In this document: piece by piece, positions 1 through 64,000 of the stretch
Layout of the letters: each line of letters starts with the position of its first letter
How positions within the stretch are numbered: the first letter of the stretch is position 1
DNA from: a virus
Lineage: Duplodnaviria > Caudoviricetes
DNA length: 64,000 nucleotides
IMG/VR virus record: IMGVR_UViG_3300033073_001516
Location: 87,747 to 151,746 of that record
Direction: 5' to 3' (one strand)
Program-made: the position numbers and the translations under genes
The notes under the pieces: generated by a model
Seen by the model: the letters and a program-made list of their open reading frames with translations, nothing else
Database searches by the model: none
Told to the model about the DNA's origin: nothing

Positions 1-925
1 GCGAGAGCAAAAAATCAGGACCTGTTATCTTGTCTGAGGCGGCAGTGATGTATATTCTAGCAGCATCATCGGCAAAATTTGCGTCACCTTCACCCAACGA
101 TTCATCAGAGCCTATGCGCTTGTCTATCTCTGGGTTCAGCATCTCCATCAAGACTGTTTTTGTCGTTGATGTTGCTTTTCTTCCTACCACCATATCGATG
201 GCAGGCTTTCCTACCAAAATGTCATTAGTAGACTCGCTTTTATCGAGATCAACCAATCCCGTTCTTCCCCGCTCTTCCCCCAACATTATCAGCGAGTTAT
301 TGGATCCTTGCATGATCAAATCGCCAGGTCTTTTTGTGTACCTAGGGATCGCATCGAATCTATGAACTTGCTTGGCGTATTCAATAAGCTCAATCATTTC
401 TGACGGATTAGTAGTTGGAGACTCTGTCGAGTCCAACTGCTTTGGTGAGCTCGTTTCATTAATTTGAGTCGTTTCTGATTCACGATCTGCGAACTTATCG
501 CTGGTTCTTTTTTTTGTGATCGCAGAGCTTGTCGAAGTCTTGTAAGTTCTTCTATTATACGCGTAATTCACATCTTCGACATGTCTTGGACCGTGAATTC
601 GTGATATCCAATATCCAATTGCTGATCTTCCGGGTGGGTTGTATTCTTCAAACATCACCCATACTTCTTCACCTGGCTTCACCGGCATTGAAAAATGAGA
701 AGAAAAGAAGGGATAGCAGATCACCTCACCCTCGTCGCCTCCGTTAGACTTAGATTCTCCGTTCGATAGAATCTTAACGACTATAGAGTTTCTAGGAAGG
801 TGCTTGAGATTCTCATCACCCGCTACTTTACTAGCGTACTCAGATACGGGTTTTCTAGTGCTTCCTTTTTGGACTGGGTTCGCCAAAACATCAGTCACTA
901 AAGCGCGAACGAAGGCAACTGGCAT
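1..925 (-). CDS. Partial baseplate hub/spike-like (gp5-type) structural protein, runs off the window start
   Basis: ATG at 925 (MPVAFVRALVTDV...). Spot translation shows an open frame with VICYPFF...PVKPGEEVWV and RPGDLIMQGSNNSLIMLG, reminiscent of gp5-like baseplate proteins. Absent from the ORF track, consistent with no stop in the window. Confidence 0.45.
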   Translation of the reverse strand, partial: MPVAFVRALVTDVLANPVQKGSTRKPVSEYASKVAGDENLKHLPRNSIVVKILSNGESKSNGGDEGEVICYPFFSSHFSMPVKPGEEVWVMFEEYNPPGRSAIGYWISRIHGPRHVEDVNYAYNRRTYKTSTSSAITKKRTSDKFADRESETTQINETSSPKQLDSTESPTTNPSEMIELIEYAKQVHRFDAIPRYTKRPGDLIMQGSNNSLIMLGEERGRTGLVDLDKSESTNDILVGKPAIDMVVGRKATSTTKTVLMEMLNPEIDKRIGSDESLGEGDANFADDAARIYITAASDKITGPDFLLS

Positions 926-928
926 TTG

Positions 929-1291
929 CTACTTCTTTATCCTATCGAATATGTCATCTTCTGATATCTGCTCAGTGTTTGTCTCAGAATCAGCGATGAG
1001 CTTGGCCAGATTAAGTAGCTGCTCATTACTTTTTGACATTCTCTCGAGATATTTTGTCAATGTTTGACCCAACGTAGCGTGGTCAGATGATGAACCGCCC
1101 ATATTGGAATAAAGATCGGTGAAAAGGATGTGAGCATTCGTGCGATCAACAATCGCATTCTCGTATATCTCCTTCCACAGGAGCTTTTTCTTTTCTGATG
1201 CGCTCTCTATTGAGTCTAGAATATCAGAAAATTGCTCTACTTTCTTATCGTTGTCCTTCAACTTTTCAAGTATCTTGTCAATTGAACCCAT
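929..1291 (-). CDS. Hypothetical helical protein
   Basis: 120 aa ORF translationally coupled to the sigma-like gene. Confidence 0.7.
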   Translation of the reverse strand: MGSIDKILEKLKDNDKKVEQFSDILDSIESASEKKKLLWKEIYENAIVDRTNAHILFTDLYSNMGGSSSDHATLGQTLTKYLERMSKSNEQLLNLAKLIADSETNTEQISEDDIFDRIKK

Positions 1292-2010
1292 CAGATGAAG
1301 TCTCCATTTTTAGCTATCATCCTGTATTGCTTTCTGATGGATGACATCGCAGAACCGAGCTGCTTCTGATTGAGATTCGAAATATTCTTAACATACACGA
1401 AAACAGCGCGCTTATTCAGGAAATCGAGATCATCTATCTGGGTGAAAACAGTTATGATGGCATCGATGCAAGACTGCTCATGAGGCTGATATAGATTTCT
1501 CTTTATCTTCTTCATCATATCAAGAATTAGCTCTCTTCGACCAGCTTCAATCATCTGCTCTTCTGGATTCGGACCAATTTGGCTGTTGTTGTAATACTCA
1601 GCCTCTCTAGAGTTGCTATCACGAAGATCTTCGATAGATACGAATCTCTTTCCCTTCTTCTGACGATTCTTGGAATAGATGACAAGCCAGTTTCTAGCTA
1701 CAACGTTAAAGTACGAAAATGCTTTGCTGCCGCGAGACGCATCGAATTTATGAAGCGATTCGTATAAGAACGTGACGCAGTCATTCTTGAGATGCTCGAT
1801 TGGTTCATTCGGAGCTGCAAATCCGTAAATGAATATGAGGCTCTCGACTAGCTTGTCGAAAGCCGGCATAATTCTGCCCACATAGATCTTATGCTTATCA
1901 TCTATGCTAGCAGCAGCTTGGAATTCTTCGATCGCTTTCTGCGTTTCAGCGTCGAAATACAGAGTACCCGTTCCGTTGCCCCTCTTAACTATCCGTTTTG
2001 CTGCTGCCAC
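1291..2010 (-). CDS. T4 gp55-like late transcription sigma factor
   Basis: Sigma region-2-like segment DCVTFLYESLHKFDASRGSKAFSYFNVVARN and N-terminal YFD motif; no recognisable canonical region 4. Confidence 0.7.
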   Translation of the reverse strand: MAAAKRIVKRGNGTGTLYFDAETQKAIEEFQAAASIDDKHKIYVGRIMPAFDKLVESLIFIYGFAAPNEPIEHLKNDCVTFLYESLHKFDASRGSKAFSYFNVVARNWLVIYSKNRQKKGKRFVSIEDLRDSNSREAEYYNNSQIGPNPEEQMIEAGRRELILDMMKKIKRNLYQPHEQSCIDAIITVFTQIDDLDFLNKRAVFVYVKNISNLNQKQLGSAMSSIRKQYRMIAKNGDFI

Positions 2011-2299
2011 TCTCTTCCTCTTCTTCTTGGATCGATGTTAGCTGGTTGGCTACGTAAAGTATCGCCTCTCTTGACTTTTTTATATCTTCAACAGCGCGCT
2101 TGATCTCTGGTGAATCATAAAAGAGTGGTACTTTCAGTATCTTAGAAATAGAATTATATCTCTTATCTAAAGCGTCAAGTGATTCTTCGATCGCGTCTTG
2201 AACACGCAACATCGTAACGCCAAGCTTGTAATTGTAATACAATGACGCTATCAATGCTATCGTCTCTATTGTTAGAAACACGATCATGAATATCATCAC
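1985..2299 (-). CDS. Hypothetical membrane-anchored protein
   Basis: N-terminal hydrophobic helix followed by coiled-coil-like sequence. Confidence 0.6.
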   Translation of the reverse strand: MMIFMIVFLTIETIALIASLYYNYKLGVTMLRVQDAIEESLDALDKRYNSISKILKVPLFYDSPEIKRAVEDIKKSREAILYVANQLTSIQEEEEESGSSKTDS

Positions 2300-3459
2300 T
2301 TTAAAATATCTCCGATTGCATTCTCATAAAATTCGTTAATTGCCGAAGGATTGTGAGAATTAATCAAAACTTTAGATAAATCAGAAGCCCATTGTCTTGG
2401 ATTTTCAGGAGAACTCTTAAACTTTCTAACCTTCTTCTTAAAATCAGACTCCCTGACCTCGGCCCATTTCGTTCCAGCAATCCAGATATTATTATCAACT
2501 CTAGTTTGGTGTATCTGAGTCATGTCATATTCTAACTTCACGAACTTTCCCTTACTCATGAAGTCCATATGACCAGATTGCTCAGTTGCAATCACCGGGA
2601 GTCCGCTAGCGGCAGCTTCGAGTATCGGAAGCCCAAATCCCTCCCCTCTAGTCGGAGCAACTAAAGCTTTGACAGTACTGTGACGATAAAGACCTGCGAT
2701 CTCAGAATTAGACATTATACCATGAATGACATGAATCTTTGGAAAAGGACCACGACGAACTTCTTTCAAAGCTCCGCGTATCGCATTCTCAACGCCGTTC
2801 CAGTCGAGCCTAGTCCCTCGTCCAACATTCGTCTTCACGATGATTCCCACATCTGGATCATTCGCGAATTCTTCGCAAAGCCACTTTAGAGCAAAGAAGA
2901 TATTCTTTCTATCATTGAAAGGGTTATTGCCTGTTAACGTCCCGACCAGAAGAAAATTGAACTTGGTCTCAAAATCAGCTTCAAATCTAGAATTTTCGTC
3001 TAACACTTCCGGAATGAAACTTTCTGGTACCACAACGATTGGAGTCGTCACCTCTCCAGTGCTTCGTAGAGTCTTTTCGCAAAAAGTTGACGGTACAACA
3101 ACAAGGTCCATAGCGTTGCAATGCTTTATCCACTCCGGGTTGCATCTGTCTGATTCAACGACAGCTGTCACCCCAACGTTCTTGTGGGCAATTTCAGTAG
3201 ACCATTCATTAGGAAGCTGGATTTGAAATGAAACGTCAAACTTCTCGCTGGGCTCTGAGCTTCGCTTCATAATCTCTCCGATCAATCCTCCCTCGGCTGA
3301 TGGATTGACATGCCAGCTCGTAGCGCCCCATGGGAGTATTTGAACCTTGATTTCATCATTTGGATGCTTTGCCAGCAACCAACGAAATACCTGACGAGCG
3401 TGATTTCCATAACCAGACTCGCTGAGAAGCGGACCTCTTACCAGTATCTTCTTGCTCAT
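2296..3459 (-). CDS. GT-B (GT4-like) glycosyltransferase
   Basis: SGYG N-terminal motif and PTRGEGFGLPILEAAASGLPVI; start moved to MSKKILV. Confidence 0.9.
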   Translation of the reverse strand: MSKKILVRGPLLSESGYGNHARQVFRWLLAKHPNDEIKVQILPWGATSWHVNPSAEGGLIGEIMKRSSEPSEKFDVSFQIQLPNEWSTEIAHKNVGVTAVVESDRCNPEWIKHCNAMDLVVVPSTFCEKTLRSTGEVTTPIVVVPESFIPEVLDENSRFEADFETKFNFLLVGTLTGNNPFNDRKNIFFALKWLCEEFANDPDVGIIVKTNVGRGTRLDWNGVENAIRGALKEVRRGPFPKIHVIHGIMSNSEIAGLYRHSTVKALVAPTRGEGFGLPILEAAASGLPVIATEQSGHMDFMSKGKFVKLEYDMTQIHQTRVDNNIWIAGTKWAEVRESDFKKKVRKFKSSPENPRQWASDLSKVLINSHNPSAINEFYENAIGDILK

Positions 3460-4697
3460 AGCGTCACCTTCTTCCAGGTATTGTATCGCGTCTTCCAATT
3501 TTCTATCGTCTCTTTCAAAGTTTCATCCCAACGATTTATCACATTATCGTAGGAAAACTCTTCCTGTACATAACGCCTTGCCTTCTCGCCCAATGCCTTT
3601 CTCTCGTCAGGGGAAAGCCTGTAGAGCTTCTCTATTGCCTTGGCGGTGCTTTCATTTGAAACGTAATCTTCGTAAATGTAGGGCACGACCTGAGAGCCAA
3701 CGAGAGTTTGACTTTCAATCGGAAGAGCAACACCGTTCTCAGATCCATCGCGATGATCGATCACTTGACGTGTAAGACCACCTGTCGTTGCAGCGATAAT
3801 CGGACGACCGCACTGCATAGCCTCTAGAGTTGCAAGACCGAAGCCCTCTGCGTACGAAATATTGATGCACGCGTCAGAGATATTGTGAAGAACATTCATC
3901 TTCTCAAAGTCAATACGATCAGTCGAGAAAATTACGCTGTCTTGAACGCCGAAGAGCTTAACCACCTCATGCAAATTTGGACCTTCCTGATCTAGAGGAT
4001 CGGTGTGCATGATAAGAGTCGCGTCTCGCTTTCCCTCTTTGTTGATCTTCTTAACGAAGATCGACCAAGCCTCGATCACATCGCTAGGACGCTTTCGACG
4101 AGCATTTCGATTAACCCAGAAAAGAACAAAATTGTCCTTCTTACTTGGGCCTAAAATCTCAACCTTTCTAGCGAGCCTCTGCTCATCAGTCAGAGGATAG
4201 AAAATCTCTGGAGGTAGAGCGTGAGGTATGAAGTTTGTCTTCTCGGGAAAATCCTGCTTGCAGATCTCATACGTGAGATACGAGTGGCAGTTGATCAGAT
4301 CCGTAGAATCATAAAATGGAGCGTTGAAGGTCGGCTTTGGCCAGTTATCCCAGACATGCCACCACGCGATCGGGCAGACCTGGTGGATTTCATCCTCCAT
4401 CTCAAATAGCCATACGAAAAATCTAGGGTCAGTGAATATGAGAATAAGATCTGGCTTCTCGGTTGCTAAAGTGACTCTTAGCATCTCCTTTGTACCGAAA
4501 CCGTCAATAGGCTTGATGATGAAATCATCATTCACAACGATGGTTCGATAATCAGAGTGCTTGATAGCAGCTCCGAATTGCCTAAATGTCCATCCACCTT
4601 TCTTCAGTAGACCATTCACCAAGTGTCTTGTTTGCGTTCCGACTCCAGAGGTCGACAGCGCGTGATCAGACAGGATTAGAACTTTTTTCTTCTGCAA
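3456..4697 (-). CDS. GT-B (GT4-like) glycosyltransferase
   Basis: NRNARRKR and SYAEGFGLATLEAMQCGRPII motifs. Confidence 0.9.
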   Translation of the reverse strand: MQKKKVLILSDHALSTSGVGTQTRHLVNGLLKKGGWTFRQFGAAIKHSDYRTIVVNDDFIIKPIDGFGTKEMLRVTLATEKPDLILIFTDPRFFVWLFEMEDEIHQVCPIAWWHVWDNWPKPTFNAPFYDSTDLINCHSYLTYEICKQDFPEKTNFIPHALPPEIFYPLTDEQRLARKVEILGPSKKDNFVLFWVNRNARRKRPSDVIEAWSIFVKKINKEGKRDATLIMHTDPLDQEGPNLHEVVKLFGVQDSVIFSTDRIDFEKMNVLHNISDACINISYAEGFGLATLEAMQCGRPIIAATTGGLTRQVIDHRDGSENGVALPIESQTLVGSQVVPYIYEDYVSNESTAKAIEKLYRLSPDERKALGEKARRYVQEEFSYDNVINRWDETLKETIENWKTRYNTWKKVTL

Positions 4698-4745
4698 GAA
4701 ATTTTCCTCTTTCGAAAAATTAAGAAGAGAGAACCATAAGTAAAT

Positions 4746-5540
4746 CTAAGTGCAGTGCTCTGTGTTGAGGTAAGGGCAGTACTGACAAGACTGTCGGTTC
4801 TTAATCTTAGTCCCCTTTCTCATGCCTGCGATCGTATTAGAAACAAGCTTATTGGCTTTCTGCATCGCAACCGGTCCAACAGAAACTGTGAAAAGCTCAA
4901 CTCTCTTTCCAGCTTTAGCTCCCTTCTTAAGAAGCACGTAGCCGCATTTAACGTATCGAGCTCCATCAAAAAGTTCCTTATGCTTGTTCATAAGATACGA
5001 CTTGTATAGAGCAACCTGAGCTAGAGTCAGAGGATCCTGCTTCTTCTCGATTCGCCAACCACCAGCTCCCGCAGTCTTCCAGTCGAGCACCCAAATATCA
5101 TATCCACCCTTCTCTCGTGGTACTTTAATGATGCAGTCTACGAATCCCTTAAAGTAAGCATCACGATCTTCAATCGATTCGTAGAGTGCTTCCTCTGCAG
5201 CCACTGTCTCCCAACCAGGAAATTCAGAGTCAAGCCATCCGGGAACTTCCTCCAGAGCATCTTTCGCCCATGTCGCCCACTTCTCAACTTCTGGGAAACC
5301 CTTGGAATCCCATGCTGAAACGATGTCCATGAGACATCTGTCAACGTCCATCACTCGAGTCTTAAGATACCCTTCGCAAGCTGCGTGAACTGAAGTTCCA
5401 AAATCCAGATGCTCGCTTGGCTTATCAAGATTGATCTTCTTGATCTGCTGGAGATAGTGCCTGAATGGACATTCGTTCCAGCTTCTTACCTCAGAGTAAG
5501 AAACGTGAGCTTTTCCTGTTGGAAGAAGATTATCAGACAA
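4746..5540 (-). CDS. PD-(D/E)XK Cas4/RecB-like exonuclease
   Basis: SYS..ECP, FGTSVH, KGFVD, LDWKT, QxxxY and C-terminal CQYCPY...C cysteines; TTG start after AGGAGG. Confidence 0.85.
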   Translation of the reverse strand: MSDNLLPTGKAHVSYSEVRSWNECPFRHYLQQIKKINLDKPSEHLDFGTSVHAACEGYLKTRVMDVDRCLMDIVSAWDSKGFPEVEKWATWAKDALEEVPGWLDSEFPGWETVAAEEALYESIEDRDAYFKGFVDCIIKVPREKGGYDIWVLDWKTAGAGGWRIEKKQDPLTLAQVALYKSYLMNKHKELFDGARYVKCGYVLLKKGAKAGKRVELFTVSVGPVAMQKANKLVSNTIAGMRKGTKIKNRQSCQYCPYLNTEHCT

Positions 5541-6630
5541 GTTCCCTCCTGGACTTCTGCAGAGCAGATCCAACTACTTGATGCATATCATAATACTTGT
5601 ACTCAGCCAATCGACCTCCGAACAGAACATTAGACTCTAGATCGGCAACTTCTTTGTACTTTCGATAAATGTCAGTGTTCTTTTCATCACCGATCGGATA
5701 ATACGGAGTCGCGCTACGATCCCAAGCAATCGGATACTCCTTGGTGTAGATCGTGCTCTTCAACTTATCCAGCCGCTCTGGTGTGAAATGCTTATGCTCA
5801 GTGATACGAGTGTAAGGAACTGAGGCATCACCGTAATTTACGATCGCATTTCCCTGAAAGTCTCCGTCTCGCTTCTCTTCTTCAAACCGAAGAGAGCGAT
5901 ACTCCAGATCGCCGAACTTGTAATCGAAAAACTCATCGATCTTTCCAGTGTATACGACTCTCTTCGCCATCGAATTCCACTTCTCACGATTGCTGAAGTA
6001 GTTTTCACCAAGAGCGACCTCACAGCCTTGCAACATGTTGTTGAAGATGTTCGTGTATCCCTCTTTTGGAATTCCCTGGTATGTATCGTTGAAGTAGTTA
6101 TCGTCAAATGTCAACCTGATAGGAAGACGCTTGATGATTGAAGCTGGCAGATCTTTTGGATCACGCATCCATTGCTTCATCGTGTAACCGCGGATGAAGA
6201 TATCGTAAATCTCGGGACCGACCTGAGAGAGGATCCAATCCTCTAGATTAGCAGGATTCTCGCAAGGAATACGAACAGCCTCAAGCTCTCTCATCGCTTC
6301 ATCAGGAGTGTTAACACCCCACACCTGATGCAGGGTCATCAAGTTGATCGGGAACGAGTACATCCTATTTCTATACTTGACCTTGGGACGAAGTACGAAA
6401 TTATTGAACTCAGTGAACTGATTCATAAACTTCCAAATTCTGTCATCGGAAGTATGAAAGATGTGCGGACCGTACTTATGAACGTCGATTCCGTCACGAC
6501 GCTCACTGTAGCAGTTTCCGCCTATATGCTCTCTTCTATCGATTAGAAGAACGCTCTTGCCCTTGCTTCGAGCTTCATGGGCGAAGACACTACCGAAAAG
6601 ACCGGCACCAATAATGAGATAGTCGTACAT
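5533..6630 (-). CDS. glf: UDP-galactopyranose mutase
   Basis: IIGAGLFG, HIGGNCY, HKYGPHIFHT, PYYP, GRLAEYKYYDMHQ. Confidence 0.97.
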   Translation of the reverse strand: MYDYLIIGAGLFGSVFAHEARSKGKSVLLIDRREHIGGNCYSERRDGIDVHKYGPHIFHTSDDRIWKFMNQFTEFNNFVLRPKVKYRNRMYSFPINLMTLHQVWGVNTPDEAMRELEAVRIPCENPANLEDWILSQVGPEIYDIFIRGYTMKQWMRDPKDLPASIIKRLPIRLTFDDNYFNDTYQGIPKEGYTNIFNNMLQGCEVALGENYFSNREKWNSMAKRVVYTGKIDEFFDYKFGDLEYRSLRFEEEKRDGDFQGNAIVNYGDASVPYTRITEHKHFTPERLDKLKSTIYTKEYPIAWDRSATPYYPIGDEKNTDIYRKYKEVADLESNVLFGGRLAEYKYYDMHQVVGSALQKSRRELV

Positions 6631-6671
6631 GGCTTATATTAAACCACGTACGACTACTTTTCAATTTAATT

Positions 6672-7556
6672 CTACTTGAAGCTGTTTAGATAATCTTCAA
6701 GCTTTACTCTTGGTTCCCAACCTAGCTCATTGAGAGCTCGATTGTTATTCGCCAATGTTTCACGAGTTTCTCCGACTCTCTCTGCAACGTGAACTGATTC
6801 GCCTTCAATCATTCTTGCAAGATCATTGATAGAATAATTTCGACCAGTTCCGATGTTGACAGGACCGACCACCCATGGCTTCTCAGCAGCGATCAGATTA
6901 GCTCTAACTGCATCGGTGATGTGTGTGAAATCCCTTCTCTGATTTCCATCACCCACGATTGTCATCGGCTCACCAGCCGCTTTTTGACGCATGAATAGAC
7001 CCATAACTGGTGCGTACTCACCCTTCAAGGGCTCGCGAGGACCGTAGACGTTGAAGTAGCGAAGAGAAACTGTGGAGAGACCATACAGCTTGGTGTACAG
7101 CTCACAAATCTCCTCACCCTGCCACTTGGAAAGAGAGTAGGGAGTTGCGCATCCCTTCGGAGCGCTTTCAATAAAAGGTGGTTTGGAAGCGTGACCGTAG
7201 TAAGAGGAAGATGCTGAGTACACAACTCTCTTGACACCTGCCAGCCTGCTTGCCTCAAGAACCTCCTGTGTTCCCAGAACGTTGACAGAGAAGCACTCGG
7301 ACGGGCTGTTCACAGTCGGCTGGATTCTGGAACGAGCTGCAAGATGAAATACGTAATCAACGCCCTGATAGAGCTTTCGAAACTCAGTGCTTCTAATGTC
7401 ACCCACGAAATTACTCGCGTTGTCATTCCAATAGAAAGCATTGTTCTGAGGAGCCGACTTGTCATCGATACAGATAACCTCATCTCCTCGATCGATCAAC
7501 GCATCAACGATATGTGAGCCGATGAAACCAGCTCCACCCGTCACTAAACATCTCAT
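6672..7556 (-). CDS. NAD-dependent nucleotide-sugar epimerase/dehydratase (extended SDR)
   Basis: VTGGAGFIGSH, YSLSK, LRYFNVYGP, RDFTH. Confidence 0.93.
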   Translation of the reverse strand: MRCLVTGGAGFIGSHIVDALIDRGDEVICIDDKSAPQNNAFYWNDNASNFVGDIRSTEFRKLYQGVDYVFHLAARSRIQPTVNSPSECFSVNVLGTQEVLEASRLAGVKRVVYSASSSYYGHASKPPFIESAPKGCATPYSLSKWQGEEICELYTKLYGLSTVSLRYFNVYGPREPLKGEYAPVMGLFMRQKAAGEPMTIVGDGNQRRDFTHITDAVRANLIAAEKPWVVGPVNIGTGRNYSINDLARMIEGESVHVAERVGETRETLANNNRALNELGWEPRVKLEDYLNSFK

Positions 7557-8527
7557 TACTGCTTCCTCTTGCTAACAGCGCGCCCGAGCTGCTTCTCCCA
7601 ATCCCTGTCGTCAGGACCACGAATCTCAAGATTCTTAGCCCAAGCTGCTTGCATCACGATCGGCTTAACATCGTAATGACGAGCGACGCTCATCAACGCG
7701 TTGATATCCTTTGGGAAGCAGTGACCGCCGAATCCACGTACGTAACGACCATCGTGAGTTGGAACTGGACCTGGCACCGACCAGTGAGAATCGCCGAGAC
7801 GACGATCAAACTTAGCATACTCAACGACCTTATCGTAGTCAATATTCAGACCATCATTGTCAAGAGCCTCGCAAATCTGCGCAATTTCGTTAGCAAACGA
7901 CACCTTAACTGCCAGCATGCAATTAGTCACGTACTTAACCATCTCGGCAGTCGTAGAACTAGTCTTGACAATTGGAACCTTTGGGAAAGCGCGCTGGAAT
8001 ACGTTCTTCACAGTGTTGATATGCGGGCGTGGTCCGCCAAGAACGATGCGATTTTGCTCTCGCATATCATTCACAGCATTCGCTTCAGTTAGAAACTCTG
8101 GATTGAAGACGACATGAAGACCCTTGTCATTGAACTTCTTATTCCAGATCTCGGTCGAACCGGGAGGAACCGTAGACTTTACCACGGCAACTCTTTCGGG
8201 AGAATCAGACGTGTAAGAAGTGTTAGCGATCTCCGCCAAAACTCCCTCAACGATCGAAGTGTCCGCAGCACCGTCCTCGTACATTGGAGTCGGTACACAA
8301 ACAAAAAATACTCCGGAAAAACCAGGCGTTCCCTCGCACTCTGTTACAAACTCTGCCACAGATCCCGGATAGATGATTTCATTTGAGTTATTATTTCGGA
8401 AGCCGTTCACTCCACCGCTAGCTAGCTTTCCAGCCTTGTCGTACACAAAAACATTCTCTCCTCGCTCAGAGAATACAGTTGTTAGGCTACCACCTACGAA
8501 ACCTTGACCAATAACACCAATGCTCAT
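7556..8527 (-). CDS. UDP-glucose/GDP-mannose dehydrogenase family protein (short form)
   Basis: IGQGFVG, CVPTP, KSTVPPG, NPEFL, GFGGHCFPKD; ends before the usual C-terminal domain. Confidence 0.92.
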   Translation of the reverse strand: MSIGVIGQGFVGGSLTTVFSERGENVFVYDKAGKLASGGVNGFRNNNSNEIIYPGSVAEFVTECEGTPGFSGVFFVCVPTPMYEDGAADTSIVEGVLAEIANTSYTSDSPERVAVVKSTVPPGSTEIWNKKFNDKGLHVVFNPEFLTEANAVNDMREQNRIVLGGPRPHINTVKNVFQRAFPKVPIVKTSSTTAEMVKYVTNCMLAVKVSFANEIAQICEALDNDGLNIDYDKVVEYAKFDRRLGDSHWSVPGPVPTHDGRYVRGFGGHCFPKDINALMSVARHYDVKPIVMQAAWAKNLEIRGPDDRDWEKQLGRAVSKRKQ

Positions 8528-8560
8528 TTTCTCTCCTTGATTGATTATCACATAAGAGAA

Positions 8561-8977
8561 TTACGTTTTCAAATCTAAAATTGAATTTGCGATCTTTTTC
8601 TTAAGATCAGTAAGGCTGTAATCGTGATCTCTGTTGCAGAAATAGACTGACTTGCCGAGCTCATCACCGGTGAATCTCTTACCGACGTAGTCTGAACCTA
8701 GTATTCTGACGTCAAAATCTACTTTGGCTAGCAATCTACGAAGGTCTTCCTCGGTGTTGTAATACACGACATCATCAACATACTTCAGGGAACGAAGTAT
8801 CTCAGCTCTTTCTTCCCATGATTGAACGGGCTTGCACTTGCTAGGTCTATCGACAGTGGGATCATCCTGCAGCGCTACAATCAAATTTTCGCAAATTGCC
8901 TTCGACTCCCGGAACATTCGAATGTAACCAGGATGTATTAGGTCAAACGACCCTGCGATTAGACCCGATTTATACAA
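8561..8977 (-). CDS. Cytidylyltransferase (TagD-like)
   Basis: [10 protein letters not shown] (HxGH variant), LGSDY, R..YS. Confidence 0.85.
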
Positions 8978-9942
8978 GATGTCTCCAATTGTCTGTAATC
9001 CTCTTCATACATGAGCCGGGCTAATTGCTTGAATGTAGTTTTCGGCTCCCAGCCCAATCTCTCTCTTGCTTTAGAGAAATCTCCCTCGAGCCACGGAACT
9101 TCATGTGGTCTCTTAAGACGATCGTCTATTACAAGATACCTGTCGACGTCAAGGTCAGCGATCTGGAAAACCTCATCTAGAAATTCTCTCACCGTGTGAG
9201 TCTCGCCTGTTGCAATGACGTAATCGTCTGGCTTATCCTGCTGCAGCATCAACCACATAGCTTCTACGTAATCCTTCGCGTAGCCCCAGTCACGAAGCGC
9301 ATCGAGATTACCAAGTGAAATCTTGTCCTGCAGTCCAAGTTTGATTCTTGCTGCTGCGAGCGTAATTTTGCGAGTAACGAATGTCTCACCGCGTCTGGGG
9401 CTCTCATGGTTGAAGAGGATACCTGAGGATGCGTGGATCCCGTAACCTTCGCGATAATTTCGGGTGAGACCGTGAGCAAACACTTTTGCGCAGGCGTAAG
9501 GAGAAGCGGGCATGAGACGGGTTTCCTCATTCTGGGGATGCTCCGGGTTATCACCGTACATCTCAGATGAAGAAGCTTGATAGAATCTACAGTCAGGCTG
9601 CATTGTTCGAATACATTCAAGCAGACGAAGAGGTCCCATCGCGACGGCGTCGACCGTCTCCTCTGGAACTTCGAATGAGACTCTTACATGTGATTGAGCT
9701 GCCAGGTTATAGACTTCATCGAACTTTTGATTCGCGAATAAACGATAGAATGCTCCAGCATCATTCATAGAGCCGTAAACAAGCTGAAAATTAGGATGGG
9801 TAAGAAGATGGTCGATTCTGTCAGTCGCGAGAAGAGAAGTTCGCCTCTTCATTCCAACAACTTTGTATCCCTTTTCAAGCAAAAGCTCAATGAGATACGA
9901 TCCATCTTGACCCGTGCATCCGGTCACAAGAGCTGTCTTCAT
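8959..9942 (-). CDS. gmd: GDP-mannose 4,6-dehydratase
   Basis: [47 protein letters not shown]. Confidence 0.97.
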
Positions 9943-10868
9943 TTCTTAATCTTAACTCCTCGAACGTCTGGGTATCTGTCCGTGAACGACTTTATTGTCT
10001 CTCGTAGACCCTCACGAAGAGGAGTATACTCTCCGCTCCAACCAAGGGATATAAGCTTCTGGTTGGAAGATGGCTTCTCGTATTGACCGTCTGGTTTTGA
10101 CGTATCAAATCTCACGTATCCTTTATAGCCTATTTCTTCTCCGATCATTCGAGCGAGGTGCTCGATAGAGACCCAGTCGGGATTACCGATATTGACAGGC
10201 TCATTGCCATCATAATTCTCAGAAAGCCAAAGAATGATTCTTGCAGCGTCTCTAGCAAATGTGAACTCTCGAATAGGTCTACCAGTCCCCCAGATGATGA
10301 CCTCATCTCTTCCTTCGATCTTCGCTTCGTGAAATTTCCTAATGAGAGACGGAACAACGTGCCCGCTGTTCAGATCGTAGTTGTCGTTCGGACCATAGAG
10401 ATTGTTTGGGATGACCGAGATGAAATTACATCCGAACTGCTGACGATAAGCACGACTCTGAACCTCGAGCATCCTCTTAGCATAAGCATAACCGAAGTTA
10501 GAATGGTGAGGAGGACCCATATGGAGTTGATCCTCCGTGAGAGGATAATTCACGTAAGCTGCATCTGGATAGATGCAAGTTGATAGAACTGATACAAGCT
10601 TTAAATTGTCATGCTTGCAAGCTTCAAGAATGTTCATATTCATTCGAACATTATCATCAAAGAAGTCTGCAACATAGTCGGTATTTGCTTTCACACCACC
10701 AACTCTTGCAGCGCAGTGTATGACAGTGCTGAATTTACCATTCGGACAGAGTCTTAGTTGGAAGCTATTAGTAAGATCACAATCTGTCGATGACATCCCG
10801 ATAGAATCGGGAGACAGTTTCATGATCTCGCTTCCAAGTAGACCGGTTGAACCAGTGATCAGCTTCAT
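9939..10868 (-). CDS. fcl: GDP-L-fucose synthase
   Basis: [39 protein letters not shown]; adjacent to gmd. Confidence 0.93.
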
Positions 10869-11644
10869 GATCTAAACAATACCCAAGCTCTTTCGTCTTT
10901 TTCATCGTAAGTTTGAAGAAGACCGTCATTTCTATAATGAAATAATCTAAGCTGCGTGTCATAGCCGATCATGTATTTCTTATAGTAAGGATCGTCTGAG
11001 ATATGAGAATATCTGCTTAAATCAGTTCCAGAATATTGGAATCTATCGTCGTCTATGATATGAACGCAATTCATAACACCTGACCATTTTTTCAGATTGA
11101 TCATAGACTTTCCGCGTGTCTTGAACAGACCGTCAATGCCTAATGCTTTTCCGCGAACTCTAGTGTCCTCGCTCCATCGGTGAACGCTTTGCTCAATGAC
11201 TGATCTATTGAGGTCAATAGGACATCTCATATCGAAAGATGCGAGATAAATCTTCGGAGTATCTGATGGCAGAGTGATGATGTATTCTTGAATCGTGCTC
11301 AGGCTAGTAGGAACTACGAACTCGTCAACATCGATACAAGCTGCCCAATCGAAATCTTCTTGCTTAAGAATGTGACATCCCCTTCTTAAGCTGTCCCTTA
11401 TTCTGACCTGAAGCTCTTCTGATCCTGCGTAAGTATTTTGATTCTCTGTACTGAACTTAGTACCATGATCAAGAGCTTTTAAAATAGAAACTCCAGGGAT
11501 ACCAGCGACAACTTCTTGCAAATTGTCGGTCGATCCATCATCGAATATGATGAATCTTTCAACTCCAACTTTCTTGTGAAAATTTATCCACTCTAAAATT
11601 CGTCTTGATTCATTCCTAACTTGAGTGACTGCGCCGATTTTCAT
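10865..11644 (-). CDS. GT-A glycosyltransferase (GT2/GT92-like)
   Basis: VRNE..ILEWINFH, FDDGSTD, IDVDEF. Confidence 0.85.
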   Translation of the reverse strand: MKIGAVTQVRNESRRILEWINFHKKVGVERFIIFDDGSTDNLQEVVAGIPGVSILKALDHGTKFSTENQNTYAGSEELQVRIRDSLRRGCHILKQEDFDWAACIDVDEFVVPTSLSTIQEYIITLPSDTPKIYLASFDMRCPIDLNRSVIEQSVHRWSEDTRVRGKALGIDGLFKTRGKSMINLKKWSGVMNCVHIIDDDRFQYSGTDLSRYSHISDDPYYKKYMIGYDTQLRLFHYRNDGLLQTYDEKDERAWVLFRS

Positions 11645-11675
11645 TTAAGAAATTACCCACTGTAGAATTTTGAAA

Positions 11676-12422
11676 CTATATTTCAGACCAAATTCTTTTA
11701 AACTTCAAAAATTCTTCAGCGGCTTTTTGAAATGAAGAGCCAGTTACCTCGACGCATAAGCTTGGAATTTTCTCATAAAGCTTTTTGACTTTTTTAAGAG
11801 TGTCAAAGTTTATAGATTCTAAGAATTTGTCAGAGTAATTTCTATCAGAAATATGAAGAGAGCGAATTGCTCCGACGTAGATTTCATCTATTTCGATAGG
11901 CTCGTCCAAGAACACATGAAAGTTTATGTTACAGCTCTTGTATTTGTTGGAAGAAATTCTTTCATGAATTTCTACTGCGCTCTGACCCCAAATTCCAGGG
12001 AAAGCATCTAGATTCTCTATCAACAATTTCTTACCGTGATCATGACATATCTCATCCATCACTTTTAGTGCCCTGACGGTAGCTTCAATATCAGAGCGTT
12101 GCTTAGGAGAGCCTAGAAGAAGAGAATCGCAAGAAAGATAATCTGAAGCTTCAATCAATTTTTCGATGTGGCATCTCAACAGATCTAAATCGTAGAATGA
12201 GCTCTCAGATCCAAAGAAGATACTTTGCAGAGAATTGCAGACAATTTTTTGAGACATCAAATCATTTGACATCTTTTTTAGATCTTCTCTGCTCGCAGTT
12301 GCAATTTCTTTATGTCCAAGACATGAAGTTATGGAAACATCCAGCTGCTCAATTTCAAACTTGCTCAAATTTTTTAGATCTGATTCGTTAATTTGAAGAC
12401 CTGCCGTCGTTATCCCAATCAT
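11676..12422 (-). CDS. Sugar-phosphate isomerase/epimerase TIM-barrel protein (divergent)
   Basis: SLQSIFFG, LLGSPKQR, LLIEN, HISD pattern; lies in a triplet with the epimerase and FAD oxidoreductase. Confidence 0.65.
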   Translation of the reverse strand: MIGITTAGLQINESDLKNLSKFEIEQLDVSITSCLGHKEIATASREDLKKMSNDLMSQKIVCNSLQSIFFGSESSFYDLDLLRCHIEKLIEASDYLSCDSLLLGSPKQRSDIEATVRALKVMDEICHDHGKKLLIENLDAFPGIWGQSAVEIHERISSNKYKSCNINFHVFLDEPIEIDEIYVGAIRSLHISDRNYSDKFLESINFDTLKKVKKLYEKIPSLCVEVTGSSFQKAAEEFLKFKRIWSEI

Positions 12423-13152
12423 GTATGAACTCCTTAATATCATTCAAGGTTTGATCTTTGCTCAAGTAATATCCAGACTCGAAGAATCCGCTCTTCATAT
12501 TGTATCTGGGACCTTGATTGACGTTATTCACTGATGATAGCTTATCCGGAAAGAACGTTTCAATAATTTCTGACGTGTTAATAGGCTCTGTTGAAAGATT
12601 CAAGATGTTAATCTTTTCTGAGAATTCAATGATGCTTTTCAAGTGCCTCAAATCAAACCACTGAAATGATGAATTTGATCTGATCTCATGGAGGTTATTG
12701 CTATTCATGAGATCGAACATGTAATTCTTCTCCAGAAATTTTCCAAATAGAGCCGGGAGTCTGATCACACTAGCGTCAAAGTGATCCAGAAGAGCTCTCT
12801 CTATCATTCTTCGATTTTTACCGTAGGCATGATTCGAATATTCATCACAGAGTTCATTATTGACGTTAGATGGATCGTTAAAAACGTCCACGGTCGAAAA
12901 ATGATAAATCTTTCTTATCTTCGATGATGTGAGATGATCAATTAAAGATAAGCAATTGTCCTCATCGATTTTTGGAGAAGCATTTGCAATCCACTTTTTT
13001 GCGCTAGGAGCAGCACAGAACACTACATCATGTTCTTCTTTTCTCAAATCATGAACATTCTTACTATCAAATTGCTTAATTTCAAAATCGTTGAATTGCT
13101 GGACCAGGTGCTTAGCGACTAATCCCTTTCCTATCAAAGTGATTTTTTGCAT
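12388..13152 (-). CDS. NAD(P)-dependent epimerase-like protein
   Basis: APSAKKWIAN, STVDVF, YGKNR, RLPALFG. Confidence 0.75.
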   Translation of the reverse strand: MQKITLIGKGLVAKHLVQQFNDFEIKQFDSKNVHDLRKEEHDVVFCAAPSAKKWIANASPKIDEDNCLSLIDHLTSSKIRKIYHFSTVDVFNDPSNVNNELCDEYSNHAYGKNRRMIERALLDHFDASVIRLPALFGKFLEKNYMFDLMNSNNLHEIRSNSSFQWFDLRHLKSIIEFSEKINILNLSTEPINTSEIIETFFPDKLSSVNNVNQGPRYNMKSGFFESGYYLSKDQTLNDIKEFIHDWDNDGRSSN

Positions 13153-14155
13153 ATGTTACTATCTCATTTGAAACGTGACAGACGGTTGTAATTTTCCCTT
13201 GAAGAATTGAAATCTTGTTTCCCGAAAAGGTGATATCACTTGTTCTGACATCGTTTTTATCATTCAACCTCTTCACTTTGTAGCTCAGATATTGACCTAT
13301 CGGCTCAAATTTCATCTTAAAGAAATCAGAAGACATCTCGATTATTTCTCTATTAGCTCTATCGATATCATGATCGCTCAAATTTTTTCTAAACTCTTTT
13401 GCTTCTAACAGAGAGTTAGACTTAAAAATTGGAGTCTTTTCAACATGAGATAGAGTGAAAACTTCTTCATTCTCAGTTGGATAAAGAGACGGGAATTTCC
13501 CGTCCATCACTGTAAATGCAAATCTTTGATCATCGAATGGATTCTTCACAAGAGATAGAATGCATATCTCATACTTCATAGAAGTTTCAGACGATAGAGA
13601 AAAATCTCTGTAGCTACAGTTGATGATCAGATCATGCTTCAAACTTTCTACGTTCTCTATTTCATGATTGAAGTGCAATGTAACTTTATTAGATTTTGCA
13701 ATATTTCTCGTTACTTTCTTTCTGATCGCTGAGTTGTTCAAGCCCTTTTCATCAACCAAGAATCCTGCTTGAAGCATATCAACTTTTAGATATCGTTCAT
13801 AATCTTTAAGAGCTACTTCAGATATGTTGTGTGACTCGAAAGTTTCGGCAAACTTTTTCGAGTTAGTCAAGCTGTTGTCTTTAGCTATTAGATACAGGTT
13901 GCTTTCGATTGGAAACGTGCAATCATTGAACTTTTCCATAAATGAAGCGTTTGTTGACAGTATTTGCTTGATCGTTTCTGATGAACGTGGGTAATGATAG
14001 CCCATATGAAGTCTATGCTGATTGTTGTAAGAAGCTTCACGCATCAAATCAGAATTTTTCTCATATAGATCAATTCCATCAACAAAATCTAGAGCAGCCA
14101 GATCAATTGAAATCTGGCACCCAAACAGTCCGCCCCCTATTACTGCAACATTCAT
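13112..14155 (-). CDS. FAD-dependent oxidoreductase
   Basis: VIGGGLFG, ASYNNQHRLHMGYHYPRS, TVMDG. Confidence 0.85.
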   Translation of the reverse strand: MNVAVIGGGLFGCQISIDLAALDFVDGIDLYEKNSDLMREASYNNQHRLHMGYHYPRSSETIKQILSTNASFMEKFNDCTFPIESNLYLIAKDNSLTNSKKFAETFESHNISEVALKDYERYLKVDMLQAGFLVDEKGLNNSAIRKKVTRNIAKSNKVTLHFNHEIENVESLKHDLIINCSYRDFSLSSETSMKYEICILSLVKNPFDDQRFAFTVMDGKFPSLYPTENEEVFTLSHVEKTPIFKSNSLLEAKEFRKNLSDHDIDRANREIIEMSSDFFKMKFEPIGQYLSYKVKRLNDKNDVRTSDITFSGNKISILQGKITTVCHVSNEIVTYAKNHFDRKGISR

Positions 14156-14883
14156 TTTCTAGAAATCTCGTCCAACAAAATTCTATGATATTCTTGCTCA
14201 AGTGACCTGTTATTCTCGAACTTTATTCTTGTATGAGTAGCCCTAGAAGAAAAATCAATGACTTTTTGTATCTCTTTTGTCGCAAAGAGAACATCAACTC
14301 GTGGTATCTGCTGGATGTTGATGCCCATAGAATCAAGAACTTTCCCTATGAATATGTCATCAGTTCCTGGATAATTGCTACAATCAACTTCATCGACAAA
14401 ATTCAGAATTCTTCTGATCAAATCTTTGGAAAAGATTGCCCCAGCACCGGATGGAAATTCAAAATTTGATCCGTCGAATGAATGAATTCCTGTAAGCGCT
14501 TTGCAATCGAAACTTTCAGTATCATTGCACTCAGATTCTAGCTTTTTAACGTTGACAAACGTAGAGAGATTTGTCACAAATGCAAAGTCAAAATCATTTG
14601 ACTCTCTAAAGAAAAAATCAAAAGCCGACAGAACTTTCTCTTTTAAAGACCCCCAGTAGTTCTCTTCATGGCGCACCCAAAGCGTATCATCATCTAATAC
14701 GCATCTTTCTGCTATCCCAGGATCAGCTTTAACGTAGATGAACTTAACATTTTCAGAAGTTTTAGAATTTTCTCTTGATAGAATCTCAAGATTTTCATAT
14801 AAATCGTTGTGATAATCTACGAATCTAGAGTCGTGGCTTTTCACAAGAACAAGTATTTTCTTAGAAGCCACATCACGCTCCAA
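14152..14883 (-). CDS. GT31/galactosyltransferase-like protein
   Basis: TNLSTFV, FPSGAG, DDIFIG. Confidence 0.65.
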   Translation of the reverse strand: MERDVASKKILVLVKSHDSRFVDYHNDLYENLEILSRENSKTSENVKFIYVKADPGIAERCVLDDDTLWVRHEENYWGSLKEKVLSAFDFFFRESNDFDFAFVTNLSTFVNVKKLESECNDTESFDCKALTGIHSFDGSNFEFPSGAGAIFSKDLIRRILNFVDEVDCSNYPGTDDIFIGKVLDSMGINIQQIPRVDVLFATKEIQKVIDFSSRATHTRIKFENNRSLEQEYHRILLDEISRK

Positions 14884-15619
14884 GGATTAAATTAACAAGC
14901 CGATCTATCTCTTGCTTATGCTCGTGATAAGGACGAATGCTATGAGAGTCTACATACACATCTGAATTGAGAAGAGCATCCTCACTGTATCTCCAATTAG
15001 AGCGATCTATTCTATGACCATGACGCTGCAAGAAAACAAAATCGCTTTTGTCGCTGTGATTCACGATTTTCATAGTAGCGTATGATTCATCTATGCCCCA
15101 CAGATTGAAACCCATGTGATCAACATGCAAGAGTTGATCCTGATAAGAAGTCAGCTCTTTCAAAGAAGAGTCAAACTGATCAGGCAGCTCAAGAACTTTC
15201 TTGAAAGACTTTCCCTTGGCGACATGATAGCAGCTCGGAAGTGAACCATTCGTGACCGGATTCAAATGAACATACTTCTCGCTGTCAATTGTCGAGAGCT
15301 GATCCACAAAATATCTTTTAGAGATTGGAAACATATCAATATCAGATATGACAGAAACTTTCTCTGGGTGCAGAGTCGGATACCAGTATCTCACCCATAG
15401 GCATTGAAGATAAGTTGGGACACCAGCAACCGGATCAATGTTGATCACTGTCCCGTATCTTGTGTCAAAATCATTGATGTTAAAAGACTCTTTGTCTTTC
15501 AGAACAAGAAGGACTGGTTCAATACCCATCTTTTCCTTCCAAACTTTGGAGACCGGAGACCAGAAATCAGAGTAAAGCTTATTATCATCAACGCTGTGAA
15601 TCGCAAAATCTATTTTCAT
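14873..15619 (-). CDS. Putative GT-A fold glycosyltransferase
   Basis: ISDIDM DxD motif; lies in the glycan cluster. Confidence 0.55.
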   Translation of the reverse strand: MKIDFAIHSVDDNKLYSDFWSPVSKVWKEKMGIEPVLLVLKDKESFNINDFDTRYGTVINIDPVAGVPTYLQCLWVRYWYPTLHPEKVSVISDIDMFPISKRYFVDQLSTIDSEKYVHLNPVTNGSLPSCYHVAKGKSFKKVLELPDQFDSSLKELTSYQDQLLHVDHMGFNLWGIDESYATMKIVNHSDKSDFVFLQRHGHRIDRSNWRYSEDALLNSDVYVDSHSIRPYHEHKQEIDRLVNLILGA

Positions 15620-15636
15620 GTTATAAGCTCCTCGAT

Positions 15637-16227
15637 TTAGTTCGCAGTCTTCTGAAGCCAAAGCTGATATGCTACGTTAAACACGTTTATCTTATGCTGA
15701 TAAGAAAAGATGAAAGCATCTACTGCGGGCTTAACGTCAGAAATTGTTGTCAGCTTACCGCCCAGATAGTCATCGAATATCATGACACCGCCCAGCTTCA
15801 GAAGTTCAAAGCAATTCACTGCATCAAACATCACGTCACAAGCCATATGACTTCCATCAACGTAGATCACGTCAAACTTCTCGCTGGATGTCAAAAGTTC
15901 TGGAAGAGCTGTAGAGCTAGTCTTTTGAATCACTCTCATCTTTTCGTGCCATTCTCTTGTGTTATTGTCGAATCTTTCGCGAAGATTTCCAAGATCAATT
16001 CCAGAATGTTCAACTGATCCAGTAAAAGGATCGATGCAAGTAAGACGAGAAGAATCGTGAGTTAGAACGTTTTCCATCAGCCAGCAAGCGCTTCTACCCT
16101 CGAAAGATCCAATCTCCAAAAAATTTAGATTCTGCTGATCTGCAAAATTTTGTCTAATGATCTGATCCCAGTAGGGCAAATTAGAGCTGAACCAATCTTG
16201 AGTAAAAAGCTTGTTAGACATTGACAA
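15637..16227 (-). CDS. Class I SAM-dependent methyltransferase (Methyltransf_24-like)
   Basis: LEIGSFEGRS, FDVIYVDGSH, GGVMIFDDY. Confidence 0.9.
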   Translation of the reverse strand: MSMSNKLFTQDWFSSNLPYWDQIIRQNFADQQNLNFLEIGSFEGRSACWLMENVLTHDSSRLTCIDPFTGSVEHSGIDLGNLRERFDNNTREWHEKMRVIQKTSSTALPELLTSSEKFDVIYVDGSHMACDVMFDAVNCFELLKLGGVMIFDDYLGGKLTTISDVKPAVDAFIFSYQHKINVFNVAYQLWLQKTAN

Positions 16228-16249
16228 ATCTCCCTTATTATGATTTCTA

Positions 16250-16939
16250 TTATCTTAGATTCAAAGACTTCTGATATAGCTCATTCATTTTCTGAGAATT
16301 CATATAATGAAATGAAACGTTATCGTTGCTAACATCATATCCGGTGCTGTCTGATCTAAATTTTTCGCTATGAATTAGTTCAAAACTACCGATGTTTCTC
16401 ATCCAAAGACCAATAGAGATGTCACTATTATACGCTGTCGCAAACTCTACGTTAGATCTTAGATAATTTCTAATTGCTTTGAAGCCGACGCGATTTATAA
16501 CAAAACCAGCGCCGCCGCTAGGGTAGTCAACCGGAAGATTACAGTCTTTTCCTCTAAGAGACTGTAGCGGCATGCCTTGCTCTAGAGCCTCTTTTTGACC
16601 GTAGTTTCTAAAAATTCTTCCAAGACACTGCGGTTTCTCATTAGACATTTCACAATTCTCTATTTCTTTCTTAAGTGCCGCAATATCGACGTAAGTGTCG
16701 TCATCTTGGAAAAAATAGAAATCAAACTCATCATGAGAATTGCAAGACATTATGCCATATGCTAACTTAAATGGCACGTACTGATACCCAGTGGGTATTC
16801 CCAGGTACGCGATGGAGTCACTTCCGAATGAGTCTCCAAAAAACAAGTAAGAATCACAATCTTTCGCGTAAGTTTGACGGATGGTGTCTTGAAGACCAGC
16901 GTTCTTATCGCATGTGATGATCAAATTTTGAATTTTCAT
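16250..16939 (-). CDS. Fringe-like/GT31 glycosyltransferase
   Basis: FQDDDTYV, YPSGGAGFVI, DISIGLW, SFHY. Confidence 0.8.
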   Translation of the reverse strand: MKIQNLIITCDKNAGLQDTIRQTYAKDCDSYLFFGDSFGSDSIAYLGIPTGYQYVPFKLAYGIMSCNSHDEFDFYFFQDDDTYVDIAALKKEIENCEMSNEKPQCLGRIFRNYGQKEALEQGMPLQSLRGKDCNLPVDYPSGGAGFVINRVGFKAIRNYLRSNVEFATAYNSDISIGLWMRNIGSFELIHSEKFRSDSTGYDVSNDNVSFHYMNSQKMNELYQKSLNLR

Positions 16940-16940
16940 A

Positions 16941-17801
16941 TTACAGACCGGCTATCGCTATTAGATGCTTAGATCTTACATCGTAGCTGTGATAATTTTC
17001 AGATCTCACTCGTCCGAGATTAGCTATTTTTTCTCGCTCACTGTCGTTTTTGACAAAGTGATCTATCAAATACATTAGTTCGACTGCATTATGATACACG
17101 ACAATTTCTTCATTAATCTTGAAAAGTCTTTCAAGATTTGGAGTGTAATTCGTGATTAGCATCGCTCCAGAACCAGTAGCTTCAAAAGTTCTAAAATTGA
17201 TGTCATCAGCTATGTTTATGTTGAAAGCGATCTTATAGCTTGAGAGAGCTCTAACCATGTCGTTTCCAATCACAAAAATATCTTTTTTGAGATTAAATTT
17301 TTGAGAAATGAGATTAAGCCAGGCCTCTCTGTCTCCGATAAGAGAGCCGCAGAATCCAATATCAACATTTCTTTCAATGTTTTGATCTGGCTTGATCAAA
17401 TCAGAAGGATATCCATTCGGAAACCACACTGCAGATCCGACCATTCCCCTGAAATGATCAATATGATGTATGTTAGACATTAGAAGAGCGTCAAACTTGT
17501 GCTTCATACAATGAGCTTGATGATTCTGAAGAGCACAATGAGAATCAATGCTCCAGAACATTTTCTTTCCCTTGAAACCAGAGATATCTGGGTGCCATCC
17601 TGAGTCATAATTCTCAAGGCTCAACAAAGCATCGCAATCTTTCGAAACTTCACGGAAAGGAATCGAGAAGTTATCGTAGTTTAGGCCCCATACAACTGCC
17701 TCATGTCCGGCTCTCTCGATGCCGCGCTTAAGACATAAAGCTTCTCTAAACTCCCTATTTGCTTCATTTCTTCCGCGCTCTTGTATTAGCAAAATCTTCA
17801 T
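16941..17801 (-). CDS. CgeB-like glycosyltransferase (Glyco_trans_1_2)
   Basis: DIGFCG, KIAFN, NFRTFEATGSGAMLIT. Confidence 0.85.
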   Translation of the reverse strand: MKILLIQERGRNEANREFREALCLKRGIERAGHEAVVWGLNYDNFSIPFREVSKDCDALLSLENYDSGWHPDISGFKGKKMFWSIDSHCALQNHQAHCMKHKFDALLMSNIHHIDHFRGMVGSAVWFPNGYPSDLIKPDQNIERNVDIGFCGSLIGDREAWLNLISQKFNLKKDIFVIGNDMVRALSSYKIAFNINIADDINFRTFEATGSGAMLITNYTPNLERLFKINEEIVVYHNAVELMYLIDHFVKNDSEREKIANLGRVRSENYHSYDVRSKHLIAIAGL

Positions 17802-18448
17802 AGAGCAGCTCTCAATGCAACTTTTTGTTCTTCAACAGCAACATCATTTTCATCGAATGCTAAGCCTACAAACTCATCATTAACACGATCGGTTGGAAAT
17901 GGAATCTTTTGAAAAAATTCATCGTGAACAATTGAAAATTGAGCAACTTTTGGATACACAACTTCGCGTAAGAAATTTTGATCTACCTGCCAGAAATCTC
18001 CCTTCACATATTCGCGAATGAGATTGCTCATGTTGCTGAGAAGTGGAGCTCTCACTCCCCACATTCCTCCCAAAATTTCAGTAGCGTGATGAGGATGATC
18101 TCGCATGATATGAAACATCGCATTACTTCCGAGCCACTGCTTCACCGCAGCCACCTCACGAGCAGTTATCCTACTGTCGCAGTCTCGGCTGATCATAACA
18201 TCGACCTCAGGGTCAGAAGCAGCTTCAAATCTCCAGAACATTCCCGTCCAATCACCGGGCTTCTTCATATCAATCACATGAGCACCACGCTCATGAAGAC
18301 CATTGATAGTTTCAACAGGCGTGTTAGTACCCACATAAAATCTAGCCTGCCACCCAGGGTATAGCTCGCTGACAAGCTCAGCATTTCTGAGAGCTCCAAC
18401 GTTGTACTTCGGATTATCTCCCCACAAAGAATAAGAAACCACTCTCAT
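17798..18448 (-). CDS. Putative glycosyltransferase
   Basis: SYSLWG, MFWRF, ISRDCDSR, MRDHP.H, DQNFL. Confidence 0.65.
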   Translation of the reverse strand: MRVVSYSLWGDNPKYNVGALRNAELVSELYPGWQARFYVGTNTPVETINGLHERGAHVIDMKKPGDWTGMFWRFEAASDPEVDVMISRDCDSRITAREVAAVKQWLGSNAMFHIMRDHPHHATEILGGMWGVRAPLLSNMSNLIREYVKGDFWQVDQNFLREVVYPKVAQFSIVHDEFFQKIPFPTDRVNDEFVGLAFDENDVAVEEQKVALRAAL

Positions 18449-20034
18449 CCGTTCAGCCCGAACATGTTCTGAGCTCTTTGAGCAAACATCATATGATCTC
18501 TCATCACATGTTGATTGTTGACTGCGTACGTCATATCGATAGCCTCCTTGGTATTATCCGGATGCTCGTGGCGAATGATTACATCATCCACGTACGTTTG
18601 CTTTCCAAGAGCAAAAGCAACCTGCATGAACTCATTATCGCAGTAGAATGAGACGTAATCAGGATGGTAGAGGTATCCGAAACGATCGTAGTATCTCTTT
18701 CCCAAAACGATAAGAGTATTAAGCTTTTGCTTCTGATAACCATCTGAAAACCAGATAACTCCGTCCAGATCTGGGTAGTTTACCTTCATCTGTCGAATTA
18801 TCTCGAGGTCGTATCCCTCTCTTTCTGGAATCATATCGTCTGATGCTAATAAGCAGATGTCAAAATTTCGTCCCGACATGTCAGCATTGATAGCTTGGAT
18901 TTTCGTCTTGCTGCTACCATAGCAGACTTCAACGTTATCATACGATTCAAATCTCTTTCTAACTTCTTCATTGTTCATCGTAGAATCATCAAGATCACAT
19001 GATACTAGGAACTTAATGTTCTTAGATCTGCTAAGATCTCTGTAGCGCTCGAGAACTGAGAAAAACTTCTCTGGGCGACCACGAGTCGGAAACTTAACGA
19101 GAAGATTAGACTCCAAACTTTCACGACCCGACATAATGTCCAAAGTTCTCTGCCAGAAAACAGCTCTTCTATTGTGAAGCCATCTGAGGATGTTTAGAGG
19201 TTCATACTCGAGCCAAGTCTCTCCGAAGTGTTGAACATTCTCGTTAGATACTACCTGACATCCTAATAACTTAGATTCAGTAACCATTCTATTAGAAACA
19301 TCAGCTCCACGTGGTAGACAGACGAATCCTTCAGAATTAGCCATGGCTTCTAGAACTTGATCTGGACTCATATCCTTAATCAAGCTGAAATCTTTGTCGT
19401 TGTCGATCAACCACTTCTTTGCATCATCAGTTCCTTTGATCCAAGAATCTGAATCGAGAGTCAACCATCCAGACTTCTTTCTACCAGGAAGAGATTGAAT
19501 GAGAGGAACAATTTTGCCGAAGAACTCATCTCCAAACACCGCTGAAAGAACTGAGCAGTTCGCATTTTTCAAGCTTGGGAATCTATCAAAGTATCGATTC
19601 ATATGCTTCTGAGAGCAAAACCAGACCTGCTTAGCGTTTAAGTAGAACTGCTCAATGAGACGTCCCCAAGGTTCAGACTCACAATGACACTCCTCTTTAC
19701 CTTCAGCTAGATGCCTTTCAACAGATCTCCATCTACAGAACTTATAGTCATGTTCAAACACGGAGTAGCTAATTTTAGAGACTGAAAAAGCGTATATAAG
19801 TGCTGGGTTCAATTGAGAAAAATTACCAAAGACCCAGTGACAGTTTGCGTGACTCTCTACCATCTCTTTAGTGAGATGAGCTGAGTGAACTGTAGCGAAC
19901 GGAATCGGAGCTGAGCTGTGCAGAGCATCCATAGACAGCTCAGCCCCTCCTATTAGATCTGAGAGGAAAAAATCTTGAACAAAGACTAGACGTACATCAT
20001 GCTTTTTTTGATCTGAAAATGGACTGCTGAACAT
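18445..20034 (-). CDS. Two-domain glycosyltransferase (GT-B-like N-terminus plus GT-A C-terminus)
   Basis: GGAELS and RMVTESKLLG in the N-half; PTRGRP, ASDDMIP, YCDNEF in the C-half. Confidence 0.8.
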   Translation of the reverse strand: MFSSPFSDQKKHDVRLVFVQDFFLSDLIGGAELSMDALHSSAPIPFATVHSAHLTKEMVESHANCHWVFGNFSQLNPALIYAFSVSKISYSVFEHDYKFCRWRSVERHLAEGKEECHCESEPWGRLIEQFYLNAKQVWFCSQKHMNRYFDRFPSLKNANCSVLSAVFGDEFFGKIVPLIQSLPGRKKSGWLTLDSDSWIKGTDDAKKWLIDNDKDFSLIKDMSPDQVLEAMANSEGFVCLPRGADVSNRMVTESKLLGCQVVSNENVQHFGETWLEYEPLNILRWLHNRRAVFWQRTLDIMSGRESLESNLLVKFPTRGRPEKFFSVLERYRDLSRSKNIKFLVSCDLDDSTMNNEEVRKRFESYDNVEVCYGSSKTKIQAINADMSGRNFDICLLASDDMIPEREGYDLEIIRQMKVNYPDLDGVIWFSDGYQKQKLNTLIVLGKRYYDRFGYLYHPDYVSFYCDNEFMQVAFALGKQTYVDDVIIRHEHPDNTKEAIDMTYAVNNQHVMRDHMMFAQRAQNMFGLNG

Positions 20035-20124
20035 AGTACGATTATACGTGATCAGAGCCAAAAGCGAAAATTTAGATGCAAAAATGGTCGGCACTTGGCC
20101 GACCACTATGCTCAGACCATTTGA

Positions 20125-21864
20125 CTACTTCTCGTCAAGCTCAGGAACCGGTTCAAGAACAAACTTGTATCTCTTTCCAGTCTTGTTGAAACGGATCGAA
20201 AGGAAGTCTTCTTCTTCGATAAGAGTGTAATCTCCTCTATCGTTTCTGAGGTGCAAGTCGCCTGTGTAAATATTAGCCCATCGATTTGAAGGAGAGCCAA
20301 GATCGGTTATAACGTCTCCGAATGGAAGAAGACTTCCAGTCACAAGAGCCTTAACCTCAAGCACATCTGATGTTGTATCACCAAGATATGTCGACCCAGT
20401 TACAATTAGATTGTGCTTGATAGTGGTTGCGCCAGTAGAAGATCCAACTGAGATTGCAGTCGCTGCGCCAGCGATATTGACTGTAGTCGCAGTCGCGTTG
20501 AAAACGTTGGCTGTTGCAACTGCAGATGTAAGACTGACTGTACCTGCCGTGGCTTGCTCAATAGTAGCAATGCTAGCGCCATCTCTTCTGAAGGTCGTGC
20601 CCGAAACTCCTGCGTCGATATAAACGCCAGAGCTTCCGCTGATGTAAGCGTTATAACCTGGTTGGGCCGCAACAACTATATCTTTGGCGATAGCAGTTAG
20701 TTTCGCAGCATTCCCGGTGCTTGATCCGTAAGATCCGGATCCGATTCCCAAGAAAGAGGTACCATCACGATAGAAAAAAGCTCCCGCTGTTCCAGCTTTG
20801 AGATCAACTTGAGAACCTGAAACTGCAATAACTGAGCCATCAGATGATGTGACCTGAGCGATTATACCATTTACTTGGATAGATGAAGCTCTGATCGGCT
20901 GAAGGTTGGTAAGGCTGATCGTGGTGTCACCAGGAACAGATGTAGTCTTTGTAGCAGCGAAAGAATTGTTGGAGTTGGACCACACAAACGCAACGTTGTT
21001 TCCAGCTCCAGTAATTCCTCCCACAAATCCTCTGTCACCAGCTGATCCAGCCACCGAGCCAGTTGTGAAGCCAAACGCTACTATTGGATCTTCAATCGTT
21101 AAATTTGTAACGTCAACGGTCATTGTAGTTCCCTGGACTTCAAAATCTCCTGGAACAATGACTTTACCCGTTGACGATCCGATTGTAGTCGTGGCTGTTG
21201 CTCCGCCGATGTTAAGAGCAACGGTGGCGCCGGCGTTTATAAGATTGAATGTTGTAGCAGTCGTGTTAAGGTCTCCGCCGTTAACAGACACGTCGCCCGT
21301 AACCGTAACATCGCCGATCAGTCCGCTTGTGCCCTGAACATTTAGATTTCCGACAGTTTGAAGAGCTGATCCGCTGATAACTCCAGTACCGCTGATCTGA
21401 CCAAGAGTGACCCCAGCGTCTTTAACCGTGATAGATCCAGAAGCAACGACTGGACCAGAGAAAAGTGCAGTGTTAGAAGTTGGGCTGCTACCTGAAACTG
21501 CAAAAAATACGTCGGATCCTTTTGAGCTAGCAGCGCTGTTGAAACCGATTGCGATAGAAGATGTTGTGTAAGCCGCAGTAGCCGACGCTTCTTTGAACAC
21601 CGAGGCGGCTGAAGCAGCAGCAGTTCCAGTAACTTCCCACTGACCCAATGCGTTGTAATTAACAGTGATGTTCGGTCCGGCAGCGATGATATCATTTCCG
21701 CCAGCCGTGCTTCTGATGCTACCTGTCAAAGAGCTTGCGTAAACCGTTCCCCACTTGAACGAATTGCTGCCAAGACTATCTTTTGTTGTAGAGGGAATGA
21801 GCGAGCCAGTGACCGCAACAATTCCAGTGTTAAGTGAACCTGAGAGACTACCGACCAATGCCAT
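20125..21864 (-). CDS. Tail-fibre-like structural protein, Ser/Thr/Gly-rich
   Basis: Beta-rich low-complexity sequence; C-terminal DLGS...RWANIYTGDLHLRNDRGDYTLIEEE...KTGKRYKF domain typical of large-phage fibre proteins. Confidence 0.75.
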   Translation of the reverse strand: MALVGSLSGSLNTGIVAVTGSLIPSTTKDSLGSNSFKWGTVYASSLTGSIRSTAGGNDIIAAGPNITVNYNALGQWEVTGTAAASAASVFKEASATAAYTTSSIAIGFNSAASSKGSDVFFAVSGSSPTSNTALFSGPVVASGSITVKDAGVTLGQISGTGVISGSALQTVGNLNVQGTSGLIGDVTVTGDVSVNGGDLNTTATTFNLINAGATVALNIGGATATTTIGSSTGKVIVPGDFEVQGTTMTVDVTNLTIEDPIVAFGFTTGSVAGSAGDRGFVGGITGAGNNVAFVWSNSNNSFAATKTTSVPGDTTISLTNLQPIRASSIQVNGIIAQVTSSDGSVIAVSGSQVDLKAGTAGAFFYRDGTSFLGIGSGSYGSSTGNAAKLTAIAKDIVVAAQPGYNAYISGSSGVYIDAGVSGTTFRRDGASIATIEQATAGTVSLTSAVATANVFNATATTVNIAGAATAISVGSSTGATTIKHNLIVTGSTYLGDTTSDVLEVKALVTGSLLPFGDVITDLGSPSNRWANIYTGDLHLRNDRGDYTLIEEEDFLSIRFNKTGKRYKFVLEPVPELDEK

Positions 21865-21907
21865 TTAAAGCTCCGATTGAAGATCGATTTTAAATATCTT
21901 CGATTTT

Positions 21908-22960
21908 TTAATCTATAGCTTGTAAAACCATCTTGAAGTTCTTTCCCGTTCTGTTATTGACAACTCGAAGATAATCTTCTTCTTCCACTATGGTCCAATC
22001 ACCGCGATCATTTCTTAGATGAAGATCTCCAGTATAGACGTTTGCAAATCTAAGAGAGCTAGATCCTAGATTTCTTGTTCTGTCTCCGTCTGGTATAACA
22101 TCAGATGACAATCTTGCATTAACATACAGAGAGTCAGTTGCATCGACTCCAAGATACGTCGAACCAGAAAGAAATAGATTTCCTGTTGACGTAGAAGCTT
22201 CAAGTTTTAAAAGCTGACGACCGACTCCACCAGAATTTGTCGCTCCGAGTACGATCAAACCAGAGTTAGTGTTGTTGGTTAAGTAAAATTTTCCATCAGA
22301 AGCGTGAGTAACAGATGATTCTCCAAGAGAAGAGCTTAGATTAATAACTCCCTCATCCTGTGAGTATATTCTGGCAGAAGAACCAGAGATAGATCCTCCG
22401 GCAACGAAATTTCCAGATCCGCTAACGTCTCCAGTTGATGAATTGATGAAAGATGACGTGATCCCAGTTGAACTCTTCAGTATGATAGACCCGGACGAGA
22501 CAACATTTCCACCGAACAGGGAGACTTTAGAAGATTCTGCTGCTACGTAGAAAAATACGTCGCTTCCCTTATCTGACGGAGAGTCGATGGCTTCCGATCC
22601 CTTAAAAGCTGCGGAGCCTGTCGTGAAAATAGAGCCGTTCGTTGTGCTGCTAAAATACGATACGCCAGCTCCGCTTCCGCTTATTGGATACGCAATTCCT
22701 GATTTGTTGTAGATCGTTCCTGATACTACCAAATCTCCGCCGATCGTTACAACACCTCTTGTTGCAGTCCCGAAAGATCCGGAAGTTCCAGAAATGAATA
22801 GCCATGTGTCAGCGCTAACTGGAATTTTAGCGACGTCGTATCCGCCTGATTCATCTGTCGCAGCGCTCAGTCCATACACAAGCAGAGGAGCATCTGCCGT
22901 GCTACCAGAGTTTATGATCTGGTTGACTCTTATCTGCCTTGTTCTGAAGTCTACAGACAT
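21908..22960 (-). CDS. Tail-fibre-like structural protein (paralogous C-terminus)
   Basis: Same C-terminal domain RFANVYTGDLHLRNDRGDWTIVEEE; many SGS/TGS motifs. Confidence 0.75.
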   Translation of the reverse strand: MSVDFRTRQIRVNQIINSGSTADAPLLVYGLSAATDESGGYDVAKIPVSADTWLFISGTSGSFGTATRGVVTIGGDLVVSGTIYNKSGIAYPISGSGAGVSYFSSTTNGSIFTTGSAAFKGSEAIDSPSDKGSDVFFYVAAESSKVSLFGGNVVSSGSIILKSSTGITSSFINSSTGDVSGSGNFVAGGSISGSSARIYSQDEGVINLSSSLGESSVTHASDGKFYLTNNTNSGLIVLGATNSGGVGRQLLKLEASTSTGNLFLSGSTYLGVDATDSLYVNARLSSDVIPDGDRTRNLGSSSLRFANVYTGDLHLRNDRGDWTIVEEEDYLRVVNNRTGKNFKMVLQAID

Positions 22961-23286
22961 TACGCCGTAACCTCGATGGCATGAATGTGAACCGAATCAG
23001 AGTTTGGGACTGATGCTTTTAAAACAAGTTGGGTCGAACTAACAGAAACTATGAACACATTGAAATTTGCTAGCGTTCCGATTGGAGTAAGCGTAACTTT
23101 AGGAGCGCTAGTAAATGTTTTTGTGAAATTGTAAGTTATCTGATCAGAACCGCCGAAAGATGCAGTCGCTGCCTCTATAGTTGCTGACATTGTGGGCTCC
23201 GACGTTGAGGTGAAAACTATCACCGGTTCACGACGCAAGAATGGATAAGTCTTCTTGTATCGTTGTAGATCTATCTTTGTAGGCAC
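22960..23286 (-). CDS. Small fibre-associated beta-sandwich protein (H-type lectin-like)
   Basis: ITYNFTKTFTSAPKVTLT pattern. Confidence 0.5.
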   Translation of the reverse strand: MPTKIDLQRYKKTYPFLRREPVIVFTSTSEPTMSATIEAATASFGGSDQITYNFTKTFTSAPKVTLTPIGTLANFNVFIVSVSSTQLVLKASVPNSDSVHIHAIEVTA

Positions 23287-23316
23287 GGTGACGTCTCCGC
23301 CCTTAAGTATTCAACT

Positions 23317-24642
23317 CTACAGCATCTGGCCAGCAAGAGTGGCCAGCTCAGAGCGCTCGCCACGCTCCAAAGTTACATGAGATGTTAGATCAGAAGTCTT
23401 CAACTTCTCTACTGCAATTGTAAGACCGTTAGAGTAGCTGTCAATGTAGGGAGTGTCGATCTGATCAATGTCTCCGAGCAAAACAATCTTACTATTCTTA
23501 CCAGTTCTCGTGATGATGGTCTTGAGTTCGTGAATCGTAGTATTCTGAGCTTCATCAACAATGATAAAAGCTTCGCTGAATGTTCGACCTCTGATGAACG
23601 CTAGAGGAGCAACGTCGATGTCTCCACGGTTTCTCATCATCTCAAAATAAGTTGATTCTCCGAAAGCTTGTCTAAAGTTGTCGACAATCGGCGAAAGCCA
23701 AGGAGCCATCTTGTCATCAATGTCACCGGGTAAGAACCCAAGCTCTTTACCGACCGGCTCGATCGAACGAGTGATGATGATCCTCTTGTAAGTCTTCTCA
23801 CTGAATCCCTGCATAGCGGCTGCTAAAGTAAGGAAAGTCTTACCACTTCCAGCTAAGCCAGAAAGAGACACCAACGGGATCTCAGGATCAAGTAGAGCAT
23901 GAAGAGCAAACTTTTGCTCTTTGCTTCTAGCATTCACACTATTGCACTTGTAATTGAGAGGCTTGAGCTTTCCATTCTTATGAATGGCAAGAAATGACTT
24001 CTTCGGATCCAGATCGGAAGTTCCATACACAAATTGGTTCGGGTGAAGCTCTGGCATCCAATCAGAAACCTCGAGCTCTTTTTGGGAGTAGAACATGTCG
24101 ATGTCACGATCAGCAAATTCAATAGCTTCCTGACCCGAGAACATCTGACCACCTTCCTTCACGCTCTTGACGTGATCTCGGTAGTAATCCTCAGCCACCA
24201 ATCCCAGAGCATCGCACTTGACCCGAAGGTTGATGTCCTTCGTTACGACCTTCACCGTGGCCTCTGGGTGACCCTTCTTGAGGCCCAAGGCCACAGCGAT
24301 GAGTTGGTTATCGCCCTTCTTAAAATCGAGCCCTGAGGGAAGCTGGATGCCCAACGGGCTCAACTCATTTTCTATACGAACCGTTTGCTCGTTTCCAACG
24401 TCAACTCCGTTGTGAAGATTTCCGGTTGACCTTAGCTGATCCAAATATCGATTAACGTAACGAGCAGATGAACCGAGAAGGTCCTGACGCTCTTTAAACC
24501 TATCAAGCTCTTCTAGAACAACGAGCGGGAGAACAACGTCATTACCAGGAAAAGAGTGAATGCTCTGCATATCATGTAAAAGAACTGAGGTGTCTATTAC
24601 AAGAATCTTTCTATTTCCGTGTTTGTCTTGACGAGGCTGCAA
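23317..24642 (-). CDS. phoH: PIN-PhoH fusion (PhoH2/YlaK type)
   Basis: VIDTSVLLHD...VLEELD PIN domain; GLAGSGKT, LGFLPG, RGRTF, IVDEAQN. Confidence 0.93.
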   Translation of the reverse strand: MQPRQDKHGNRKILVIDTSVLLHDMQSIHSFPGNDVVLPLVVLEELDRFKERQDLLGSSARYVNRYLDQLRSTGNLHNGVDVGNEQTVRIENELSPLGIQLPSGLDFKKGDNQLIAVALGLKKGHPEATVKVVTKDINLRVKCDALGLVAEDYYRDHVKSVKEGGQMFSGQEAIEFADRDIDMFYSQKELEVSDWMPELHPNQFVYGTSDLDPKKSFLAIHKNGKLKPLNYKCNSVNARSKEQKFALHALLDPEIPLVSLSGLAGSGKTFLTLAAAMQGFSEKTYKRIIITRSIEPVGKELGFLPGDIDDKMAPWLSPIVDNFRQAFGESTYFEMMRNRGDIDVAPLAFIRGRTFSEAFIIVDEAQNTTIHELKTIITRTGKNSKIVLLGDIDQIDTPYIDSYSNGLTIAVEKLKTSDLTSHVTLERGERSELATLAGQML

Positions 24643-24694
24643 AATGTCTCCTTTAGAGTAAAGATATCAACTAAGAGAAGAGAGTAATCTGAAT

Positions 24695-24955
24695 ATGCCG
24701 CAACAAGCAAACGAAAATGTAGCTATCAATACGACATGTTTTTCTGAGCATGAAAAGCGTGGATTGACATGTGAAAAGAAATCCTGCCGCCTCTGGATGG
24801 CGGCAGGAGAGTATCTAAATTGCGCGGCTATAGCTGCGAATAAGAATGATGAAGGAATGACTCTTCAGCAGATTGGTGACATATTCGGAGTCACAAGGAT
24901 GAGAATATGTCAGCTTGAGAAATCATCGCTTCAAAAAGCTCAATCGTCAGTTTGA
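24695..24955 (+). CDS. Stand-alone sigma-70 region 4 HTH protein with Cys-rich N-terminus
   Basis: MTLQQIGDIFGVTRMRICQLEKSSLQK. Confidence 0.85.
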   Translation: MPQQANENVAINTTCFSEHEKRGLTCEKKSCRLWMAAGEYLNCAAIAANKNDEGMTLQQIGDIFGVTRMRICQLEKSSLQKAQSSV

Positions 24956-24956
24956 G

Positions 24957-25313
24957 TTACTGAGCTTTGGTAGCTGCAGTAAGAGCGTTGACGATCTCAG
25001 TTTTTGTGCTAGTAGAAGTGACCGAAAGATTCAAAGACTGAGCAACGGCCAGAAGCTGTGTCTTAGACCATGATGCGTCCCAATTTGGAACGTTGTTATC
25101 AACTTTTTCCTCGACAATGTTCTCTTCCTGCAGCTCTGTCTTGTTAGCTTCATCGATCGTAGTCTCAATCGCAACAGCTAGTGGTACATCGACAATCTTA
25201 ACTTCGCTCTCTACAGCTGGGACGGGAGTCGAAATCTCCTCAGCTACATTTGTGACAGCAGAGCTGTCAGCGAAGTGCTTACGATTGGCAAGATTGTATA
25301 AGCTAGCAGGCAT
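24957..25313 (-). CDS. Hypothetical protein with C-terminal HeH/Rho-N-like motif
   Basis: WSKTQLLAVAQSLNL...STKTEIVNAL. Confidence 0.55.
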   Translation of the reverse strand: MPASLYNLANRKHFADSSAVTNVAEEISTPVPAVESEVKIVDVPLAVAIETTIDEANKTELQEENIVEEKVDNNVPNWDASWSKTQLLAVAQSLNLSVTSTSTKTEIVNALTAATKAQ

Positions 25314-25314
25314 A

Positions 25315-25527
25315 TTAAGACTCGCTATCAGCTGTCTTGCGCTGCTTCTCGATTTCGACCATCAGCTTTGTAAGAGTGGCAGACTCCTTCTTGAGAAGTC
25401 TAAGACCTCTGCGCGCTCTCACTCCAGCCGAAACATTACCACGAGCGTTCTTCTGAACATCGAGTTCTGTTGACTCGACAAGGGCCTTGATCTTATTCCA
25501 GCACTCGCTAATTGCATCGTTAGACAT
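25315..25527 (-). CDS. Histone H1-like (Hc1-family) small protein
   Basis: GNVSAGVRARRGL motif. Confidence 0.75.
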   Translation of the reverse strand: MSNDAISECWNKIKALVESTELDVQKNARGNVSAGVRARRGLRLLKKESATLTKLMVEIEKQRKTADSES

Positions 25528-25539
25528 TTTTATACTCCA

Positions 25540-25779
25540 TTAATCGATTATGATGTTGCTAGTTGGAAGTTGCGCTTCATCAAGCGCTTCTTTGGCAGCG
25601 TCAGAGATACGAACCAGTGTGGCGCGATCCTCCAACTCAAGTGACAAAAGACTTATGATTTGAAGTATCTGCTTTTGATTGACGCCAAACTTAAGTATCT
25701 CATTGACAATTTGTCTGCTCTTAAGGGATTCAGCAGCCCAAATTTCTGTTTCAGTTTGTCCGAATTTCTTAGCTTCCAT
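25540..25779 (-). CDS. Hypothetical protein
   Basis: 79 aa coupled ORF. Confidence 0.65.
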   Translation of the reverse strand: MEAKKFGQTETEIWAAESLKSRQIVNEILKFGVNQKQILQIISLLSLELEDRATLVRISDAAKEALDEAQLPTSNIIID

Positions 25780-26231
25780 TAGAATGCCTCGATTTTAAAC
25801 CTTTCTTCGCCTAGGAAAATAAGTCTTTTCCCATGAAGATCACCGTCATCGTCCTCTTCTCTCGTCAAAATGATCCAAGAATCCCAAGCTTTGCTTAGAT
25901 AAATCCACTCAGCATGCTCCCAAGTTGAAATATCGCTTTGGTAAGAGTCTAAAACATCTGAAAGAGATTTCGGAAGAGAGAGTCTGATATCTGATATGTT
26001 CGGAAGAGTCTTAGATTCTTCTTTTGTTGTAAGCTCAGACTTACAGATGTCGACCACTTTGTGAATGATTCCGCAATTATTACATTGCGCAAATTTAGGC
26101 TGAACGGTGTCAGACTCTTCATCCAAAATTGAGAAAACTGCGAATTTATGAAAAACAGGATCGTGGCTTTCTTTAAATTGCGGAAGTATGCAATGACATT
26201 GAATCAGATGTTTTATTCCGCTGAGTGGCAT
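25779..26231 (-). CDS. Hypothetical protein with Cys motifs
   Basis: CHC and CNNC. Confidence 0.65.
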   Translation of the reverse strand: MPLSGIKHLIQCHCILPQFKESHDPVFHKFAVFSILDEESDTVQPKFAQCNNCGIIHKVVDICKSELTTKEESKTLPNISDIRLSLPKSLSDVLDSYQSDISTWEHAEWIYLSKAWDSWIILTREEDDDGDLHGKRLIFLGEERFKIEAF

Positions 26232-26516
26232 CTATCGTCCGAACAGGCTCGTCTTCTTTACCGTTGTATCGACTTCAATAGTTCCATGATTACGATTAGC
26301 ATTGACGTGCTTGTTTGCGACAGAAACATATTGATTGACGCCGTTGTACGCTACGCCCTCTACAGTCATCGATGCAACTGCTACAACTCTTCTGATCTGA
26401 TCATCTGTCAACTTTAGTTCATTTCTAAGAACAGAAGTCAAAGCAACAGCGAGATTGTCGTTGATTGCTCCAACAACATCATTCGTGACCTTTCCCATAT
26501 CGCTTTCTAAACTCAA
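26232..26516 (-). CDS. Hypothetical protein
   Basis: Strong AGGAGG RBS upstream. Confidence 0.65.
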   Translation of the reverse strand: MSLESDMGKVTNDVVGAINDNLAVALTSVLRNELKLTDDQIRRVVAVASMTVEGVAYNGVNQYVSVANKHVNANRNHGTIEVDTTVKKTSLFGR

Positions 26517-26564
26517 AATAACCTCCTTTTGAGATTTTCATTTTTTGCCATCAAAAAGTAAAAA

Positions 26565-27008
26565 TTAACGTGTGAATTTATCGGCTATTGTTGTAGAGGC
26601 CCAAGCGTCCGGTTTAATAGTGGGCTCATAGCCCATACCGCTGATGTAAGACTTTGCTGCTTTTGCGAGTCTAGCAGACCTACTGTCTGGATCAGAAGCG
26701 ATATCAGCGTGAATATTAACGTAAATGTCGGGTTTCTGAGATTTAATAAGCTCGGCCGTCATGACAGATTCATAAACTTCGTGCATCAATCTTTCTTCAA
26801 GAGATTTGAAAGTTGTTCGATTCAGCTTGTTTCTTCTATAAAAGAACTTACCGCCTCGTCCCTCCCAGTAAACGCATATTGCTGTAGCTAATTGCCATTG
26901 ACCCGCTACGAGCTGAGAGTCAGTTCCAACAAAAACTTTTGACTCAGATCCTATCTCAGCAATGATTTCATCTATGCTGTACTGATTACCATCTGGACTT
27001 ATCCACAT
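26565..27008 (-). CDS. RNase H-like YkuK family protein
   Basis: VFVGTDSQ, RLMHE, IHADI, IKPDAWASTTIAD. Confidence 0.85.
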   Translation of the reverse strand: MWISPDGNQYSIDEIIAEIGSESKVFVGTDSQLVAGQWQLATAICVYWEGRGGKFFYRRNKLNRTTFKSLEERLMHEVYESVMTAELIKSQKPDIYVNIHADIASDPDSRSARLAKAAKSYISGMGYEPTIKPDAWASTTIADKFTR

Positions 27009-28231
27009 GACTTGTCCTCCATCAAGATAGCTCCATTTTTAGACAGCACTTGTAAGAATGAATCGCTTGCTTTCTTTCCGCTTTCAATTGAAGACGTCGG
27101 ATAGAGATCATCGAAAAAGCTTGAAACTCCGCTTCTCAATGCTGCCATGCTGTATCTAATGCAGTAGTCTATTCTATCTCTTGAAGTTCCAGCAAGTGAC
27201 TTGTTTTCTTTCCCAACTCTAATTGTGAGAGTTCCAGCTCCTAAAGATGATATTCTTTTTCTCAAAATTTCTTCTTCAGCTGGAGAAGCATTTTTCACTT
27301 TCTCCGAAAGATAAGAAACAACATGGGACATGTTATTCTTCGAACTCTCAAGTTCGACAAAATTGATAAATGCAGTTGCTTTTTCGATCTTCGGACATTG
27401 GGACAAATCCAAGCTTGATATCAACTCTCCCTTTAGAGAAGATACAACATCTGACGCGAATCCTGTAGCAAGGTCAGCCAATGCGTTGCATCCGACTTCA
27501 TCGTAAGGTACTTCAATTGGAATTAGCTGAGCTGTGTTTCTTTGAATGTTGACGGCCGATGTCGTGATAACGTCACCAGAAAATCCTCTCGCAAAAACAA
27601 GATAGGGAGTCAAGTTCTCATTTGAGTCTTGAAAAATTTTATGACACTCTGCAACGCTCTCTATAATTCCATCGATAAAAATCAACTTAGGATAGTTGAC
27701 TGATACTCTATCAGATTTAAGAGATTTGAAAAAATCTATCGATGGATGCCAAGAGCATTGTTGGGATCCAAAAATAATCTCACTTTTCGTTGATTCTGCC
27801 TTGTCAAGGACAATTTTTCCATCACGACCGGCACGTTTGAGACTCTCAATTGCAATTTTCGCCGACTTTTGATCTGACATATTGATCAAAGATCTTTCAA
27901 GCTCTAACAAAGAGAATCTTCTATTTTTACTTTGATTTTTGAACGCTTTCTTATCTTTTGAGCTCAAAAATTTAAGCATGATAAATGATCCGCCGGCCGA
28001 CATCGACTCAGCGTCTACCATGCACTTTAGAAGCATATTCTTCAACGGACCTGAGCTTAGAGCTTGCGATGCGATTCTAAGACAATCTGATTTTGAAGCA
28101 ACACAGGAAGAATCATTCAAATTTACGAACAGCTTACCACTTTCAAGACTGTCGACTAAATTTGAAATTTCAGAAAAAAGCTGCGCAGCTTCACGCCACG
28201 CAGCTTCTGATGTTTTAAGAGTTACTTTCAC
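26999..28231 (-). CDS. Degenerate GroEL/Cpn60-like protein
   Basis: Apical-domain-like IFIDGIIESV..PYLVFARGFSGDV and ILRKRISSLGAGTLTIRVG; lacks GDGTTT. Confidence 0.6.
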   Translation of the reverse strand: MKVTLKTSEAAWREAAQLFSEISNLVDSLESGKLFVNLNDSSCVASKSDCLRIASQALSSGPLKNMLLKCMVDAESMSAGGSFIMLKFLSSKDKKAFKNQSKNRRFSLLELERSLINMSDQKSAKIAIESLKRAGRDGKIVLDKAESTKSEIIFGSQQCSWHPSIDFFKSLKSDRVSVNYPKLIFIDGIIESVAECHKIFQDSNENLTPYLVFARGFSGDVITTSAVNIQRNTAQLIPIEVPYDEVGCNALADLATGFASDVVSSLKGELISSLDLSQCPKIEKATAFINFVELESSKNNMSHVVSYLSEKVKNASPAEEEILRKRISSLGAGTLTIRVGKENKSLAGTSRDRIDYCIRYSMAALRSGVSSFFDDLYPTSSIESGKKASDSFLQVLSKNGAILMEDKSCG

Positions 28232-28266
28232 GCTGAATTTTTGTTATTTCTAGCGAGAAGATAAAC

Positions 28267-28521
28267 TCAATTCTCAATAACTTCTTTCTTAATCCAGTAC
28301 AGGCTGATTCCAGATTCCACAGGCGCTCCAACGACTTTAGAATTTTCTATCAATACTGCCTGCAAAGACTCTTGTCGACCCCCACCCAGGTAAGGAACCG
28401 GATCGACGTCGGTGCCCTTAGATATCATGTATCCAGTCGCTTCTAGATCTGGATACATGAATCCTTTTGCTCCAACAATCGAAGGTTTCACCATGGTAGA
28501 AATCTTAGATTTCGATCTCAA
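28267..28521 (-). CDS. Hypothetical protein
   Basis: 84 aa ORF overlapping the prkA stop. Confidence 0.55.
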   Translation of the reverse strand: MRSKSKISTMVKPSIVGAKGFMYPDLEATGYMISKGTDVDPVPYLGGGRQESLQAVLIENSKVVGAPVESGISLYWIKKEVIEN

Positions 28522-30443
28522 GAATCTCTCCAGAGATTATTGGACGCGAATGTGATAATCTCCTCAGCTGACTCGGGAGTGTATCCATACTCTTTGACCA
28601 TGGTCTCGACCATGTCAGAGTACTTCTTCTGCTGCTCATTGTCACGGCTCTTAGACTTGGTGACAATACGCGCCATATCCTTGACCGAAGCGATCAGGTA
28701 GCTTTCGATAGCTTCCTTGAGTGGCTCATAGGACTTGTAGTCGACCTTCTGGCCACGACGCATCTTGGCAAACATGAAAGCTGTCACGTCTGCTCTGAAA
28801 CCATCACGAGCTGAACCTGTGATTCCGATCTGTTCCTCAATCGACTGGAGGAACCTCTCATCAGGAGCGCGCTCCTCAGATGTAACGCGATCCTTCATCT
28901 TCTGCTTTGTCGTGTACGCCTCAGCATTATCCATGTAGTTATCGAAGAGAGATTGAGCCTGCTCCTCGTAAGCTGTCACGAATGCCTTGGCGATCTCACC
29001 CTCGAGAATCTTAAGGTACTCTTCGCGAATGGTCTTCTGCAGGATCTCGAGGTAGACTTTCTTCTTATCCTCATCGACAATCTGCTCTTTCACCTGCTTG
29101 ATGAGCGCTTCGACAACTCGCATGGGCGTGATGAAGCTCTTGTCAGAATCAGTTAGCGCAGAGTCGATAGCCTTTGTGATGAAGCGAGTCGAGATACCAT
29201 CCATTCCCTCATGACGTGCTTCCTCACGAAGGTCCTTGATATCAACTTTCTTGGTGCGACCCTTCTCAACAACTTCCTGACCATCATAGATCTTCATCTT
29301 AGTGAGAAGGTCACACTTCTGAGACTGACGAAGGCGGCTCATAACTGAGAACATCGCAGCAACCTTAATCGTGTGAGGAGCGATGTGAGCCCTGAAGTCT
29401 GATCTACGAAGCATCTTGTCGTAAATCTTCATCTCCTGCGTGAGCTCAAGAACGTATGGAACTTCAATCTTCACAACACGGTCTAGAATGGCCTCGTTGG
29501 TATGCTCAGACTTGAATCGATTCCACTCGGACTCGTTGCAGTGCGAGATGATGACACCATCGAAGTAGAGCATGGAGTTCTTACCGGGAGTCGGAACCTG
29601 CTTCTCCTGGGTCGCTGTGAGAATCGTGTGAAGGAACTCGATCTCATTCTTAAAGATCTCAACAAACTCTACAACTCCGCGGTTACCGACGTTGAATGCA
29701 CCGTTGAGGTTAAGAACTCTAGGATCATCCTCAGAAAACTTATCAAGCTTTGAGATATCCTCTGAGCCAATTAGAGCTGAGACGTCCTGGGAGTTAGCAT
29801 CCATGGGAGGAACAACTGCAATTCCGCGACGCGCGCGCTGGGAGAATGAAGAGCAAACAACGGGAAACTTTTCATACTCTCCGTTGAATTCATTCATCAG
29901 CCTGAATCGACACACTGGGCAGAGGTCACCTTCGATATGAACCCCTAGAACTTCCTCAAACTGACCACGCAGAGACCTCGGCAGGAGGTGCAGAGGCTCC
30001 TCCCTGACCGGACACCCATCCAAATGATAGATGGGCTCTGCGGCCTTCTCAAGGGCCTTCTTGACACCGTCAGCAAGAGCGCTCTTTCCAGATCCGACTG
30101 GACCCATGAGCAGGAGCACCTGACGGCTTTCCTCTCCCTTCAACGATGCAGACTTCAGGAATCGCATAATCTTAGCAATTACTCTTTCATGACCGTAGAA
30201 ATCATCTTTGAAGTAATTGTAGGTACGAAGCTTGTCACTATCAAAAAGCTTGCGACAACGAGGGTCGCCATCATCCAGAGATTCGACTCCGTATGATTCT
30301 ATGGCATCAACAAGACGACGCGCTGCAAGCTTGGTGACGGTCGGATTTGTCTCGACCAGCTTCAGGTAATCGATAAACGTACCAGACCAAGACTCTTTTG
30401 CCGACTCTTTGCGCTGGTTCTTAATGATCTTAAGGAAATCCAT
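28518..30443 (-). CDS. prkA: PrkA/YeaG family AAA+ ATPase/serine kinase
   Basis: LLLMGPVGSGKS, CPVREEPLHL, NRGVVEFVEIFK, GMDGISTRF. Confidence 0.95.
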   Translation of the reverse strand: MDFLKIIKNQRKESAKESWSGTFIDYLKLVETNPTVTKLAARRLVDAIESYGVESLDDGDPRCRKLFDSDKLRTYNYFKDDFYGHERVIAKIMRFLKSASLKGEESRQVLLLMGPVGSGKSALADGVKKALEKAAEPIYHLDGCPVREEPLHLLPRSLRGQFEEVLGVHIEGDLCPVCRFRLMNEFNGEYEKFPVVCSSFSQRARRGIAVVPPMDANSQDVSALIGSEDISKLDKFSEDDPRVLNLNGAFNVGNRGVVEFVEIFKNEIEFLHTILTATQEKQVPTPGKNSMLYFDGVIISHCNESEWNRFKSEHTNEAILDRVVKIEVPYVLELTQEMKIYDKMLRRSDFRAHIAPHTIKVAAMFSVMSRLRQSQKCDLLTKMKIYDGQEVVEKGRTKKVDIKDLREEARHEGMDGISTRFITKAIDSALTDSDKSFITPMRVVEALIKQVKEQIVDEDKKKVYLEILQKTIREEYLKILEGEIAKAFVTAYEEQAQSLFDNYMDNAEAYTTKQKMKDRVTSEERAPDERFLQSIEEQIGITGSARDGFRADVTAFMFAKMRRGQKVDYKSYEPLKEAIESYLIASVKDMARIVTKSKSRDNEQQKKYSDMVETMVKEYGYTPESAEEIITFASNNLWRDS

Positions 30444-30464
30444 CAGAAACTCTCCTGTATTAAA

Positions 30465-31778
30465 TTATGAGACTTCGAAGGGTTCGTCTTCGAGAATTGT
30501 GAACAATTGCACAGGACCCTTCCACAGTTCTTTTATTTTCTTGACGCAATTGTCAGCGTAATCAAGTTCAAGGTCACGTCCGTCATGCTCATGACGTAGA
30601 ATGAGCGTGTCTTTTTTGACTTCATCAACATAGATCACGGGTATTGAATTGCCTCCGACACCATTAATCAGAGTTCTCTTTACATTATCCCAACCGTCTT
30701 CGTCAGATATATCTCTGATTGTCCAGTCAGGATTTTTTCCTTTTTCGGGAGCATAGGTGAAAAGGTTTAGATCTTCACCGAGCTCACGATCAAGATATTG
30801 CCATAGGAAATTTTCATCAGAGCAAGCTTCTCTTGCAATGAAACACTCCTCGATTCCCTTATCTTTCTCTATTTTCTTGAAAACTTCGAATCCAAGATGA
30901 TAGGGATTGATGCGACCCGGCCACGGTCTAAGAACAAGGTTATGACTCTTCAGGAATGGAATGTGCATCGAATCTGGAAGCTGGAGATCATGAACGATTC
31001 TATAATGCCAGAATGAAGCCCAGCCCTCGTTCATCACCTTCGTCTTAATCTGAGGCCAGAAATACTTCGCTTCATCGCGAATGACGGAGATGATATCACG
31101 CTCCCATGGTTCAAGATCCCTGCAATTATCAGCTATGAATCCAAGAACGTCGTATTCTATCTGCAGGGGTCGCTTATCTGGATTTAGATTTGCGTGCTTT
31201 TTAGGATCTTTCTTCTTGAGATCTAGAATCTCATTTCTAACTTCAAGGTCATCGCGCTTGAATCTCGGCTTCCTATCAACCTGATACTGAAGAACATGAC
31301 ACGCGTCGATAACTCTTTCAACATTTTCGACTCCGATCGAAGGATCTTCAACGTAAGACTGGAACCGCTTCTTAGCGTTTCTGAGACGCTGAATAATATG
31401 ATCGGGATCAGTGTCTTTGAATGTGATATTGTTCTTGAAAAAGTCGCTATGGCCAACGCAGTGAGCCATGATGAGAACTTGCAGGTAAAGCGGATTCTCC
31501 TGCATGAGATAAGCAATCGATGGATTCGAGTTAATGATCAGCTCGTAGGGAAGTCCCTCCGCTCCAGCGTTGTACATGAAATGCGTTCTCTCGAACGTCT
31601 TTCCATATGACCAGTGCCCGTAGTGGCTCGGCATACCATGATAGGACATATGACCAATCATCTCACGGTAATCGCAAGTTTCATATGAGATTGGGTACCA
31701 GTCGAGACCATGACCTCGCGCAATTTCGCAGATCTTCTCGTCCCATTGTTCTAGATCTTTGATGCTCCAATCGCTCAT
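30465..31778 (-). CDS. spoVR: SpoVR/YcgB family protein
   Basis: GMPSHYGHWSYGK, YELIINSNP, AHCVGHSDFFKNN, TKVMNEGWASFWH. Confidence 0.95.
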   Translation of the reverse strand: MSDWSIKDLEQWDEKICEIARGHGLDWYPISYETCDYREMIGHMSYHGMPSHYGHWSYGKTFERTHFMYNAGAEGLPYELIINSNPSIAYLMQENPLYLQVLIMAHCVGHSDFFKNNITFKDTDPDHIIQRLRNAKKRFQSYVEDPSIGVENVERVIDACHVLQYQVDRKPRFKRDDLEVRNEILDLKKKDPKKHANLNPDKRPLQIEYDVLGFIADNCRDLEPWERDIISVIRDEAKYFWPQIKTKVMNEGWASFWHYRIVHDLQLPDSMHIPFLKSHNLVLRPWPGRINPYHLGFEVFKKIEKDKGIEECFIAREACSDENFLWQYLDRELGEDLNLFTYAPEKGKNPDWTIRDISDEDGWDNVKRTLINGVGGNSIPVIYVDEVKKDTLILRHEHDGRDLELDYADNCVKKIKELWKGPVQLFTILEDEPFEVS

Positions 31779-32962
31779 GTCTTACCTCCGAATAACCTAT
31801 TGAACGTGGGCCAGATATCCTGCGCTGATTTGAGCATGGCGACCCTGAATTTCTTTCCATCGTCAATTTTGGAAACTGAATTCCAAAATGACATAGATCG
31901 ATCAGGCTCCCACGCCATACGCTCAGAATCTGGACAAATTTCACAATAGCATGTCATTTGCGAAATGTCTGAGAGCTCTCTAAATGCTTCAATCGCAGCG
32001 TTGTTATCTTCGGACCAGTTATCACCATCAGTGCAATGGAACGCGTAAATGTTCCACGACGATGGATGGAATCTCTTATTGATGATCTCAAGAGCTAACT
32101 TTGGAGCTGATGAGATATGAGTTCCTCCCGAAGCGCCACGCTTGAAGAATGAGTCCTCGTCAGTTTCAAAAGCCTCAGTTGTATGACCGATGAAGATTAT
32201 CTGAATTGCTTCATACTTGTGACGTAGGAACTGATACAGCAGGAAAAAGAAAGAACGTGCTATAAACTTGATGTTAGTCGTCATTGATCCAGACACGTCC
32301 ATCATAAAAAATATGACGGCGCTTGTAGCTTCCTTCGGCTTTTCCTTTATGTGATGGAATGAAAGATCATCTTCGTGGAAAGGAAATACTTCCTCTCCTG
32401 TAGTCGGATCAATTTCAATATCGCCGGCTCTCTTTGCAGCTGCTTTACGCTTGAGACGATTGATCATCGATTCACGCTTGTCCAGTCGCGTGATTATCCC
32501 GTGAGGGCGATGACCATGCCTCTTTGTCTTAAACTCTTTGATCTCACGAAGTTTTTTCTTCTCAAGCTCGGGAAGACCGAGAGAATCGAACAGATATGAC
32601 GCCAGCTCATCGAGGCTTATCTCAACCTCATAGAACTCTTCGCCCTTGTCCTTTCCAGCTTTGTTTCCCTGACCCTGCTCCTGCTTCTGACCCTTCTTTA
32701 CGACCTGACCCTTCTGAATGTCAGTTCCAGGAGCTGATCCTGCCTGCTTGTTATCAGCGTTGGGACCGTAGACGAACTGCCATTCTTTGATTCCACGAAC
32801 TGGAATCTTTACCTTCTTCTTTCCGTCTTGCCCGATGATCGATTCTTCTGCGACAATGTTATGCACACCCTCGCGAATTGCCTTTTCAATCTTCTGCTTA
32901 TGACGAGAACGGTCAGACGCCGAACGATCTGCTGAAGCTTCGTGTTGTTTGAAAGTAGACAT
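31775..32962 (-). CDS. yeaH: YeaH/YhbH (DUF444) vWA-domain protein
   Basis: MMDVSGSM MIDAS, SGGT, WNIYAFHCTDGDN. Confidence 0.93.
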   Translation of the reverse strand: MSTFKQHEASADRSASDRSRHKQKIEKAIREGVHNIVAEESIIGQDGKKKVKIPVRGIKEWQFVYGPNADNKQAGSAPGTDIQKGQVVKKGQKQEQGQGNKAGKDKGEEFYEVEISLDELASYLFDSLGLPELEKKKLREIKEFKTKRHGHRPHGIITRLDKRESMINRLKRKAAAKRAGDIEIDPTTGEEVFPFHEDDLSFHHIKEKPKEATSAVIFFMMDVSGSMTTNIKFIARSFFFLLYQFLRHKYEAIQIIFIGHTTEAFETDEDSFFKRGASGGTHISSAPKLALEIINKRFHPSSWNIYAFHCTDGDNWSEDNNAAIEAFRELSDISQMTCYCEICPDSERMAWEPDRSMSFWNSVSKIDDGKKFRVAMLKSAQDIWPTFNRLFGGKT

Positions 32963-32968
32963 CTGTTA

Positions 32969-33391
32969 CTAACTAGCACCTTCGATGAGGTCTTGAGCCC
33001 ATTGAACTGCAGGTACGAGATAAGGATAGCAACGTTTTTTCATAGCATCCCAAGTGAGCCAATGAAATCCATCATGCTCATAGCGATTTGTCTCCGGATT
33101 TGGGAGTATGACAGGATCTTGGTCGGTAGAGGCTAAAAAAATGACAACATCTTTATGTGATCTTTCTATTATCTTAGGATTACGTCCCCATCCCATGTCA
33201 GAGACAGAGACTGTTATCCCAGCCTCTTCTTTACACTCTCTAACCGCTCCATCAAAATCACTTTCACCAGACTCTACATGCCCCTTGGGTATGTCTATTT
33301 TTCCATAGACGCGTAAGCCCAGTACTTTCCATTCGTCGTGGTCTTTACGAACTATGATGAAACCAGCCGACCTCTCTTTCTTCTTAGCCAT
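32969..33391 (-). CDS. NUDIX hydrolase (Ap4A hydrolase-like)
   Basis: PKGHVESGESDFDGAVRECKEEAG Nudix box. Confidence 0.9.
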   Translation of the reverse strand: MAKKKERSAGFIIVRKDHDEWKVLGLRVYGKIDIPKGHVESGESDFDGAVRECKEEAGITVSVSDMGWGRNPKIIERSHKDVVIFLASTDQDPVILPNPETNRYEHDGFHWLTWDAMKKRCYPYLVPAVQWAQDLIEGAS

Positions 33392-33426
33392 GCGATTACT
33401 CTCTTTAGTGTAATCGTAACTAAAAA

Positions 33427-33765
33427 TCAGCGAGAGTAATCGTCAGAAATTCTCACAACATCATCTAATTCTGGGGTTGAGACCTCGACAAGAATTACGT
33501 CTTTCATGGGCGCTGAAAACCTGTGAACAGTCTTGGGCGTGACATGATACACATCTCCTGGATTGAGGTGCATTTCAACTAAATCAGTCCCCGTCCCAAG
33601 CTCAAGAAGCAATGTGCCACTAAGAACTCTGATTGTTTCTTCTTTAATTTCGTGATACTGCTTCGAAAGCCTGTGACCTTCAGTAATATACAGGTACTTT
33701 CCGACGTATTTCGGTGTTTCTGCCCAAATTTCTTCTTTTCCCCACGGCTTTTGAACTGTTCTCAT
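33427..33765 (-). CDS. Cupin (mannose-6-phosphate isomerase-like)
   Basis: KPWG, LSKQYHEIKEET, VHRF, EVSTP. Confidence 0.85.
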   Translation of the reverse strand: MRTVQKPWGKEEIWAETPKYVGKYLYITEGHRLSKQYHEIKEETIRVLSGTLLLELGTGTDLVEMHLNPGDVYHVTPKTVHRFSAPMKDVILVEVSTPELDDVVRISDDYSR

Positions 33766-33787
33766 ACCAAAATTTTAGATAATAATC

Positions 33788-34270
33788 TCAACGATAAATC
33801 TTGTCTCTACCTTTTTTAAACGCGTACAAGCTCAACATCGAACCTCCGAAGACGTTAGCGTCGAATTCGATCGGGTTGATATGATGCGGAGGCATTTTTC
33901 TTGGAATCGCATTAACTTCATGTTGCTTTAAATGAAAAGTTTCATGAGCAATTGATCTGAGAATATCTGCAAGAGATCTAGACGTGCAGTATATCCTGAT
34001 ATTCTTCTGCGGATACGAACAAATCGCTGTTGTCTTGATCTTGGATTTTTTACGATCCGAAGCAAGATAACAGCGATACACTTCGTTTAGCTTTAAGATT
34101 TTCGAGCAATGCTCTAGAAAGTCTTTGACTATTTTAATATCTCTCCGATTCATGTCACAGTTTCTGCTGACCATGAGCTCAAAAGATTTTGAATCTGACT
34201 CTGATAAATCTTGTTCGTCAAGATGAGACAGGTTATTCAAAACATCATTAAGCAACTCGGAGGATTTCAT
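33788..34270 (-). CDS. HExxH metallopeptidase-like protein
   Basis: DILRSIAHETFHLKQ...E.DAN. Confidence 0.65.
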   Translation of the reverse strand: MKSSELLNDVLNNLSHLDEQDLSESDSKSFELMVSRNCDMNRRDIKIVKDFLEHCSKILKLNEVYRCYLASDRKKSKIKTTAICSYPQKNIRIYCTSRSLADILRSIAHETFHLKQHEVNAIPRKMPPHHINPIEFDANVFGGSMLSLYAFKKGRDKIYR

Positions 34271-34273
34271 CTT

Positions 34274-34759
34274 TCACTTCTTTATTGCCTTAACTAGGTC
34301 GGACGATGATTGAATCTTACCTCCGCCCACACCAAAAATCACCTGTGTTCCCATCGATTCGCAAAGATCAAACTCAGGGACGTTCGTAGCAGCATCACGA
34401 TCTCCACCCTTCGTAAACGCGAACGGTTTTAGAATCCTGAGAGCCTCGGTCACCGTCTGGCTTCCGTCGTCCCAAGGAACGACATAATCAACGCCACGAA
34501 CTCCAGCGATAATCTCCATTCTTTCATCTTCGGGCATGAAAGCGTATCCCTTCTTTCGAAGCAGGAAACCATCACCATTCACGATAACGGCTAGCCGAGT
34601 CTTTCCCCCGATCTTCTGAGCGAGTTCTGCAGATTCTATTAAGCAACGAAGATGACCAACGTGCATTGGATCAAAACCGCCAGATGTAACAATCAAACGC
34701 TCATTATAGATGTCTGCATGAGTTCTAAGATCTTGAACTGATTCAAAAATTTCTGCCAT
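34274..34759 (-). CDS. Cytidylyltransferase-family protein
   Basis: SGGFDPMHVGH, KGGDR, KIQSSS. Confidence 0.88.
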   Translation of the reverse strand: MAEIFESVQDLRTHADIYNERLIVTSGGFDPMHVGHLRCLIESAELAQKIGGKTRLAVIVNGDGFLLRKKGYAFMPEDERMEIIAGVRGVDYVVPWDDGSQTVTEALRILKPFAFTKGGDRDAATNVPEFDLCESMGTQVIFGVGGGKIQSSSDLVKAIKK

Positions 34760-34768
34760 TTTTAACTC

Positions 34769-36397
34769 CTAGGTCTTATGAATTGAATCGCGGAACGATT
34801 CAGGGAACATGTCACGTTGCTGACCATAGAATCTATCCCAATCAGAATCCAAGATATAGGAAACAGCGTGATCATCAGCTGAGCGAATTGAACGACCGAG
34901 AGATTGAATAATCGTCTTAGCCGTCTGAAGTGGGTACCACCAGCTCCATTTCCTCATACGCTTCTGAACAAGCTTGTCACCGAGGTAAGGGTAAGGAACC
35001 TTACAGATGATCTGGAAGCGGCTCAAATCGCCCTTCAGGTCAACACCTTCAGTCATAGACGGCGTTACTAGAACAGTGGGCTCCTTGCTGCTGATATGCT
35101 GATTGAGAACGTCCTCTCGATCCTCCGACTTGTGAGTTAGAAGACGCTTGCTCTTAATGTTCTTCATGATATAACTCGAGACCTTGTATGAATGGCAGTG
35201 GATGATGCCTTTCTCATTTGGGTGAGCTGCGAGGATTTGCTTAACAGCTTCGGCTAGCTTCGGAAGCGTATTATCAATTTCTGCAGCGCTCATCTTACCG
35301 ATGGAGCTCACTAGAACTGGTCGATTTTCAACCGGAAACGGAGACGGAAGGCTGATGAAAGCCGCTTCGCTGAGTGGGATTCCAAGACTTTCGCAGAAAG
35401 CACGTTGATTTAGGATCGTGGCCGATAGCATTAGAACTTTCCTCCCGAACTTGAACAACGACTGTTCAGAATACGGAGAGATATCGATGGGCTTAAATTC
35501 AAGACGTCGAGTCTTTCGGTCCTCGGTCTCAGTGATGTTAAAGACCCAGTTATCCTCATCAAAAAGATCGAGGAACCGATTGACCTTGCACATGTGCTTG
35601 TCGAGCATCTCAATCTGACGCGAGAGAGCATCGAACTCCTTCACCTTCTCACGAAGACCAGCGTGCTGCTCGAACATGGACTCGATATGCTTCAGGTGGG
35701 AGGTGAGCTTTACGATATAGACGTTCTTGATCCAATCAAACGCAGCGCGCTCGCTGTTGAGAGTTTTTGGCATCTGGAGGTTTAGGACGGTCTGCGCAAA
35801 CTTCTCAGAAACAGAGACCTCAATAAACTTGCTGAGCTCAGAGTCAGAATTATGGGCTTCATCGATAACAAGAACATCACGTGGTAGTAGCTTTCCAGCG
35901 TAGGTCGTCTCAGCCATGAAGTATGAGAAGTTGGTGATGGACTCTGGAGATTCCATGAACTTTCCCTTCGCCTCTTTGTAATTGCAGCTGAACGAGCATG
36001 TTCTAAAAAATTTGGAAGTCTTATCCTGCTCCAGTTTCAATAGGCGCTGAGATTCACCGCATGACTGCTTCTTGTGATACTTACACTGATAGTTGGAACT
36101 AGACTTGATCGACGTCATCGGACCCTTGCATCCGCCGAAATCGTCAAGGTACTGCTCCTGTAGAATCTTCTGAGTCGTGAGAAAATAAGAACCACGCTTA
36201 TACTCACCATTTGGAATGAGCCAGCTCGAGAGAGCTCGAGAAATGCAAACACCAATTGCTGACTTTCCAACACCCGTTCCAGCCTCGATGATAACGAACC
36301 TCTTACCGCTCTCAAATTCATTGAGAGCAAATTCGATCGCTTCACGCTGCTGATCTCGAATTTGTCCGAATGGGAAATGATTTTCGTACTTGATCAT
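34769..36397 (-). CDS. DinG/XPD-family SF2 helicase
   Basis: EAGTGVGKS, IDEAH, LSAT, EGVD, QSLGRSIRS. Confidence 0.92.
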   Translation of the reverse strand: MIKYENHFPFGQIRDQQREAIEFALNEFESGKRFVIIEAGTGVGKSAIGVCISRALSSWLIPNGEYKRGSYFLTTQKILQEQYLDDFGGCKGPMTSIKSSSNYQCKYHKKQSCGESQRLLKLEQDKTSKFFRTCSFSCNYKEAKGKFMESPESITNFSYFMAETTYAGKLLPRDVLVIDEAHNSDSELSKFIEVSVSEKFAQTVLNLQMPKTLNSERAAFDWIKNVYIVKLTSHLKHIESMFEQHAGLREKVKEFDALSRQIEMLDKHMCKVNRFLDLFDEDNWVFNITETEDRKTRRLEFKPIDISPYSEQSLFKFGRKVLMLSATILNQRAFCESLGIPLSEAAFISLPSPFPVENRPVLVSSIGKMSAAEIDNTLPKLAEAVKQILAAHPNEKGIIHCHSYKVSSYIMKNIKSKRLLTHKSEDREDVLNQHISSKEPTVLVTPSMTEGVDLKGDLSRFQIICKVPYPYLGDKLVQKRMRKWSWWYPLQTAKTIIQSLGRSIRSADDHAVSYILDSDWDRFYGQQRDMFPESFRDSIHKT

Positions 36398-36508
36398 TGG
36401 CTCACTTTTAGTTTGAGGTTTGAGTTAAACTTCCTTCCATATTTTAAGCTTCACGCTCAAGAAGAATAGATATAAATGGAATAATAATAACATAGAAAGG
36501 AGGGCGCA

Positions 36509-37186
36509 ATGAAGACACTAGCCATATTGCTGATGATGATCATCGGATGCAATGAGACAAGAAGCGTTCCAAACCAGCAAAGTTTTGTCTACATACGAAC
36601 TCAATCAATTGAAAACGAAAAAGACTGTGAGGGCGAAGACTGCTCTTTGAAGATCACAACAAGCAGCGGGTCGGGATCAGTAATTCGTCATCGCAATCAT
36701 AATACCTACGTTCTCACTGCAGGTCATGTATGCGAAACTACAGATCCAAGCGTATCGATCGCGATAGCCATCGATAGCGCGGGAAACACTCATGAAATTG
36801 AAAAATCAAGATACTCTAGTGATCCGGACCTTTGCATCATGAAGTCGCTGGGATCGTGGGGAGTTCCATTGAAATTTTCGAATCCATCCGAGAGTTTAAA
36901 GTACGGTGACAGAGTGATCTCCATGTCAGCTCCGAATGGGATATTCTCAAAGAATATGGTTCCAATATTCAGCGGAATGTACTCTGGTAACTTACAGAAT
37001 GGAGATAATGTGTACACGCTTCCAGCGATGGCTGGAGCCAGCGGATCTGCCGTGCTAAATGACAAACTCGAAATCGTTTCAGTGATTCATTCCGCTGCAA
37101 AGGGATTTCAACACATCGCTATTGGAACAAACTCTCAGCGTCTTGATCAATTCATCAATAGCTCAAGCGATTTCATCGAAAAATAG
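36509..37186 (+). CDS. Trypsin-like serine protease with signal/lipoprotein peptide
   Basis: LTAGHVC, DLC, GASGS; hydrophobic N-terminus ending IIGC. Confidence 0.85.
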   Translation: MKTLAILLMMIIGCNETRSVPNQQSFVYIRTQSIENEKDCEGEDCSLKITTSSGSGSVIRHRNHNTYVLTAGHVCETTDPSVSIAIAIDSAGNTHEIEKSRYSSDPDLCIMKSLGSWGVPLKFSNPSESLKYGDRVISMSAPNGIFSKNMVPIFSGMYSGNLQNGDNVYTLPAMAGASGSAVLNDKLEIVSVIHSAAKGFQHIAIGTNSQRLDQFINSSSDFIEK

Positions 37187-37192
37187 AGCTGA

Positions 37193-37480
37193 CTATTTTT
37201 GAGATTCATCGCTAGCTAATAACGATCGATACGCGCGCTCGGCGCGATCTCTAGCCCAGAACGTCGCGTCATTTTCTGACTTAAAGCGTCTGCTCGGCGT
37301 ACTCAGATCATCTCTATCTTTCACCGTTACTCGCGCGAAATAACAGTTGTTGATGGGGTCGGCGGTGATAACGACATGAACTCCCGGGAAGTCACGCCAG
37401 TTCATGGTATCAGGTCTAGGAGATTTTAGATCCCTACCGATCTCTTCTCTGATAAGCTTTCTGAGCAATGAGATTGTCAT
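37193..37480 (-). CDS. Hypothetical protein with IREE-type leader
   Basis: MTISLLRKLIREEI. Confidence 0.7.
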   Translation of the reverse strand: MTISLLRKLIREEIGRDLKSPRPDTMNWRDFPGVHVVITADPINNCYFARVTVKDRDDLSTPSRRFKSENDATFWARDRAERAYRSLLASDESQK

Positions 37481-37549
37481 AGTGATCTCTCGATCTCTTT
37501 GATATCTTTTATGCTGGATAGAATAGCACGCGCCACTTCGGGATCAGTA

Positions 37550-37846
37550 TTAGCGAGTTTCCTGACTATCAATTCTAGATCTTTTATCGCTCGTCTCGAC
37601 AGATATCTCGACCTTGCTGATTGGTTCTCGGATTGCAATCAAATCTCCAGATTGATTTCTGCTTATAACTATCAAGCTCTCTTGCGTCATAGGGCATTTT
37701 TCAAATTGAAGATCTAGATCGCCGTCCAACGGAGCTTTATAGATGAAATCGTTATTCTCGTAGTTCAGAACTGGATTATAAAAATCCACGTCAGACGTGA
37801 GCAAAAGGCTCACGAAAAGAGCGATGAACATAACTAAAATCTCCAT
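37550..37846 (-). CDS. Hypothetical protein with N-terminal hydrophobic segment
   Basis: 98 aa ORF behind an ATATTTA motif. Confidence 0.5.
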   Translation of the reverse strand: MEILVMFIALFVSLLLTSDVDFYNPVLNYENNDFIYKAPLDGDLDLQFEKCPMTQESLIVISRNQSGDLIAIREPISKVEISVETSDKRSRIDSQETR

Positions 37847-37921
37847 TAACGTAAATAAATATCGCAGCTTAGAGTCTAAATCTCTAAGCTGCGATTAAAT
37901 TTGCATGCTACGTGATGTATT

Positions 37922-38476
37922 TTAAGAATTTTTTTTCATAATTTCTTTCATGATCTTAACACGTTGCTTTGCTTTACGAAGCTTATCTTTCGGTCGCTCT
38001 ATCTCGGTGCAAAAAGCGATAGTGTGCTCAGCTGCTGATGCTTCGCGTTTCTCGAGAGACATTATTTTCTTGCTCTTCTTTAAAGCACCTATGATTCTTT
38101 CTGTCGATTTCTTAGCGTCTTTCATTTCATGAGGCTTCATTTTTTTTCCAAGCCCTCGAGGGTTGATTTGAAAAACGCCAAGCTCCCCTTCGGATCCGAC
38201 CGCTTCAGGGTTCAACTTACTTTCTGCGTAAGCATTGACGATAGCTCCCATGATCAAATTGTCAGAGAATCCATGAGATCTAAGCTTACGTTCAATTCCA
38301 CGAGCGATGTTAGCCTGATCGTCGGTCAAAACTAAATTGTTCACAACTGTGAACTCATAAGGCGGCGGCTCAGCTCTCGAAACTTCGCTTGGATACAGGG
38401 CGATTGCGCTAACTGAAATAAAGCACAATCCACGTACCAATCGCGAGAGATGATGCGTTAACAATTGCAAGTTCAA
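37922..38476 (-). CDS. Phage tail lysozyme-like protein (Phage_lysozyme2)
   Basis: GAIVNAYAESKLNP, GVFQ, FCTEIERP. Confidence 0.75.
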   Translation of the reverse strand: MNLQLLTHHLSRLVRGLCFISVSAIALYPSEVSRAEPPPYEFTVVNNLVLTDDQANIARGIERKLRSHGFSDNLIMGAIVNAYAESKLNPEAVGSEGELGVFQINPRGLGKKMKPHEMKDAKKSTERIIGALKKSKKIMSLEKREASAAEHTIAFCTEIERPKDKLRKAKQRVKIMKEIMKKNS

Positions 38477-38705
38477 GTCTTTCTCCTTTTGACTTTGCGT
38501 CCAGGTAAAAAAACATGTTGAACGCGTTGATTAATGGCAGAACAAATCCGAGCGAGGTCGCAATCAGGACTTCTTTATGGGCTAGGGCTATTGAGAATCT
38601 CGTCGCGAAGATGTTCGTGCACATAGAAAGTGCGAACACAGCTAGGAGACGAACGATTCTCTGCTTTAGTATGCTCCGAATGTCTGTTTCCATGCGAGAT
38701 CTCAC
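38409..38705 (-). CDS. Small multi-pass membrane protein
   Basis: Three hydrophobic segments; adjacent to the lysozyme-like gene. Confidence 0.55.
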   Translation of the reverse strand: MRSRMETDIRSILKQRIVRLLAVFALSMCTNIFATRFSIALAHKEVLIATSLGFVLPLINAFNMFFYLDAKSKGERLELAIVNASSLAIGTWIVLYFS

Positions 38706-39022
38706 TCATCATTGTCTGCCAATTTGTAATTATGCTTCTCACTGACTTGCGTCCATGCCCGTTGACGTACCTCCATCATCACGTGGCCACGCTTTGATCT
38801 GTTCGAGAGGCGCCTGATCCTCTTTTCGCTAAGGATATCCCTAAGAATTTTTCGAAACTTTCGACGACATCGACGAGATTCATCTTTTGTCATAGATTCT
38901 AGAGCTTCATCGATGCTTTTCGGTTTCTCGTCACGAAAGGCGCACGCGATCGTAGGGTGGATAATCCCAAGGTCAAGAGCGATTATGTCGCTGAAAATAT
39001 CGATCTGATTGTACGCGCTCAT
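38702..39022 (-). CDS. Hypothetical basic protein
   Basis: AGGAG RBS before MSAYNQ. Confidence 0.6.
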   Translation of the reverse strand: MSAYNQIDIFSDIIALDLGIIHPTIACAFRDEKPKSIDEALESMTKDESRRCRRKFRKILRDILSEKRIRRLSNRSKRGHVMMEVRQRAWTQVSEKHNYKLADNDE

Positions 39023-39034
39023 GCTTTCTCCTAG

Positions 39035-39079
39035 AAAAATACCGAGCTCCAACTAAAGTGAATGTTGGAGCTCGGTATT
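39035..39079 (-). terminator. Intrinsic terminator
   Basis: 16-bp inverted repeat AATACCGAGCTCCAAC followed by a U-run on the minus strand. Confidence 0.8.
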
Positions 39080-39293
39080 GCGTTTACTGACCACTAGCAC
39101 CGTGTGGACTTTCAACTGGACACAAATTTATCTGATTGCTGAAATCAATCGGCGCGATACTCCATTTTTAGAACCGGAGAGAACGCGGTCCCAACGCTGG
39201 ACATTTCAGACCCTACGTTGAATAATAGTATTTCTCTCGGATGCAAGACGATACAAGGTATTGCATCTAAGCTATCACTAGAATGATAGCATG

Positions 39294-39368
39294 TGGTGAT
39301 CCCACTGGGAGTTGAACCCAGCTTGCGAGAGTGAAAATCTCGAGTCCTAACCGATAGACGATGGGATC
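39294..39368 (-). tRNA. tRNA-Glu(UUC)
   Basis: Cloverleaf, anticodon loop TTTTCAC, encoded CCA. Confidence 0.93.
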
Positions 39369-39372
39369 AAGG

Positions 39373-39446
39373 TGGTTGGGGCGTAAGGATTCGAACCTTC
39401 ATTCGCGGGGTCAAAGCCCGCTGTCCTACCGTTGAACGACGCCCCA
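39373..39446 (-). tRNA. tRNA-Gln(UUG)
   Basis: Loop CTTTGAC, U1-A72, CCA. Confidence 0.93.
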
Positions 39447-39488
39447 GCAGGGTTCCGTTTTTCTGGAACGGTTTCCTAAAACCCTAGA

Positions 39489-39564
39489 TGGTGGGCCCTG
39501 TGGGAATCGAACCCACAACCTTGGGATTAAAAGTCCCTTGCTCTGCCAGTTGAGCTAAAGGCCC
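39489..39564 (-). tRNA. tRNA-Lys(UUU)
   Basis: Loop CTTTTAA, CCA. Confidence 0.93.
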
Positions 39565-39608
39565 GTTTGATTTTGTTCGGCCGGTTTGTTTCCGCTCCTC
39601 ACATATTG

Positions 39609-39637
39609 ATAATAACATGGGGGCGGTAGCTTTGCAC
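39609..39637 (-). promoter_or_regulatory. Sigma70-like promoter (GTGCAA-N17-TATTAT, extended -10)
   Basis: One of nine similar sites; drives the Lys/Gln/Glu tRNAs. Confidence 0.6.
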
Positions 39638-39640
39638 GAT

Positions 39641-40237
39641 TTATTTCGGCTTAACGCCACTTTTTAGCACAATCTCGCAGATGTGCTCGAGTCGTTCGAT
39701 ATGCTCAAAGGCTGACCAAGGATCACCAGCGACGGCACATACGCCGTGATTTGCTTGCCCTACGATATCGTGCTGGAGTGAACCATCATCAGCCACCTCC
39801 AGGTGGGCTCCAGTTGCATCACCCAATTCACGTGATGTTGCCGGCAGGCAAGGTACATTAGGCCCAACACGGGTGTACCGGTTCACTTCTGGAAACTGCC
39901 TGGCGATCTCCTGAAGGTCCCAGCCGGCGAACATGGCGGAAACGATATGGGTCGCGTGAACGTGGACGACGGCGCGGGTCTTCGTGGCGTTTTTCTGGAT
40001 TAACCAATGCATGTGAAGCTCGCCGGAAGCGTTCTGTCCGCTAGGAACAACAACACCATCGTCCGTGAGCTTGCATTTCACGATGTGCTCTGGATGTATG
40101 ATCGTCTTTCGCCAACCCGATGGCGTGATGTAGAGAGTTTTTGAGTTAGTTCTACGAAGCGAAATGTTGCCATCTCGCGTGGTGATCCACCCACGCTCAT
40201 GACACTCACGCATGATATCACCGATCGCTGTCAGCAT
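39641..40237 (-). CDS. Class II aldolase/adducin family protein
   Basis: DGNIS, ITPSG, SGELHMH, VVHVH, NHGV. Confidence 0.9.
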   Translation of the reverse strand: MLTAIGDIMRECHERGWITTRDGNISLRRTNSKTLYITPSGWRKTIIHPEHIVKCKLTDDGVVVPSGQNASGELHMHWLIQKNATKTRAVVHVHATHIVSAMFAGWDLQEIARQFPEVNRYTRVGPNVPCLPATSRELGDATGAHLEVADDGSLQHDIVGQANHGVCAVAGDPWSAFEHIERLEHICEIVLKSGVKPK

Positions 40238-40238
40238 T

Positions 40239-40616
40239 TCAATCCTTCAAAAGTTCTTGGTGTTTAGTTCCACCATCATATGCGATTGCAAATCCCAGTT
40301 TAACGAGTTCATCGTTGCAGCACAAACCGTCCTTCGTGTAGACTTTTCCAAGCCACCGCCCGTACTTGTCTAAACCACCCGACTCAAGATACACGTCCTG
40401 GTCGAGTATTTTCGATCTGAGCCAGTCACGAGCAGCGAGACCCTTCTCCTTTAGCTGCTTATCATCACTTTTGAGCTCAGCTGTATCGATTCCGACCAGT
40501 CTAACCTTGAGACCCTTAAGCATCATTGAAAATCCAAGGTCAATGTCAACGGTGACTGTGTCGCCGTCGTACACCTTCTTGACGTTCGCGCGATAGAAGA
40601 AACAACGAGAATCCAT
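40239..40616 (-). CDS. Thermonuclease (SNase-like)
   Basis: VYDGDTV, RLVGIDTAE, DKYGRWL. Confidence 0.92.
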   Translation of the reverse strand: MDSRCFFYRANVKKVYDGDTVTVDIDLGFSMMLKGLKVRLVGIDTAELKSDDKQLKEKGLAARDWLRSKILDQDVYLESGGLDKYGRWLGKVYTKDGLCCNDELVKLGFAIAYDGGTKHQELLKD

Positions 40617-40631
40617 GAGAGTAAGTATTTC

Positions 40632-40666
40632 AAAAACAAAAACGGCAGCCGCAAGGGCTGCCGTTT
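40632..40666 (-). terminator. Intrinsic terminator
   Basis: AAACGGCAGCC/GGCTGCCGTTT hairpin plus U-run. Confidence 0.75.
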
Positions 40667-40682
40667 GCTTCTTATTAAACGA

Positions 40683-40790
40683 TTACTGGGCTGCGGTATC
40701 AGCAGCAGTATCGCTAGCGCTATCGCTCTTATCACCGGTGCATGCACCGAGGAAGAGAGAGCTGAGAGCTGCAAAGATAACGTACTTCAT
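40683..40790 (-). CDS. 35-aa lipoprotein (not in ORF track)
   Basis: MKYVIFAALSSLFLGAC-TGDKSDSASDTAADTAAQ; AGGAG RBS, lipobox LGAC, terminator downstream. Confidence 0.75.
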   Translation of the reverse strand: MKYVIFAALSSLFLGACTGDKSDSASDTAADTAAQ

Positions 40791-40842
40791 TGTCTTCTCC
40801 TTTGAGGTTTTAACTATATTTCTGCGCTAGAATCGTAAAATG

Positions 40843-40928
40843 TGGTGGGATCAGTGGGAGTCGAACCCACACGCTCTCACGAGCAAAGGATTTTAAGTCC
40901 CCATCGGCTACCGTTACGACATGATCCC
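40843..40928 (-). tRNA. tRNA-Leu(UAA)
   Basis: Loop CTTAAAA, long variable arm, CCA. Confidence 0.92.
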
Positions 40929-40980
40929 GACTTGATAAATGTAACGTATCGATTGCGCATTTTCACGATAAATATGAATT

Positions 40981-42015
40981 ATGCAGAGCAATCTTAGAAA
41001 GCTTATCCGTCTGATGATCGAATCGGACGCGACTTTACCTTCTCCCCAGAACCTGAATCCAATCGACCCGCAAGCTATCAGAAGATCAAAAATGGATAGT
41101 TTAGCTGCCGAGGTGGCGAGTAAGCTTGATCTAGCCGATGTTCGATATTTGTCAAAGTCAAAGCGTCTCTACGGGGCTTACACTTTCTCGGCAGTCGATC
41201 ATAGAAACGAGAACGTTATTCTCAAAATTCAACCCGAAAATGAGCTGGCCGGCTATGTCAGAGCTCAGCAAATAATATCGAGGCTTCCTGATCGAGTGGC
41301 TCGTCATTTGCCGATGATTTACAAAGTTAGAACGCTGGAAGAGATAGGCGTGAAACCTCCAACTGACGAATTCGGGACCTCTGAGAACCTCGGTGTCATC
41401 GTGATGGAGCGCCTGGAAGAGCTACCCGGTAACATGTTCGATCTAATCACTCAACCAGCGACAAAGTCTATGAGATCTTTAGAATCGTTAGTTCGTGATC
41501 GACAGGCTTTCAACGATATGATAGACGAGGCTATGAAGAAGTCAGAACGCTCGATCGACTCTGCCATCAAAAATTCAGCCCGAAAAGTTGATCATGATGA
41601 AGAAGTTGAGCGTTTGAGAAGAATGCTGAGATCTGCTTCATACAGCCCCGAGGTTACCGACGATAGCGGTGGCATGATGATATCAGCCATCGACGGACTG
41701 AGCTCTGTTATCTGGGAGAAAGTGAACCTCTGGTGCAGAAATCTTGGGATAACCAAGCCGGGATCTATTCAATCTCTGACGCAAATGCTAATGAGCTCAA
41801 TGTCTACTCTTCTTGGAAGACGGGCAGTACCAAAAGAACCGACCCGTGACGTCGCTGGTCCTCTGGGCCGTACGAAAGGAATAAGAGAGCTCGTCAAAGC
41901 ACTAGATGACCTAAAGTCTATGAACATCAAGCCGTCCGACGTTCATGGAAACAACATCATGATCCGTCCCGAGACAGGTGAGCTTGTCCTAGCGGATCTA
42001 GGTCATTTCACCTGA
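40981..42015 (+). CDS. Protein-kinase-fold protein with leader motif
   Basis: VILKI, IVMERL, SDVHGNNIM, LADLG; N-terminus MQSNLRKLIRLMIES. Confidence 0.8.
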   Translation: MQSNLRKLIRLMIESDATLPSPQNLNPIDPQAIRRSKMDSLAAEVASKLDLADVRYLSKSKRLYGAYTFSAVDHRNENVILKIQPENELAGYVRAQQIISRLPDRVARHLPMIYKVRTLEEIGVKPPTDEFGTSENLGVIVMERLEELPGNMFDLITQPATKSMRSLESLVRDRQAFNDMIDEAMKKSERSIDSAIKNSARKVDHDEEVERLRRMLRSASYSPEVTDDSGGMMISAIDGLSSVIWEKVNLWCRNLGITKPGSIQSLTQMLMSSMSTLLGRRAVPKEPTRDVAGPLGRTKGIRELVKALDDLKSMNIKPSDVHGNNIMIRPETGELVLADLGHFT

Positions 42016-42232
42016 TCATCTCATCCAATATCTCCTCGATCATCTCACGAAGCTTCATCTTCTTGAAGTATTTCGCGATTTTTGCTCGAACGTCGGGCTC
42101 AACGATCACTCCGGGCTGATCGAGCATGTCAGTCTCACGACCGTAAGTGGGATCATGAGGGGCTCGAGTCTTCGCTTTCGGTGCTCTCGTGCTGTGACCT
42201 GGCGTTGACCTGTCCTTTTCAGTTCTCCACAT
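42008..42232 (-). CDS. Hypothetical protein
   Basis: AGGAG/GAGG upstream; C-terminal KLREMIEEILDE. Confidence 0.55.
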   Translation of the reverse strand: MWRTEKDRSTPGHSTRAPKAKTRAPHDPTYGRETDMLDQPGVIVEPDVRAKIAKYFKKMKLREMIEEILDEMIR

Positions 42233-42432
42233 CGTCGCCTCTCCTAAAATCGTATATCAGATACGCCAAACAACCAAGCCCGCAGATCGCGCTCAACGTT
42301 GTGAACAGGCTTCTACCAAGAGGGTCAAGCAGAGCCCACATGAAAACGCGGAATGCCAGATCAATCAAGTCATAGATCAATGATAACCTCCCGTAAGAGC
42401 TGCAATCATGCTCATATTGATTACATATAAGC

Positions 42433-42479
42433 AATCCTTCCTAGAGATTAAATCATTGAAATAATCTCTAGGAAGGATT
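42433..42479. terminator. 18-bp perfect inverted repeat, probable terminator
   Basis: AATCCTTCCTAGAGATTA...TAATCTCTAGGAAGGATT downstream of the acyl-CoA dehydrogenase. Confidence 0.65.
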
Positions 42480-42497
42480 TTTAGAGAAAGAGCTAAA

Positions 42498-44384
42498 TTA
42501 CGTCTGGGTGTAATCGCTGCAGAACTTTCTTTCAATTGCTGGAAGGTCGGTCTCACCTCGACGAGGCAGCATCTCAGCTCTCTCCATCACGGCGTTTGCC
42601 GCAACGGTAGCCTCCAGGTCAGCATTGTCCCAGACTTCAGAGAACAGACGCTTCACCACTCCACGCCGTGACTTGAAAAAGTGCTCCATGACCGTCATAT
42701 TGCGCGAGAAATTTGGATCCTTGCGATCCTTCTCAGTCTGGAGGCGTGAGGCGACGAGTGCCATCACAGCTAGCTCTGCACCGATGTCCACCAGTCGAGC
42801 AAGGATGAGCTGTCTCATTTCAAGCTTCGGTCCACGAAGAAGCATCTGGTGGAAGAGGGTGAGAGCGAGTCGACGTGTGTATCCATCCACCCAGCTGAGA
42901 TGACGCGATAGATTATCATCGAACTTATCAAATTTGTCAAAAATTGAGCCCACGACATTCGAGATATACCATTTCGGATAGATGAGAGCGCACTTACCGA
43001 TCACCTTGATCTTGTCCCATAACGTCGCTCCCTTCTTGAAGAGACCTCCAGCATTTCGGAGGTGACCGTCGAGAGCCTCACGGGCGATGAAGAGGTGCAT
43101 GACGTCCGTCGTCCCCTCCACGATCCGGTTGATCCGCGTGTCTCGGAGGACTCGCTCCATCGGGAATCCGACCTCTCCGCGACCCTCCACAGACTTCTCG
43201 GTCTCGAATCCGCGTCCACCTCGGAGCTGGAATGCCGCGTCAGCGACCTCCCAGGAGCGTTCACTGTTCCACATCTTGGCAGTGGCAGCCTCCATTCGGA
43301 TGTCGACGTTGTGCCGGTCACTGAGTGCCGCACCGTAGAGGGCGAGGGTCTCCATGGCGTAGGTCTGGCCTGCGATCTCTGCGAGCTTCTGGGCACCGGC
43401 CTCGTGGTTACCTACCGCCTTTCCCCACTGGACGCGGCTCTTCGCCCAAGAGGCCGAGAAGTCAAGGACATCCTTCGAGACAAATGCCGCTACCGCTGGG
43501 ATTCCCAATCGACCGTCATTGAGAGTGGTGAGCGCGAGCTTCAAGCCCTTCCCCTCACCGAGGATGACATTCTCTGCCGGAACCTTCACATTGCGGAACC
43601 GGATGAGACCGTTCTCGATGGCTCGGATGCCGAGGAATCGACAGCGATGGACGACTTCGAGACCCTCGGATCGACCTTCCACCACGAATGCCGTGATACC
43701 CTTTCGACCATCGTCAGAGACCGTACGGGCCATGACCACGTAGAGGTCAGCCAGGGTGCCGTTGGTGCACCAGAGCTTCTCGCCGTTGATGATCCAGGAA
43801 CCGTCGGGCTGCTTCACTGCCTCGGTGACCATGCTGGCCGGGTCGGAACCTGCACCTGGTTCCGTAAGAGCGAACGCTGAAAGCTCACCCTTGGCGATAC
43901 GAGGAAGCCACTTCTTCTTCTGCTCCTCGGTGCCGAAGAGTTTCAGGGGCTGGGGTACACCGATGGACTGGTGGGCTGAGAGGGTCGCCGCGGTTGAACC
44001 GCAGTACTTTGCCACCGCACCGAGAATCCGGACGTAGTTTGTCTGCGAGAGGCCGAGGCCACCGTACTCCTTCGGGATCTTGATACCGAAGAGTCCAAGC
44101 TCAGCGATACCCTTCCAGACATGCGGCGGGATCTCCTGAGCCTTATCGATCGCATCACCATCGAGATTATCCTTCGCCCAAGCATCAAACCTTGCGATGA
44201 TCTCATCCCCCGCCTCGCGATCAGCCACGCTTTGTTCTGGGAACGGATAGGAAAGCTCGATGTCCAGGTCGCCCATGAACATCGAACCCATGAAAGACTT
44301 TGACTTCCAATCCAGCTCACGACTCTCCTCAGCGACCTGGATCGACTTTGCTTCTTCAGACGTACGATTCTTATTCTCGATCAT
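42498..44384 (-). CDS. Acyl-CoA dehydrogenase (VLCAD/ACAD9-like long form)
   Basis: IPKEYGGLGL, AHQSIG, FALTEPGAGSD, NGEKLWCTNG, RIVEGT. Confidence 0.95.
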   Translation of the reverse strand: MIENKNRTSEEAKSIQVAEESRELDWKSKSFMGSMFMGDLDIELSYPFPEQSVADREAGDEIIARFDAWAKDNLDGDAIDKAQEIPPHVWKGIAELGLFGIKIPKEYGGLGLSQTNYVRILGAVAKYCGSTAATLSAHQSIGVPQPLKLFGTEEQKKKWLPRIAKGELSAFALTEPGAGSDPASMVTEAVKQPDGSWIINGEKLWCTNGTLADLYVVMARTVSDDGRKGITAFVVEGRSEGLEVVHRCRFLGIRAIENGLIRFRNVKVPAENVILGEGKGLKLALTTLNDGRLGIPAVAAFVSKDVLDFSASWAKSRVQWGKAVGNHEAGAQKLAEIAGQTYAMETLALYGAALSDRHNVDIRMEAATAKMWNSERSWEVADAAFQLRGGRGFETEKSVEGRGEVGFPMERVLRDTRINRIVEGTTDVMHLFIAREALDGHLRNAGGLFKKGATLWDKIKVIGKCALIYPKWYISNVVGSIFDKFDKFDDNLSRHLSWVDGYTRRLALTLFHQMLLRGPKLEMRQLILARLVDIGAELAVMALVASRLQTEKDRKDPNFSRNMTVMEHFFKSRRGVVKRLFSEVWDNADLEATVAANAVMERAEMLPRRGETDLPAIERKFCSDYTQT

Positions 44385-44444
44385 CTTTTCTCCTTTCGTG
44401 AAGTATAAAGCGAAATGAATGACTGTTCAACTTAAGATGCAGGC

Positions 44445-44482
44445 AAAAGAAAAGCGGCTTTTGGAAATGCCTCCAGAGCCGC
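44445..44482 (-). terminator. Intrinsic terminator
   Basis: GCGGCT..TGGA/TCCA..AGCCGC hairpin plus TTTTCTTTT. Confidence 0.7.
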
Positions 44483-44565
44483 AAACTGTGCCAACCTACG
44501 ATTTGGACGGGATTGCTATCAGGATACCCGCGCTTTCGATCCCTGATCAGGGGCCAACAATTCTA

Positions 44566-44769
44566 TTACTTGCGCTGAACGAATTCGTAGAGATCCTCGG
44601 CAAGCGTCTTGATCTCTGCAGCGGTGGGAGCTGGAGGAAGAGGTTCAAGTTGACGTTGTCCAAGATCAGCATTACGAGTAAGGACCCTGCATTCCTCGTG
44701 CCACTTCTCAAAGAGAATATTCTTCGCATCATTGAGAATGTTGTATCGAATATCATAACCAGTTGCCAT
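44566..44769 (-). CDS. Small phage protein
   Basis: YDIRYNILNDAK...PTAAEIKTLAEDLYEFV resembles a small T4-like phage family; GGAG RBS. Confidence 0.7.
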   Translation of the reverse strand: MATGYDIRYNILNDAKNILFEKWHEECRVLTRNADLGQRQLEPLPPAPTAAEIKTLAEDLYEFVQRK

Positions 44770-44857
44770 TTTTTACTCCGTGTGTGTGTGAAATGACGGT
44801 GTTAAAGTCGACCGTCTGCGACTTTTCGATCTTATTATCGATCAAAATTAGCGTAAA

Positions 44858-45844
44858 CTAGAAAGCCTTCGGACTTCCTGCGGTAGAGCCGAGGAACGTG
44901 ACAATATCGCTCACATGCTCCGGGGTGAGATCCTTACCCAGCTGATGCTTTCCCATCATGGAAACAGCCTCACCAAGAGACGCAGCAGATGCATCGTGGA
45001 AGTAAGGGGCAGTCTCAGTCGAGTTACGAAGGGATGCTACCTTGAATACCATCCTGTCGGACTCCTGGTTCGTTACCCCAAATCGTCCCTGATCAGCCTG
45101 ATTTGGCCATGGATTGACTGTTCCAAGCTTCATGAACGAAGCCCCACCAAGGAGAGCACCATTGTGACATGCGGTGCAGCCGACCTCCATGAAAGTGTTG
45201 AGTCCGCGCTTCTCATCATCGCTGAGCGCCGAATCATCACCAGCGAGGAAAGAGTCCCACTTGGATGGAGTGACCAGAGTCCGCTCGTAGGCACCGATCG
45301 CGACGCCAATGTTCTGGAAATTAAGAGGGTCCTTCTCACCCGGGAATGCCTTAGCAAACTCTGCGATGTATGTCGGATCTTTCTTGAGAACTGCCACAAC
45401 GGCATCTGCATTCGGCATCGCCATCTCGCCAGCAGCTAGGATAGGACCGAGAGCCTGCTCTTCCACGGTAGCAGCCCGACCATCCCAGAACTGGGAGAAT
45501 TGACCAGCAGCGTTAAAGACCGTCGGAGAATTGCGACCGACCGGCTGCATCTTATGACCTGGAGAGAAAGAATGCTCATCAGCTCCATCCTTCGCTACGT
45601 TATGACAGGAGGAGCAAGAGAGATCACTGTCGGCGGAGAGCTGCGTCTCAAAAAAGAGACGTCGACCAAGAGCGACGCGCTCGGGAGTAGGCTCACTACC
45701 AGCGACAAAAAAGTTATCAGGGAGAGGCTGGAACGCTCCGAGCTTCGTTCGATCAACTGTCACTGCGTCGGCGATCTGCGGATTTACTGTCTCGACTGCA
45801 TCGTTGTTAGAGCATGCGAGGAGAAGCGAAAGAATCGTGATCAT
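44858..45844 (-). CDS. Di-haem cytochrome c peroxidase (CCP/MauG family), lipoprotein
   Basis: CSSCH and CTACH, RNSPTV, QFWDGRA, PYFHD; lipobox LLAC. Confidence 0.93.
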   Translation of the reverse strand: MITILSLLLACSNNDAVETVNPQIADAVTVDRTKLGAFQPLPDNFFVAGSEPTPERVALGRRLFFETQLSADSDLSCSSCHNVAKDGADEHSFSPGHKMQPVGRNSPTVFNAAGQFSQFWDGRAATVEEQALGPILAAGEMAMPNADAVVAVLKKDPTYIAEFAKAFPGEKDPLNFQNIGVAIGAYERTLVTPSKWDSFLAGDDSALSDDEKRGLNTFMEVGCTACHNGALLGGASFMKLGTVNPWPNQADQGRFGVTNQESDRMVFKVASLRNSTETAPYFHDASAASLGEAVSMMGKHQLGKDLTPEHVSDIVTFLGSTAGSPKAF

Positions 45845-45873
45845 TATTTTCTCTTTGTTTGACGTTTTGGTTG

Positions 45874-45909
45874 AAAAAAGCCAGCATCCAAATCAATAGA
45901 TGCTGGCTT
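45874..45909 (-). terminator. Intrinsic terminator after tRNA cluster
   Basis: AAGCCAGCATC/GATGCTGGCTT plus U-run. Confidence 0.75.
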
Positions 45910-45912
45910 AGA

Positions 45913-46002
45913 TGGCGGAAGCGGTGAGATTCGAACTCACGGTGACGATTAAACCACGGCGGTTTTCAAGACCGCTGCCTTAAACCACTCGGCCACGCTT
46001 CC
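45913..46002 (-). tRNA. tRNA-Ser(UGA)
   Basis: Loop CTTGAAA, long variable arm, G73, CCA. Confidence 0.93.
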
Positions 46003-46008
46003 TTAAAT

Positions 46009-46083
46009 TGGAGCCCGAAGTCGGATTTGAACCGACGACCTCCCACTTACAAAGAGGGAGCTCTACCCCTGAGCTATTCGGGC
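46009..46083 (-). tRNA. tRNA-Thr(UGU)
   Basis: Loop TTTGTAA, CCA. Confidence 0.92.
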
Positions 46084-46120
46084 ATACATGTATTATATGC
46101 TGATTCTGGATTTTTATAGG

Positions 46121-46166
46121 TGGCGCAGGAAGCGGGATTCGAACCCGCACACTCTTTTTGAACGGC
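46121..46166 (-). pseudogene. 3' fragment of a tRNA gene
   Basis: GCGGGTTCGAATCCCGC T-arm plus TTCCTGCGCCA; no D-arm or anticodon arm upstream. Confidence 0.65.
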
Positions 46167-46172
46167 AAATAA

Positions 46173-46574
46173 TCACAGCTTCATAGTCTCCCACTTACCA
46201 TCCCAGTTCGTATATCGGACTGCTTTCACTCCCTTGATTCTCAGGAAGTTCTGGCAGTGAACGCAGGGTTTTGCCATCGTAAGAGTCCCATCCTTGAAGC
46301 ATCTCATAACGTGAATACGTTCTGGAACCTCTTGGAGCTGAAGGATCAGATCAACCTCAGCGTGGATACCATAGTGCGTATCAGGACTGTTGGCGTAACG
46401 CTTGCGAAATTTCGCTGTCTTGCGCCGCTCGGAATTAACTCCAATGGTGCCCTTCTTGTTGACGTAGGCAGCAACGTGGAAGATCTCGTTGTTGTTAAGC
46501 GCTCTGTTCCTTGCTTCGTAGTACACTAGACATAATGTCCATGCCCTCCATACATCATGATAATACCACATCAT
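46173..46574 (-). CDS. Zinc-dependent deaminase-fold protein (start uncertain)
   Basis: HAE...AKPCVHC. Confidence 0.8.
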   Translation of the reverse strand: MMWYYHDVWRAWTLCLVYYEARNRALNNNEIFHVAAYVNKKGTIGVNSERRKTAKFRKRYANSPDTHYGIHAEVDLILQLQEVPERIHVMRCFKDGTLTMAKPCVHCQNFLRIKGVKAVRYTNWDGKWETMKL

Positions 46575-46605
46575 GATTGGGTTTGCATGCTTGCTGCAAG
46601 TTATT

Positions 46606-46682
46606 TGGCGGTGCGTATGGGACTCGAACCCATGACCTCCAGCGTGACAGGCTGGCGTTCTAACCTGCTGAACTAACGCACC
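46606..46682 (-). tRNA. tRNA-Asp(GUC)
   Basis: Loop CTGTCAC, G73, CCA. Confidence 0.94.
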
Positions 46683-46697
46683 TGGAGCAGACTCGAG

Positions 46698-46772
46698 TGG
46701 TTGGGGATGAAGGATTCGAACCTCCGAATGGCAGGGTCAGAACCTGCAGCCTTACCGCTTGGCTAATCCCCA
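46698..46772 (-). tRNA. tRNA-Gln(CUG)
   Basis: Loop TTCTGAC, U1-A72, CCA. Confidence 0.93.
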
Positions 46773-46779
46773 TCTGAAT

Positions 46780-46869
46780 TGGCGGAGACGGAGAGATTCG
46801 AACTCTCGGTTCCCGTTGAGGAACACAGCATTTCCAATGCTGCACCTTCGACCGCTCGGTCACGTCTCC
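46780..46869 (-). tRNA. tRNA-Ser(GGA)
   Basis: Loop TTGGAAA, long variable arm, CCA. Confidence 0.93.
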
Positions 46870-46883
46870 ATTTTATTTTTTAG

Positions 46884-46959
46884 TGGTGGAGGATATCGGG
46901 TTCGAACCGATGACCCTCGGCTTGCAAAGCCGATGCTCTCCCAACTGAGCTAATCCCCC
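46884..46959 (-). tRNA. tRNA-Ala(UGC)
   Basis: Loop TTTGCAA, G3:U70, CCA. Confidence 0.95.
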
Positions 46960-47101
46960 ATTACGATTATAACTATGCTGCTCCTGCTTATTTTCTTCGA
47001 TTAGCGAATCGAAAAATATTGTGGATTACTCTGATGATCTGGTAAATCAGCGTGATCAATCTCATATAGCTATATTAGATGTTTGCGCTGGTTTTGCATG
47101 A

Positions 47102-49303
47102 TTATTTAAACTTCAGCAGCCTGACCAGAAGAGCTTCGTAGAGAGGTGTCTGTTCCACGCTTTTATCATCGATCGAATCGAGATAAGCTGACATCTCTGA
47201 CTGAAATTCTGAGACGGCAGCACTTAGCTTCATGATCTGCGATTTTGCAAACTCGTACTTGATTCTCTTGGATTCGCGTAACCGATCTGCGTTGGGCGCA
47301 TCCGATCTCCTAATTTCTCCAAGCTTATCATACAGCTCGGAGAGTCCATCCTCAGCAGCTTTAGAGATCGCTTTTTTGTATTTCCTGTTGATCAGTTCCG
47401 CTTGCTGGCGCTGCTCAGCTGGGATCGATGTATCCCACCCAGGAACAAATTCGCTTCGCGTGAACGCATCGAATTCAATCTTGAGATATCCATCATTTTC
47501 GTTGAATTTTTCCGGATTGTCGCCGATTATGTCCTTGTAAATGCTGATCTCTGACATCGCTTCGGACACGATGCTCTGCAGCCGATCGAGAAGATCTCCT
47601 ACACCACCGAGATTAGCTTTCAAACCGCTGGTCTCCGGACGGCGTAAGTTCTTCTTATCGATTACCTTCAATCGCTCAGCCTCATCTTGCTCCTGAGAGC
47701 GCCTCTTTTCGATCGAGTATCTCAGTCGCAGGATATCGATCAGCCGTTTCTCACCGTGCTCAGGGTCTGATATTGTGTAATCGGCGCCGAGCTCCTTTGT
47801 CACAGGCACGACGAGTTGGATGAAACGTTCAAGAGGCACCGAGTTACGAAGAGCCCCAGAATCCGAAAGCATCATCAAAAATTTTGCCGCCTCGATGTCC
47901 TGCGACTCGATGCTGCCCTTCACGCTTGCGAAGAATGTTTCACAGAGTTTTATCGCAAACTTTGCTGCGATCGGATCCGACCCTGTGACCCATAATCTCG
48001 TGAGGAATTCCTGCATCCAGCTGAACTTACCGCCTGATCTGCTGACGAGAGCATCGATGATGGAATTATTACCAGCGAGATCATAGACGATCGCAATTTT
48101 GATCGGAAGATAAGCGGTGATTCTATCGTAGTTGCTTACGAACCAGGAAACAATCGCGGAGATCTCATCACGTAACCCGAGCTTATCAAGCGTTCCCCTC
48201 AGCTTATTTCCGATCATCCTGTAGTCACGACCAGCAATTTCTATGAGTTCAAAAGCTGCGGCGTCTTTGTCCGGAGTTGTCTTGAACTTACGGATCTTGA
48301 TTCTGATGCCTTCGACAATATCGTTGATTTTACTTTCGACCGCTTTCTTGTCGTGAGCATGAGATTTCTTTGAACTCTTCATGGGATTATCGAACTGACG
48401 CATCTCATCTATGATCGAAGTGTCCATGATGGCGATCTGATGCGGTTCATTCTTATGGACGAGACCTTCACCCGCGTCATCAACGAGAGCTTTGATTCCG
48501 GCCGTGATGAGGAGTCTTCGCCAGACTGAGATGTTTGAGCTCTTTACTCGCGATCCTGCCTCCGTTGCATTGTCAAAGTCTGAAGCAACTTTTGTGTTTG
48601 AGAGAGCTCTTGAGAGCGTCCAGATGATCTGCAATCGTCCAAGGCTGGATATTGAGCTCGAATCCTTCGGTAGGGTGTCATTGACACCAAACACTTTGTG
48701 ATGGCGGCCAGCTTGGACCAGCATCGATCTGAAAGATCTCTCCGGATTAGAGCTCCCGTCGTTCTGCTTGAACCATCCAAGAAGCTTGTCGATTGCTGAC
48801 CTGTAGGTGGAGTCGTCCATGCCGGTCGAGGTCTGGAACACGCCTGACATGTCATTGAAGCTGAAGAAGTTGATGTATGGAGCATCCGCAACAAACGGTA
48901 GACGGTAATCTATCGACGCGTATGGGTGCAGTTCGTCCGCTATCTCAGGCATCTCGAGAGCCGTTTCCATGTAACGCCCTCGTGTGAGATGCATGATCAT
49001 TTCTGGTGTGACAGGATACGCGTATAAGGCAAGAGGAGTATCGAACGGTGACGCTGGATTGATCCCAACCTTCTGGATCGAAGTCATGGTAAATCCATAC
49101 CTCACACGTCCGCGCGCGCCCTTTCGGGCGAGCTCAAGTCCGAACTGAGCGATCTGCTTTTCGGTGTCCTGTCGTCCCGATTTCTTGACGGGAACTCGTG
49201 GATCGTCAGCTGCGCTCAGCGCAGCTCGAGTGTCCGCGCGCCGCGCGCGGGACGACTCAAAGATCTCTTGAAGAACGATCTTCCTGATAAGCTTTCGATT
49301 CAT
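47102..49303 (-). CDS. Large hypothetical protein with leader motif
   Basis: Start moved to MNRKLIRKIVLQEIFES behind ATAATTA; N-terminal half has KVGINP.S.FDTPLALYAYP and DDAGEGLVHKNEPHQ motifs. Confidence 0.75.
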   Translation of the reverse strand: MNRKLIRKIVLQEIFESSRARRADTRAALSAADDPRVPVKKSGRQDTEKQIAQFGLELARKGARGRVRYGFTMTSIQKVGINPASPFDTPLALYAYPVTPEMIMHLTRGRYMETALEMPEIADELHPYASIDYRLPFVADAPYINFFSFNDMSGVFQTSTGMDDSTYRSAIDKLLGWFKQNDGSSNPERSFRSMLVQAGRHHKVFGVNDTLPKDSSSISSLGRLQIIWTLSRALSNTKVASDFDNATEAGSRVKSSNISVWRRLLITAGIKALVDDAGEGLVHKNEPHQIAIMDTSIIDEMRQFDNPMKSSKKSHAHDKKAVESKINDIVEGIRIKIRKFKTTPDKDAAAFELIEIAGRDYRMIGNKLRGTLDKLGLRDEISAIVSWFVSNYDRITAYLPIKIAIVYDLAGNNSIIDALVSRSGGKFSWMQEFLTRLWVTGSDPIAAKFAIKLCETFFASVKGSIESQDIEAAKFLMMLSDSGALRNSVPLERFIQLVVPVTKELGADYTISDPEHGEKRLIDILRLRYSIEKRRSQEQDEAERLKVIDKKNLRRPETSGLKANLGGVGDLLDRLQSIVSEAMSEISIYKDIIGDNPEKFNENDGYLKIEFDAFTRSEFVPGWDTSIPAEQRQQAELINRKYKKAISKAAEDGLSELYDKLGEIRRSDAPNADRLRESKRIKYEFAKSQIMKLSAAVSEFQSEMSAYLDSIDDKSVEQTPLYEALLVRLLKFK

Positions 49304-49317
49304 GATGGTAATTATAC

Positions 49318-49350
49318 AAAAAAACGCCGTTGGGTGATTACCCAACGGCG
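49318..49350 (-). terminator. Intrinsic terminator after tRNA cluster
   Basis: CGCCGTTGGGT/ACCCAACGGCG plus U7. Confidence 0.85.
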
Positions 49351-49365
49351 CTCTATTCTGTTACC

Positions 49366-49441
49366 TGGTGGACCGGGTGGGGGACGATCCCACGACCTGC
49401 GGATTAAGAGTCCGACGCTCTACCAGCTGAGCTACCGGTCC
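49366..49441 (-). tRNA. tRNA-Lys(CUU), atypical T-loop
   Basis: Loop CTCTTAA, T-loop ATCGTCC, CCA. Confidence 0.85.
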
Positions 49442-49446
49442 ATTTA

Positions 49447-49522
49447 TGGTGGCACTAACTTGATTCGAACAAGTGACCGAGCGTGTATGAAACGCTTGCT
49501 CTACCAACTGAGCTATAGTGCC
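49447..49522 (-). tRNA. tRNA-Met(CAU), elongator type
   Basis: Loop TTCATAC, paired 1-72, no GGG/CCC anticodon stem. Confidence 0.88.
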
Positions 49523-49525
49523 GAA

Positions 49526-49602
49526 TGGTAGGCTCGGTCGGAGTCGAACCGACGACCTCCTCCGTATCAGAGAGGCGCTCTAACCAACTGAGCTACGAGC
49601 CT
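49526..49602 (-). tRNA. tRNA-Ile(GAU)
   Basis: Loop CTGATAC, CCA. Confidence 0.93.
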
Positions 49603-49617
49603 TCTTCTATCTATATA

Positions 49618-49929
49618 TCAACCGGCCGAAGTATCGGAAGAGCTAGTATCGCTGGGAGTCCCAGTGTCGGTTGCCCCTGTATCGGTGCCGGTATCAACGG
49701 GGGTCGAGGTGTCACTGCCGGTATCTGCACCGGTGTCTACCGGAAGGGAGGTGTCTGCGGTGTCACCACTGCTCGTGTCAGCAGTGTCCACAGGGTCGGA
49801 GGTTCCAGTGTCAGCAGCTGTGTCCTGAGTCGAGGTGTCACCAGGACAATCGATGTTCTTGACGTGCTCCTCCTCCTTACCACATGCCGTGAGTAGAAGG
49901 AGCGGAAGAGCGAGAATTACGTTACGCAT
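49618..49929 (-). CDS. Lipoprotein with Asp-Thr (DTG/DTS/DTA) repeats
   Basis: MRNVILALPLLLLTAC lipobox followed by many DT repeats. Confidence 0.8.
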   Translation of the reverse strand: MRNVILALPLLLLTACGKEEEHVKNIDCPGDTSTQDTAADTGTSDPVDTADTSSGDTADTSLPVDTGADTGSDTSTPVDTGTDTGATDTGTPSDTSSSDTSAG

Positions 49930-49973
49930 TGATTTACCTTTGTTTGAGATGCGCATGCGCGCGTTGTTGGAGG

Positions 49974-50049
49974 TGGCGGGGCGTGAGGGAATCGAACCCC
50001 CACAAGGCAGGGTAGAAACCTGCTGCACTATCCGTTATGCTAACGCCCC
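49974..50049 (-). tRNA. tRNA-Arg(UCU) copy 1
   Basis: Loop TTTCTAC, A20, G73, CCA. Confidence 0.9.
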
Positions 50050-50163
50050 AAAATCCTTGTCTTTCCAAGGTGTCAAATCGGATTTAGCTAGCTGGATCAC
50101 ATAGAAGTCCTGTTAATTCAGGAAAACCCAGATAACTAAAACAGTCCTTACGATTATTGGAAT

Positions 50164-50239
50164 TGGTTGGGGTGGTGGGGATTGAACCCACGACCTCGGC
50201 TTTATAAGAACCGCACTCTGACCACTGAGTTACACCCCA
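50164..50239 (-). tRNA. tRNA-Ile(UAU)
   Basis: Loop CTTATAA, A73, CCA. Confidence 0.9.
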
Positions 50240-50307
50240 ATAAGATGCAGGGTCAATTCGTGAGTGACTTATGTTCGTCAAGCCGCGGCCTAACTTAGAT
50301 TTTGAAG

Positions 50308-50384
50308 TGGCGACCGGTGAGAGACTCGAACTCCCAACCTAGAGGGTAGAAACCTCTTGCTCTATCCAATTGAGCTAACCGGCC
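50308..50384 (-). tRNA. tRNA-Arg(UCU) copy 2
   Basis: Loop TTTCTAC, A20, G73, CCA. Confidence 0.92.
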
Positions 50385-50409
50385 TTACATTCATACTATA
50401 CACTGGTTG

Positions 50410-50730
50410 TCAGGAGTTTGCATGATTCCTGATTTTTTCCACCAACTCTTTTACCGCATTCTCACTGTTTCCAACAACGCGATCGATCTCCAAGCTGTTG
50501 TGGTATCCGATCACGGTGGGAAGAGACATTACGTCAGCCTCGGCGGCGAAGTTTCTTGCATCATCGATGTCAACGTAAGCGAAAACAACGTCTGAATTAT
50601 CAACGGAGATCTTCTCGATCTTCGGCTTCAAGTGCTTGCAGGGCATGCACCACGATGCTCCGACCTGGACAACAACGTGAGAGTTGTTATCGATAAGATC
50701 TCGAATGTTATACTCATTACACAGCTTCAT
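50410..50730 (-). CDS. Thioredoxin
   Basis: ASWCMPCK, VDID, VMSLPT; start moved to MKLC. Confidence 0.9.
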   Translation of the reverse strand: MKLCNEYNIRDLIDNNSHVVVQVGASWCMPCKHLKPKIEKISVDNSDVVFAYVDIDDARNFAAEADVMSLPTVIGYHNSLEIDRVVGNSENAVKELVEKIRNHANS

Positions 50731-51265
50731 TGACCTCTTCCTCTTTATCTTCTTCAATAATCTCATTACCCCAGCACGTCCAGCCGGGACGTGTACGACG
50801 TGCAAACATCTCGAGGTAAGGTCCAACGCTTCTACGCTCTACAAGCTCTGTGAAAGCTTCAGGCTTCTTAGAGTGCTTTGTTCGATTAGCTACAATGAGA
50901 CTTGGAATTCCGTTATCAGCTGTGCGAGTCGCGAATCCATTTCCCTTTACACCGAAGAGGCAGAGCTCGTGCTGACCTCTGAAGTAGCGACCGATTCCGA
51001 TTCTCTGCTTTGCCCACGCGATATTGGTGATGTATCGAAAACCCAGTTGGTCCATGAGCCAGAGACCATCCTTGAGATAGGAGTTTGTGACCCACATGTA
51101 GAGATGTGCATTCTCATCAATCTGTGACCAATGCTTGCACGATGTGATCACATCTGGCATCTGCTCTGTCTTAAGGAGAGGGTAGTGTCGATCTGCGCCT
51201 CTCTTGATCTTACCACCACCAGCTTCATTCCAGGGTGGATCCATGACGATAGTTCGAAAGGTCAT
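50717..51265 (-). CDS. MT-A70 family adenine methyltransferase
   Basis: DPPW, LYMWVTN, HSKKP, LEMFAR. Confidence 0.92.
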   Translation of the reverse strand: MTFRTIVMDPPWNEAGGGKIKRGADRHYPLLKTEQMPDVITSCKHWSQIDENAHLYMWVTNSYLKDGLWLMDQLGFRYITNIAWAKQRIGIGRYFRGQHELCLFGVKGNGFATRTADNGIPSLIVANRTKHSKKPEAFTELVERRSVGPYLEMFARRTRPGWTCWGNEIIEEDKEEEVNEAV

Positions 51266-51301
51266 TCGTCTTTCCTTAATCTTCGGGTTGACTTAGTTCA
51301 A

Positions 51302-51415
51302 TTCCCACCCCTCAACCCTGCTGGATGGAACCGATGTTCCAAACTTTTGACCGTGCTTACGCAGGGTGTCCCCGGTTGCGAGGGATGCCGGTTATCCGGC
51401 GATCTGGGGCGGGAA
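51302..51415 (-). ncRNA. Candidate structured RNA (multi-branch) downstream of tRNA-Asn
   Basis: Closing stem TTCCCGCCCC/GGGGTGGGAA enclosing at least four further helices. Confidence 0.55.
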
Positions 51416-51417
51416 AA

Positions 51418-51494
51418 TGGCGACCGAGGAGTGACTTGAACACTCGACCCTCAGATTAACAATCTGACGCTCTAACCAACTGAGCTACTCGGTC
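51418..51494 (-). tRNA. tRNA-Asn(GUU)
   Basis: Loop TTGTTAA, G73, CCA. Confidence 0.93.
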
Positions 51495-52021
51495 AATTTT
51501 CTTACTTCATTATCCTTCAATATCCCAAGTTGTACAAGGTCTTCGCCTTTTAGGACTATCAGTTTCAGAGGAAATTGACTCCACTTGGCTTCGTCTTTAG
51601 GAGTTGTGTAACCCTTGATCTCAACGTAGGAATCCATCTCCGGAATCCAAAAGTCTGGAGTGTAGTTTCTGGTCTTTCCCTCAAAAATGTACTGGAACTT
51701 CTCAGTTGGACGACGCCACTCAACATTCTTATCGTCGAGGTTCATCGCAAACTTGACTTCCCAGAGGCCGTGAAACTTCACTCCTTTGTACTCATGTGTC
51801 CTTGATTTTGAGAAAGAGAGGTGCCAACTGTCATTCTCTATTCTTTTAGAGACTGACTCTGCGATGTTCGCTCGATGCTTCTCGCTAAGAGGTCTACCAA
51901 TCTGCTTGGATCGAATCTTTTCTCTTGTCAAGACTTTCTTCGGATTCATATCGCAGCCAACTGTGTGACCTCCAAGTTTTCTTGGATCAAACTCTTTTTG
52001 GCAAAATTTGCATCTTCTCAT
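51485..52021 (-). CDS. Free-standing homing-endonuclease-like protein (Zn finger + NUMOD3-like + PD-(D/E)XK)
   Basis: CKFC..H...C, LSEKHRANIAES, WEVKFA, YTPDFWI...YVEIKGY; stop codon lies inside tRNA-Asn. Confidence 0.75.
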   Translation of the reverse strand: MRRCKFCQKEFDPRKLGGHTVGCDMNPKKVLTREKIRSKQIGRPLSEKHRANIAESVSKRIENDSWHLSFSKSRTHEYKGVKFHGLWEVKFAMNLDDKNVEWRRPTEKFQYIFEGKTRNYTPDFWIPEMDSYVEIKGYTTPKDEAKWSQFPLKLIVLKGEDLVQLGILKDNEVRKLTE

Positions 52022-52069
52022 GCAACCAACCTCTATCATTAACTATACAGTCGGTTGCTTCTTATGAAG

Positions 52070-52144
52070 TGGAGCGAAAGACGGGATTCGAACCCGCGAC
52101 CAACAGCTTGGAAGGCTGTGACTCTACCCCTGAGTTACTTTCGC
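52070..52144 (-). tRNA. tRNA-Gly(UCC)
   Basis: Loop CTTCCAA, U73, CCA. Confidence 0.95.
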
Positions 52145-52149
52145 GTTGA

Positions 52150-52246
52150 TGAACATGGAGACCCGGAGCTCGTACAGCGTCTGCCTTCCCGGTTCAGCTG
52201 TGTTCCCCATTTGCATGGGATACTGTACACCCGCTGTCCATGTTCA
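52150..52246 (-). ncRNA. Candidate structured RNA between tRNA-Arg(CCU) and tRNA-Gly
   Basis: 10-bp closing stem TGAACATGGA/TCCATGTTCA, inner GTACAG/CTGTAC, CCCAT-GCAA-ATGGG GNRA hairpin. Confidence 0.5.
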
Positions 52247-52275
52247 ATATTTTATGTGAGTTGCCGTGATGTTAA

Positions 52276-52351
52276 TGGCCGGACCACCCCGACTCGAACG
52301 GGGAATCGGGCTTTAGGAGAGCCCTGCGATATCCTGTTTCACCATGGTCCG
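52276..52351 (-). tRNA. tRNA-Arg(CCU)
   Basis: Loop CTCCTAA, A20, G73, CCA. Confidence 0.88.
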
Positions 52352-52488
52352 ATTTACAGCTGCCGTTTCCGCCAGCCACATTCATATATTACCACTCCCT
52401 TGTCACATTTGCATACTTACTGCAAAATTTCTAGCCGCGGCTCGTCGTGGGCTCACGACACGAATACTTAGAATGAAAGAGGTGCTTT

Positions 52489-52863
52489 ATGCCAGTCAAC
52501 GTCAAGAGAATAATCCGTGAGGAACTCGCACGCATTCTAGAGGGTGACGTCGTCCACGTCAAGTTTGGTGGCGCGCAGAAGACAAAGGAACGCGAGCAGT
52601 CAAATTACCAGAGAGCTCTCGGAAAGGTCGTTGCTACTCTCGAAGAGATCATCAACAGTGAAGGAGCTGACATGGAGGACGACCAGATCGTTGAGCTCAC
52701 GAAGCTTCTCGATCACGTGACCGGTATGCAGGACGATGCTGCTGGTGAACCAGATGAGGAGGACGAGATGCCCTTCGGTCGTGGAGCTTCGGGCCGTGAG
52801 CGTGATGAGCTTGCAAGATTCAAGAAGTATATGAGCGACCGCGATAGCGACCGCGACTACTAG
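52489..52863 (+). CDS. Acidic hypothetical protein with leader motif
   Basis: MPVNVKRIIREELARILEG; ATACTTA and GAGG upstream. Confidence 0.8.
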   Translation: MPVNVKRIIREELARILEGDVVHVKFGGAQKTKEREQSNYQRALGKVVATLEEIINSEGADMEDDQIVELTKLLDHVTGMQDDAAGEPDEEDEMPFGRGASGRERDELARFKKYMSDRDSDRDY

Positions 52864-52876
52864 TCGGATTACGATT

Positions 52877-53584
52877 ATGCCGTCCGCGAAAGATTTCACG
52901 CGAGCATTCGAACGTGCGACAGAAAGATCATCGAGATACGATGAATTTAGAAGCATGCTTCAATCGCTCGAGGGCAGCCTGAATGCAGACTCAAAGTCAG
53001 CTTCAATTAAACTCAACACCGACAAAAAGGGATCGGACAGTAGAGTCGTTGAAGATGCTGTCCGTGAGAAATTCGGTGATGATTTAAAAAGAAGCAGATA
53101 CCCTGACGCTCTTTTCGGAAATTTGCCCGTAGAGGTGAAGCACACCACCTCGGGATTCGGAAAGCTACCCACCGATTCATACGGATTGACAAATACCGAT
53201 CAAAAATGGTATCTTTTCGTCAAAGGATCGGTTGATAGGGTCAAAGATGAGATCTTCACCGCTTGGATGATGAGATCTGATGAGCTGTATCGGGAGATGA
53301 TATCGCTGCTTCGCGGAACAAATCAAGAGTCTCTATTCCCTCATAAGGATCTCAGCGCGATCGACCCGCAGTCTGACACAGCACTGAAAGATATAGAGCA
53401 GGAGATACACGACATCGCTAGTTCGTTGTCGTTGTCGATCCTCAGAAAAGCGAAAGGTCAATCCGAAAAGGACGTACCCGAGACGATGAGCCTCAGCAAG
53501 AGAGTGGGAATCAACAGGGTGAGATTCGATGTTAAGTTCGAATCTAAGCTTCGTAAGATAATCGCCGATATAATCAACGATTAG
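52877..53584 (+). CDS. PD-(D/E)XK restriction-endonuclease-like protein
   Basis: YPDALFGNLPVEVKHT; C-terminal FESKLRKIIADIIND. Confidence 0.55.
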   Translation: MPSAKDFTRAFERATERSSRYDEFRSMLQSLEGSLNADSKSASIKLNTDKKGSDSRVVEDAVREKFGDDLKRSRYPDALFGNLPVEVKHTTSGFGKLPTDSYGLTNTDQKWYLFVKGSVDRVKDEIFTAWMMRSDELYREMISLLRGTNQESLFPHKDLSAIDPQSDTALKDIEQEIHDIASSLSLSILRKAKGQSEKDVPETMSLSKRVGINRVRFDVKFESKLRKIIADIIND

Positions 53585-55235
53585 TCTTGGAGGTGTCATC
53601 CTCTACGTTCTCTTCACCTTGCTCATCTTCTGCAACAGCAAAATTTGGATTTCCCATAGCTGCGAGTCGTTGTACGATCTTTTTGTACAGCTCACTGCTC
53701 TCTGGAATGTTTGAAAGGGGCGCTGCGACGGGAATGCCAGACCTTCTACGACCCGTGTAGTTCTTCTCGTGAGTGTGCTCACGTGCTTCCTGGCTTCTTA
53801 TGACTAGAAGCGGAGCTCCGTAAATCGCTATGGGGGGATTCGGCATGTTCGATATGCGATCAAAAGCCCGTCGCATCTCACGTAGTGTGATGCCCGATTC
53901 CATGTTATCATCTGCTATGATGGCAATATGCAGGAATTCTGGAAGCGTGCTCTCATCAGCCCGCACGAAGTCAGATATGTGCTTTCGTTGCATTGAGGGC
54001 ACCACACTGATCGAAAAATGCGGCTTGTTTCCGATTTTCTGCTGCCACTTTGGAACATCGGAAGACGTTTTTTCTTCAAAATCTTTGATAAGATCGCTGA
54101 CGGTCACAAGTTGTGGGACACCGCGATTGCGGTTCCAAGATTTCCATCTTTTCTCTATGTAAGGACTGAGTCCCGACAGATCATCTTGAGTAATCGTCGA
54201 AAGATCAAGCTCGAGCTCACCCAAGGGATTGAGATTAGCTCCGAGCAAGTTCAGCTGATCGGTGAACTGCTTAATGAGGCTTCGATCAGCTTTTATTCTC
54301 GGAGATTGAGACGCCGGAATTTTGCCAAAAGAGCGATTAACGTCAACGTCAGTGGATGTTAAGCGACCGGCGCTCACTGAGCTCAAGCTTGGAATCTTGA
54401 ACTCGTTGATCTTTGAGATGCACTCGTTCACTCTCTTGCGAACTTTCTTATACGCATTAATTACGTAATCTGGAAACACACCGGGCTTCGCTTCGTTGGC
54501 CTCTATCCTCTTTTTCGCGACCTCTCGGGCCGCCATGATCGCATCTTTATAATTTCTAACGTTGAATAGAGGGTAGAAATCACCGACCGCCCTCGGGTCT
54601 CTGAAAAGCGAATCGAAAATGTTTTTTATTTCGATGGCGCATTCTTCATAAGCTTGCGCTGAAAATCTTTCTTTGACAGATCTAGCGCGATCTTTAAGCC
54701 TAGACTTGATATAGGTCGCGACGTTCTGCCGAAGGCTTTCCGCGTAATCGGCTGCGTGTTGAGAGGACGAGGGCGTCACGTAGATCGAGATTCTCGCATC
54801 TTTTGCTTCGACCGGAAGTTCTCCATCCCTTATCTTTCTGTCTATATCATCGATAATCGACTTCGCGATAATCTGTGATCCATCAGAGATGTATGCCTGC
54901 ATGTCTTGCTCGGGAACCGTGTAGACAGTGTCAGTCTTACCCTTCAGGGCTTCGAGAACGTCTTCAAGGTGAGACGGGTATCTCTCGTCATCACGTCCGG
55001 GAGCATTATTGCTAAATGAAAAAGCCGAGCGGATTGGAAACCCGCCCGGAAAATCCTGACTGAATTTTTCGTCCGATGTGTACGCGCTGCTGCCCTTTTT
55101 TACGAAGTGAACATCATTGAGATCCCAGGAGAGAGGAATCTGATCACCAGGCTTGACACCTGATAGGTCTCCAATCTTAAATCCTTCATTGACAAGGCAA
55201 GATCTGACAATATTTCTGAGAGCTCTTTCGGTCAT
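53574..55235 (-). CDS. Phosphoribosyltransferase-fold protein with leader motif
   Basis: IAIIADDNMESGITL PRPP-loop-like motif; N-terminus MTERALRNIVRSCLVNEG. Confidence 0.55.
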   Translation of the reverse strand: MTERALRNIVRSCLVNEGFKIGDLSGVKPGDQIPLSWDLNDVHFVKKGSSAYTSDEKFSQDFPGGFPIRSAFSFSNNAPGRDDERYPSHLEDVLEALKGKTDTVYTVPEQDMQAYISDGSQIIAKSIIDDIDRKIRDGELPVEAKDARISIYVTPSSSQHAADYAESLRQNVATYIKSRLKDRARSVKERFSAQAYEECAIEIKNIFDSLFRDPRAVGDFYPLFNVRNYKDAIMAAREVAKKRIEANEAKPGVFPDYVINAYKKVRKRVNECISKINEFKIPSLSSVSAGRLTSTDVDVNRSFGKIPASQSPRIKADRSLIKQFTDQLNLLGANLNPLGELELDLSTITQDDLSGLSPYIEKRWKSWNRNRGVPQLVTVSDLIKDFEEKTSSDVPKWQQKIGNKPHFSISVVPSMQRKHISDFVRADESTLPEFLHIAIIADDNMESGITLREMRRAFDRISNMPNPPIAIYGAPLLVIRSQEAREHTHEKNYTGRRRSGIPVAAPLSNIPESSELYKKIVQRLAAMGNPNFAVAEDEQGEENVEDDTSKTNR

Positions 55236-55259
55236 CGCGTAACTAATTATTCGATTCTC

Positions 55260-56072
55260 TTATCTTTTCGTATCCTTTTCGATCTCGTTGAGAGCCCAAT
55301 CGACCTCGTACGTGAAGGAGCCACCGTAACGCCGCTCTTCGAGAGAGTCGTTCCACTTTCCGATGAAGAAGATGAGATCCTCCTTTCGGACCAGGCCGCG
55401 CGCCCTAAGTTTCTTCACGCTGTGACTCACGCCCAGAAGGTGTTGCGTCGTCCAGTCACCTTCACCGAAGTTGTTCGCCGCATGAGCCAGCCATCCAGTC
55501 AGGGCTTCATAAGAATCGTCAGTGAGGCTCTCGAGACCTCGATACTTCAGATACTTCAGGATACGACTTCCGAGAAATGGAGTGTCATTGTGACCGATGC
55601 GAAGCTGTCGACGACTCTCGATTTCGAACCAATCCTGTGGGATGACAACGTACTGATGGTTGATCGCAACTCGACAGTTGACGATATCGAAGCTTGAGAG
55701 AGTTTCCTCGATTGTGGGTCGAATGAGATTCGGATCATCAACGAATTGCACTTTCACTGAATCGTGAAGTTCCTTCGCGAAGCCGGCCTGGCTGGGACGA
55801 GCTGACTTCGGGATCGAAGCAGCTGCGTCCTCGGTGCTATTGAAGAAGACATCGATGTCCCCTCGAGGTACGTACTCGTCTATTTGACACACAGGCCTGA
55901 AGTATTGCTCGACTGGTCGATTTAACATGAGGTGACGCGCGAAACCACCGCAGATCCAGCCACGATTGGCTAACGCTTCATCGATGACGGACACCTTCTC
56001 AAGAGTTTTCCTGAGATTGGCGTAAGAATTAGCGGTGAGAGCTGATTCGAGCGGGATGAAATTGTAGTTCAC
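55260..56072 (-). CDS. Nucleotidyltransferase (polyA-polymerase/CCA head-like)
   Basis: WICGGFAR, GDIDVFF, LSSFDIVNC. Confidence 0.75.
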   Translation of the reverse strand: MNYNFIPLESALTANSYANLRKTLEKVSVIDEALANRGWICGGFARHLMLNRPVEQYFRPVCQIDEYVPRGDIDVFFNSTEDAAASIPKSARPSQAGFAKELHDSVKVQFVDDPNLIRPTIEETLSSFDIVNCRVAINHQYVVIPQDWFEIESRRQLRIGHNDTPFLGSRILKYLKYRGLESLTDDSYEALTGWLAHAANNFGEGDWTTQHLLGVSHSVKKLRARGLVRKEDLIFFIGKWNDSLEERRYGGSFTYEVDWALNEIEKDTKR

Positions 56073-56074
56073 GC

Positions 56075-56152
56075 TTACTCCCGACCGCGAAGGATGGTCA
56101 CGATGAGACCCACAATGGCTGCGATGAGGGCGAGAATCCAGAACTTTCGCAT
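56075..56152 (-). CDS. 25-aa single-pass membrane peptide (not in ORF track)
   Basis: MRKFWILALIAAIVGLIVTILRGRE with AAGGAGG RBS and its own promoter. Confidence 0.7.
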   Translation of the reverse strand: MRKFWILALIAAIVGLIVTILRGRE

Positions 56153-56203
56153 GATTTCCTCCTTACAGTATCAGTATACTACTTCCAGCCGAGCGTTGCA
56201 CGA

Positions 56204-56929
56204 TTACTTGGGAGCACGAACCAGCAGGCCGGGAACGTTGACGTTCAGGGGACCATCAGCAGCGAGAACCTCAACGTACACGTCACCACGTGGGTTGAAC
56301 TTGGGCTCGCTCATGATCGTGACCGGGGTACCCGAGCGTGTCCAGCGCAGCGCCCCCACCGGATTCTTACCATTCTCGTATTCAGCGACAGGGCCCTTGA
56401 AGTTATCCCGTACGTACAACCAATCATCGTGTGAGATCTTATCCTCCTTGGCCCAGCGTCCGAAGATCGCGTCAAGTCGACGGGAGATCGCAGGTCGGGC
56501 TGACCAGTAGACGAATGAGGAGAAGCGCTTGCGAGCCTCGAGGCCGACTAGCAGGTGCCGCTGCCCGGCGTCAAGCTCAACATCGCCTACGTTATCGTTC
56601 ACCTGCTTCCGGAGACGTTCGAGCTCGGTCTTCTTGTAATCCGAGAGGGTCCAGCCGACGCTCACGCACCGAAGGATCTCGGAGAGTGTCTCGATGGTGT
56701 CTTGACGATTCGAGCGTTTGATGAGATCCTCGATCTCGCTGACAAGAGCGGTGACAGACTCCGGATTACCCTTCGAGATGATCTCCTCGAGCCAGGTGAT
56801 GCCACGACCACGAGGCATACGACCCTCGGCGGCGACGCTGCGTAGGAAACGACCCGAGCTCGAATTCGCCAGACCACACTTCTCGTAACGATCCGCGAGC
56901 TCCCGAACTTGATCCATCGTGACTTCCAT
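56204..56929 (-). CDS. Hypothetical early protein
   Basis: GGAGG before MEVTMDQ; RTGCAA-type promoter upstream. Confidence 0.75.
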   Translation of the reverse strand: MEVTMDQVRELADRYEKCGLANSSSGRFLRSVAAEGRMPRGRGITWLEEIISKGNPESVTALVSEIEDLIKRSNRQDTIETLSEILRCVSVGWTLSDYKKTELERLRKQVNDNVGDVELDAGQRHLLVGLEARKRFSSFVYWSARPAISRRLDAIFGRWAKEDKISHDDWLYVRDNFKGPVAEYENGKNPVGALRWTRSGTPVTIMSEPKFNPRGDVYVEVLAADGPLNVNVPGLLVRAPK

Positions 56930-56983
56930 CGTGCCCTCCATATGCAATCATATTATCATGGTCACGGGTAGGTTGCACGATTT

Positions 56984-57220
56984 CTAGCCCAGGTTCACCC
57001 TTATATCAGTGATCCTGCTGCGAGATTTTTCTGTTGGAGTCCCAGCTGCGTCGGTCTCTAGAACTGCGAGTGCCCACATCTTACCGTGATTCGGGCGAAT
57101 CTTCATGATATCCGACCTGATTCTCATCAGGAGCTCCTCATCTTCATGAGGGACGGAACCTGGGATCGTCGAGTAATAGGTCGTATTGGTGATCGTGAAG
57201 AGGCAATATACTGGATTCAT
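56984..57220 (-). CDS. Hypothetical protein
   Basis: Overlapping start/stop with the upstream gene. Confidence 0.45.
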   Translation of the reverse strand: MNPVYCLFTITNTTYYSTIPGSVPHEDEELLMRIRSDIMKIRPNHGKMWALAVLETDAAGTPTEKSRSRITDIRVNLG

Positions 57221-57972
57221 TCGACAATATTAGTCACATGTCGGCGGAATTTTATCGATTCCGAGATTTCAATGAAGTTTTCTTCCTCTTCCTCTTCCTG
57301 CATGCTCGGAACGTGGGAGATGTATGTTCCCTGGGCAGAGAGCTCATAATTTGACGCGGGAGACCCTTGAAAATGATCCTTGACATCGCTCTCACGCACG
57401 ATGGTGATCCTTCTCTCGGCCAGTCCGGTGCTCTTTGCGATCTTTCCAAGCTGCTTCCAGACCTGACCGGGTTTCTTGTCCACGTCCAGATTCGGGTTGT
57501 CGATCTTCGCCTTTTCCTCTGCAGCACGATCGAGACCGCTCATGTCAGGAACGCTCTGGACGGTTCGCAGGTTCGGATTATCCTTGACCATCCTATTGAG
57601 CTCATCCCCCGACGCAGGATCTTTCGCAGCGATGTTAAGCATCGTTGCAGCAGCTTTCGCGCGCTCTTTCGGATCCTTAGCTCCCTTCGTGCTCGGATCG
57701 GTCCCGAACCCCTTGAGATAGGCTTTCTTGTCGTCCGACGAGAGCTTCGATATCTCTTTCTTCGCAGTGAAGATGCTTCCACTTGTCTTTGATGCGGCGT
57801 CTTTTACATGCTTGTTCGCGATCTCGATGCTCTTCGCCCTGACAGCGCTTTTCACGTCGGCTGGCATGCTGACGGGATTACCGGCGCCCGCCTCACCACC
57901 CAGGACGCCCTCATCTGTTCTTGAGAGCTCCTCACGTATGATCTGTCTAAGCATGGATTCGTCAAGCAACAT
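57217..57972 (-). CDS. Leader-motif protein
   Basis: MLLDESMLRQIIREELSRTDEG. Confidence 0.8.
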   Translation of the reverse strand: MLLDESMLRQIIREELSRTDEGVLGGEAGAGNPVSMPADVKSAVRAKSIEIANKHVKDAASKTSGSIFTAKKEISKLSSDDKKAYLKGFGTDPSTKGAKDPKERAKAAATMLNIAAKDPASGDELNRMVKDNPNLRTVQSVPDMSGLDRAAEEKAKIDNPNLDVDKKPGQVWKQLGKIAKSTGLAERRITIVRESDVKDHFQGSPASNYELSAQGTYISHVPSMQEEEEEENFIEISESIKFRRHVTNIVE

Positions 57973-58017
57973 TTAGAGTTCCGTTGTGTTAACGGTAAAT
58001 ATACTCGACTAATCAGC

Positions 58018-58614
58018 TCAAATGGCGAAGTAAGCGCCGCGAGTATGCGCGACTCTGTCAAGGTATTCCTCGCTGATCCCTGTCAACGAGAATCTCATAT
58101 CTAGGGCATCAAAAAGCGTAGATCGCCTCATCATGACTGGGCTGGAGAACTTACCGATCACAATTTTCGTTCTGTCTCGCTCAGTCTCCGCATAGACCCT
58201 GACGGAAACATTGACTTTTTCAGCCAATCTAGGATCGAAATTATCGATTGGACCATCTTCGGCAAACTTGGAAATGCTCACCTGCATTTCTCCGTTTCGA
58301 TATCCGAAGTCATGAAGGCTCATTCCTTCATACCCGACGTCCTTCACTGGAAATGGAACATACCACGTATTATTCGCGCGTGTCCCCTCACGAAGCACGT
58401 TCTTCCAGATCCACTCAGCTGTGCCTGGACGATCTGGATTCATAATGACGCTGGCAACGTCGGGTTGACCGCCAACGCGGAGGAGCTCCACGACCATTCG
58501 ACCATTGAGATCCCTTAACTCAATCTTGGATCTGAGAGGCGGTTCCGACACTTCGCGGAGACGTCGAAGCTCTGAGCGAATAATTGAACGCAGCGTGCTC
58601 TCGTTGATTCTCAT
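58018..58614 (-). CDS. Leader-motif protein
   Basis: MRINESTLRSIIRSELRRLRE. Confidence 0.8.
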   Translation of the reverse strand: MRINESTLRSIIRSELRRLREVSEPPLRSKIELRDLNGRMVVELLRVGGQPDVASVIMNPDRPGTAEWIWKNVLREGTRANNTWYVPFPVKDVGYEGMSLHDFGYRNGEMQVSISKFAEDGPIDNFDPRLAEKVNVSVRVYAETERDRTKIVIGKFSSPVMMRRSTLFDALDMRFSLTGISEEYLDRVAHTRGAYFAI

Positions 58615-58623
58615 AAAAGCTCC

Positions 58624-59478
58624 CTAGTTGACAGCGGTTGCGACGAGCTTGCCCCTGATGTTGCTACGAACTTCATCTGCGATGCGTTTGATATAAGGCT
58701 TCAGGGCCTGCAGAGCCTCAACGTACTTCGGAGCTGCGCCAGCTGGATTTACCTGGAATCCACCCTTCGTCAGGAGTTCCTGGCACACGATCTCGGCTAG
58801 AGCATCGGATGTTGTAGCGATCGCGCCGTCCCTCGCTGATGCCATCGTGAGAGCGCCCACCCATTTGCTCTCATTCTCACCCGTGATAGCCTCGATTTCA
58901 GGATCAACTTCACCATATTGAAGGAACATGTCCGAAAGCTCCCGATACAGCGGGCTGATACGATCCACGGAGTCGCCGCTGTCGAACATCGAATGAAAGA
59001 TCATCCACGGTGTTGCCATGAAGCCCTTGTCGGTCGACATCGAGGAGTAGAGGACAACAACGTCATCACCACCAACTCGGGCGGGAGATTCGTATCCGAG
59101 ACGTTCGAGAGTCTCGATGCCATCGGGCACAAGAGGCGTGAGTCGAACTCGATTCTGGGTGTAGCCTGATGGATCGTCGTCAACGCCTGCTGCTCGTCCT
59201 ACACCGATGAGGGGTGCGATCCAGACATTACCCGGAATGTTCGCGAGGTGCTTCTCAGCGAGAGCTTTGAAACGTCCTGAACGGGCGTACTTCTCCGCGC
59301 CCTTACGATTCGCTCCTCCGCCCTCTCCCGCGCCGAAGCTCGTATGCGTCATGTCATCGTCATCATCCTCGTAACCATCACGCCCGATCCCCAGGCTTCC
59401 AGCATACGGCATCTCCTGAAGGGCCCGTCGCGCCTCCTCACGGATGATCTTCCTAAACCTGCTCTCTGTGATTCTCAC
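58624..59478 (-). CDS. Leader-motif protein
   Basis: MRITESRFRKIIREEARRALQE. Confidence 0.8.
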   Translation of the reverse strand: MRITESRFRKIIREEARRALQEMPYAGSLGIGRDGYEDDDDDMTHTSFGAGEGGGANRKGAEKYARSGRFKALAEKHLANIPGNVWIAPLIGVGRAAGVDDDPSGYTQNRVRLTPLVPDGIETLERLGYESPARVGGDDVVVLYSSMSTDKGFMATPWMIFHSMFDSGDSVDRISPLYRELSDMFLQYGEVDPEIEAITGENESKWVGALTMASARDGAIATTSDALAEIVCQELLTKGGFQVNPAGAAPKYVEALQALKPYIKRIADEVRSNIRGKLVATAVN

Positions 59479-59551
59479 GAAACTCTCTCCAACGAGCTAT
59501 AAATATAATGCCACGGGAGAAATACAGGAAGACTTCCAAGCCACGGTACTT

Positions 59552-60190
59552 TCAAGCCGCTGCGGTGGCAAGATCCTTCTTGAATTTCTCGTAGGTGGTC
59601 TTTATCTGGGCCTGGTTCTGGGCTGTGGCGACCTGGGGAGCCACCTCAGCGATCTTCGCGATGATCTCACCCGTCTCTATGTCGCCGAGAGCTTTCGCGA
59701 GAGCTTTTACGGCCGGTCCCGCGTTCCTAGCGAGACCGTCCCTGTAGGCGCGCCCGACGATACCCAAGGCATCTCCCACGACGGGAAACATCGCCAAGGT
59801 TCCAAAGATGACGCCCATCCAATCCGCAGCAGCTGCAGCCTTGACGATCTGAACCTGAGCGACGCCAATGCTGAGGGCTATCCCGATCCCGGGAATACCG
59901 TCCAGCGCAGCCCCGAGCGCGGTAAATGCCCAATCGATGGGCTTGCTGTTCCACCCAGCTGAAAGAGCTTGGGAAACCGTAGGTGTAATGTCCACTTGCC
60001 CCTTCGCGATCTGGGCCGCGCCCATCGTCTCAGCGCCACCGAGGGTTCGCGCAGCTACATACTTCAGCTTGCCCATCGTGTCGACGGAAGCGTCCTTCAT
60101 AGTTGGCTCGGAGAAGACGTCGAGGGGGCTGGCCTCCCTGATGAGCTCCTCACGGACGATTTGGCGAAGTTTATTTTCAGTGATGAGCAT
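59552..60190 (-). CDS. Leader-motif protein with hydrophobic helical hairpins (pre-toxin-TG-like)
   Basis: MLITENKLRQIVREELIRE; LDGIPGIG and LAMFPVVGDAL. Confidence 0.8.
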   Translation of the reverse strand: MLITENKLRQIVREELIREASPLDVFSEPTMKDASVDTMGKLKYVAARTLGGAETMGAAQIAKGQVDITPTVSQALSAGWNSKPIDWAFTALGAALDGIPGIGIALSIGVAQVQIVKAAAAADWMGVIFGTLAMFPVVGDALGIVGRAYRDGLARNAGPAVKALAKALGDIETGEIIAKIAEVAPQVATAQNQAQIKTTYEKFKKDLATAAA

Positions 60191-60223
60191 TCTAAGAATA
60201 TCCCTTATCTTTTTATGCCAATC

Positions 60224-61030
60224 TTATCGTCTGCGAAGACCGAGCATCTGACGAACATCATCGTCGGACATCTTCTGCGGCTTTCTCTCCGGAGGCGGAG
60301 CAGCGACTCCACCGACCCTTCTGATCGTCCGAGCGGGTGAAGCGGGAATTGTCTCAGGTTCTGGACGTCGAGCAGGAGCGATTTGCTCCTCGCGCTCTGC
60401 TCTCCGAGCATCACGCTCTGCTCTCCGTTCATCTTTCTCAGCCTGCTCATCACGTCCCTTGTAGTAGTACTTCAGGGCGGCGCTCGCGGCCGCGACGGGA
60501 TCAAACATCCGCGCGCCGCCGAGCTTGATGAGGAAAGCTAGGCCGACGTCGCGAAGCCACTCGGTACGATTCGAGCCCGCTTGCTGCCACCTGATGTCTA
60601 CAAGCGGAATGGTAGAGTTTCTGACAGCTCCAGGTACCCCGAGAGCAACGGGATCCTTGTGGTGGATCGACATGATAACGCCGGGCATGGTGTACAGGTT
60701 GTTGATCTTGTCGAGAGTCGGAATGATAACGTGATCACCATCGTTAAAGATGATGTCGTTCTTGCCGAACAGCGTCTTGATCTCCCCAGTTTTTGTCTCG
60801 TGATCTTTCTTCCAAGATCTCGTCATCTGACCGTCATTGTACCAGCTGTCGAACGCAGGTGATCCTCCGACGAACGGGTTTCGATCTGCAGAGATGCTTC
60901 GCTTGCTATGAGACCAGACAACGTCATCCGTCGATCTCACATTATAACCGTGCCTGTCTCTTACAACCTCGGAGAGCGTCTCGAGCTCCTCCCGGACGAT
61001 ACTACGCAGCGCTCTCTCACTGATTCTCAT
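60224..61030 (-). CDS. Leader-motif protein
   Basis: MRISERALRSIVREELETLSE. Confidence 0.8.
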   Translation of the reverse strand: MRISERALRSIVREELETLSEVVRDRHGYNVRSTDDVVWSHSKRSISADRNPFVGGSPAFDSWYNDGQMTRSWKKDHETKTGEIKTLFGKNDIIFNDGDHVIIPTLDKINNLYTMPGVIMSIHHKDPVALGVPGAVRNSTIPLVDIRWQQAGSNRTEWLRDVGLAFLIKLGGARMFDPVAAASAALKYYYKGRDEQAEKDERRAERDARRAEREEQIAPARRPEPETIPASPARTIRRVGGVAAPPPERKPQKMSDDDVRQMLGLRRR

Positions 61031-61181
61031 GAAACTCGCTCCAACGGATCATAAATATAACGCTTGCTTGAAACGTGGGGGAGCTTCCGGCCCGGGGCAC
61101 TTTTGGGCGCAGTCACCCGCAGGGGGCAATTGGCAACCGAAAATCCCAACGGGGAAAATTTCAAACGCATGTCTCTCACGC

Positions 61182-61212
61182 AAAAAAATCGAGGGTGGAA
61201 ACCCACCCCCGA
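61182..61212 (-). terminator. Intrinsic terminator (family of three: also 62225-62254 and 62827-62854)
   Basis: TCGGGGG..CCCYCGA hairpin plus U-run after each cassette. Confidence 0.75.
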
Positions 61213-61230
61213 CCCTCGACCATCGATCGA

Positions 61231-61773
61231 TCAGCGTTCGGTGAGGAACGTCTGAACCTGGTGCGCAGCGATCTCGCCGACGCTCGCCATGTCGCCGCTC
61301 TCTGTGTCCTCGAACTTATCGTGCATGAAGGGCTCGAGAGCCTTCACACCGCGGGTGAACATGTCCCAGGCACGCTCGAGATCGGGTGAACCCTCGAACT
61401 CGTAGCCGCTGTTGCTCACCAGCCAACGACCATCGTCGTGGCTCTCGCGGATCGTACGCTTGCCAGCGCGTCGACGGGACTCCTCGAGGCCGAGCTTGCG
61501 GGCGACATCCATCGGGATATCATCGATGTACTGCGATGTGCCCTCGGGGCTGACGAAGTAAACCTTGACAACATCGCCCACGTTGCGGAAACGGACCACA
61601 GAGTCGAGGTGGGACTGGGGGCGACGACCGCCGATGCGGTCGGCGAGGCGCTCCTCACCTGCCTTGTTAAGGTCGGCCGTGAGGCGAAGAAGCGTCATGC
61701 GTGTGCTCTCACTAACAACGTTCTTGGTCTCTTCCCTGATGATCTGACGGATCCTGCTCTCTGTGATACGCAT
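61231..61773 (-). CDS. Leader-motif protein, two-module chimera
   Basis: MRITESRIRQIIREETKNVVSE; C-terminal module shared with 62873-63172. Confidence 0.85.
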   Translation of the reverse strand: MRITESRIRQIIREETKNVVSESTRMTLLRLTADLNKAGEERLADRIGGRRPQSHLDSVVRFRNVGDVVKVYFVSPEGTSQYIDDIPMDVARKLGLEESRRRAGKRTIRESHDDGRWLVSNSGYEFEGSPDLERAWDMFTRGVKALEPFMHDKFEDTESGDMASVGEIAAHQVQTFLTER

Positions 61774-61789
61774 CTTAAAATGAACTCCT
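61738..61789. repeat. 52-bp exact direct repeat (copy 2 at 62736-62787) spanning RBS and leader codons
   Basis: gatgatctgacggatcctgctctctgtgatacgcatcttaaaatgaactcct occurs twice. Confidence 0.9.
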
Positions 61790-61840
61790 GTGTGAATCTA
61801 ACTATAGCGATTAGGGTGAAAATTCACCCGAAGATGAGGT

Positions 61841-62170
61841 TTATTCGTCACGATCGGCGTCGCGACGCTCACGTTCCCAGCGGAGGAAATCGCCCCTCAT
61901 GAAGCGGTCCAGCTGCGCGGTCGCCTCGTCCCTCGCCTCGTCGGGTCCGAAATCACCCGAGCTGATCGCGGTGTCGACGAGCGCGTCCCAGAGCCTGTCG
62001 GCGGCCGGACCCTCAGGATCGGCGATCGTCGCGTCGAGGAGATCGTCCGGGATGTCAGCGAGGACCCAGCGATCGTCCCCACGGGGCTCAGCCCGGGCGA
62101 CGCTCTCGCGGAGGACCCGACGGGCCTCCTCCCTGATGATCCGACGTAACCTGCTCTCTGTCAATGCCAT
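61841..62170 (-). CDS. Leader-motif protein
   Basis: MALTESRLRRIIREEARRVLRE. Confidence 0.8.
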   Translation of the reverse strand: MALTESRLRRIIREEARRVLRESVARAEPRGDDRWVLADIPDDLLDATIADPEGPAADRLWDALVDTAISSGDFGPDEARDEATAQLDRFMRGDFLRWERERRDADRDE

Positions 62171-62270
62171 GGTAAATCTCTCCTGCATACGTGTCTAAAT
62201 ATACGCGAAGCAGCGCTCGGGTGCAAAAAATCGGGGGCGGAAGCCCACCCCCGAAGCTAGAATCCGTGGA

Positions 62271-62771
62271 TCAATTCATCGCATTAAAGCGCGTCGCGAT
62301 CGCATCTGCGATCGCCCCAGCAATTTCAGCGTATCCCTTGTTCTGGGATTGAAGGCGCGTAATGATACCTTCAAATTGCTTTTGGTTGTGCATCTCATTA
62401 AGAACAGCGATAAGCTTCTCGGGATTCGAGATAGCAATTCTCATCTTGTACGTCATCGCCGGCACGCTCCCGAGGCCAGAGCTAACAGCCTTTATAACCA
62501 CATCGCGGACGCCCGGTATACTTGCTGTCAGGCGAAAAGCGGGATTGTACTTCAATATGAAATCGGCGATAGTGGTGGAAATCTGCGTAATTTCCTGCGG
62601 GCTCATGTTTCCTGTGGCAACCTTAGTCGCCGCGTTAGCTAGCGCGGCAGGAGCCTGCTGGACTGCCCGGTCGATCGCAGCGCCTGCAGCTTGAGCGTTG
62701 GGTTGCTCGGACAGAACGCGACGAGCCTCCTCACGGATGATCTGACGGATCCTGCTCTCTGTGATACGCAT
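62271..62771 (-). CDS. Leader-motif protein
   Basis: MRITESRIRQIIREEARRVLSE. Confidence 0.85.
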   Translation of the reverse strand: MRITESRIRQIIREEARRVLSEQPNAQAAGAAIDRAVQQAPAALANAATKVATGNMSPQEITQISTTIADFILKYNPAFRLTASIPGVRDVVIKAVSSGLGSVPAMTYKMRIAISNPEKLIAVLNEMHNQKQFEGIITRLQSQNKGYAEIAGAIADAIATRFNAMN

Positions 62772-62872
62772 CTTAAAATGAACTCCTACACTAGTCTAAT
62801 TATGTTGGTCCAACTGAAGTTGACCCAAAAATCGGGGGGCTTCCGCCCCCCCGACGCTCGGTCTCGGGACGA

Positions 62873-63172
62873 TCAGCGCTCGGTGAGGAAGGTCTGCGCC
62901 TGGTGAACTGCGATCTCACCGACGCTCGCCATGTCACCCGACTCGGTGTCCTCGAACTTGACGTCCGCGAATCTCTTGAGGTTGCCCACGGCGGTCGTGA
63001 ACTCGTACCACGCGTTCTCCACGTCGCTCGGTGCGTCCTCGAGCTCGTAGCCGACATCGCTCACGAGCCAGCGGCCGTGCTCGCCCATCTCACGGAGCGT
63101 GCGCTTGCCAGCGAGGGCACGAGCTGCCTCCTCGCGGATGATCTGCCGGATTCTCTTCTCATTCATTGTCAT
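62873..63172 (-). CDS. Leader-motif protein
   Basis: MTMNEKRIRQIIREEAARALAGKRTLRE. Confidence 0.8.
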   Translation of the reverse strand: MTMNEKRIRQIIREEAARALAGKRTLREMGEHGRWLVSDVGYELEDAPSDVENAWYEFTTAVGNLKRFADVKFEDTESGDMASVGEIAVHQAQTFLTER

Positions 63173-63229
63173 CGCTATTCTCCTTCCTGTGATAGCTGGG
63201 ATTACATATTCTCGTCGCACCGGAATCTC

Positions 63230-63625
63230 TCAAAAAAAATCAGCGGCGCGGAGCGCCGGGGGGCCCGGGGTGAATCCGTTGCAGTCGCTCGCTGCAGGGG
63301 GTGCCCGCCGTCGAAAAATTCTCCCGGGAAATTTTCGGGAGCCGCGGCCCTCCGGAGGGTGAGCCCGGGGGATAAAATGGGACCCAAATTCCATGCCACG
63401 GGCGCTCGGGGGGAATGGGTGAACCCAAAAAAGCTCCCGGGAAATTTTGAGTGGGCGGACTTGGCGGCCGCTTCCGGGGGACCCCCCACAGAGTAGGCCG
63501 GGGCCCGGGGGGCGGGGGCCCCATTATTTAAGGGGGGCCCTGTCACATACCGATGGGGCCCGCCCCACTGTCACGGAATAGGGGCCCCACCGCCCCACCA
63601 CTGCCACCTTGGGGCCCCACCCCGT
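63230..63625. other. Non-coding GC-rich region with palindromes, A/T tracts and a 15-bp direct repeat
   Basis: CTCCCGGGAAATTTT at 63321 and 63434; repeated GGGGCCCC. Confidence 0.6.
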
Positions 63626-63631
63626 GCTGCC

Positions 63632-63799
63632 CTACCGGGCGAACGTCACCTCGACGGTCATCCACCCGTCAGGGTCGATCGGGCCGATCCGGAGGGCCGA
63701 GAGGCTCCGGACCCCCGGGCGCTCGCTCTCCAGGTGGGCCATCGCCGCCTCGAGAGCATCCGGACCATTGTGCTGCCAGCGGAATCGGATCGTTGCCAT
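63632..63799 (-). CDS. 55-aa hypothetical protein (not in ORF track)
   Basis: MATIRFRWQHNG...VTFAR with AAGGAGG RBS and ATGCAA-N17-TATAAC upstream. Confidence 0.7.
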   Translation of the reverse strand: MATIRFRWQHNGPDALEAAMAHLESERPGVRSLSALRIGPIDPDGWMTVEVTFAR

Positions 63800-63853
63800 G
63801 CTGCCTCCTTGATGATCCAGTTATACCACACTGCCGACGGGCTTGCATCCTTC

Positions 63854-64000
63854 TCAGCTGCCTGCCGGCGCCGTCCCGTCGTGGACAGCCTCGGACCACC
63901 GGTGGAGCCCGACCTGCCACAGCACCTCCGACAGGGGATGGGCGACCAGGTTGTGGAGGGTCCAGCGGAACCGCTCGGGCAGGAGGCCGAGGAGGACGGG
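63854..64000 (-). CDS. Partial hypothetical protein (3' end)
   Basis: ...RWTLHNLVAHPLSEVLWQVG...VHD..., stop at 63854. Confidence 0.55.
   Translation of the reverse strand, partial: PVLLGLLPERFRWTLHNLVAHPLSEVLWQVGLHRWSEAVHDGTAPAGS

Follow-up and report, generated by a model that had tools for sequence, protein, structure and literature searches.

A shared helical N-terminal leader on mostly unrelated proteins of an uncultured T4-type giant phage, probably a capsid-targeting tag

At least 15 mostly unrelated proteins of an uncultured T4-type giant phage carry a helical tag of 22 residues, which most likely loads them into the capsid, as the much shorter signal of T4 does. The leader probably serves head assembly of the T4 type as an N-terminal address tag in two parts, which a protease removes while the cargo stays in the head. 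It is read as a capsid-targeting, clipped tag because conservation stops past a Glu, the ending is that of the capsid-protein site, Arg codons vary and virion structural genes carry the same promoter box. Every prediction of this reading that sequences can test came out as expected, which supports it; loading into the prohead, core binding, cleavage, presence in the virion and injection are inferences. The leader clade is known here from sequences alone, and no isolate or proteome was found. The principle itself is known from T4; the new element is a much larger version of it, with another tag sequence.

The leader and the genes that carry it

In the ORFs of the source phage the leader has the consensus M-[RK]-I-T-E-S-x-L-R-x-I-I-R-E-E, usually followed by [LIV]-x-E. 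All 14 ORFs named in the sequence-only reading, with their starts and N-termini, are present in the window, the whole 64,000-nucleotide stretch analysed (Table 1), and so is the tandem of nine at 57.2-63.2 kb. One more copy had been overlooked: it heads the ORF directly after the Peptidase_S77 gene, at about 48.9-49.35 kb of contig G000:C1, outside the window. A loose regular expression gave 15 matches in the six-frame translation of the whole 151,746-bp contig, including 12 of the 14 first-noted leaders, each within 7 codons of a start codon. A leader HMM found 15 copies on the 152-kb contig at 17.0-31.6 bits, and the next best match scored 9.4 bits.

Table 1. Leader ORFs and related features, in window coordinates (slash, predicted end of the leader)
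Feature	Position	Strand	Sequence	HMM (bits)	Remarks
Leader ORF, 95 aa	37193..37480	-	MTISLLRKLIREEIGRDLKSP...	28.5	Short leader form
Leader ORF, 344 aa	40981..42015	+	MQSNLRKLIRLMIE/S...	21.6	
Leader ORF, 733 aa	47102..49303	-	MNRKLIRKIVLQEIFE/S...	17.0	From ATG at 49303; weakest of 15
ATAATTA box	49309..49315	-			5 nt upstream of ATG of the 733-aa leader ORF
Leader ORF, 124 aa	52489..52863	+	MPVNVKRIIREELARILE/G...	24.1	Orthologues on other contigs (P0010, P0013, P0014)
Weak candidate, 235-aa ORF	52877..53584	+	...KLRKIIADIIND	4.8 only	Extreme C-terminus resembles leader helix
Leader ORF, 553 aa	53574..55235	-	MTERALRNIVRSCLVNE/G...	23.2	ATAATTA box 55244-55250
Leader ORF, 251 aa	57217..57972	-	MLLDESMLRQIIREELSRTDEG...	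28.1	ATATTTA box 57996-58002; first gene of the nine-gene tandem array
Leader ORF, 198 aa	58018..58614	-	MRINESTLRSIIRSELRRLRE/V...	22.2	No own box; start 9 nt after stop of upstream gene
Leader ORF, 284 aa	58624..59478	-	MRITESRFRKIIREEARRALQE/MPYAGSLG...	28.1	GTG start
Leader ORF, 212 aa	59552..60190	-	MLITENKLRQIVREELIRE/A...	28.0	
Leader ORF, 268 aa	60224..61030	-	MRISERALRSIVREELETLSE/V...	21.0	ATATTTA box 61052-61058
Leader ORF, 180 aa	61231..61773	-	MRITESRIRQIIREETKNVVSE/S...	26.8	ATAGTTA box 61799-61805
Leader ORF, 109 aa	61841..62170	-	MALTESRLRRIIREEARRVLRE/S...	27.2	ATATTTA box 62196-62202
Leader ORF, 166 aa	62271..62771	-	MRITESRIRQIIREEARRVLSE/Q...	29.6	ATAATTA box 62797-62803; leader nearest to family consensus
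Leader ORF, 99 aa	62873..63172	-	MTMNEKRIRQIIREEAARALAGKRTLRE/M...	31.6	Longer spacer ahead of L-x-E

The [LIV]-x-E endings occur as first listed, but none follows the helix in the ORFs starting at 37480 and 57972. Bodies described as unrelated after the leader proved so by all-against-all BLASTP, except in one pair, 61231-61773 and 62873-63172, whose C-terminal 74 residues are 65% identical (E 6e-29). In a family alignment, 37193-37480 belongs to a conserved family of 95-108 aa and not to the variable cargo; its predicted model has a helix at 3-15, disorder at 17-27 and a small alpha/beta domain. This family, the best conserved of all, looks like a core component rather than cargo. In the alignment, at least three other phage lineages keep the cargo family of 58624-59478 joined to the leader; the AF2 model of 58624-59478 shows a helix at 5-20 and an alpha/beta domain with no known fold, and its confidence is low at 17-22 and 34-56. 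For 47102-49303, no Pfam or PHROG family was matched and matches in the Atlas stayed under a usable score. The effector functions once proposed for the cargo are unsupported: the body of 40981-42015 gives a weak kinase-like hint (Pkinase E 0.078, PHROG kinase E 0.007) and no match to the sequences of solved structures, and two modelled cargoes matched no known fold.

A wider collection shows the same architecture: its 171 distinct leader proteins sort into 110 body families (91 of them singletons), with sizes from 71 to 741 aa and a fast turnover among related phages. Around the anchor Leu, information content is high between -7 and +7, stays moderate up to +14 and no longer exceeds background from +15 onward, and Met stands at -7 in 92 of the 95 families whose sequence extends that far. 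An [LIVM]-x-E ending at +10 to +28 was found in 85% of families versus 26% of control windows, and about 15% of families have none after the helix. VLRE, LLRE and ILKE are the commonest endings, with mostly S, G, A, M or Q after the Glu; in one lineage (G005) the spacer length varies and [LI]-N-E followed by S or A is constant. In AF2 models the N-terminal helix is detached, and a low-confidence junction (residues 17-22) precedes the cargo domain. The cargo bodies are mostly acidic (median pI 4.9; 69% below pI 6).

Leader units are laid out as promoter, leader, cargo and terminator. Most of the genes had been said to lie behind an ATANTTA motif. An exact ATA[ATG]TTA does stand upstream of 8 of the 14 (those starting at 49303, 55235, 57972, 59478, 61030, 61773, 62170 and 62771), but only near-variants precede 40981, 52489 and 63172, and there is no box upstream of 58614 and 37480, which look co-transcribed. 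The motif is depleted overall (33 copies seen versus 81 expected), and 19 of the 33 stand no more than 80 nt ahead of a gene start on the same strand. Non-leader genes that bear it include those for tail sheath, tape measure and a fibre-like structural protein, the gene in scaffold position and a head-module gene. The T4 late sigma factor gp55 gave no match in a single-sequence search, a type of search able to say little.

By eye, a leader-like copy was also seen at the C-terminus of one LR756508 ORF, and another, in the head-module ORF at L002:9342-9941(-), scored 6.9 bits. A leader-like helix at the C-termini of these two ORFs and of 52877-53584 is not established.

Head module and distribution of the leader

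The source genome carries a T4 gp21-type Peptidase_S77 prohead protease gene (90 bits), as the sequence-only reading had expected, in a module with the gene order terminase, Portal_T4, S77, Gp23 and gp13. The 577-aa protein in scaffold position matched no family. Leaders had also been expected on scaffold or core proteins, and leader-like N-termini do occur on head-module proteins right after the protease. In alignment, the FLTE/AEIGG column of T4 gp23 falls on LLRE/S of the source capsid protein, with the Glu invariant. Across 78 clade members the predicted capsid-protein maturation site is [LVI]-L-[RK]-E followed by S, A, Q or V, a tetrapeptide identical to the commonest leader endings. As the suggestion of a protease-type motif at the leader's end would have it, conservation stops at a hydrophobic-x-Glu that matches this predicted site.

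Six other large phage records, among them the 484-kb LR756508 (25), have 9-25 leader-headed ORFs each, and at least 7,653 clusters of proteins from public metagenomes match the leader, in keeping with the earlier remark that the motif may be widespread in uncultured large phages. With one exception, the 25 profile matches in LR756508 fall in the interval 143-243 kb; 9 of them flank the protease gene on its two sides, at distances of up to about 13 kb. Thirteen of 19 contigs with the source type of capsid protein bear the leader, and the two that are at least 75% complete have 13 copies each. S77 is present in all five clade contigs tested; one of the protease-bearing contigs, G009 (52% complete), has no leader match. 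The comparison of leader and protease was made outside the array-bearing contigs G002-G005, which lack the head region. Nine phages from outside the clade, of which one (LR756511) is uncultured and the other eight are cultured, lack the leader: Mel-JY01, with a single weak match (E 0.05), immuto, RM378, LR756511, XacN1, RsoM2USA, Xoo-sp13, P-HM1 and T4.

Proposed working of the tag and other explanations

Part 1 of the tag, residues 1 to about 18 (M-[RK]-[IL]-[TS]-[EK]-x-x-L-[RK]-x-I-[IV]-[RK]-E-E-x-x-R), would form a four-turn amphipathic helix beginning at Met1 and may dock the new protein on the prohead's scaffolding core during assembly. Part 2, [LIV]-[LIV]-x-E and then a small or polar residue, with its usual end at residue 21-22, would be the site where the gp21-family prohead protease cuts the tag off. 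The freed cargo would stay in the head and probably exit with the DNA. The cassettes appear to stand under one late-type promoter box, the same as that of virion structural genes. With this common box and the promoter-leader-cargo-terminator layout, genes could therefore be gained, lost, recombined and fused in frame while the address is kept.

In T4, gp22, gp67 and gp68 are core or scaffold components that are degraded or expelled at maturation, and the tag might likewise target the prohead core on assembly proteins of this kind, which would not be effectors. Leader-like N-termini on small head-module proteins beside the protease, in the source phage and in LR756508, agree with this, as do the mostly acidic bodies, unlike the basic internal proteins of T4, and two families (95 aa and 150 aa) as well conserved as core components should be. 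A rapidly turning over set of so many body families and sizes is, however, unlike an essential assembly set, and at least one body is modelled with a folded alpha/beta domain, so this explanation seems unlikely. It is also improbable that the helix is a binding module for a non-capsid partner, for instance nucleic acid, a protein of the host or a tag-modifying phage enzyme, and is retained on the mature proteins. Some members do lack a cleavage motif after the helix; but in six lineages the arrays have no conserved non-leader neighbour, except thioredoxin and deaminase in a few, and such binding leaves unexplained why the leader keeps a fixed distance from Met1, why conservation ends directly behind the Glu, why the ending is identical to the capsid-protein maturation site and why leaders cluster around the protease gene.

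Recruitment of a phage or host chaperonin (GroEL) has a precedent in the N-terminus of T4 gp23, which directs proteins to GroEL (Snyder and Tarkowski 2005, cited in PMC10052503), and Cpn60 genes occur in clade members G006, G007 and G009. Cpn60 does not track the leader, however: no Cpn60 accompanies the 25 leaders of LR756508, phage immuto has Cpn60 but is leaderless, and the Cpn60 family model has no match in G000 or G001, which makes this explanation very doubtful, though GroEL of the host might still take part. Conservation at the level of nucleic acid, as a cassette for recombination or the start of translation with a peptide that serves no purpose in itself, would suit the layout of the units and the tendency of contigs to break inside arrays. 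Yet many synonymous codons occur where Arg, Leu and Ile are conserved, with both Arg codon families (AGA, AGG, CGT, CGC, CGG), and the peptide is kept across lineages whose capsid proteins are only 40-70% identical. Since the Arg codons vary freely, selection acts on the peptide and not on RNA; a nucleic-acid origin of the conservation is largely refuted and can be given hardly any credence.

Comparison with known systems

A foreign protein needs no more than the N-terminal 10 residues of T4 IPIII to be loaded, and gp21 cuts these residues off (excerpts of PMC9026906). The internal proteins of T4 are basic and DNA-associated, and they are diverse and united only by the capsid targeting sequence (CTS), as described in excerpts of the reviews (PMC3012670, PMC9026906); the idea of a swappable effector arsenal is therefore not new. 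Like the gp21-removed CTS of IPI, IPII, IPIII and Alt, the leader is a peptide from Met1 on otherwise unrelated proteins, with hydrophobic-x-Glu at its end. The source phage, too, has a protease of the gp21 family and a portal and capsid protein of T4 type, and in T4 relatives the cargo set also differs between related phages (excerpts of PMC9026906, PMC3012670). The leader is nevertheless about 22 residues long, with a predicted four-turn helix, versus 10-19 residues for the CTS, and its profile has no match in T4 and no detectable sequence similarity to the CTS. There are 13-25 tagged genes per genome versus a handful in T4, the bodies are mostly acidic instead of basic, and the leader, known from sequence alone, varies far less between lineages than the capsid protein does.

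In phiKZ, 201phi2-1 and SPN3US, a diverged homologue of gp21 cleaves many of the head proteins behind a Glu, and it has been proposed that the propeptides act in targeting and contain redundant cleavage sites, according to excerpts of PMC9026906 and PMC10052503. The propeptides of head and ejection proteins and their Glu-directed cleavage by a gp21 relative resemble the leader system. The phiKZ motif given there, however, is S/A-X-E and not [LIV]-x-E, and those excerpts describe no common leader on unrelated proteins, whereas the leader phages reuse one on thousands.

PeSLs are promoter-terminator cassettes that mediate modular shuffling in the hyperplastic regions of T4-like phages (excerpts of PMC2839356 and PMC4122927). 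They resemble the leader cassettes, as far as these excerpts describe them, in framing small variable genes with conserved regulatory motifs in plastic regions of T4-type genomes. PeSLs are DNA motifs, whereas the leader cassettes add a conserved peptide and have a promoter box common to virion structural genes.

The leader and its distribution

All 14 ORFs that the sequence-only reading had described as leader-bearing are present in the window, with N-termini as described. The IMG/VR viral contig of 151,746 bp, of which the window is the final 64 kb, is ~45% complete according to CheckV. A loose regular expression run over the whole contig in six frames returned 15 matches, including 12 of the 14 leaders, each within 7 codons of a start codon. 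The scan of the full contig with a leader HMM, which had been proposed as a check, gave 15 matches at 17.0-31.6 bits, the next best reaching 9.4 bits. The 15th leader (MALTRSDLKDIVKECLIEILME, followed by G) belongs to a 150-aa ORF immediately after the protease gene, and the 9.4-bit match is the next ORF of the head module (101 aa, ...LTPALLRRIILEEKKK). The bodies had been called unrelated. Once the first 25 residues are removed, this holds by BLASTP for all except one pair, 61231-61773 and 62873-63172, the bodies of which are 65% identical over 74 residues (E 6e-29). As in the capsid targeting sequence (CTS) system of T4, the same peptide starting at Met1 thus heads otherwise unrelated proteins: 15 copies here, and 110 BLAST families (91 of them singletons, bodies of 71-741 aa) among 171 tagged proteins. 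Three related contigs end inside or just past leader arrays (see table). Repeated leader and terminator blocks probably break the assemblies, so that the leader copy numbers are lower bounds. The final ~800 bp of the window have 62% G+C and no convincing gene.

The anatomy of the leader was determined from the 171 distinct tagged proteins, which represent about a dozen lineages. Aligned on the anchor Leu (position 0), the information content is high from -7 to +7 (M-[RK]-I-T-[EK]-x-x-L-R-x-I-I-R-E-E), then falls to a moderate level over +8 to +14 ([LIA]-x-R-[LV]-L-x-E) and to background beginning with +15; the Met lies at the fixed position -7 in 92 of 95 families. The ending in [LIV]-x-E is also borne out: 85% of families have an [LIVM]-x-E with its end at +10 to +28, most often at +13 and +14, compared with 26% for equally wide control windows farther downstream. 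The residue following the Glu is mainly S, G, A, M or Q. At the level of motif presence, the peptide therefore ends in a putative prohead-protease motif, as a CTS does. In one lineage (G005), the distance between helix and motif is variable, yet [LI]-N-E followed by S/A is retained, as predicted if helix and cut site are two separable functions. AF2 models of two families have a detached N-terminal helix (residues 5-20 and 3-15) followed by an independent domain, the junction (residues 17-22) being of low confidence. The conserved Arg positions are encoded by AGA, AGG, CGT, CGC and CGG, and the Leu and Ile codons vary too. Conservation at the RNA level or by recombination only was rejected on this codon usage; judged by its codons, the leader is conserved as protein, not as RNA.

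Leader-like helices were also seen at the extreme C-terminus of four ORFs (...MSRLRRLIRAIHDEQ..., ...KLRKIIADIIND, ...KLREMIEEILDEMIR and ...DKLREIVRSEIKNILS), with HMM scores of only 4-7 bits. By analogy, these might be C-terminal propeptides such as that of T4 Alt.

The motif had been suggested to be widespread in other uncultured large phages, and the leader is in fact widespread among them. When 5.8 billion proteins were searched with a profile, ~75 non-self proteins (75-741 aa) came up; nearly all start with MRITESRIRQIIREEARRVLRE or a variant and continue into differing bodies, and no Pfam domain is recorded for any of them. IMG/VR contains the pattern [IL]R[QRK]IIREE at least 599 times. 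In each of five other viral contigs there are 9-24 leader copies, mostly in tandem arrays; the uncultured 484-kb phage genome LR756508 carries 25, and 14 copies of the MKITKRQLKRIIREE type are packed into 8 kb of a marine Tara contig. Searched exhaustively with HMMER, a set of 1.84 billion cluster representatives yielded 7,653 proteins at E <=0.001. Nine leader proteins sourced from NCBI are named "hypothetical protein" at most. A full-text literature search for the letters of the motif found no paper printing them, nor did a search by topic turn up any account of large phages sharing such a leader.

The leader profiles have no match in the phages immuto, RM378, the uncultured LR756511, XacN1, RsoM2USA, Xoo-sp13, P-HM1 and T4, and a single weak one (E 0.05) in Microcystis phage Mel-JY01, so that the tag is specific to the clade of large T4-type phages with a related capsid protein and is not a generic helix. 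A tblastn search of a cultured-phage collection with the 22-aa leader and a two-leader protein gave no match, a search too insensitive to find even the leader-bearing LR756508.

In many marine metagenome ORFs, two or three leader-cargo units stand in one frame that is uninterrupted under translation table 11; such ORFs make up ~110 of the best 150 HMMER matches. The internal leaders keep an ATG, which a Shine-Dalgarno-like stretch closely precedes (GGAGGGC ATG, for instance), and 89 internal copies start with Met. By their layout these ORFs are in-frame cassette fusions, which cutting at the end of each leader would resolve only partly.

Head module, predicted maturation site and candidate promoter box

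A gp21-like prohead protease had been expected in the genome. The contig encodes a Peptidase_S77 protein (90 bits) with Portal_T4 and Gp23 as neighbours, within a T4-type head module; the Pfam labels precomputed for near-identical contigs are Terminase_6N, Portal_T4, Peptidase_S77, Gp23 and Phage_T4_gp13. Within the phage collection, the capsid proteins closest to that of the contig are those of Mel-JY01 (35% identity), LR756508 (~52% identity across 60% of the protein), Rhodothermus RM378 and the Flavobacterium "immuto" phages. By these comparisons, the contig is a distant T4-type lineage without a cultured close relative.

As for the proposed co-occurrence with the leader, the protease gene is present in every clade member tested that has a head region (the present contig, LR756508, and the viral contigs G001, G006-G009 and G012). 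Leader matches occur in 13 of the 19 contigs that are 63 kb or longer and encode a capsid protein with 63-70% identity to the present one, and the two contigs with a completeness of at least 75% have 13 matches each; those without a match are 20-24% complete, except G009 at 52%. In LR756508, 24 of the 25 leader matches fall in the stretch from 143 to 243 kb (genome size 484 kb), and 9 of the 25 flank the protease gene on either side at distances of up to ~13 kb. In LR756508 and G006, the Peptidase_S77 match is in two pieces within one ORF of ~575 aa; elsewhere the protein has 206-211 aa. This arrangement points to an insertion of ~350 residues (an intein or an extra domain) in the prohead protease.

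When the N-termini of the capsid proteins were aligned, the T4 gp23 column FLTE/AEIGG corresponded to LLRE/SNAL here and to LLKE/AS in LR756508, with the Glu invariant. In T4, gp23 is cut in this column, after Glu65 (the gp23 record itself says only that the protein is cleaved by gp21). Among 78 clade capsid proteins, the aligned site has the form [LVI]-L-[RK]-E with S/A/Q/V next, and the commonest leader endings are VLRE, LLRE, LIRE and ILKE. Thus, the tetrapeptide at the end of the tag is also that of the predicted capsid maturation site.

The motif ATA[ATG]TTA is strongly avoided in the contig, with 33 copies against ~81 expected from block shuffles, and 19 of the 33 lie at most 80 nt upstream of a same-strand gene start. 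Genes behind this box include those for the tail sheath, a tape-measure-like protein and a fibre-like structural protein, the scaffold-position gene and the 101-aa head gene, as well as seven leader genes, plus 49303, with the box 5 nt before the ATG. The box is similar to the T4 late promoter, TATAAATA, and thereby a candidate for the late-promoter box of the clade; its distribution suggests that leader genes are co-expressed with virion genes. A single-sequence query, which is uninformative, detected no T4 gp55 homologue in the present contig, G001 or LR756508.

Cargo bodies and comparison with T4

The principle of N-terminal capsid targeting is already known from T4. Its internal proteins carry N-terminal propeptides of 10-19 residues that target them to the core; in IPIII, the first 10 residues are enough to load foreign proteins and are removed by gp21, and C-terminal propeptides, such as that of Alt, are also known (PMC9026906). 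The leader differs from the T4 CTS (MKTYQEFIAE) in length and composition, and its profile finds nothing in the T4 genome. It is analogous to the CTS, and not demonstrably homologous. What is new is a different, longer, helical tag without similarity to the CTS, its presence on 13-25 genes per genome and on thousands of unannotated protein clusters, and the very strong conservation of the tag among lineages from fresh and marine waters.

As far as sequence analysis reaches, the earlier capsid-targeting interpretation is supported. By analogy with T4, and given the matching cleavage motif, the leader probably docks the protein on the prohead core and would be clipped after the Glu of its end, the cargo being retained in the head and probably ejected. 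The leader is ~70% identical across phages whose capsid proteins share 40-70% identity, so the partner that it binds must be very constrained. Naming this partner would tell something new about T4-type core assembly.

Pfam and PHROG scans of the 14 leader proteins of the window assigned no family, with a sub-threshold kinase hint for 40981 only, and the 40981 protein has no match among sequences of solved structures. An Atlas search with the 733-aa protein (47102-49303) gave scores of at most 0.84, and an ART-PolyVal lead at 0.80 was dropped as too weak. The model of the 284-aa cargo (58624-59478) matched uncharacterised phage proteins only when compared with PDB and BFVD by Foldseek. For the model of the 95-aa family (37193-37480), VIA-align gave Z <=5.6, a generic small alpha/beta arrangement.

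The tagged proteins may instead be components of the core or its assembly, and not delivered cargo. The T4 internal proteins IPI-III are basic and DNA-associated, whereas the bodies here are mostly acidic (median pI 4.9; only 15% above pI 8.5), and the 95-aa and 150-aa families are conserved the way core parts are; both observations favour this alternative. The leader could also be a recognition tag for a radical-SAM or other modifying enzyme encoded beside the tagged genes, as in RiPP-like systems, but across six lineages no conserved non-leader gene adjoins the arrays, apart from a thioredoxin and a deaminase gene common to a few. Thioredoxin, seen near arrays in three lineages, is the only non-leader gene beside them that is common to more than two of the compared regions. 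Recruitment of a phage chaperonin (GroEL) was rejected because Cpn60 and the leader do not co-occur: Cpn60 is absent from the leader-bearing LR756508, whereas immuto encodes Cpn60 but lacks the leader.

For capsid loading, a broader joint reading is offered tentatively. A 22-residue helical tag, shared and conserved by large T4-type phages of fresh and marine waters, could mark the members of at least 7,600 distinct protein clusters as capsid-bound, a very large unannotated virion-delivered repertoire readable from sequence; in-frame leader-cargo-leader-cargo chains would be cut only at tag ends, and the helix may also act C-terminally. If the tag works in this way, it would be a sequence-only marker of capsid-carried, possibly delivered proteins among the unannotated genes of uncultured large aquatic phages. 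The capsid-carried proteins of T4 include anti-defence and host-takeover factors, and a set with thousands of tagged families would far exceed any other known of its kind. The T4 CTS is used today for packaging foreign proteins; a portable tag of ~22 residues for packaging into non-model phages would be a practical use.

Further genes in the window

The window holds 19 tRNA genes. Among them, an acyl-CoA dehydrogenase with all three domains (E between 1e-30 and 1e-24 for each) adjoins a di-haem cytochrome c peroxidase (CCP_MauG, E 2e-51); as phage auxiliary genes, both are unusual. A phage tail lysozyme / SLT protein is encoded just upstream of the first leader ORF, and a trypsin-like peptidase (Trypsin_2, E 1e-10) has an N-terminus that by eye is like a lipoprotein signal.

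Coordinates of features in the window, the rest of its contig, and other viral contigs (G), metagenome loci (L) and metagenome proteins (P)
Feature	Location	Strand	Remark
T4-type head module	same contig, outside window	minus	large terminase, portal, 295-aa ORF, prohead protease, 4 small ORFs (150, 101, 181, 199 aa), 577-aa ORF in scaffold position, major capsid protein, in that order
ATA[ATG]TTA box	window 55244-55250		example
ATA[ATG]TTA box	window 57996-58002		example
ATA[ATG]TTA box	window 61799-61805		example
Trypsin_2 peptidase	window 36509-37186	plus	
Tail lysozyme/SLT	window 37922-38476	minus	
Acyl-CoA dehydrogenase	window 42498-44384	minus	among tRNA genes
CCP_MauG	window 44858-45844	minus	among tRNA genes
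Thioredoxin	window 50410-50826	minus	near leader array
Thioredoxin	L024, ORF at 8161	plus	near leader array
Thioredoxin	L032, ORF at 11276	plus	near leader array
C-terminal leader-like helix	L002:9342-9941	minus	
C-terminal leader-like helix	window 52877-53584	plus	
C-terminal leader-like helix	window 42008-42232	minus	
C-terminal leader-like helix	L022, ORF from 9404	plus	
Multi-leader ORF	P0093		example
Multi-leader ORF	P0094		example
Multi-leader ORF	L043:160-768		example
Multi-leader ORF	L044:95-1270		example
Two-piece Peptidase_S77	LR756508.1 (W02) 156507-158102		
Two-piece Peptidase_S77	G006:C1:88475-89962		
Leader array at contig end	window 57.2-64.0 kb		
Leader array at contig end	G001, 168.8-171.5 of 171.5 kb		
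Leader array at contig end	G012, 124-129 of 132 kb

Follow-up and report, generated by a model that had tools for sequence, protein, structure and literature searches.

Genome Setting of the Locus

The locus raises the question of what role a phage gives to a kinase-like protein that begins with a short helical leader, and whether such a protein travels in the virus particle. The initial annotation had proposed a leader-tagged protein kinase that is delivered by the virion and is able to act before any phage transcription. We examined the gene together with the whole stretch of DNA in which it lies, a window of 64 kb that forms the terminal part of a 151,746-bp IMG/VR viral contig. The CheckV completeness of this contig is about 45%, and the source is therefore probably a jumbo phage. 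It is an uncultured, T4-related giant phage. The best cultured relative of its capsid protein belongs to Microcystis phage Mel-JY01 (35%), and the sole match to the contig at the DNA level is an uncultured phage of 484 kb.

The window contains 19 tRNA genes, every one on the minus strand, together with a PrkA/SpoVR/DUF444 cassette, PhoH and a phage helicase. Genes for a class II aldolase, an SNase, an acyl-CoA dehydrogenase, a di-haem cytochrome c peroxidase, a tail lysozyme and a trypsin-like peptidase surround the kinase gene. About 19 of the 148 crude gene calls of the contig are on the plus strand and the kinase gene is among them, which agrees with its earlier description as one of the few plus-strand genes. 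Its opposite-strand orientation and its synteny are kept in relatives.

Two features of the window can be recorded separately. Auxiliary metabolic genes that are unusual for a phage lie amid the tRNA genes, namely the full-length acyl-CoA dehydrogenase (42498-44384), the di-haem cytochrome c peroxidase (44858-45844) and the class II aldolase (39641-40237), all on the minus strand. The GC content climbs strongly along the window: it is 36-39% in a glycan-gene island at 12-18 kb and reaches 54-62% at 56-64 kb, where an array of leader-tagged genes lies.

The Kinase Gene and Its Family

The kinase ORF (40981..42015, plus strand) encodes 344 amino acids, and its ATG is the earliest possible start because a stop codon lies one codon upstream. 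All of the kinase-fold motifs quoted in the initial annotation are present: LKI (with K82), VMERL (141-145), DVHGNNIM (320-327) and DLG (339-341). Close homologues (n = 60, 33-92% identity) are all metagenomic and none is annotated. In an alignment of 31 homologues, K82, E88, M142-E143, D320, H322, N325 and D339-L-G341 are invariant, so the motifs are not a matter of chance. Among 60 diverse family members, with identities down to 18%, D320, N325, D339 and G341 are still invariant, and K82 and H322 are conserved in at least 90%. The consensus of these 60 members has a glycine loop, LGxGxxxxVY, which is degenerate in the window kinase (SKSKRLYGAY).

We searched 1.84 billion representatives with a family profile (E ≤ 1e-3) and obtained 351 cluster representatives at 50% identity. 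The nearest atlas clusters are viral without exception, and the family is known solely from phage-like or viral and metagenomic sequence, where it is unannotated. When three family members were used as tblastn queries on 50,697 phage records, no cultured relative with the gene was recovered.

Scans of the window kinase alone against Pfam, PHROG and NCBIfam gave only matches below threshold, confined to about residues 299-343. The Pkinase (PF00069) score is 12.8 bits against a gathering cut-off of 31.7, and the PHROG kinase matches are partial (residues 299-343; E 0.007 and 0.4). Apart from a Cas10 match that was rejected as spurious, a profile search of PDB sequences matched only the catalytic loop of 7wj6, and that marginally (E 0.044). 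The diverse relatives were more informative: 20 of the 60 match Pfam Pkinase (E ≤ 0.01; best 4e-12), four match PK_Tyr_Ser-Thr and one matches APH (E 0.002). Judging from the conserved catalytic residues and the Pkinase matches of the relatives, we read the window protein as a divergent Hanks-type kinase module that is probably active.

Some metagenomic relatives (P0086, P0189, P0187, P0082, P0105 and P0166) have several modules, with two to three tandem kinases, kinase-NUDIX or kinase-cytidylyltransferase arrangements. In these chains each kinase unit stops directly behind DxG, and in many cases the next element is a leader-like helix with [LI]-x-E at its end. By their sequences, these chains look like a protease-punctuated polyprotein.

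Fold and Domain Architecture

An AlphaFold2 model was built from the alignment of 31 homologues (pLDDT 85.8, pTM 0.75). Structure prediction and Foldseek, which the initial annotation had named as a check, gave a confident bilobal kinase fold and, in the PDB, protein-kinase-like folds only (ERK3, YtaA, APH, YihE and others). The E values of these matches are about 1e-4 and the global TM values are low (0.2-0.29); kinase structures align with the model over some 140-160 residues, and their matched ranges end at the DFG region. CotS, RIO and Rv3197 are also among the structural matches, with APH at a Z similar to that of ePKs, and the highest matches are mostly ePKs. Structural neighbours in the viral library and the atlas are phage proteins, of which a minority are annotated as kinases.

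The order of elements in the model is a leader helix (residues 2-15), a disordered linker, a helix (30-48), the N-lobe (52-143) and αD, followed by helices (164-297), αE (301-313), the catalytic loop, two short strands, DLG, H-F-T and the stop. The model and alignments place the N-terminal helix, N-lobe and hinge at residues 30-150 (41068..41430, plus strand). Its landmarks are a glycine-loop analogue at S60-A66, the β3 lysine K82 (41224-41226) in VILKIQ, αC at 86-99 and the hinge VMERLE at 141-146. Between αD and αE lies an all-helical insertion of about 150 residues (residues 151-300; 41431..41880, plus strand), in which W251, R281, P287, G293 and G300 are invariant across the 31 homologues. 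The last part, from αE through the catalytic loop, strands, DLG and H-F-T to the stop (41881..42015, plus strand), is supported by alignments and by the partial Pfam and PHROG matches at residues 301-343. It carries the catalytic residues D320-V-H-G-N-N325, with D320 at 41938-41940, and the Mg-binding D339-L-G, with D339 at 41995-41997. The catalytic loop thus has the form D-x-H-x-x-N, with His in place of the Ser/Thr-kinase Lys.

The chain stops three residues past DLG and has no activation segment, APE or αF-αI. Most of the distant relatives terminate 3-8 residues past D-x-G, and in multi-module relatives the next module begins at this same point. Because the boundary recurs in both, the stop is neither a truncation nor a gene-calling artefact. 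The helical insert probably replaces the absent αF-αI scaffold. The absence of C-lobe elements could mean that protein-kinase activity is altered or lacking.

The Leader Peptide

The leader occupies residues 1-14, MQSNLRKLIRLMIE (40981..41022, plus strand), and is an amphipathic helix according to the HMM, the alignment and the model. It ends in M-I-E14, immediately before S15, and M-I-E14/S15 is a candidate cleavage site of the gp21 type (L/I-x-E). The following linker (residues 15-29; 41023..41067, plus strand) is variable and disordered, with indels among orthologues and pLDDT <50 at residues 16-24; the model also gives the leader helix a low pLDDT and places it apart from the kinase body. 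Within the kinase family, the entropy of the leader core (1.35 bits) is close to that of the N-lobe (1.27), against 2.55 for the linker. Residue 14 is Glu in 29 of 30 kinase sequences.

A leader HMM was built from N-termini and searched against a six-frame translation of the 151-kb contig. It detected 15 ORFs (E 2.8e-11 to 4.4e-4), and every match was at the start of the ORF. The kinase leader is one of the weaker members (E 1.3e-5), and the best non-member match in the six frames had E 0.21. The leader tag claimed in the initial annotation, MQSNLRKLIRLMIE followed by S, was thus recovered as one of 15 ORF N-termini, and the HMM detected it nowhere else. The bodies of these 15 proteins are otherwise unrelated.

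Fourteen of the 15 leader ORFs lie within the window, and nine of them form a tandem array of genes with unrelated bodies (57217..63172, minus strand; starts at 63172, 62771, 62170, 61773, 61030, 60190, 59478, 58614 and 57972). Scans of these array bodies found no Pfam or PHROG family. The same HMM marks proteins of 553 aa (53574..55235, minus strand), 124 aa (52489..52863, plus strand), 733 aa (47102..49303, minus strand) and 95 aa (37193..37480, minus strand). At the invariant leader Arg positions five codons from both codon families are used, and pairs with an identical residue differ in codon in half of the cases. The leader is conserved as a peptide and not as DNA.

Distant kinases bear other leader flavours, and these are matched by unrelated neighbour genes on their own contigs. 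The contigs of ENWR-type kinases carry further ENWR-type genes (three in L017 and two in L015), and at LRxIIRE-type loci the partners are exclusively of the LRxIIRE type, including an RNase_T-like protein. Since each flavour is shared with unrelated neighbours, the tag belongs to the phage and not to the kinase. The RNase_T-like protein of a related phage (L007:9940-11454(-), 504 aa) starts with the same MRITESRLREFIRE leader and is another tagged enzyme.

The motif [LIVM]-x-E is found in 15/15 leaders compared with 50/135 other ORFs, a comparison that is partly circular in that I-R-E lies in the leader motif. The kinase leader has one such site, M-I-E14/S. Leader-like helices also occur at the C-terminus of a neighbouring ORF, here called the partner ORF, and at the inter-module junctions of long relatives. 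Because of these positions, the tag is not a strictly N-terminal signal. In a literature search, nothing pertinent to the leader motifs emerged.

Head Module and Prohead Protease

The head module of the contig is of the T4 type and lies outside the window. It comprises the large terminase, portal, prohead protease, five small ORFs and a Gp23-family major capsid protein (MCP). The protease (genome 49972..49352) belongs to the S77/gp21 family (PF03420; 90 bits) and is 34% identical to T4-type gp21. It aligns with wV7 gp21 at H85 and S140, which we take to be the catalytic pair, and the His and Ser motif blocks are intact. A sister contig with the kinase also encodes the protease.

One significant leader ORF (genome 48840-, E 1.2e-6) sits between the protease and capsid genes, in the position of the core proteins of T4. 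Small ORFs of the head module (genome 47344-49352, minus strand) show a weak leader-like start at 49352- (E 0.21) and a weak leader-like end at 47940- (E 0.5). We also tried to place a cleavage site in the capsid protein by aligning it with T4-type gp23, and rejected the attempt as the N-terminal alignment is ambiguous; LRE61/S stands out in the MCP only as the final [LIV]-x-E ahead of the conserved block.

Sequence Upstream of the Kinase Gene

The kinase gene has no Shine-Dalgarno sequence, and its mRNA may for that reason be leaderless. The heptamer ATAAATA lies 6 nt before the ATG (40968..40974, plus strand), as the initial annotation had noted. Its reading as a T4-style late promoter was rejected, with ATAAATA occurring five times and TATAAATA once in the 151-kb contig. 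An unbiased k-mer scan instead gave ATANTTA, which occurs 45 times in the contig, and in 25 cases a start on the same strand follows within 60 nt. Kinase orthologues carry a canonical ATATTTA or ATAGTTA 5 nt before the ATG, and the ATAAATA of the window is therefore regarded as a one-mismatch copy of this phage box.

ATANTTA precedes genes for two tail-sheath proteins and for tape-measure-like, scaffold-position, head-core and tail-fibre-like proteins, as well as eight leader genes; within the tandem leader array it is upstream of six genes. Examples in the window are 62797-62803 (minus strand), 61799-61805 (minus), 55244-55250 (minus) and 52464-52470 (plus). The box is likewise found upstream of the genes for a DnaB-like helicase and for the SNase, a nuclease, and for this reason it does not prove late expression of the kinase.

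The two tail-sheath paralogues are large (1000 and 1032 aa) and lie in tandem (genome 31012-37143, minus strand), each behind its own ATANTTA box. In about ten genes, ATANTTA is merely 0-9 nt from the start codon and there is no Shine-Dalgarno sequence. The position of such boxes suggests leaderless mRNAs, or that ATANTTA is not, or not only, a promoter.

The Convergent Partner ORF

The partner ORF encodes 74 aa (42008..42232, minus strand), is convergent with the kinase gene and overlaps its stop by 8 nt. It is supported by conservation and by a ribosome binding site, AGGAGAGG, that was rated good. Its C-terminus is a leader-like acidic helix, KLREMIEEILDEM. The core is 86% identical in amino acids to the orthologue in contig L005, where the kinase shares just 46% identity with that of the window; nucleotide differences by codon position are 7/3/15, so that third positions dominate. 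No Pfam match or known family was found for this ORF, and no further copies of the domain were found in the contig.

In one clade (P0045/46/47/53, e.g., L007/L008), the partner is fused in frame to the N-terminus of the kinase. A simple inversion between the two leader-coding stretches was rejected as an account of how the P0045 fusion arose, since the fused gene still runs opposite to its neighbours and the order of the genes is not the same. A model of the natural fusion gave no confident docking of the partner on the kinase, with pLDDT <55 in the partner part and a shallow alignment. The conservation of the partner and its fusion to the kinase in this clade suggest that the two are functionally connected or once formed a two-module chain.

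Proposed Mechanism and Alternative Explanations

T4 capsid-targeting sequences (CTS) are N-terminal propeptides of 10-19 residues that target internal proteins to the prohead core and are removed by gp21, and Alt is a packaged T4 enzyme that is ejected into the host and modifies host proteins (PMC9026906). We propose that the kinase tag would act like such a sequence and dock the kinase into the prohead core, where the gp21-type protease would cut after E14. The mature kinase would remain in the head, enter the host with the DNA and, ahead of phage gene expression, phosphorylate proteins of the host (or the phage), in a manner comparable to ADP-ribosylation by T4 Alt. The product of the small convergent partner ORF would probably either cooperate with the kinase or derive from a module that once preceded it in the same chain. 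Taken as a whole, this sequence of tagging, packaging, cleavage, injection and phosphorylation has, in our estimate, slightly less than an even chance of being correct. The reading of the kinase as virion-delivered draws circumstantial support from the gp21-type protease, the gp23-type capsid protein, the leader ORF in the head module, the near-invariant E14 and the co-variation of leader flavours, and we infer that virion delivery is plausibly the most likely single mechanism.

The kinase may instead be active inside the cell and unpackaged, with the shared helix being not a capsid address but a docking or oligomerization element, or a junction inherited from a polyprotein ancestor. In a docking variant, for example, the kinase helix would pair with the acidic helix that ends the partner protein; by sequence, the former is indeed basic. 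The leader-like helices at the partner C-terminus and between the modules of long relatives agree with an unpackaged kinase, as do the partner-kinase fusion and an upstream box that is common to non-structural genes. However, the same tag heads 15 proteins that are unrelated in other respects, including one encoded in the head-core module, and the near-invariant Glu suits the specificity of the phage's own protease family. The fusion model, in which the alignment of this part is shallow, also docks neither the small domain nor the helix on the kinase body. We consider an unpackaged kinase possible but rather unlikely.

The substrate and the activity of the enzyme can be questioned in the same way. 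The D-V-H-G-N-N loop (D-x-H-x-x-N), without the Ser/Thr-kinase Lys, is of the kind found in APH, RIO and UbiB-type enzymes; the structural matches include APH, YtaA/CotS, YihE, RIO and Rv3197; some long relatives have weak ABC1 matches; and there is neither an activation segment nor a peptide-binding lobe. These features would fit a phosphotransferase for small molecules or other non-protein substrates, of the APH, choline-kinase or UbiB-like kind, rather than a protein kinase. The family profile matches point the other way, with Pkinase and PK_Tyr_Ser-Thr far ahead of the single APH match, and so do the leading structural matches, mostly ePKs, and the ePK-like stretch from αE to DFG (..I.P.D.H..NIM.RP.TGE.V..D.G). 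For the APH type itself (PF01636), one of 60 members matches the model at E 0.002, APH structures have a Z similar to that of ePKs, and the window kinase has nothing after DLG, where the C-terminal helical substrate subdomain would lie. We consider a non-protein substrate improbable. It is more improbable still, and we give it very little weight, that the protein is a pseudokinase or a purely structural component of the head or core without catalysis. The truncated architecture and the degenerate glycine-rich loop would suit such a role, but K82, D320, N325 and D339 are conserved in 60 members down to 18% identity, which is the pattern expected of purifying selection on catalysis.

Returning to the virion-delivered kinase, a wider proposal concerns the whole 'half-kinase' family of 351 representatives. 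Its members might be capsid cargo that carries phage-specific address helices, is released by the prohead protease and is injected, which would make them the first virion-delivered phage protein kinases; the product of the partner ORF might serve as an adaptor, or as an inhibitor that holds the kinase inactive until maturation. This extension to the family is tentative, and we think it has the lesser chance of being right.

Implications

Phage kinases are emerging as broad tools of host takeover and anti-defence, for example T7K (PMC13645617). A kinase already made when the genome enters could be at work before any defence system has sensed phage transcription, much as T4 Alt is for ADP-ribosylation. 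The architecture of the family, with its stop after DFG and its insert before αE, probes ideas on the minimal catalytic kinase core. The tag and the matching protease form a testable, and possibly engineerable, system of cargo loading in giant T4-related phages.

Comparison with Known Systems

Compared with Hanks-type Ser/Thr kinases (PF00069; PknB, PKR, ULK4), the window kinase differs in having no activation segment, APE or αF-αI, in its helical insertion of about 150 residues between αD and αE, in the change of the catalytic-loop Lys to His and in its Pfam score below the cut-off. RIO1, Bud32 and TkArkI resemble it in their reduced C-lobes and in the absence of a canonical activation loop, and all three are among the best structural matches. 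OspG/NleH and HopBF1 are further minimal atypical kinases. No sequence relationship was detected between the minimal atypical kinases and the window kinase. These kinases retain helices after DFG, whereas the window kinase stops there and has its helical mass before αE.

The initial annotation had compared the protein with T7 gp0.7 (T7K), and the comparison holds as a functional analogy only. Both are phage-encoded proteins with a protein-kinase fold and a likely role in host takeover or anti-defence, and T7-like kinases are among the weak BFVD structural matches of our model. However, T7K has a DPV motif where DFG would be expected (PMC13645617), is expressed early, is not packaged and possesses a C-terminal shut-off/DNA-binding domain. 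The window kinase has DLG, ends there and bears a leader. It gave no significant match to the T7K family in PHROG.

The likeness to T4 IPI-III and Alt lies in a short, propeptide-like N-terminal tag that is common to unrelated proteins and ends in L/I-x-E, and both phages have a gp21-family protease and a gp23-family capsid protein. The tag of the window phage differs in sequence, being of the LRxIIRE/LRKLIRLMIE type, and is carried by many more genes, at least 15. Alt is an ADP-ribosyltransferase, whereas the cargo here would be a kinase.
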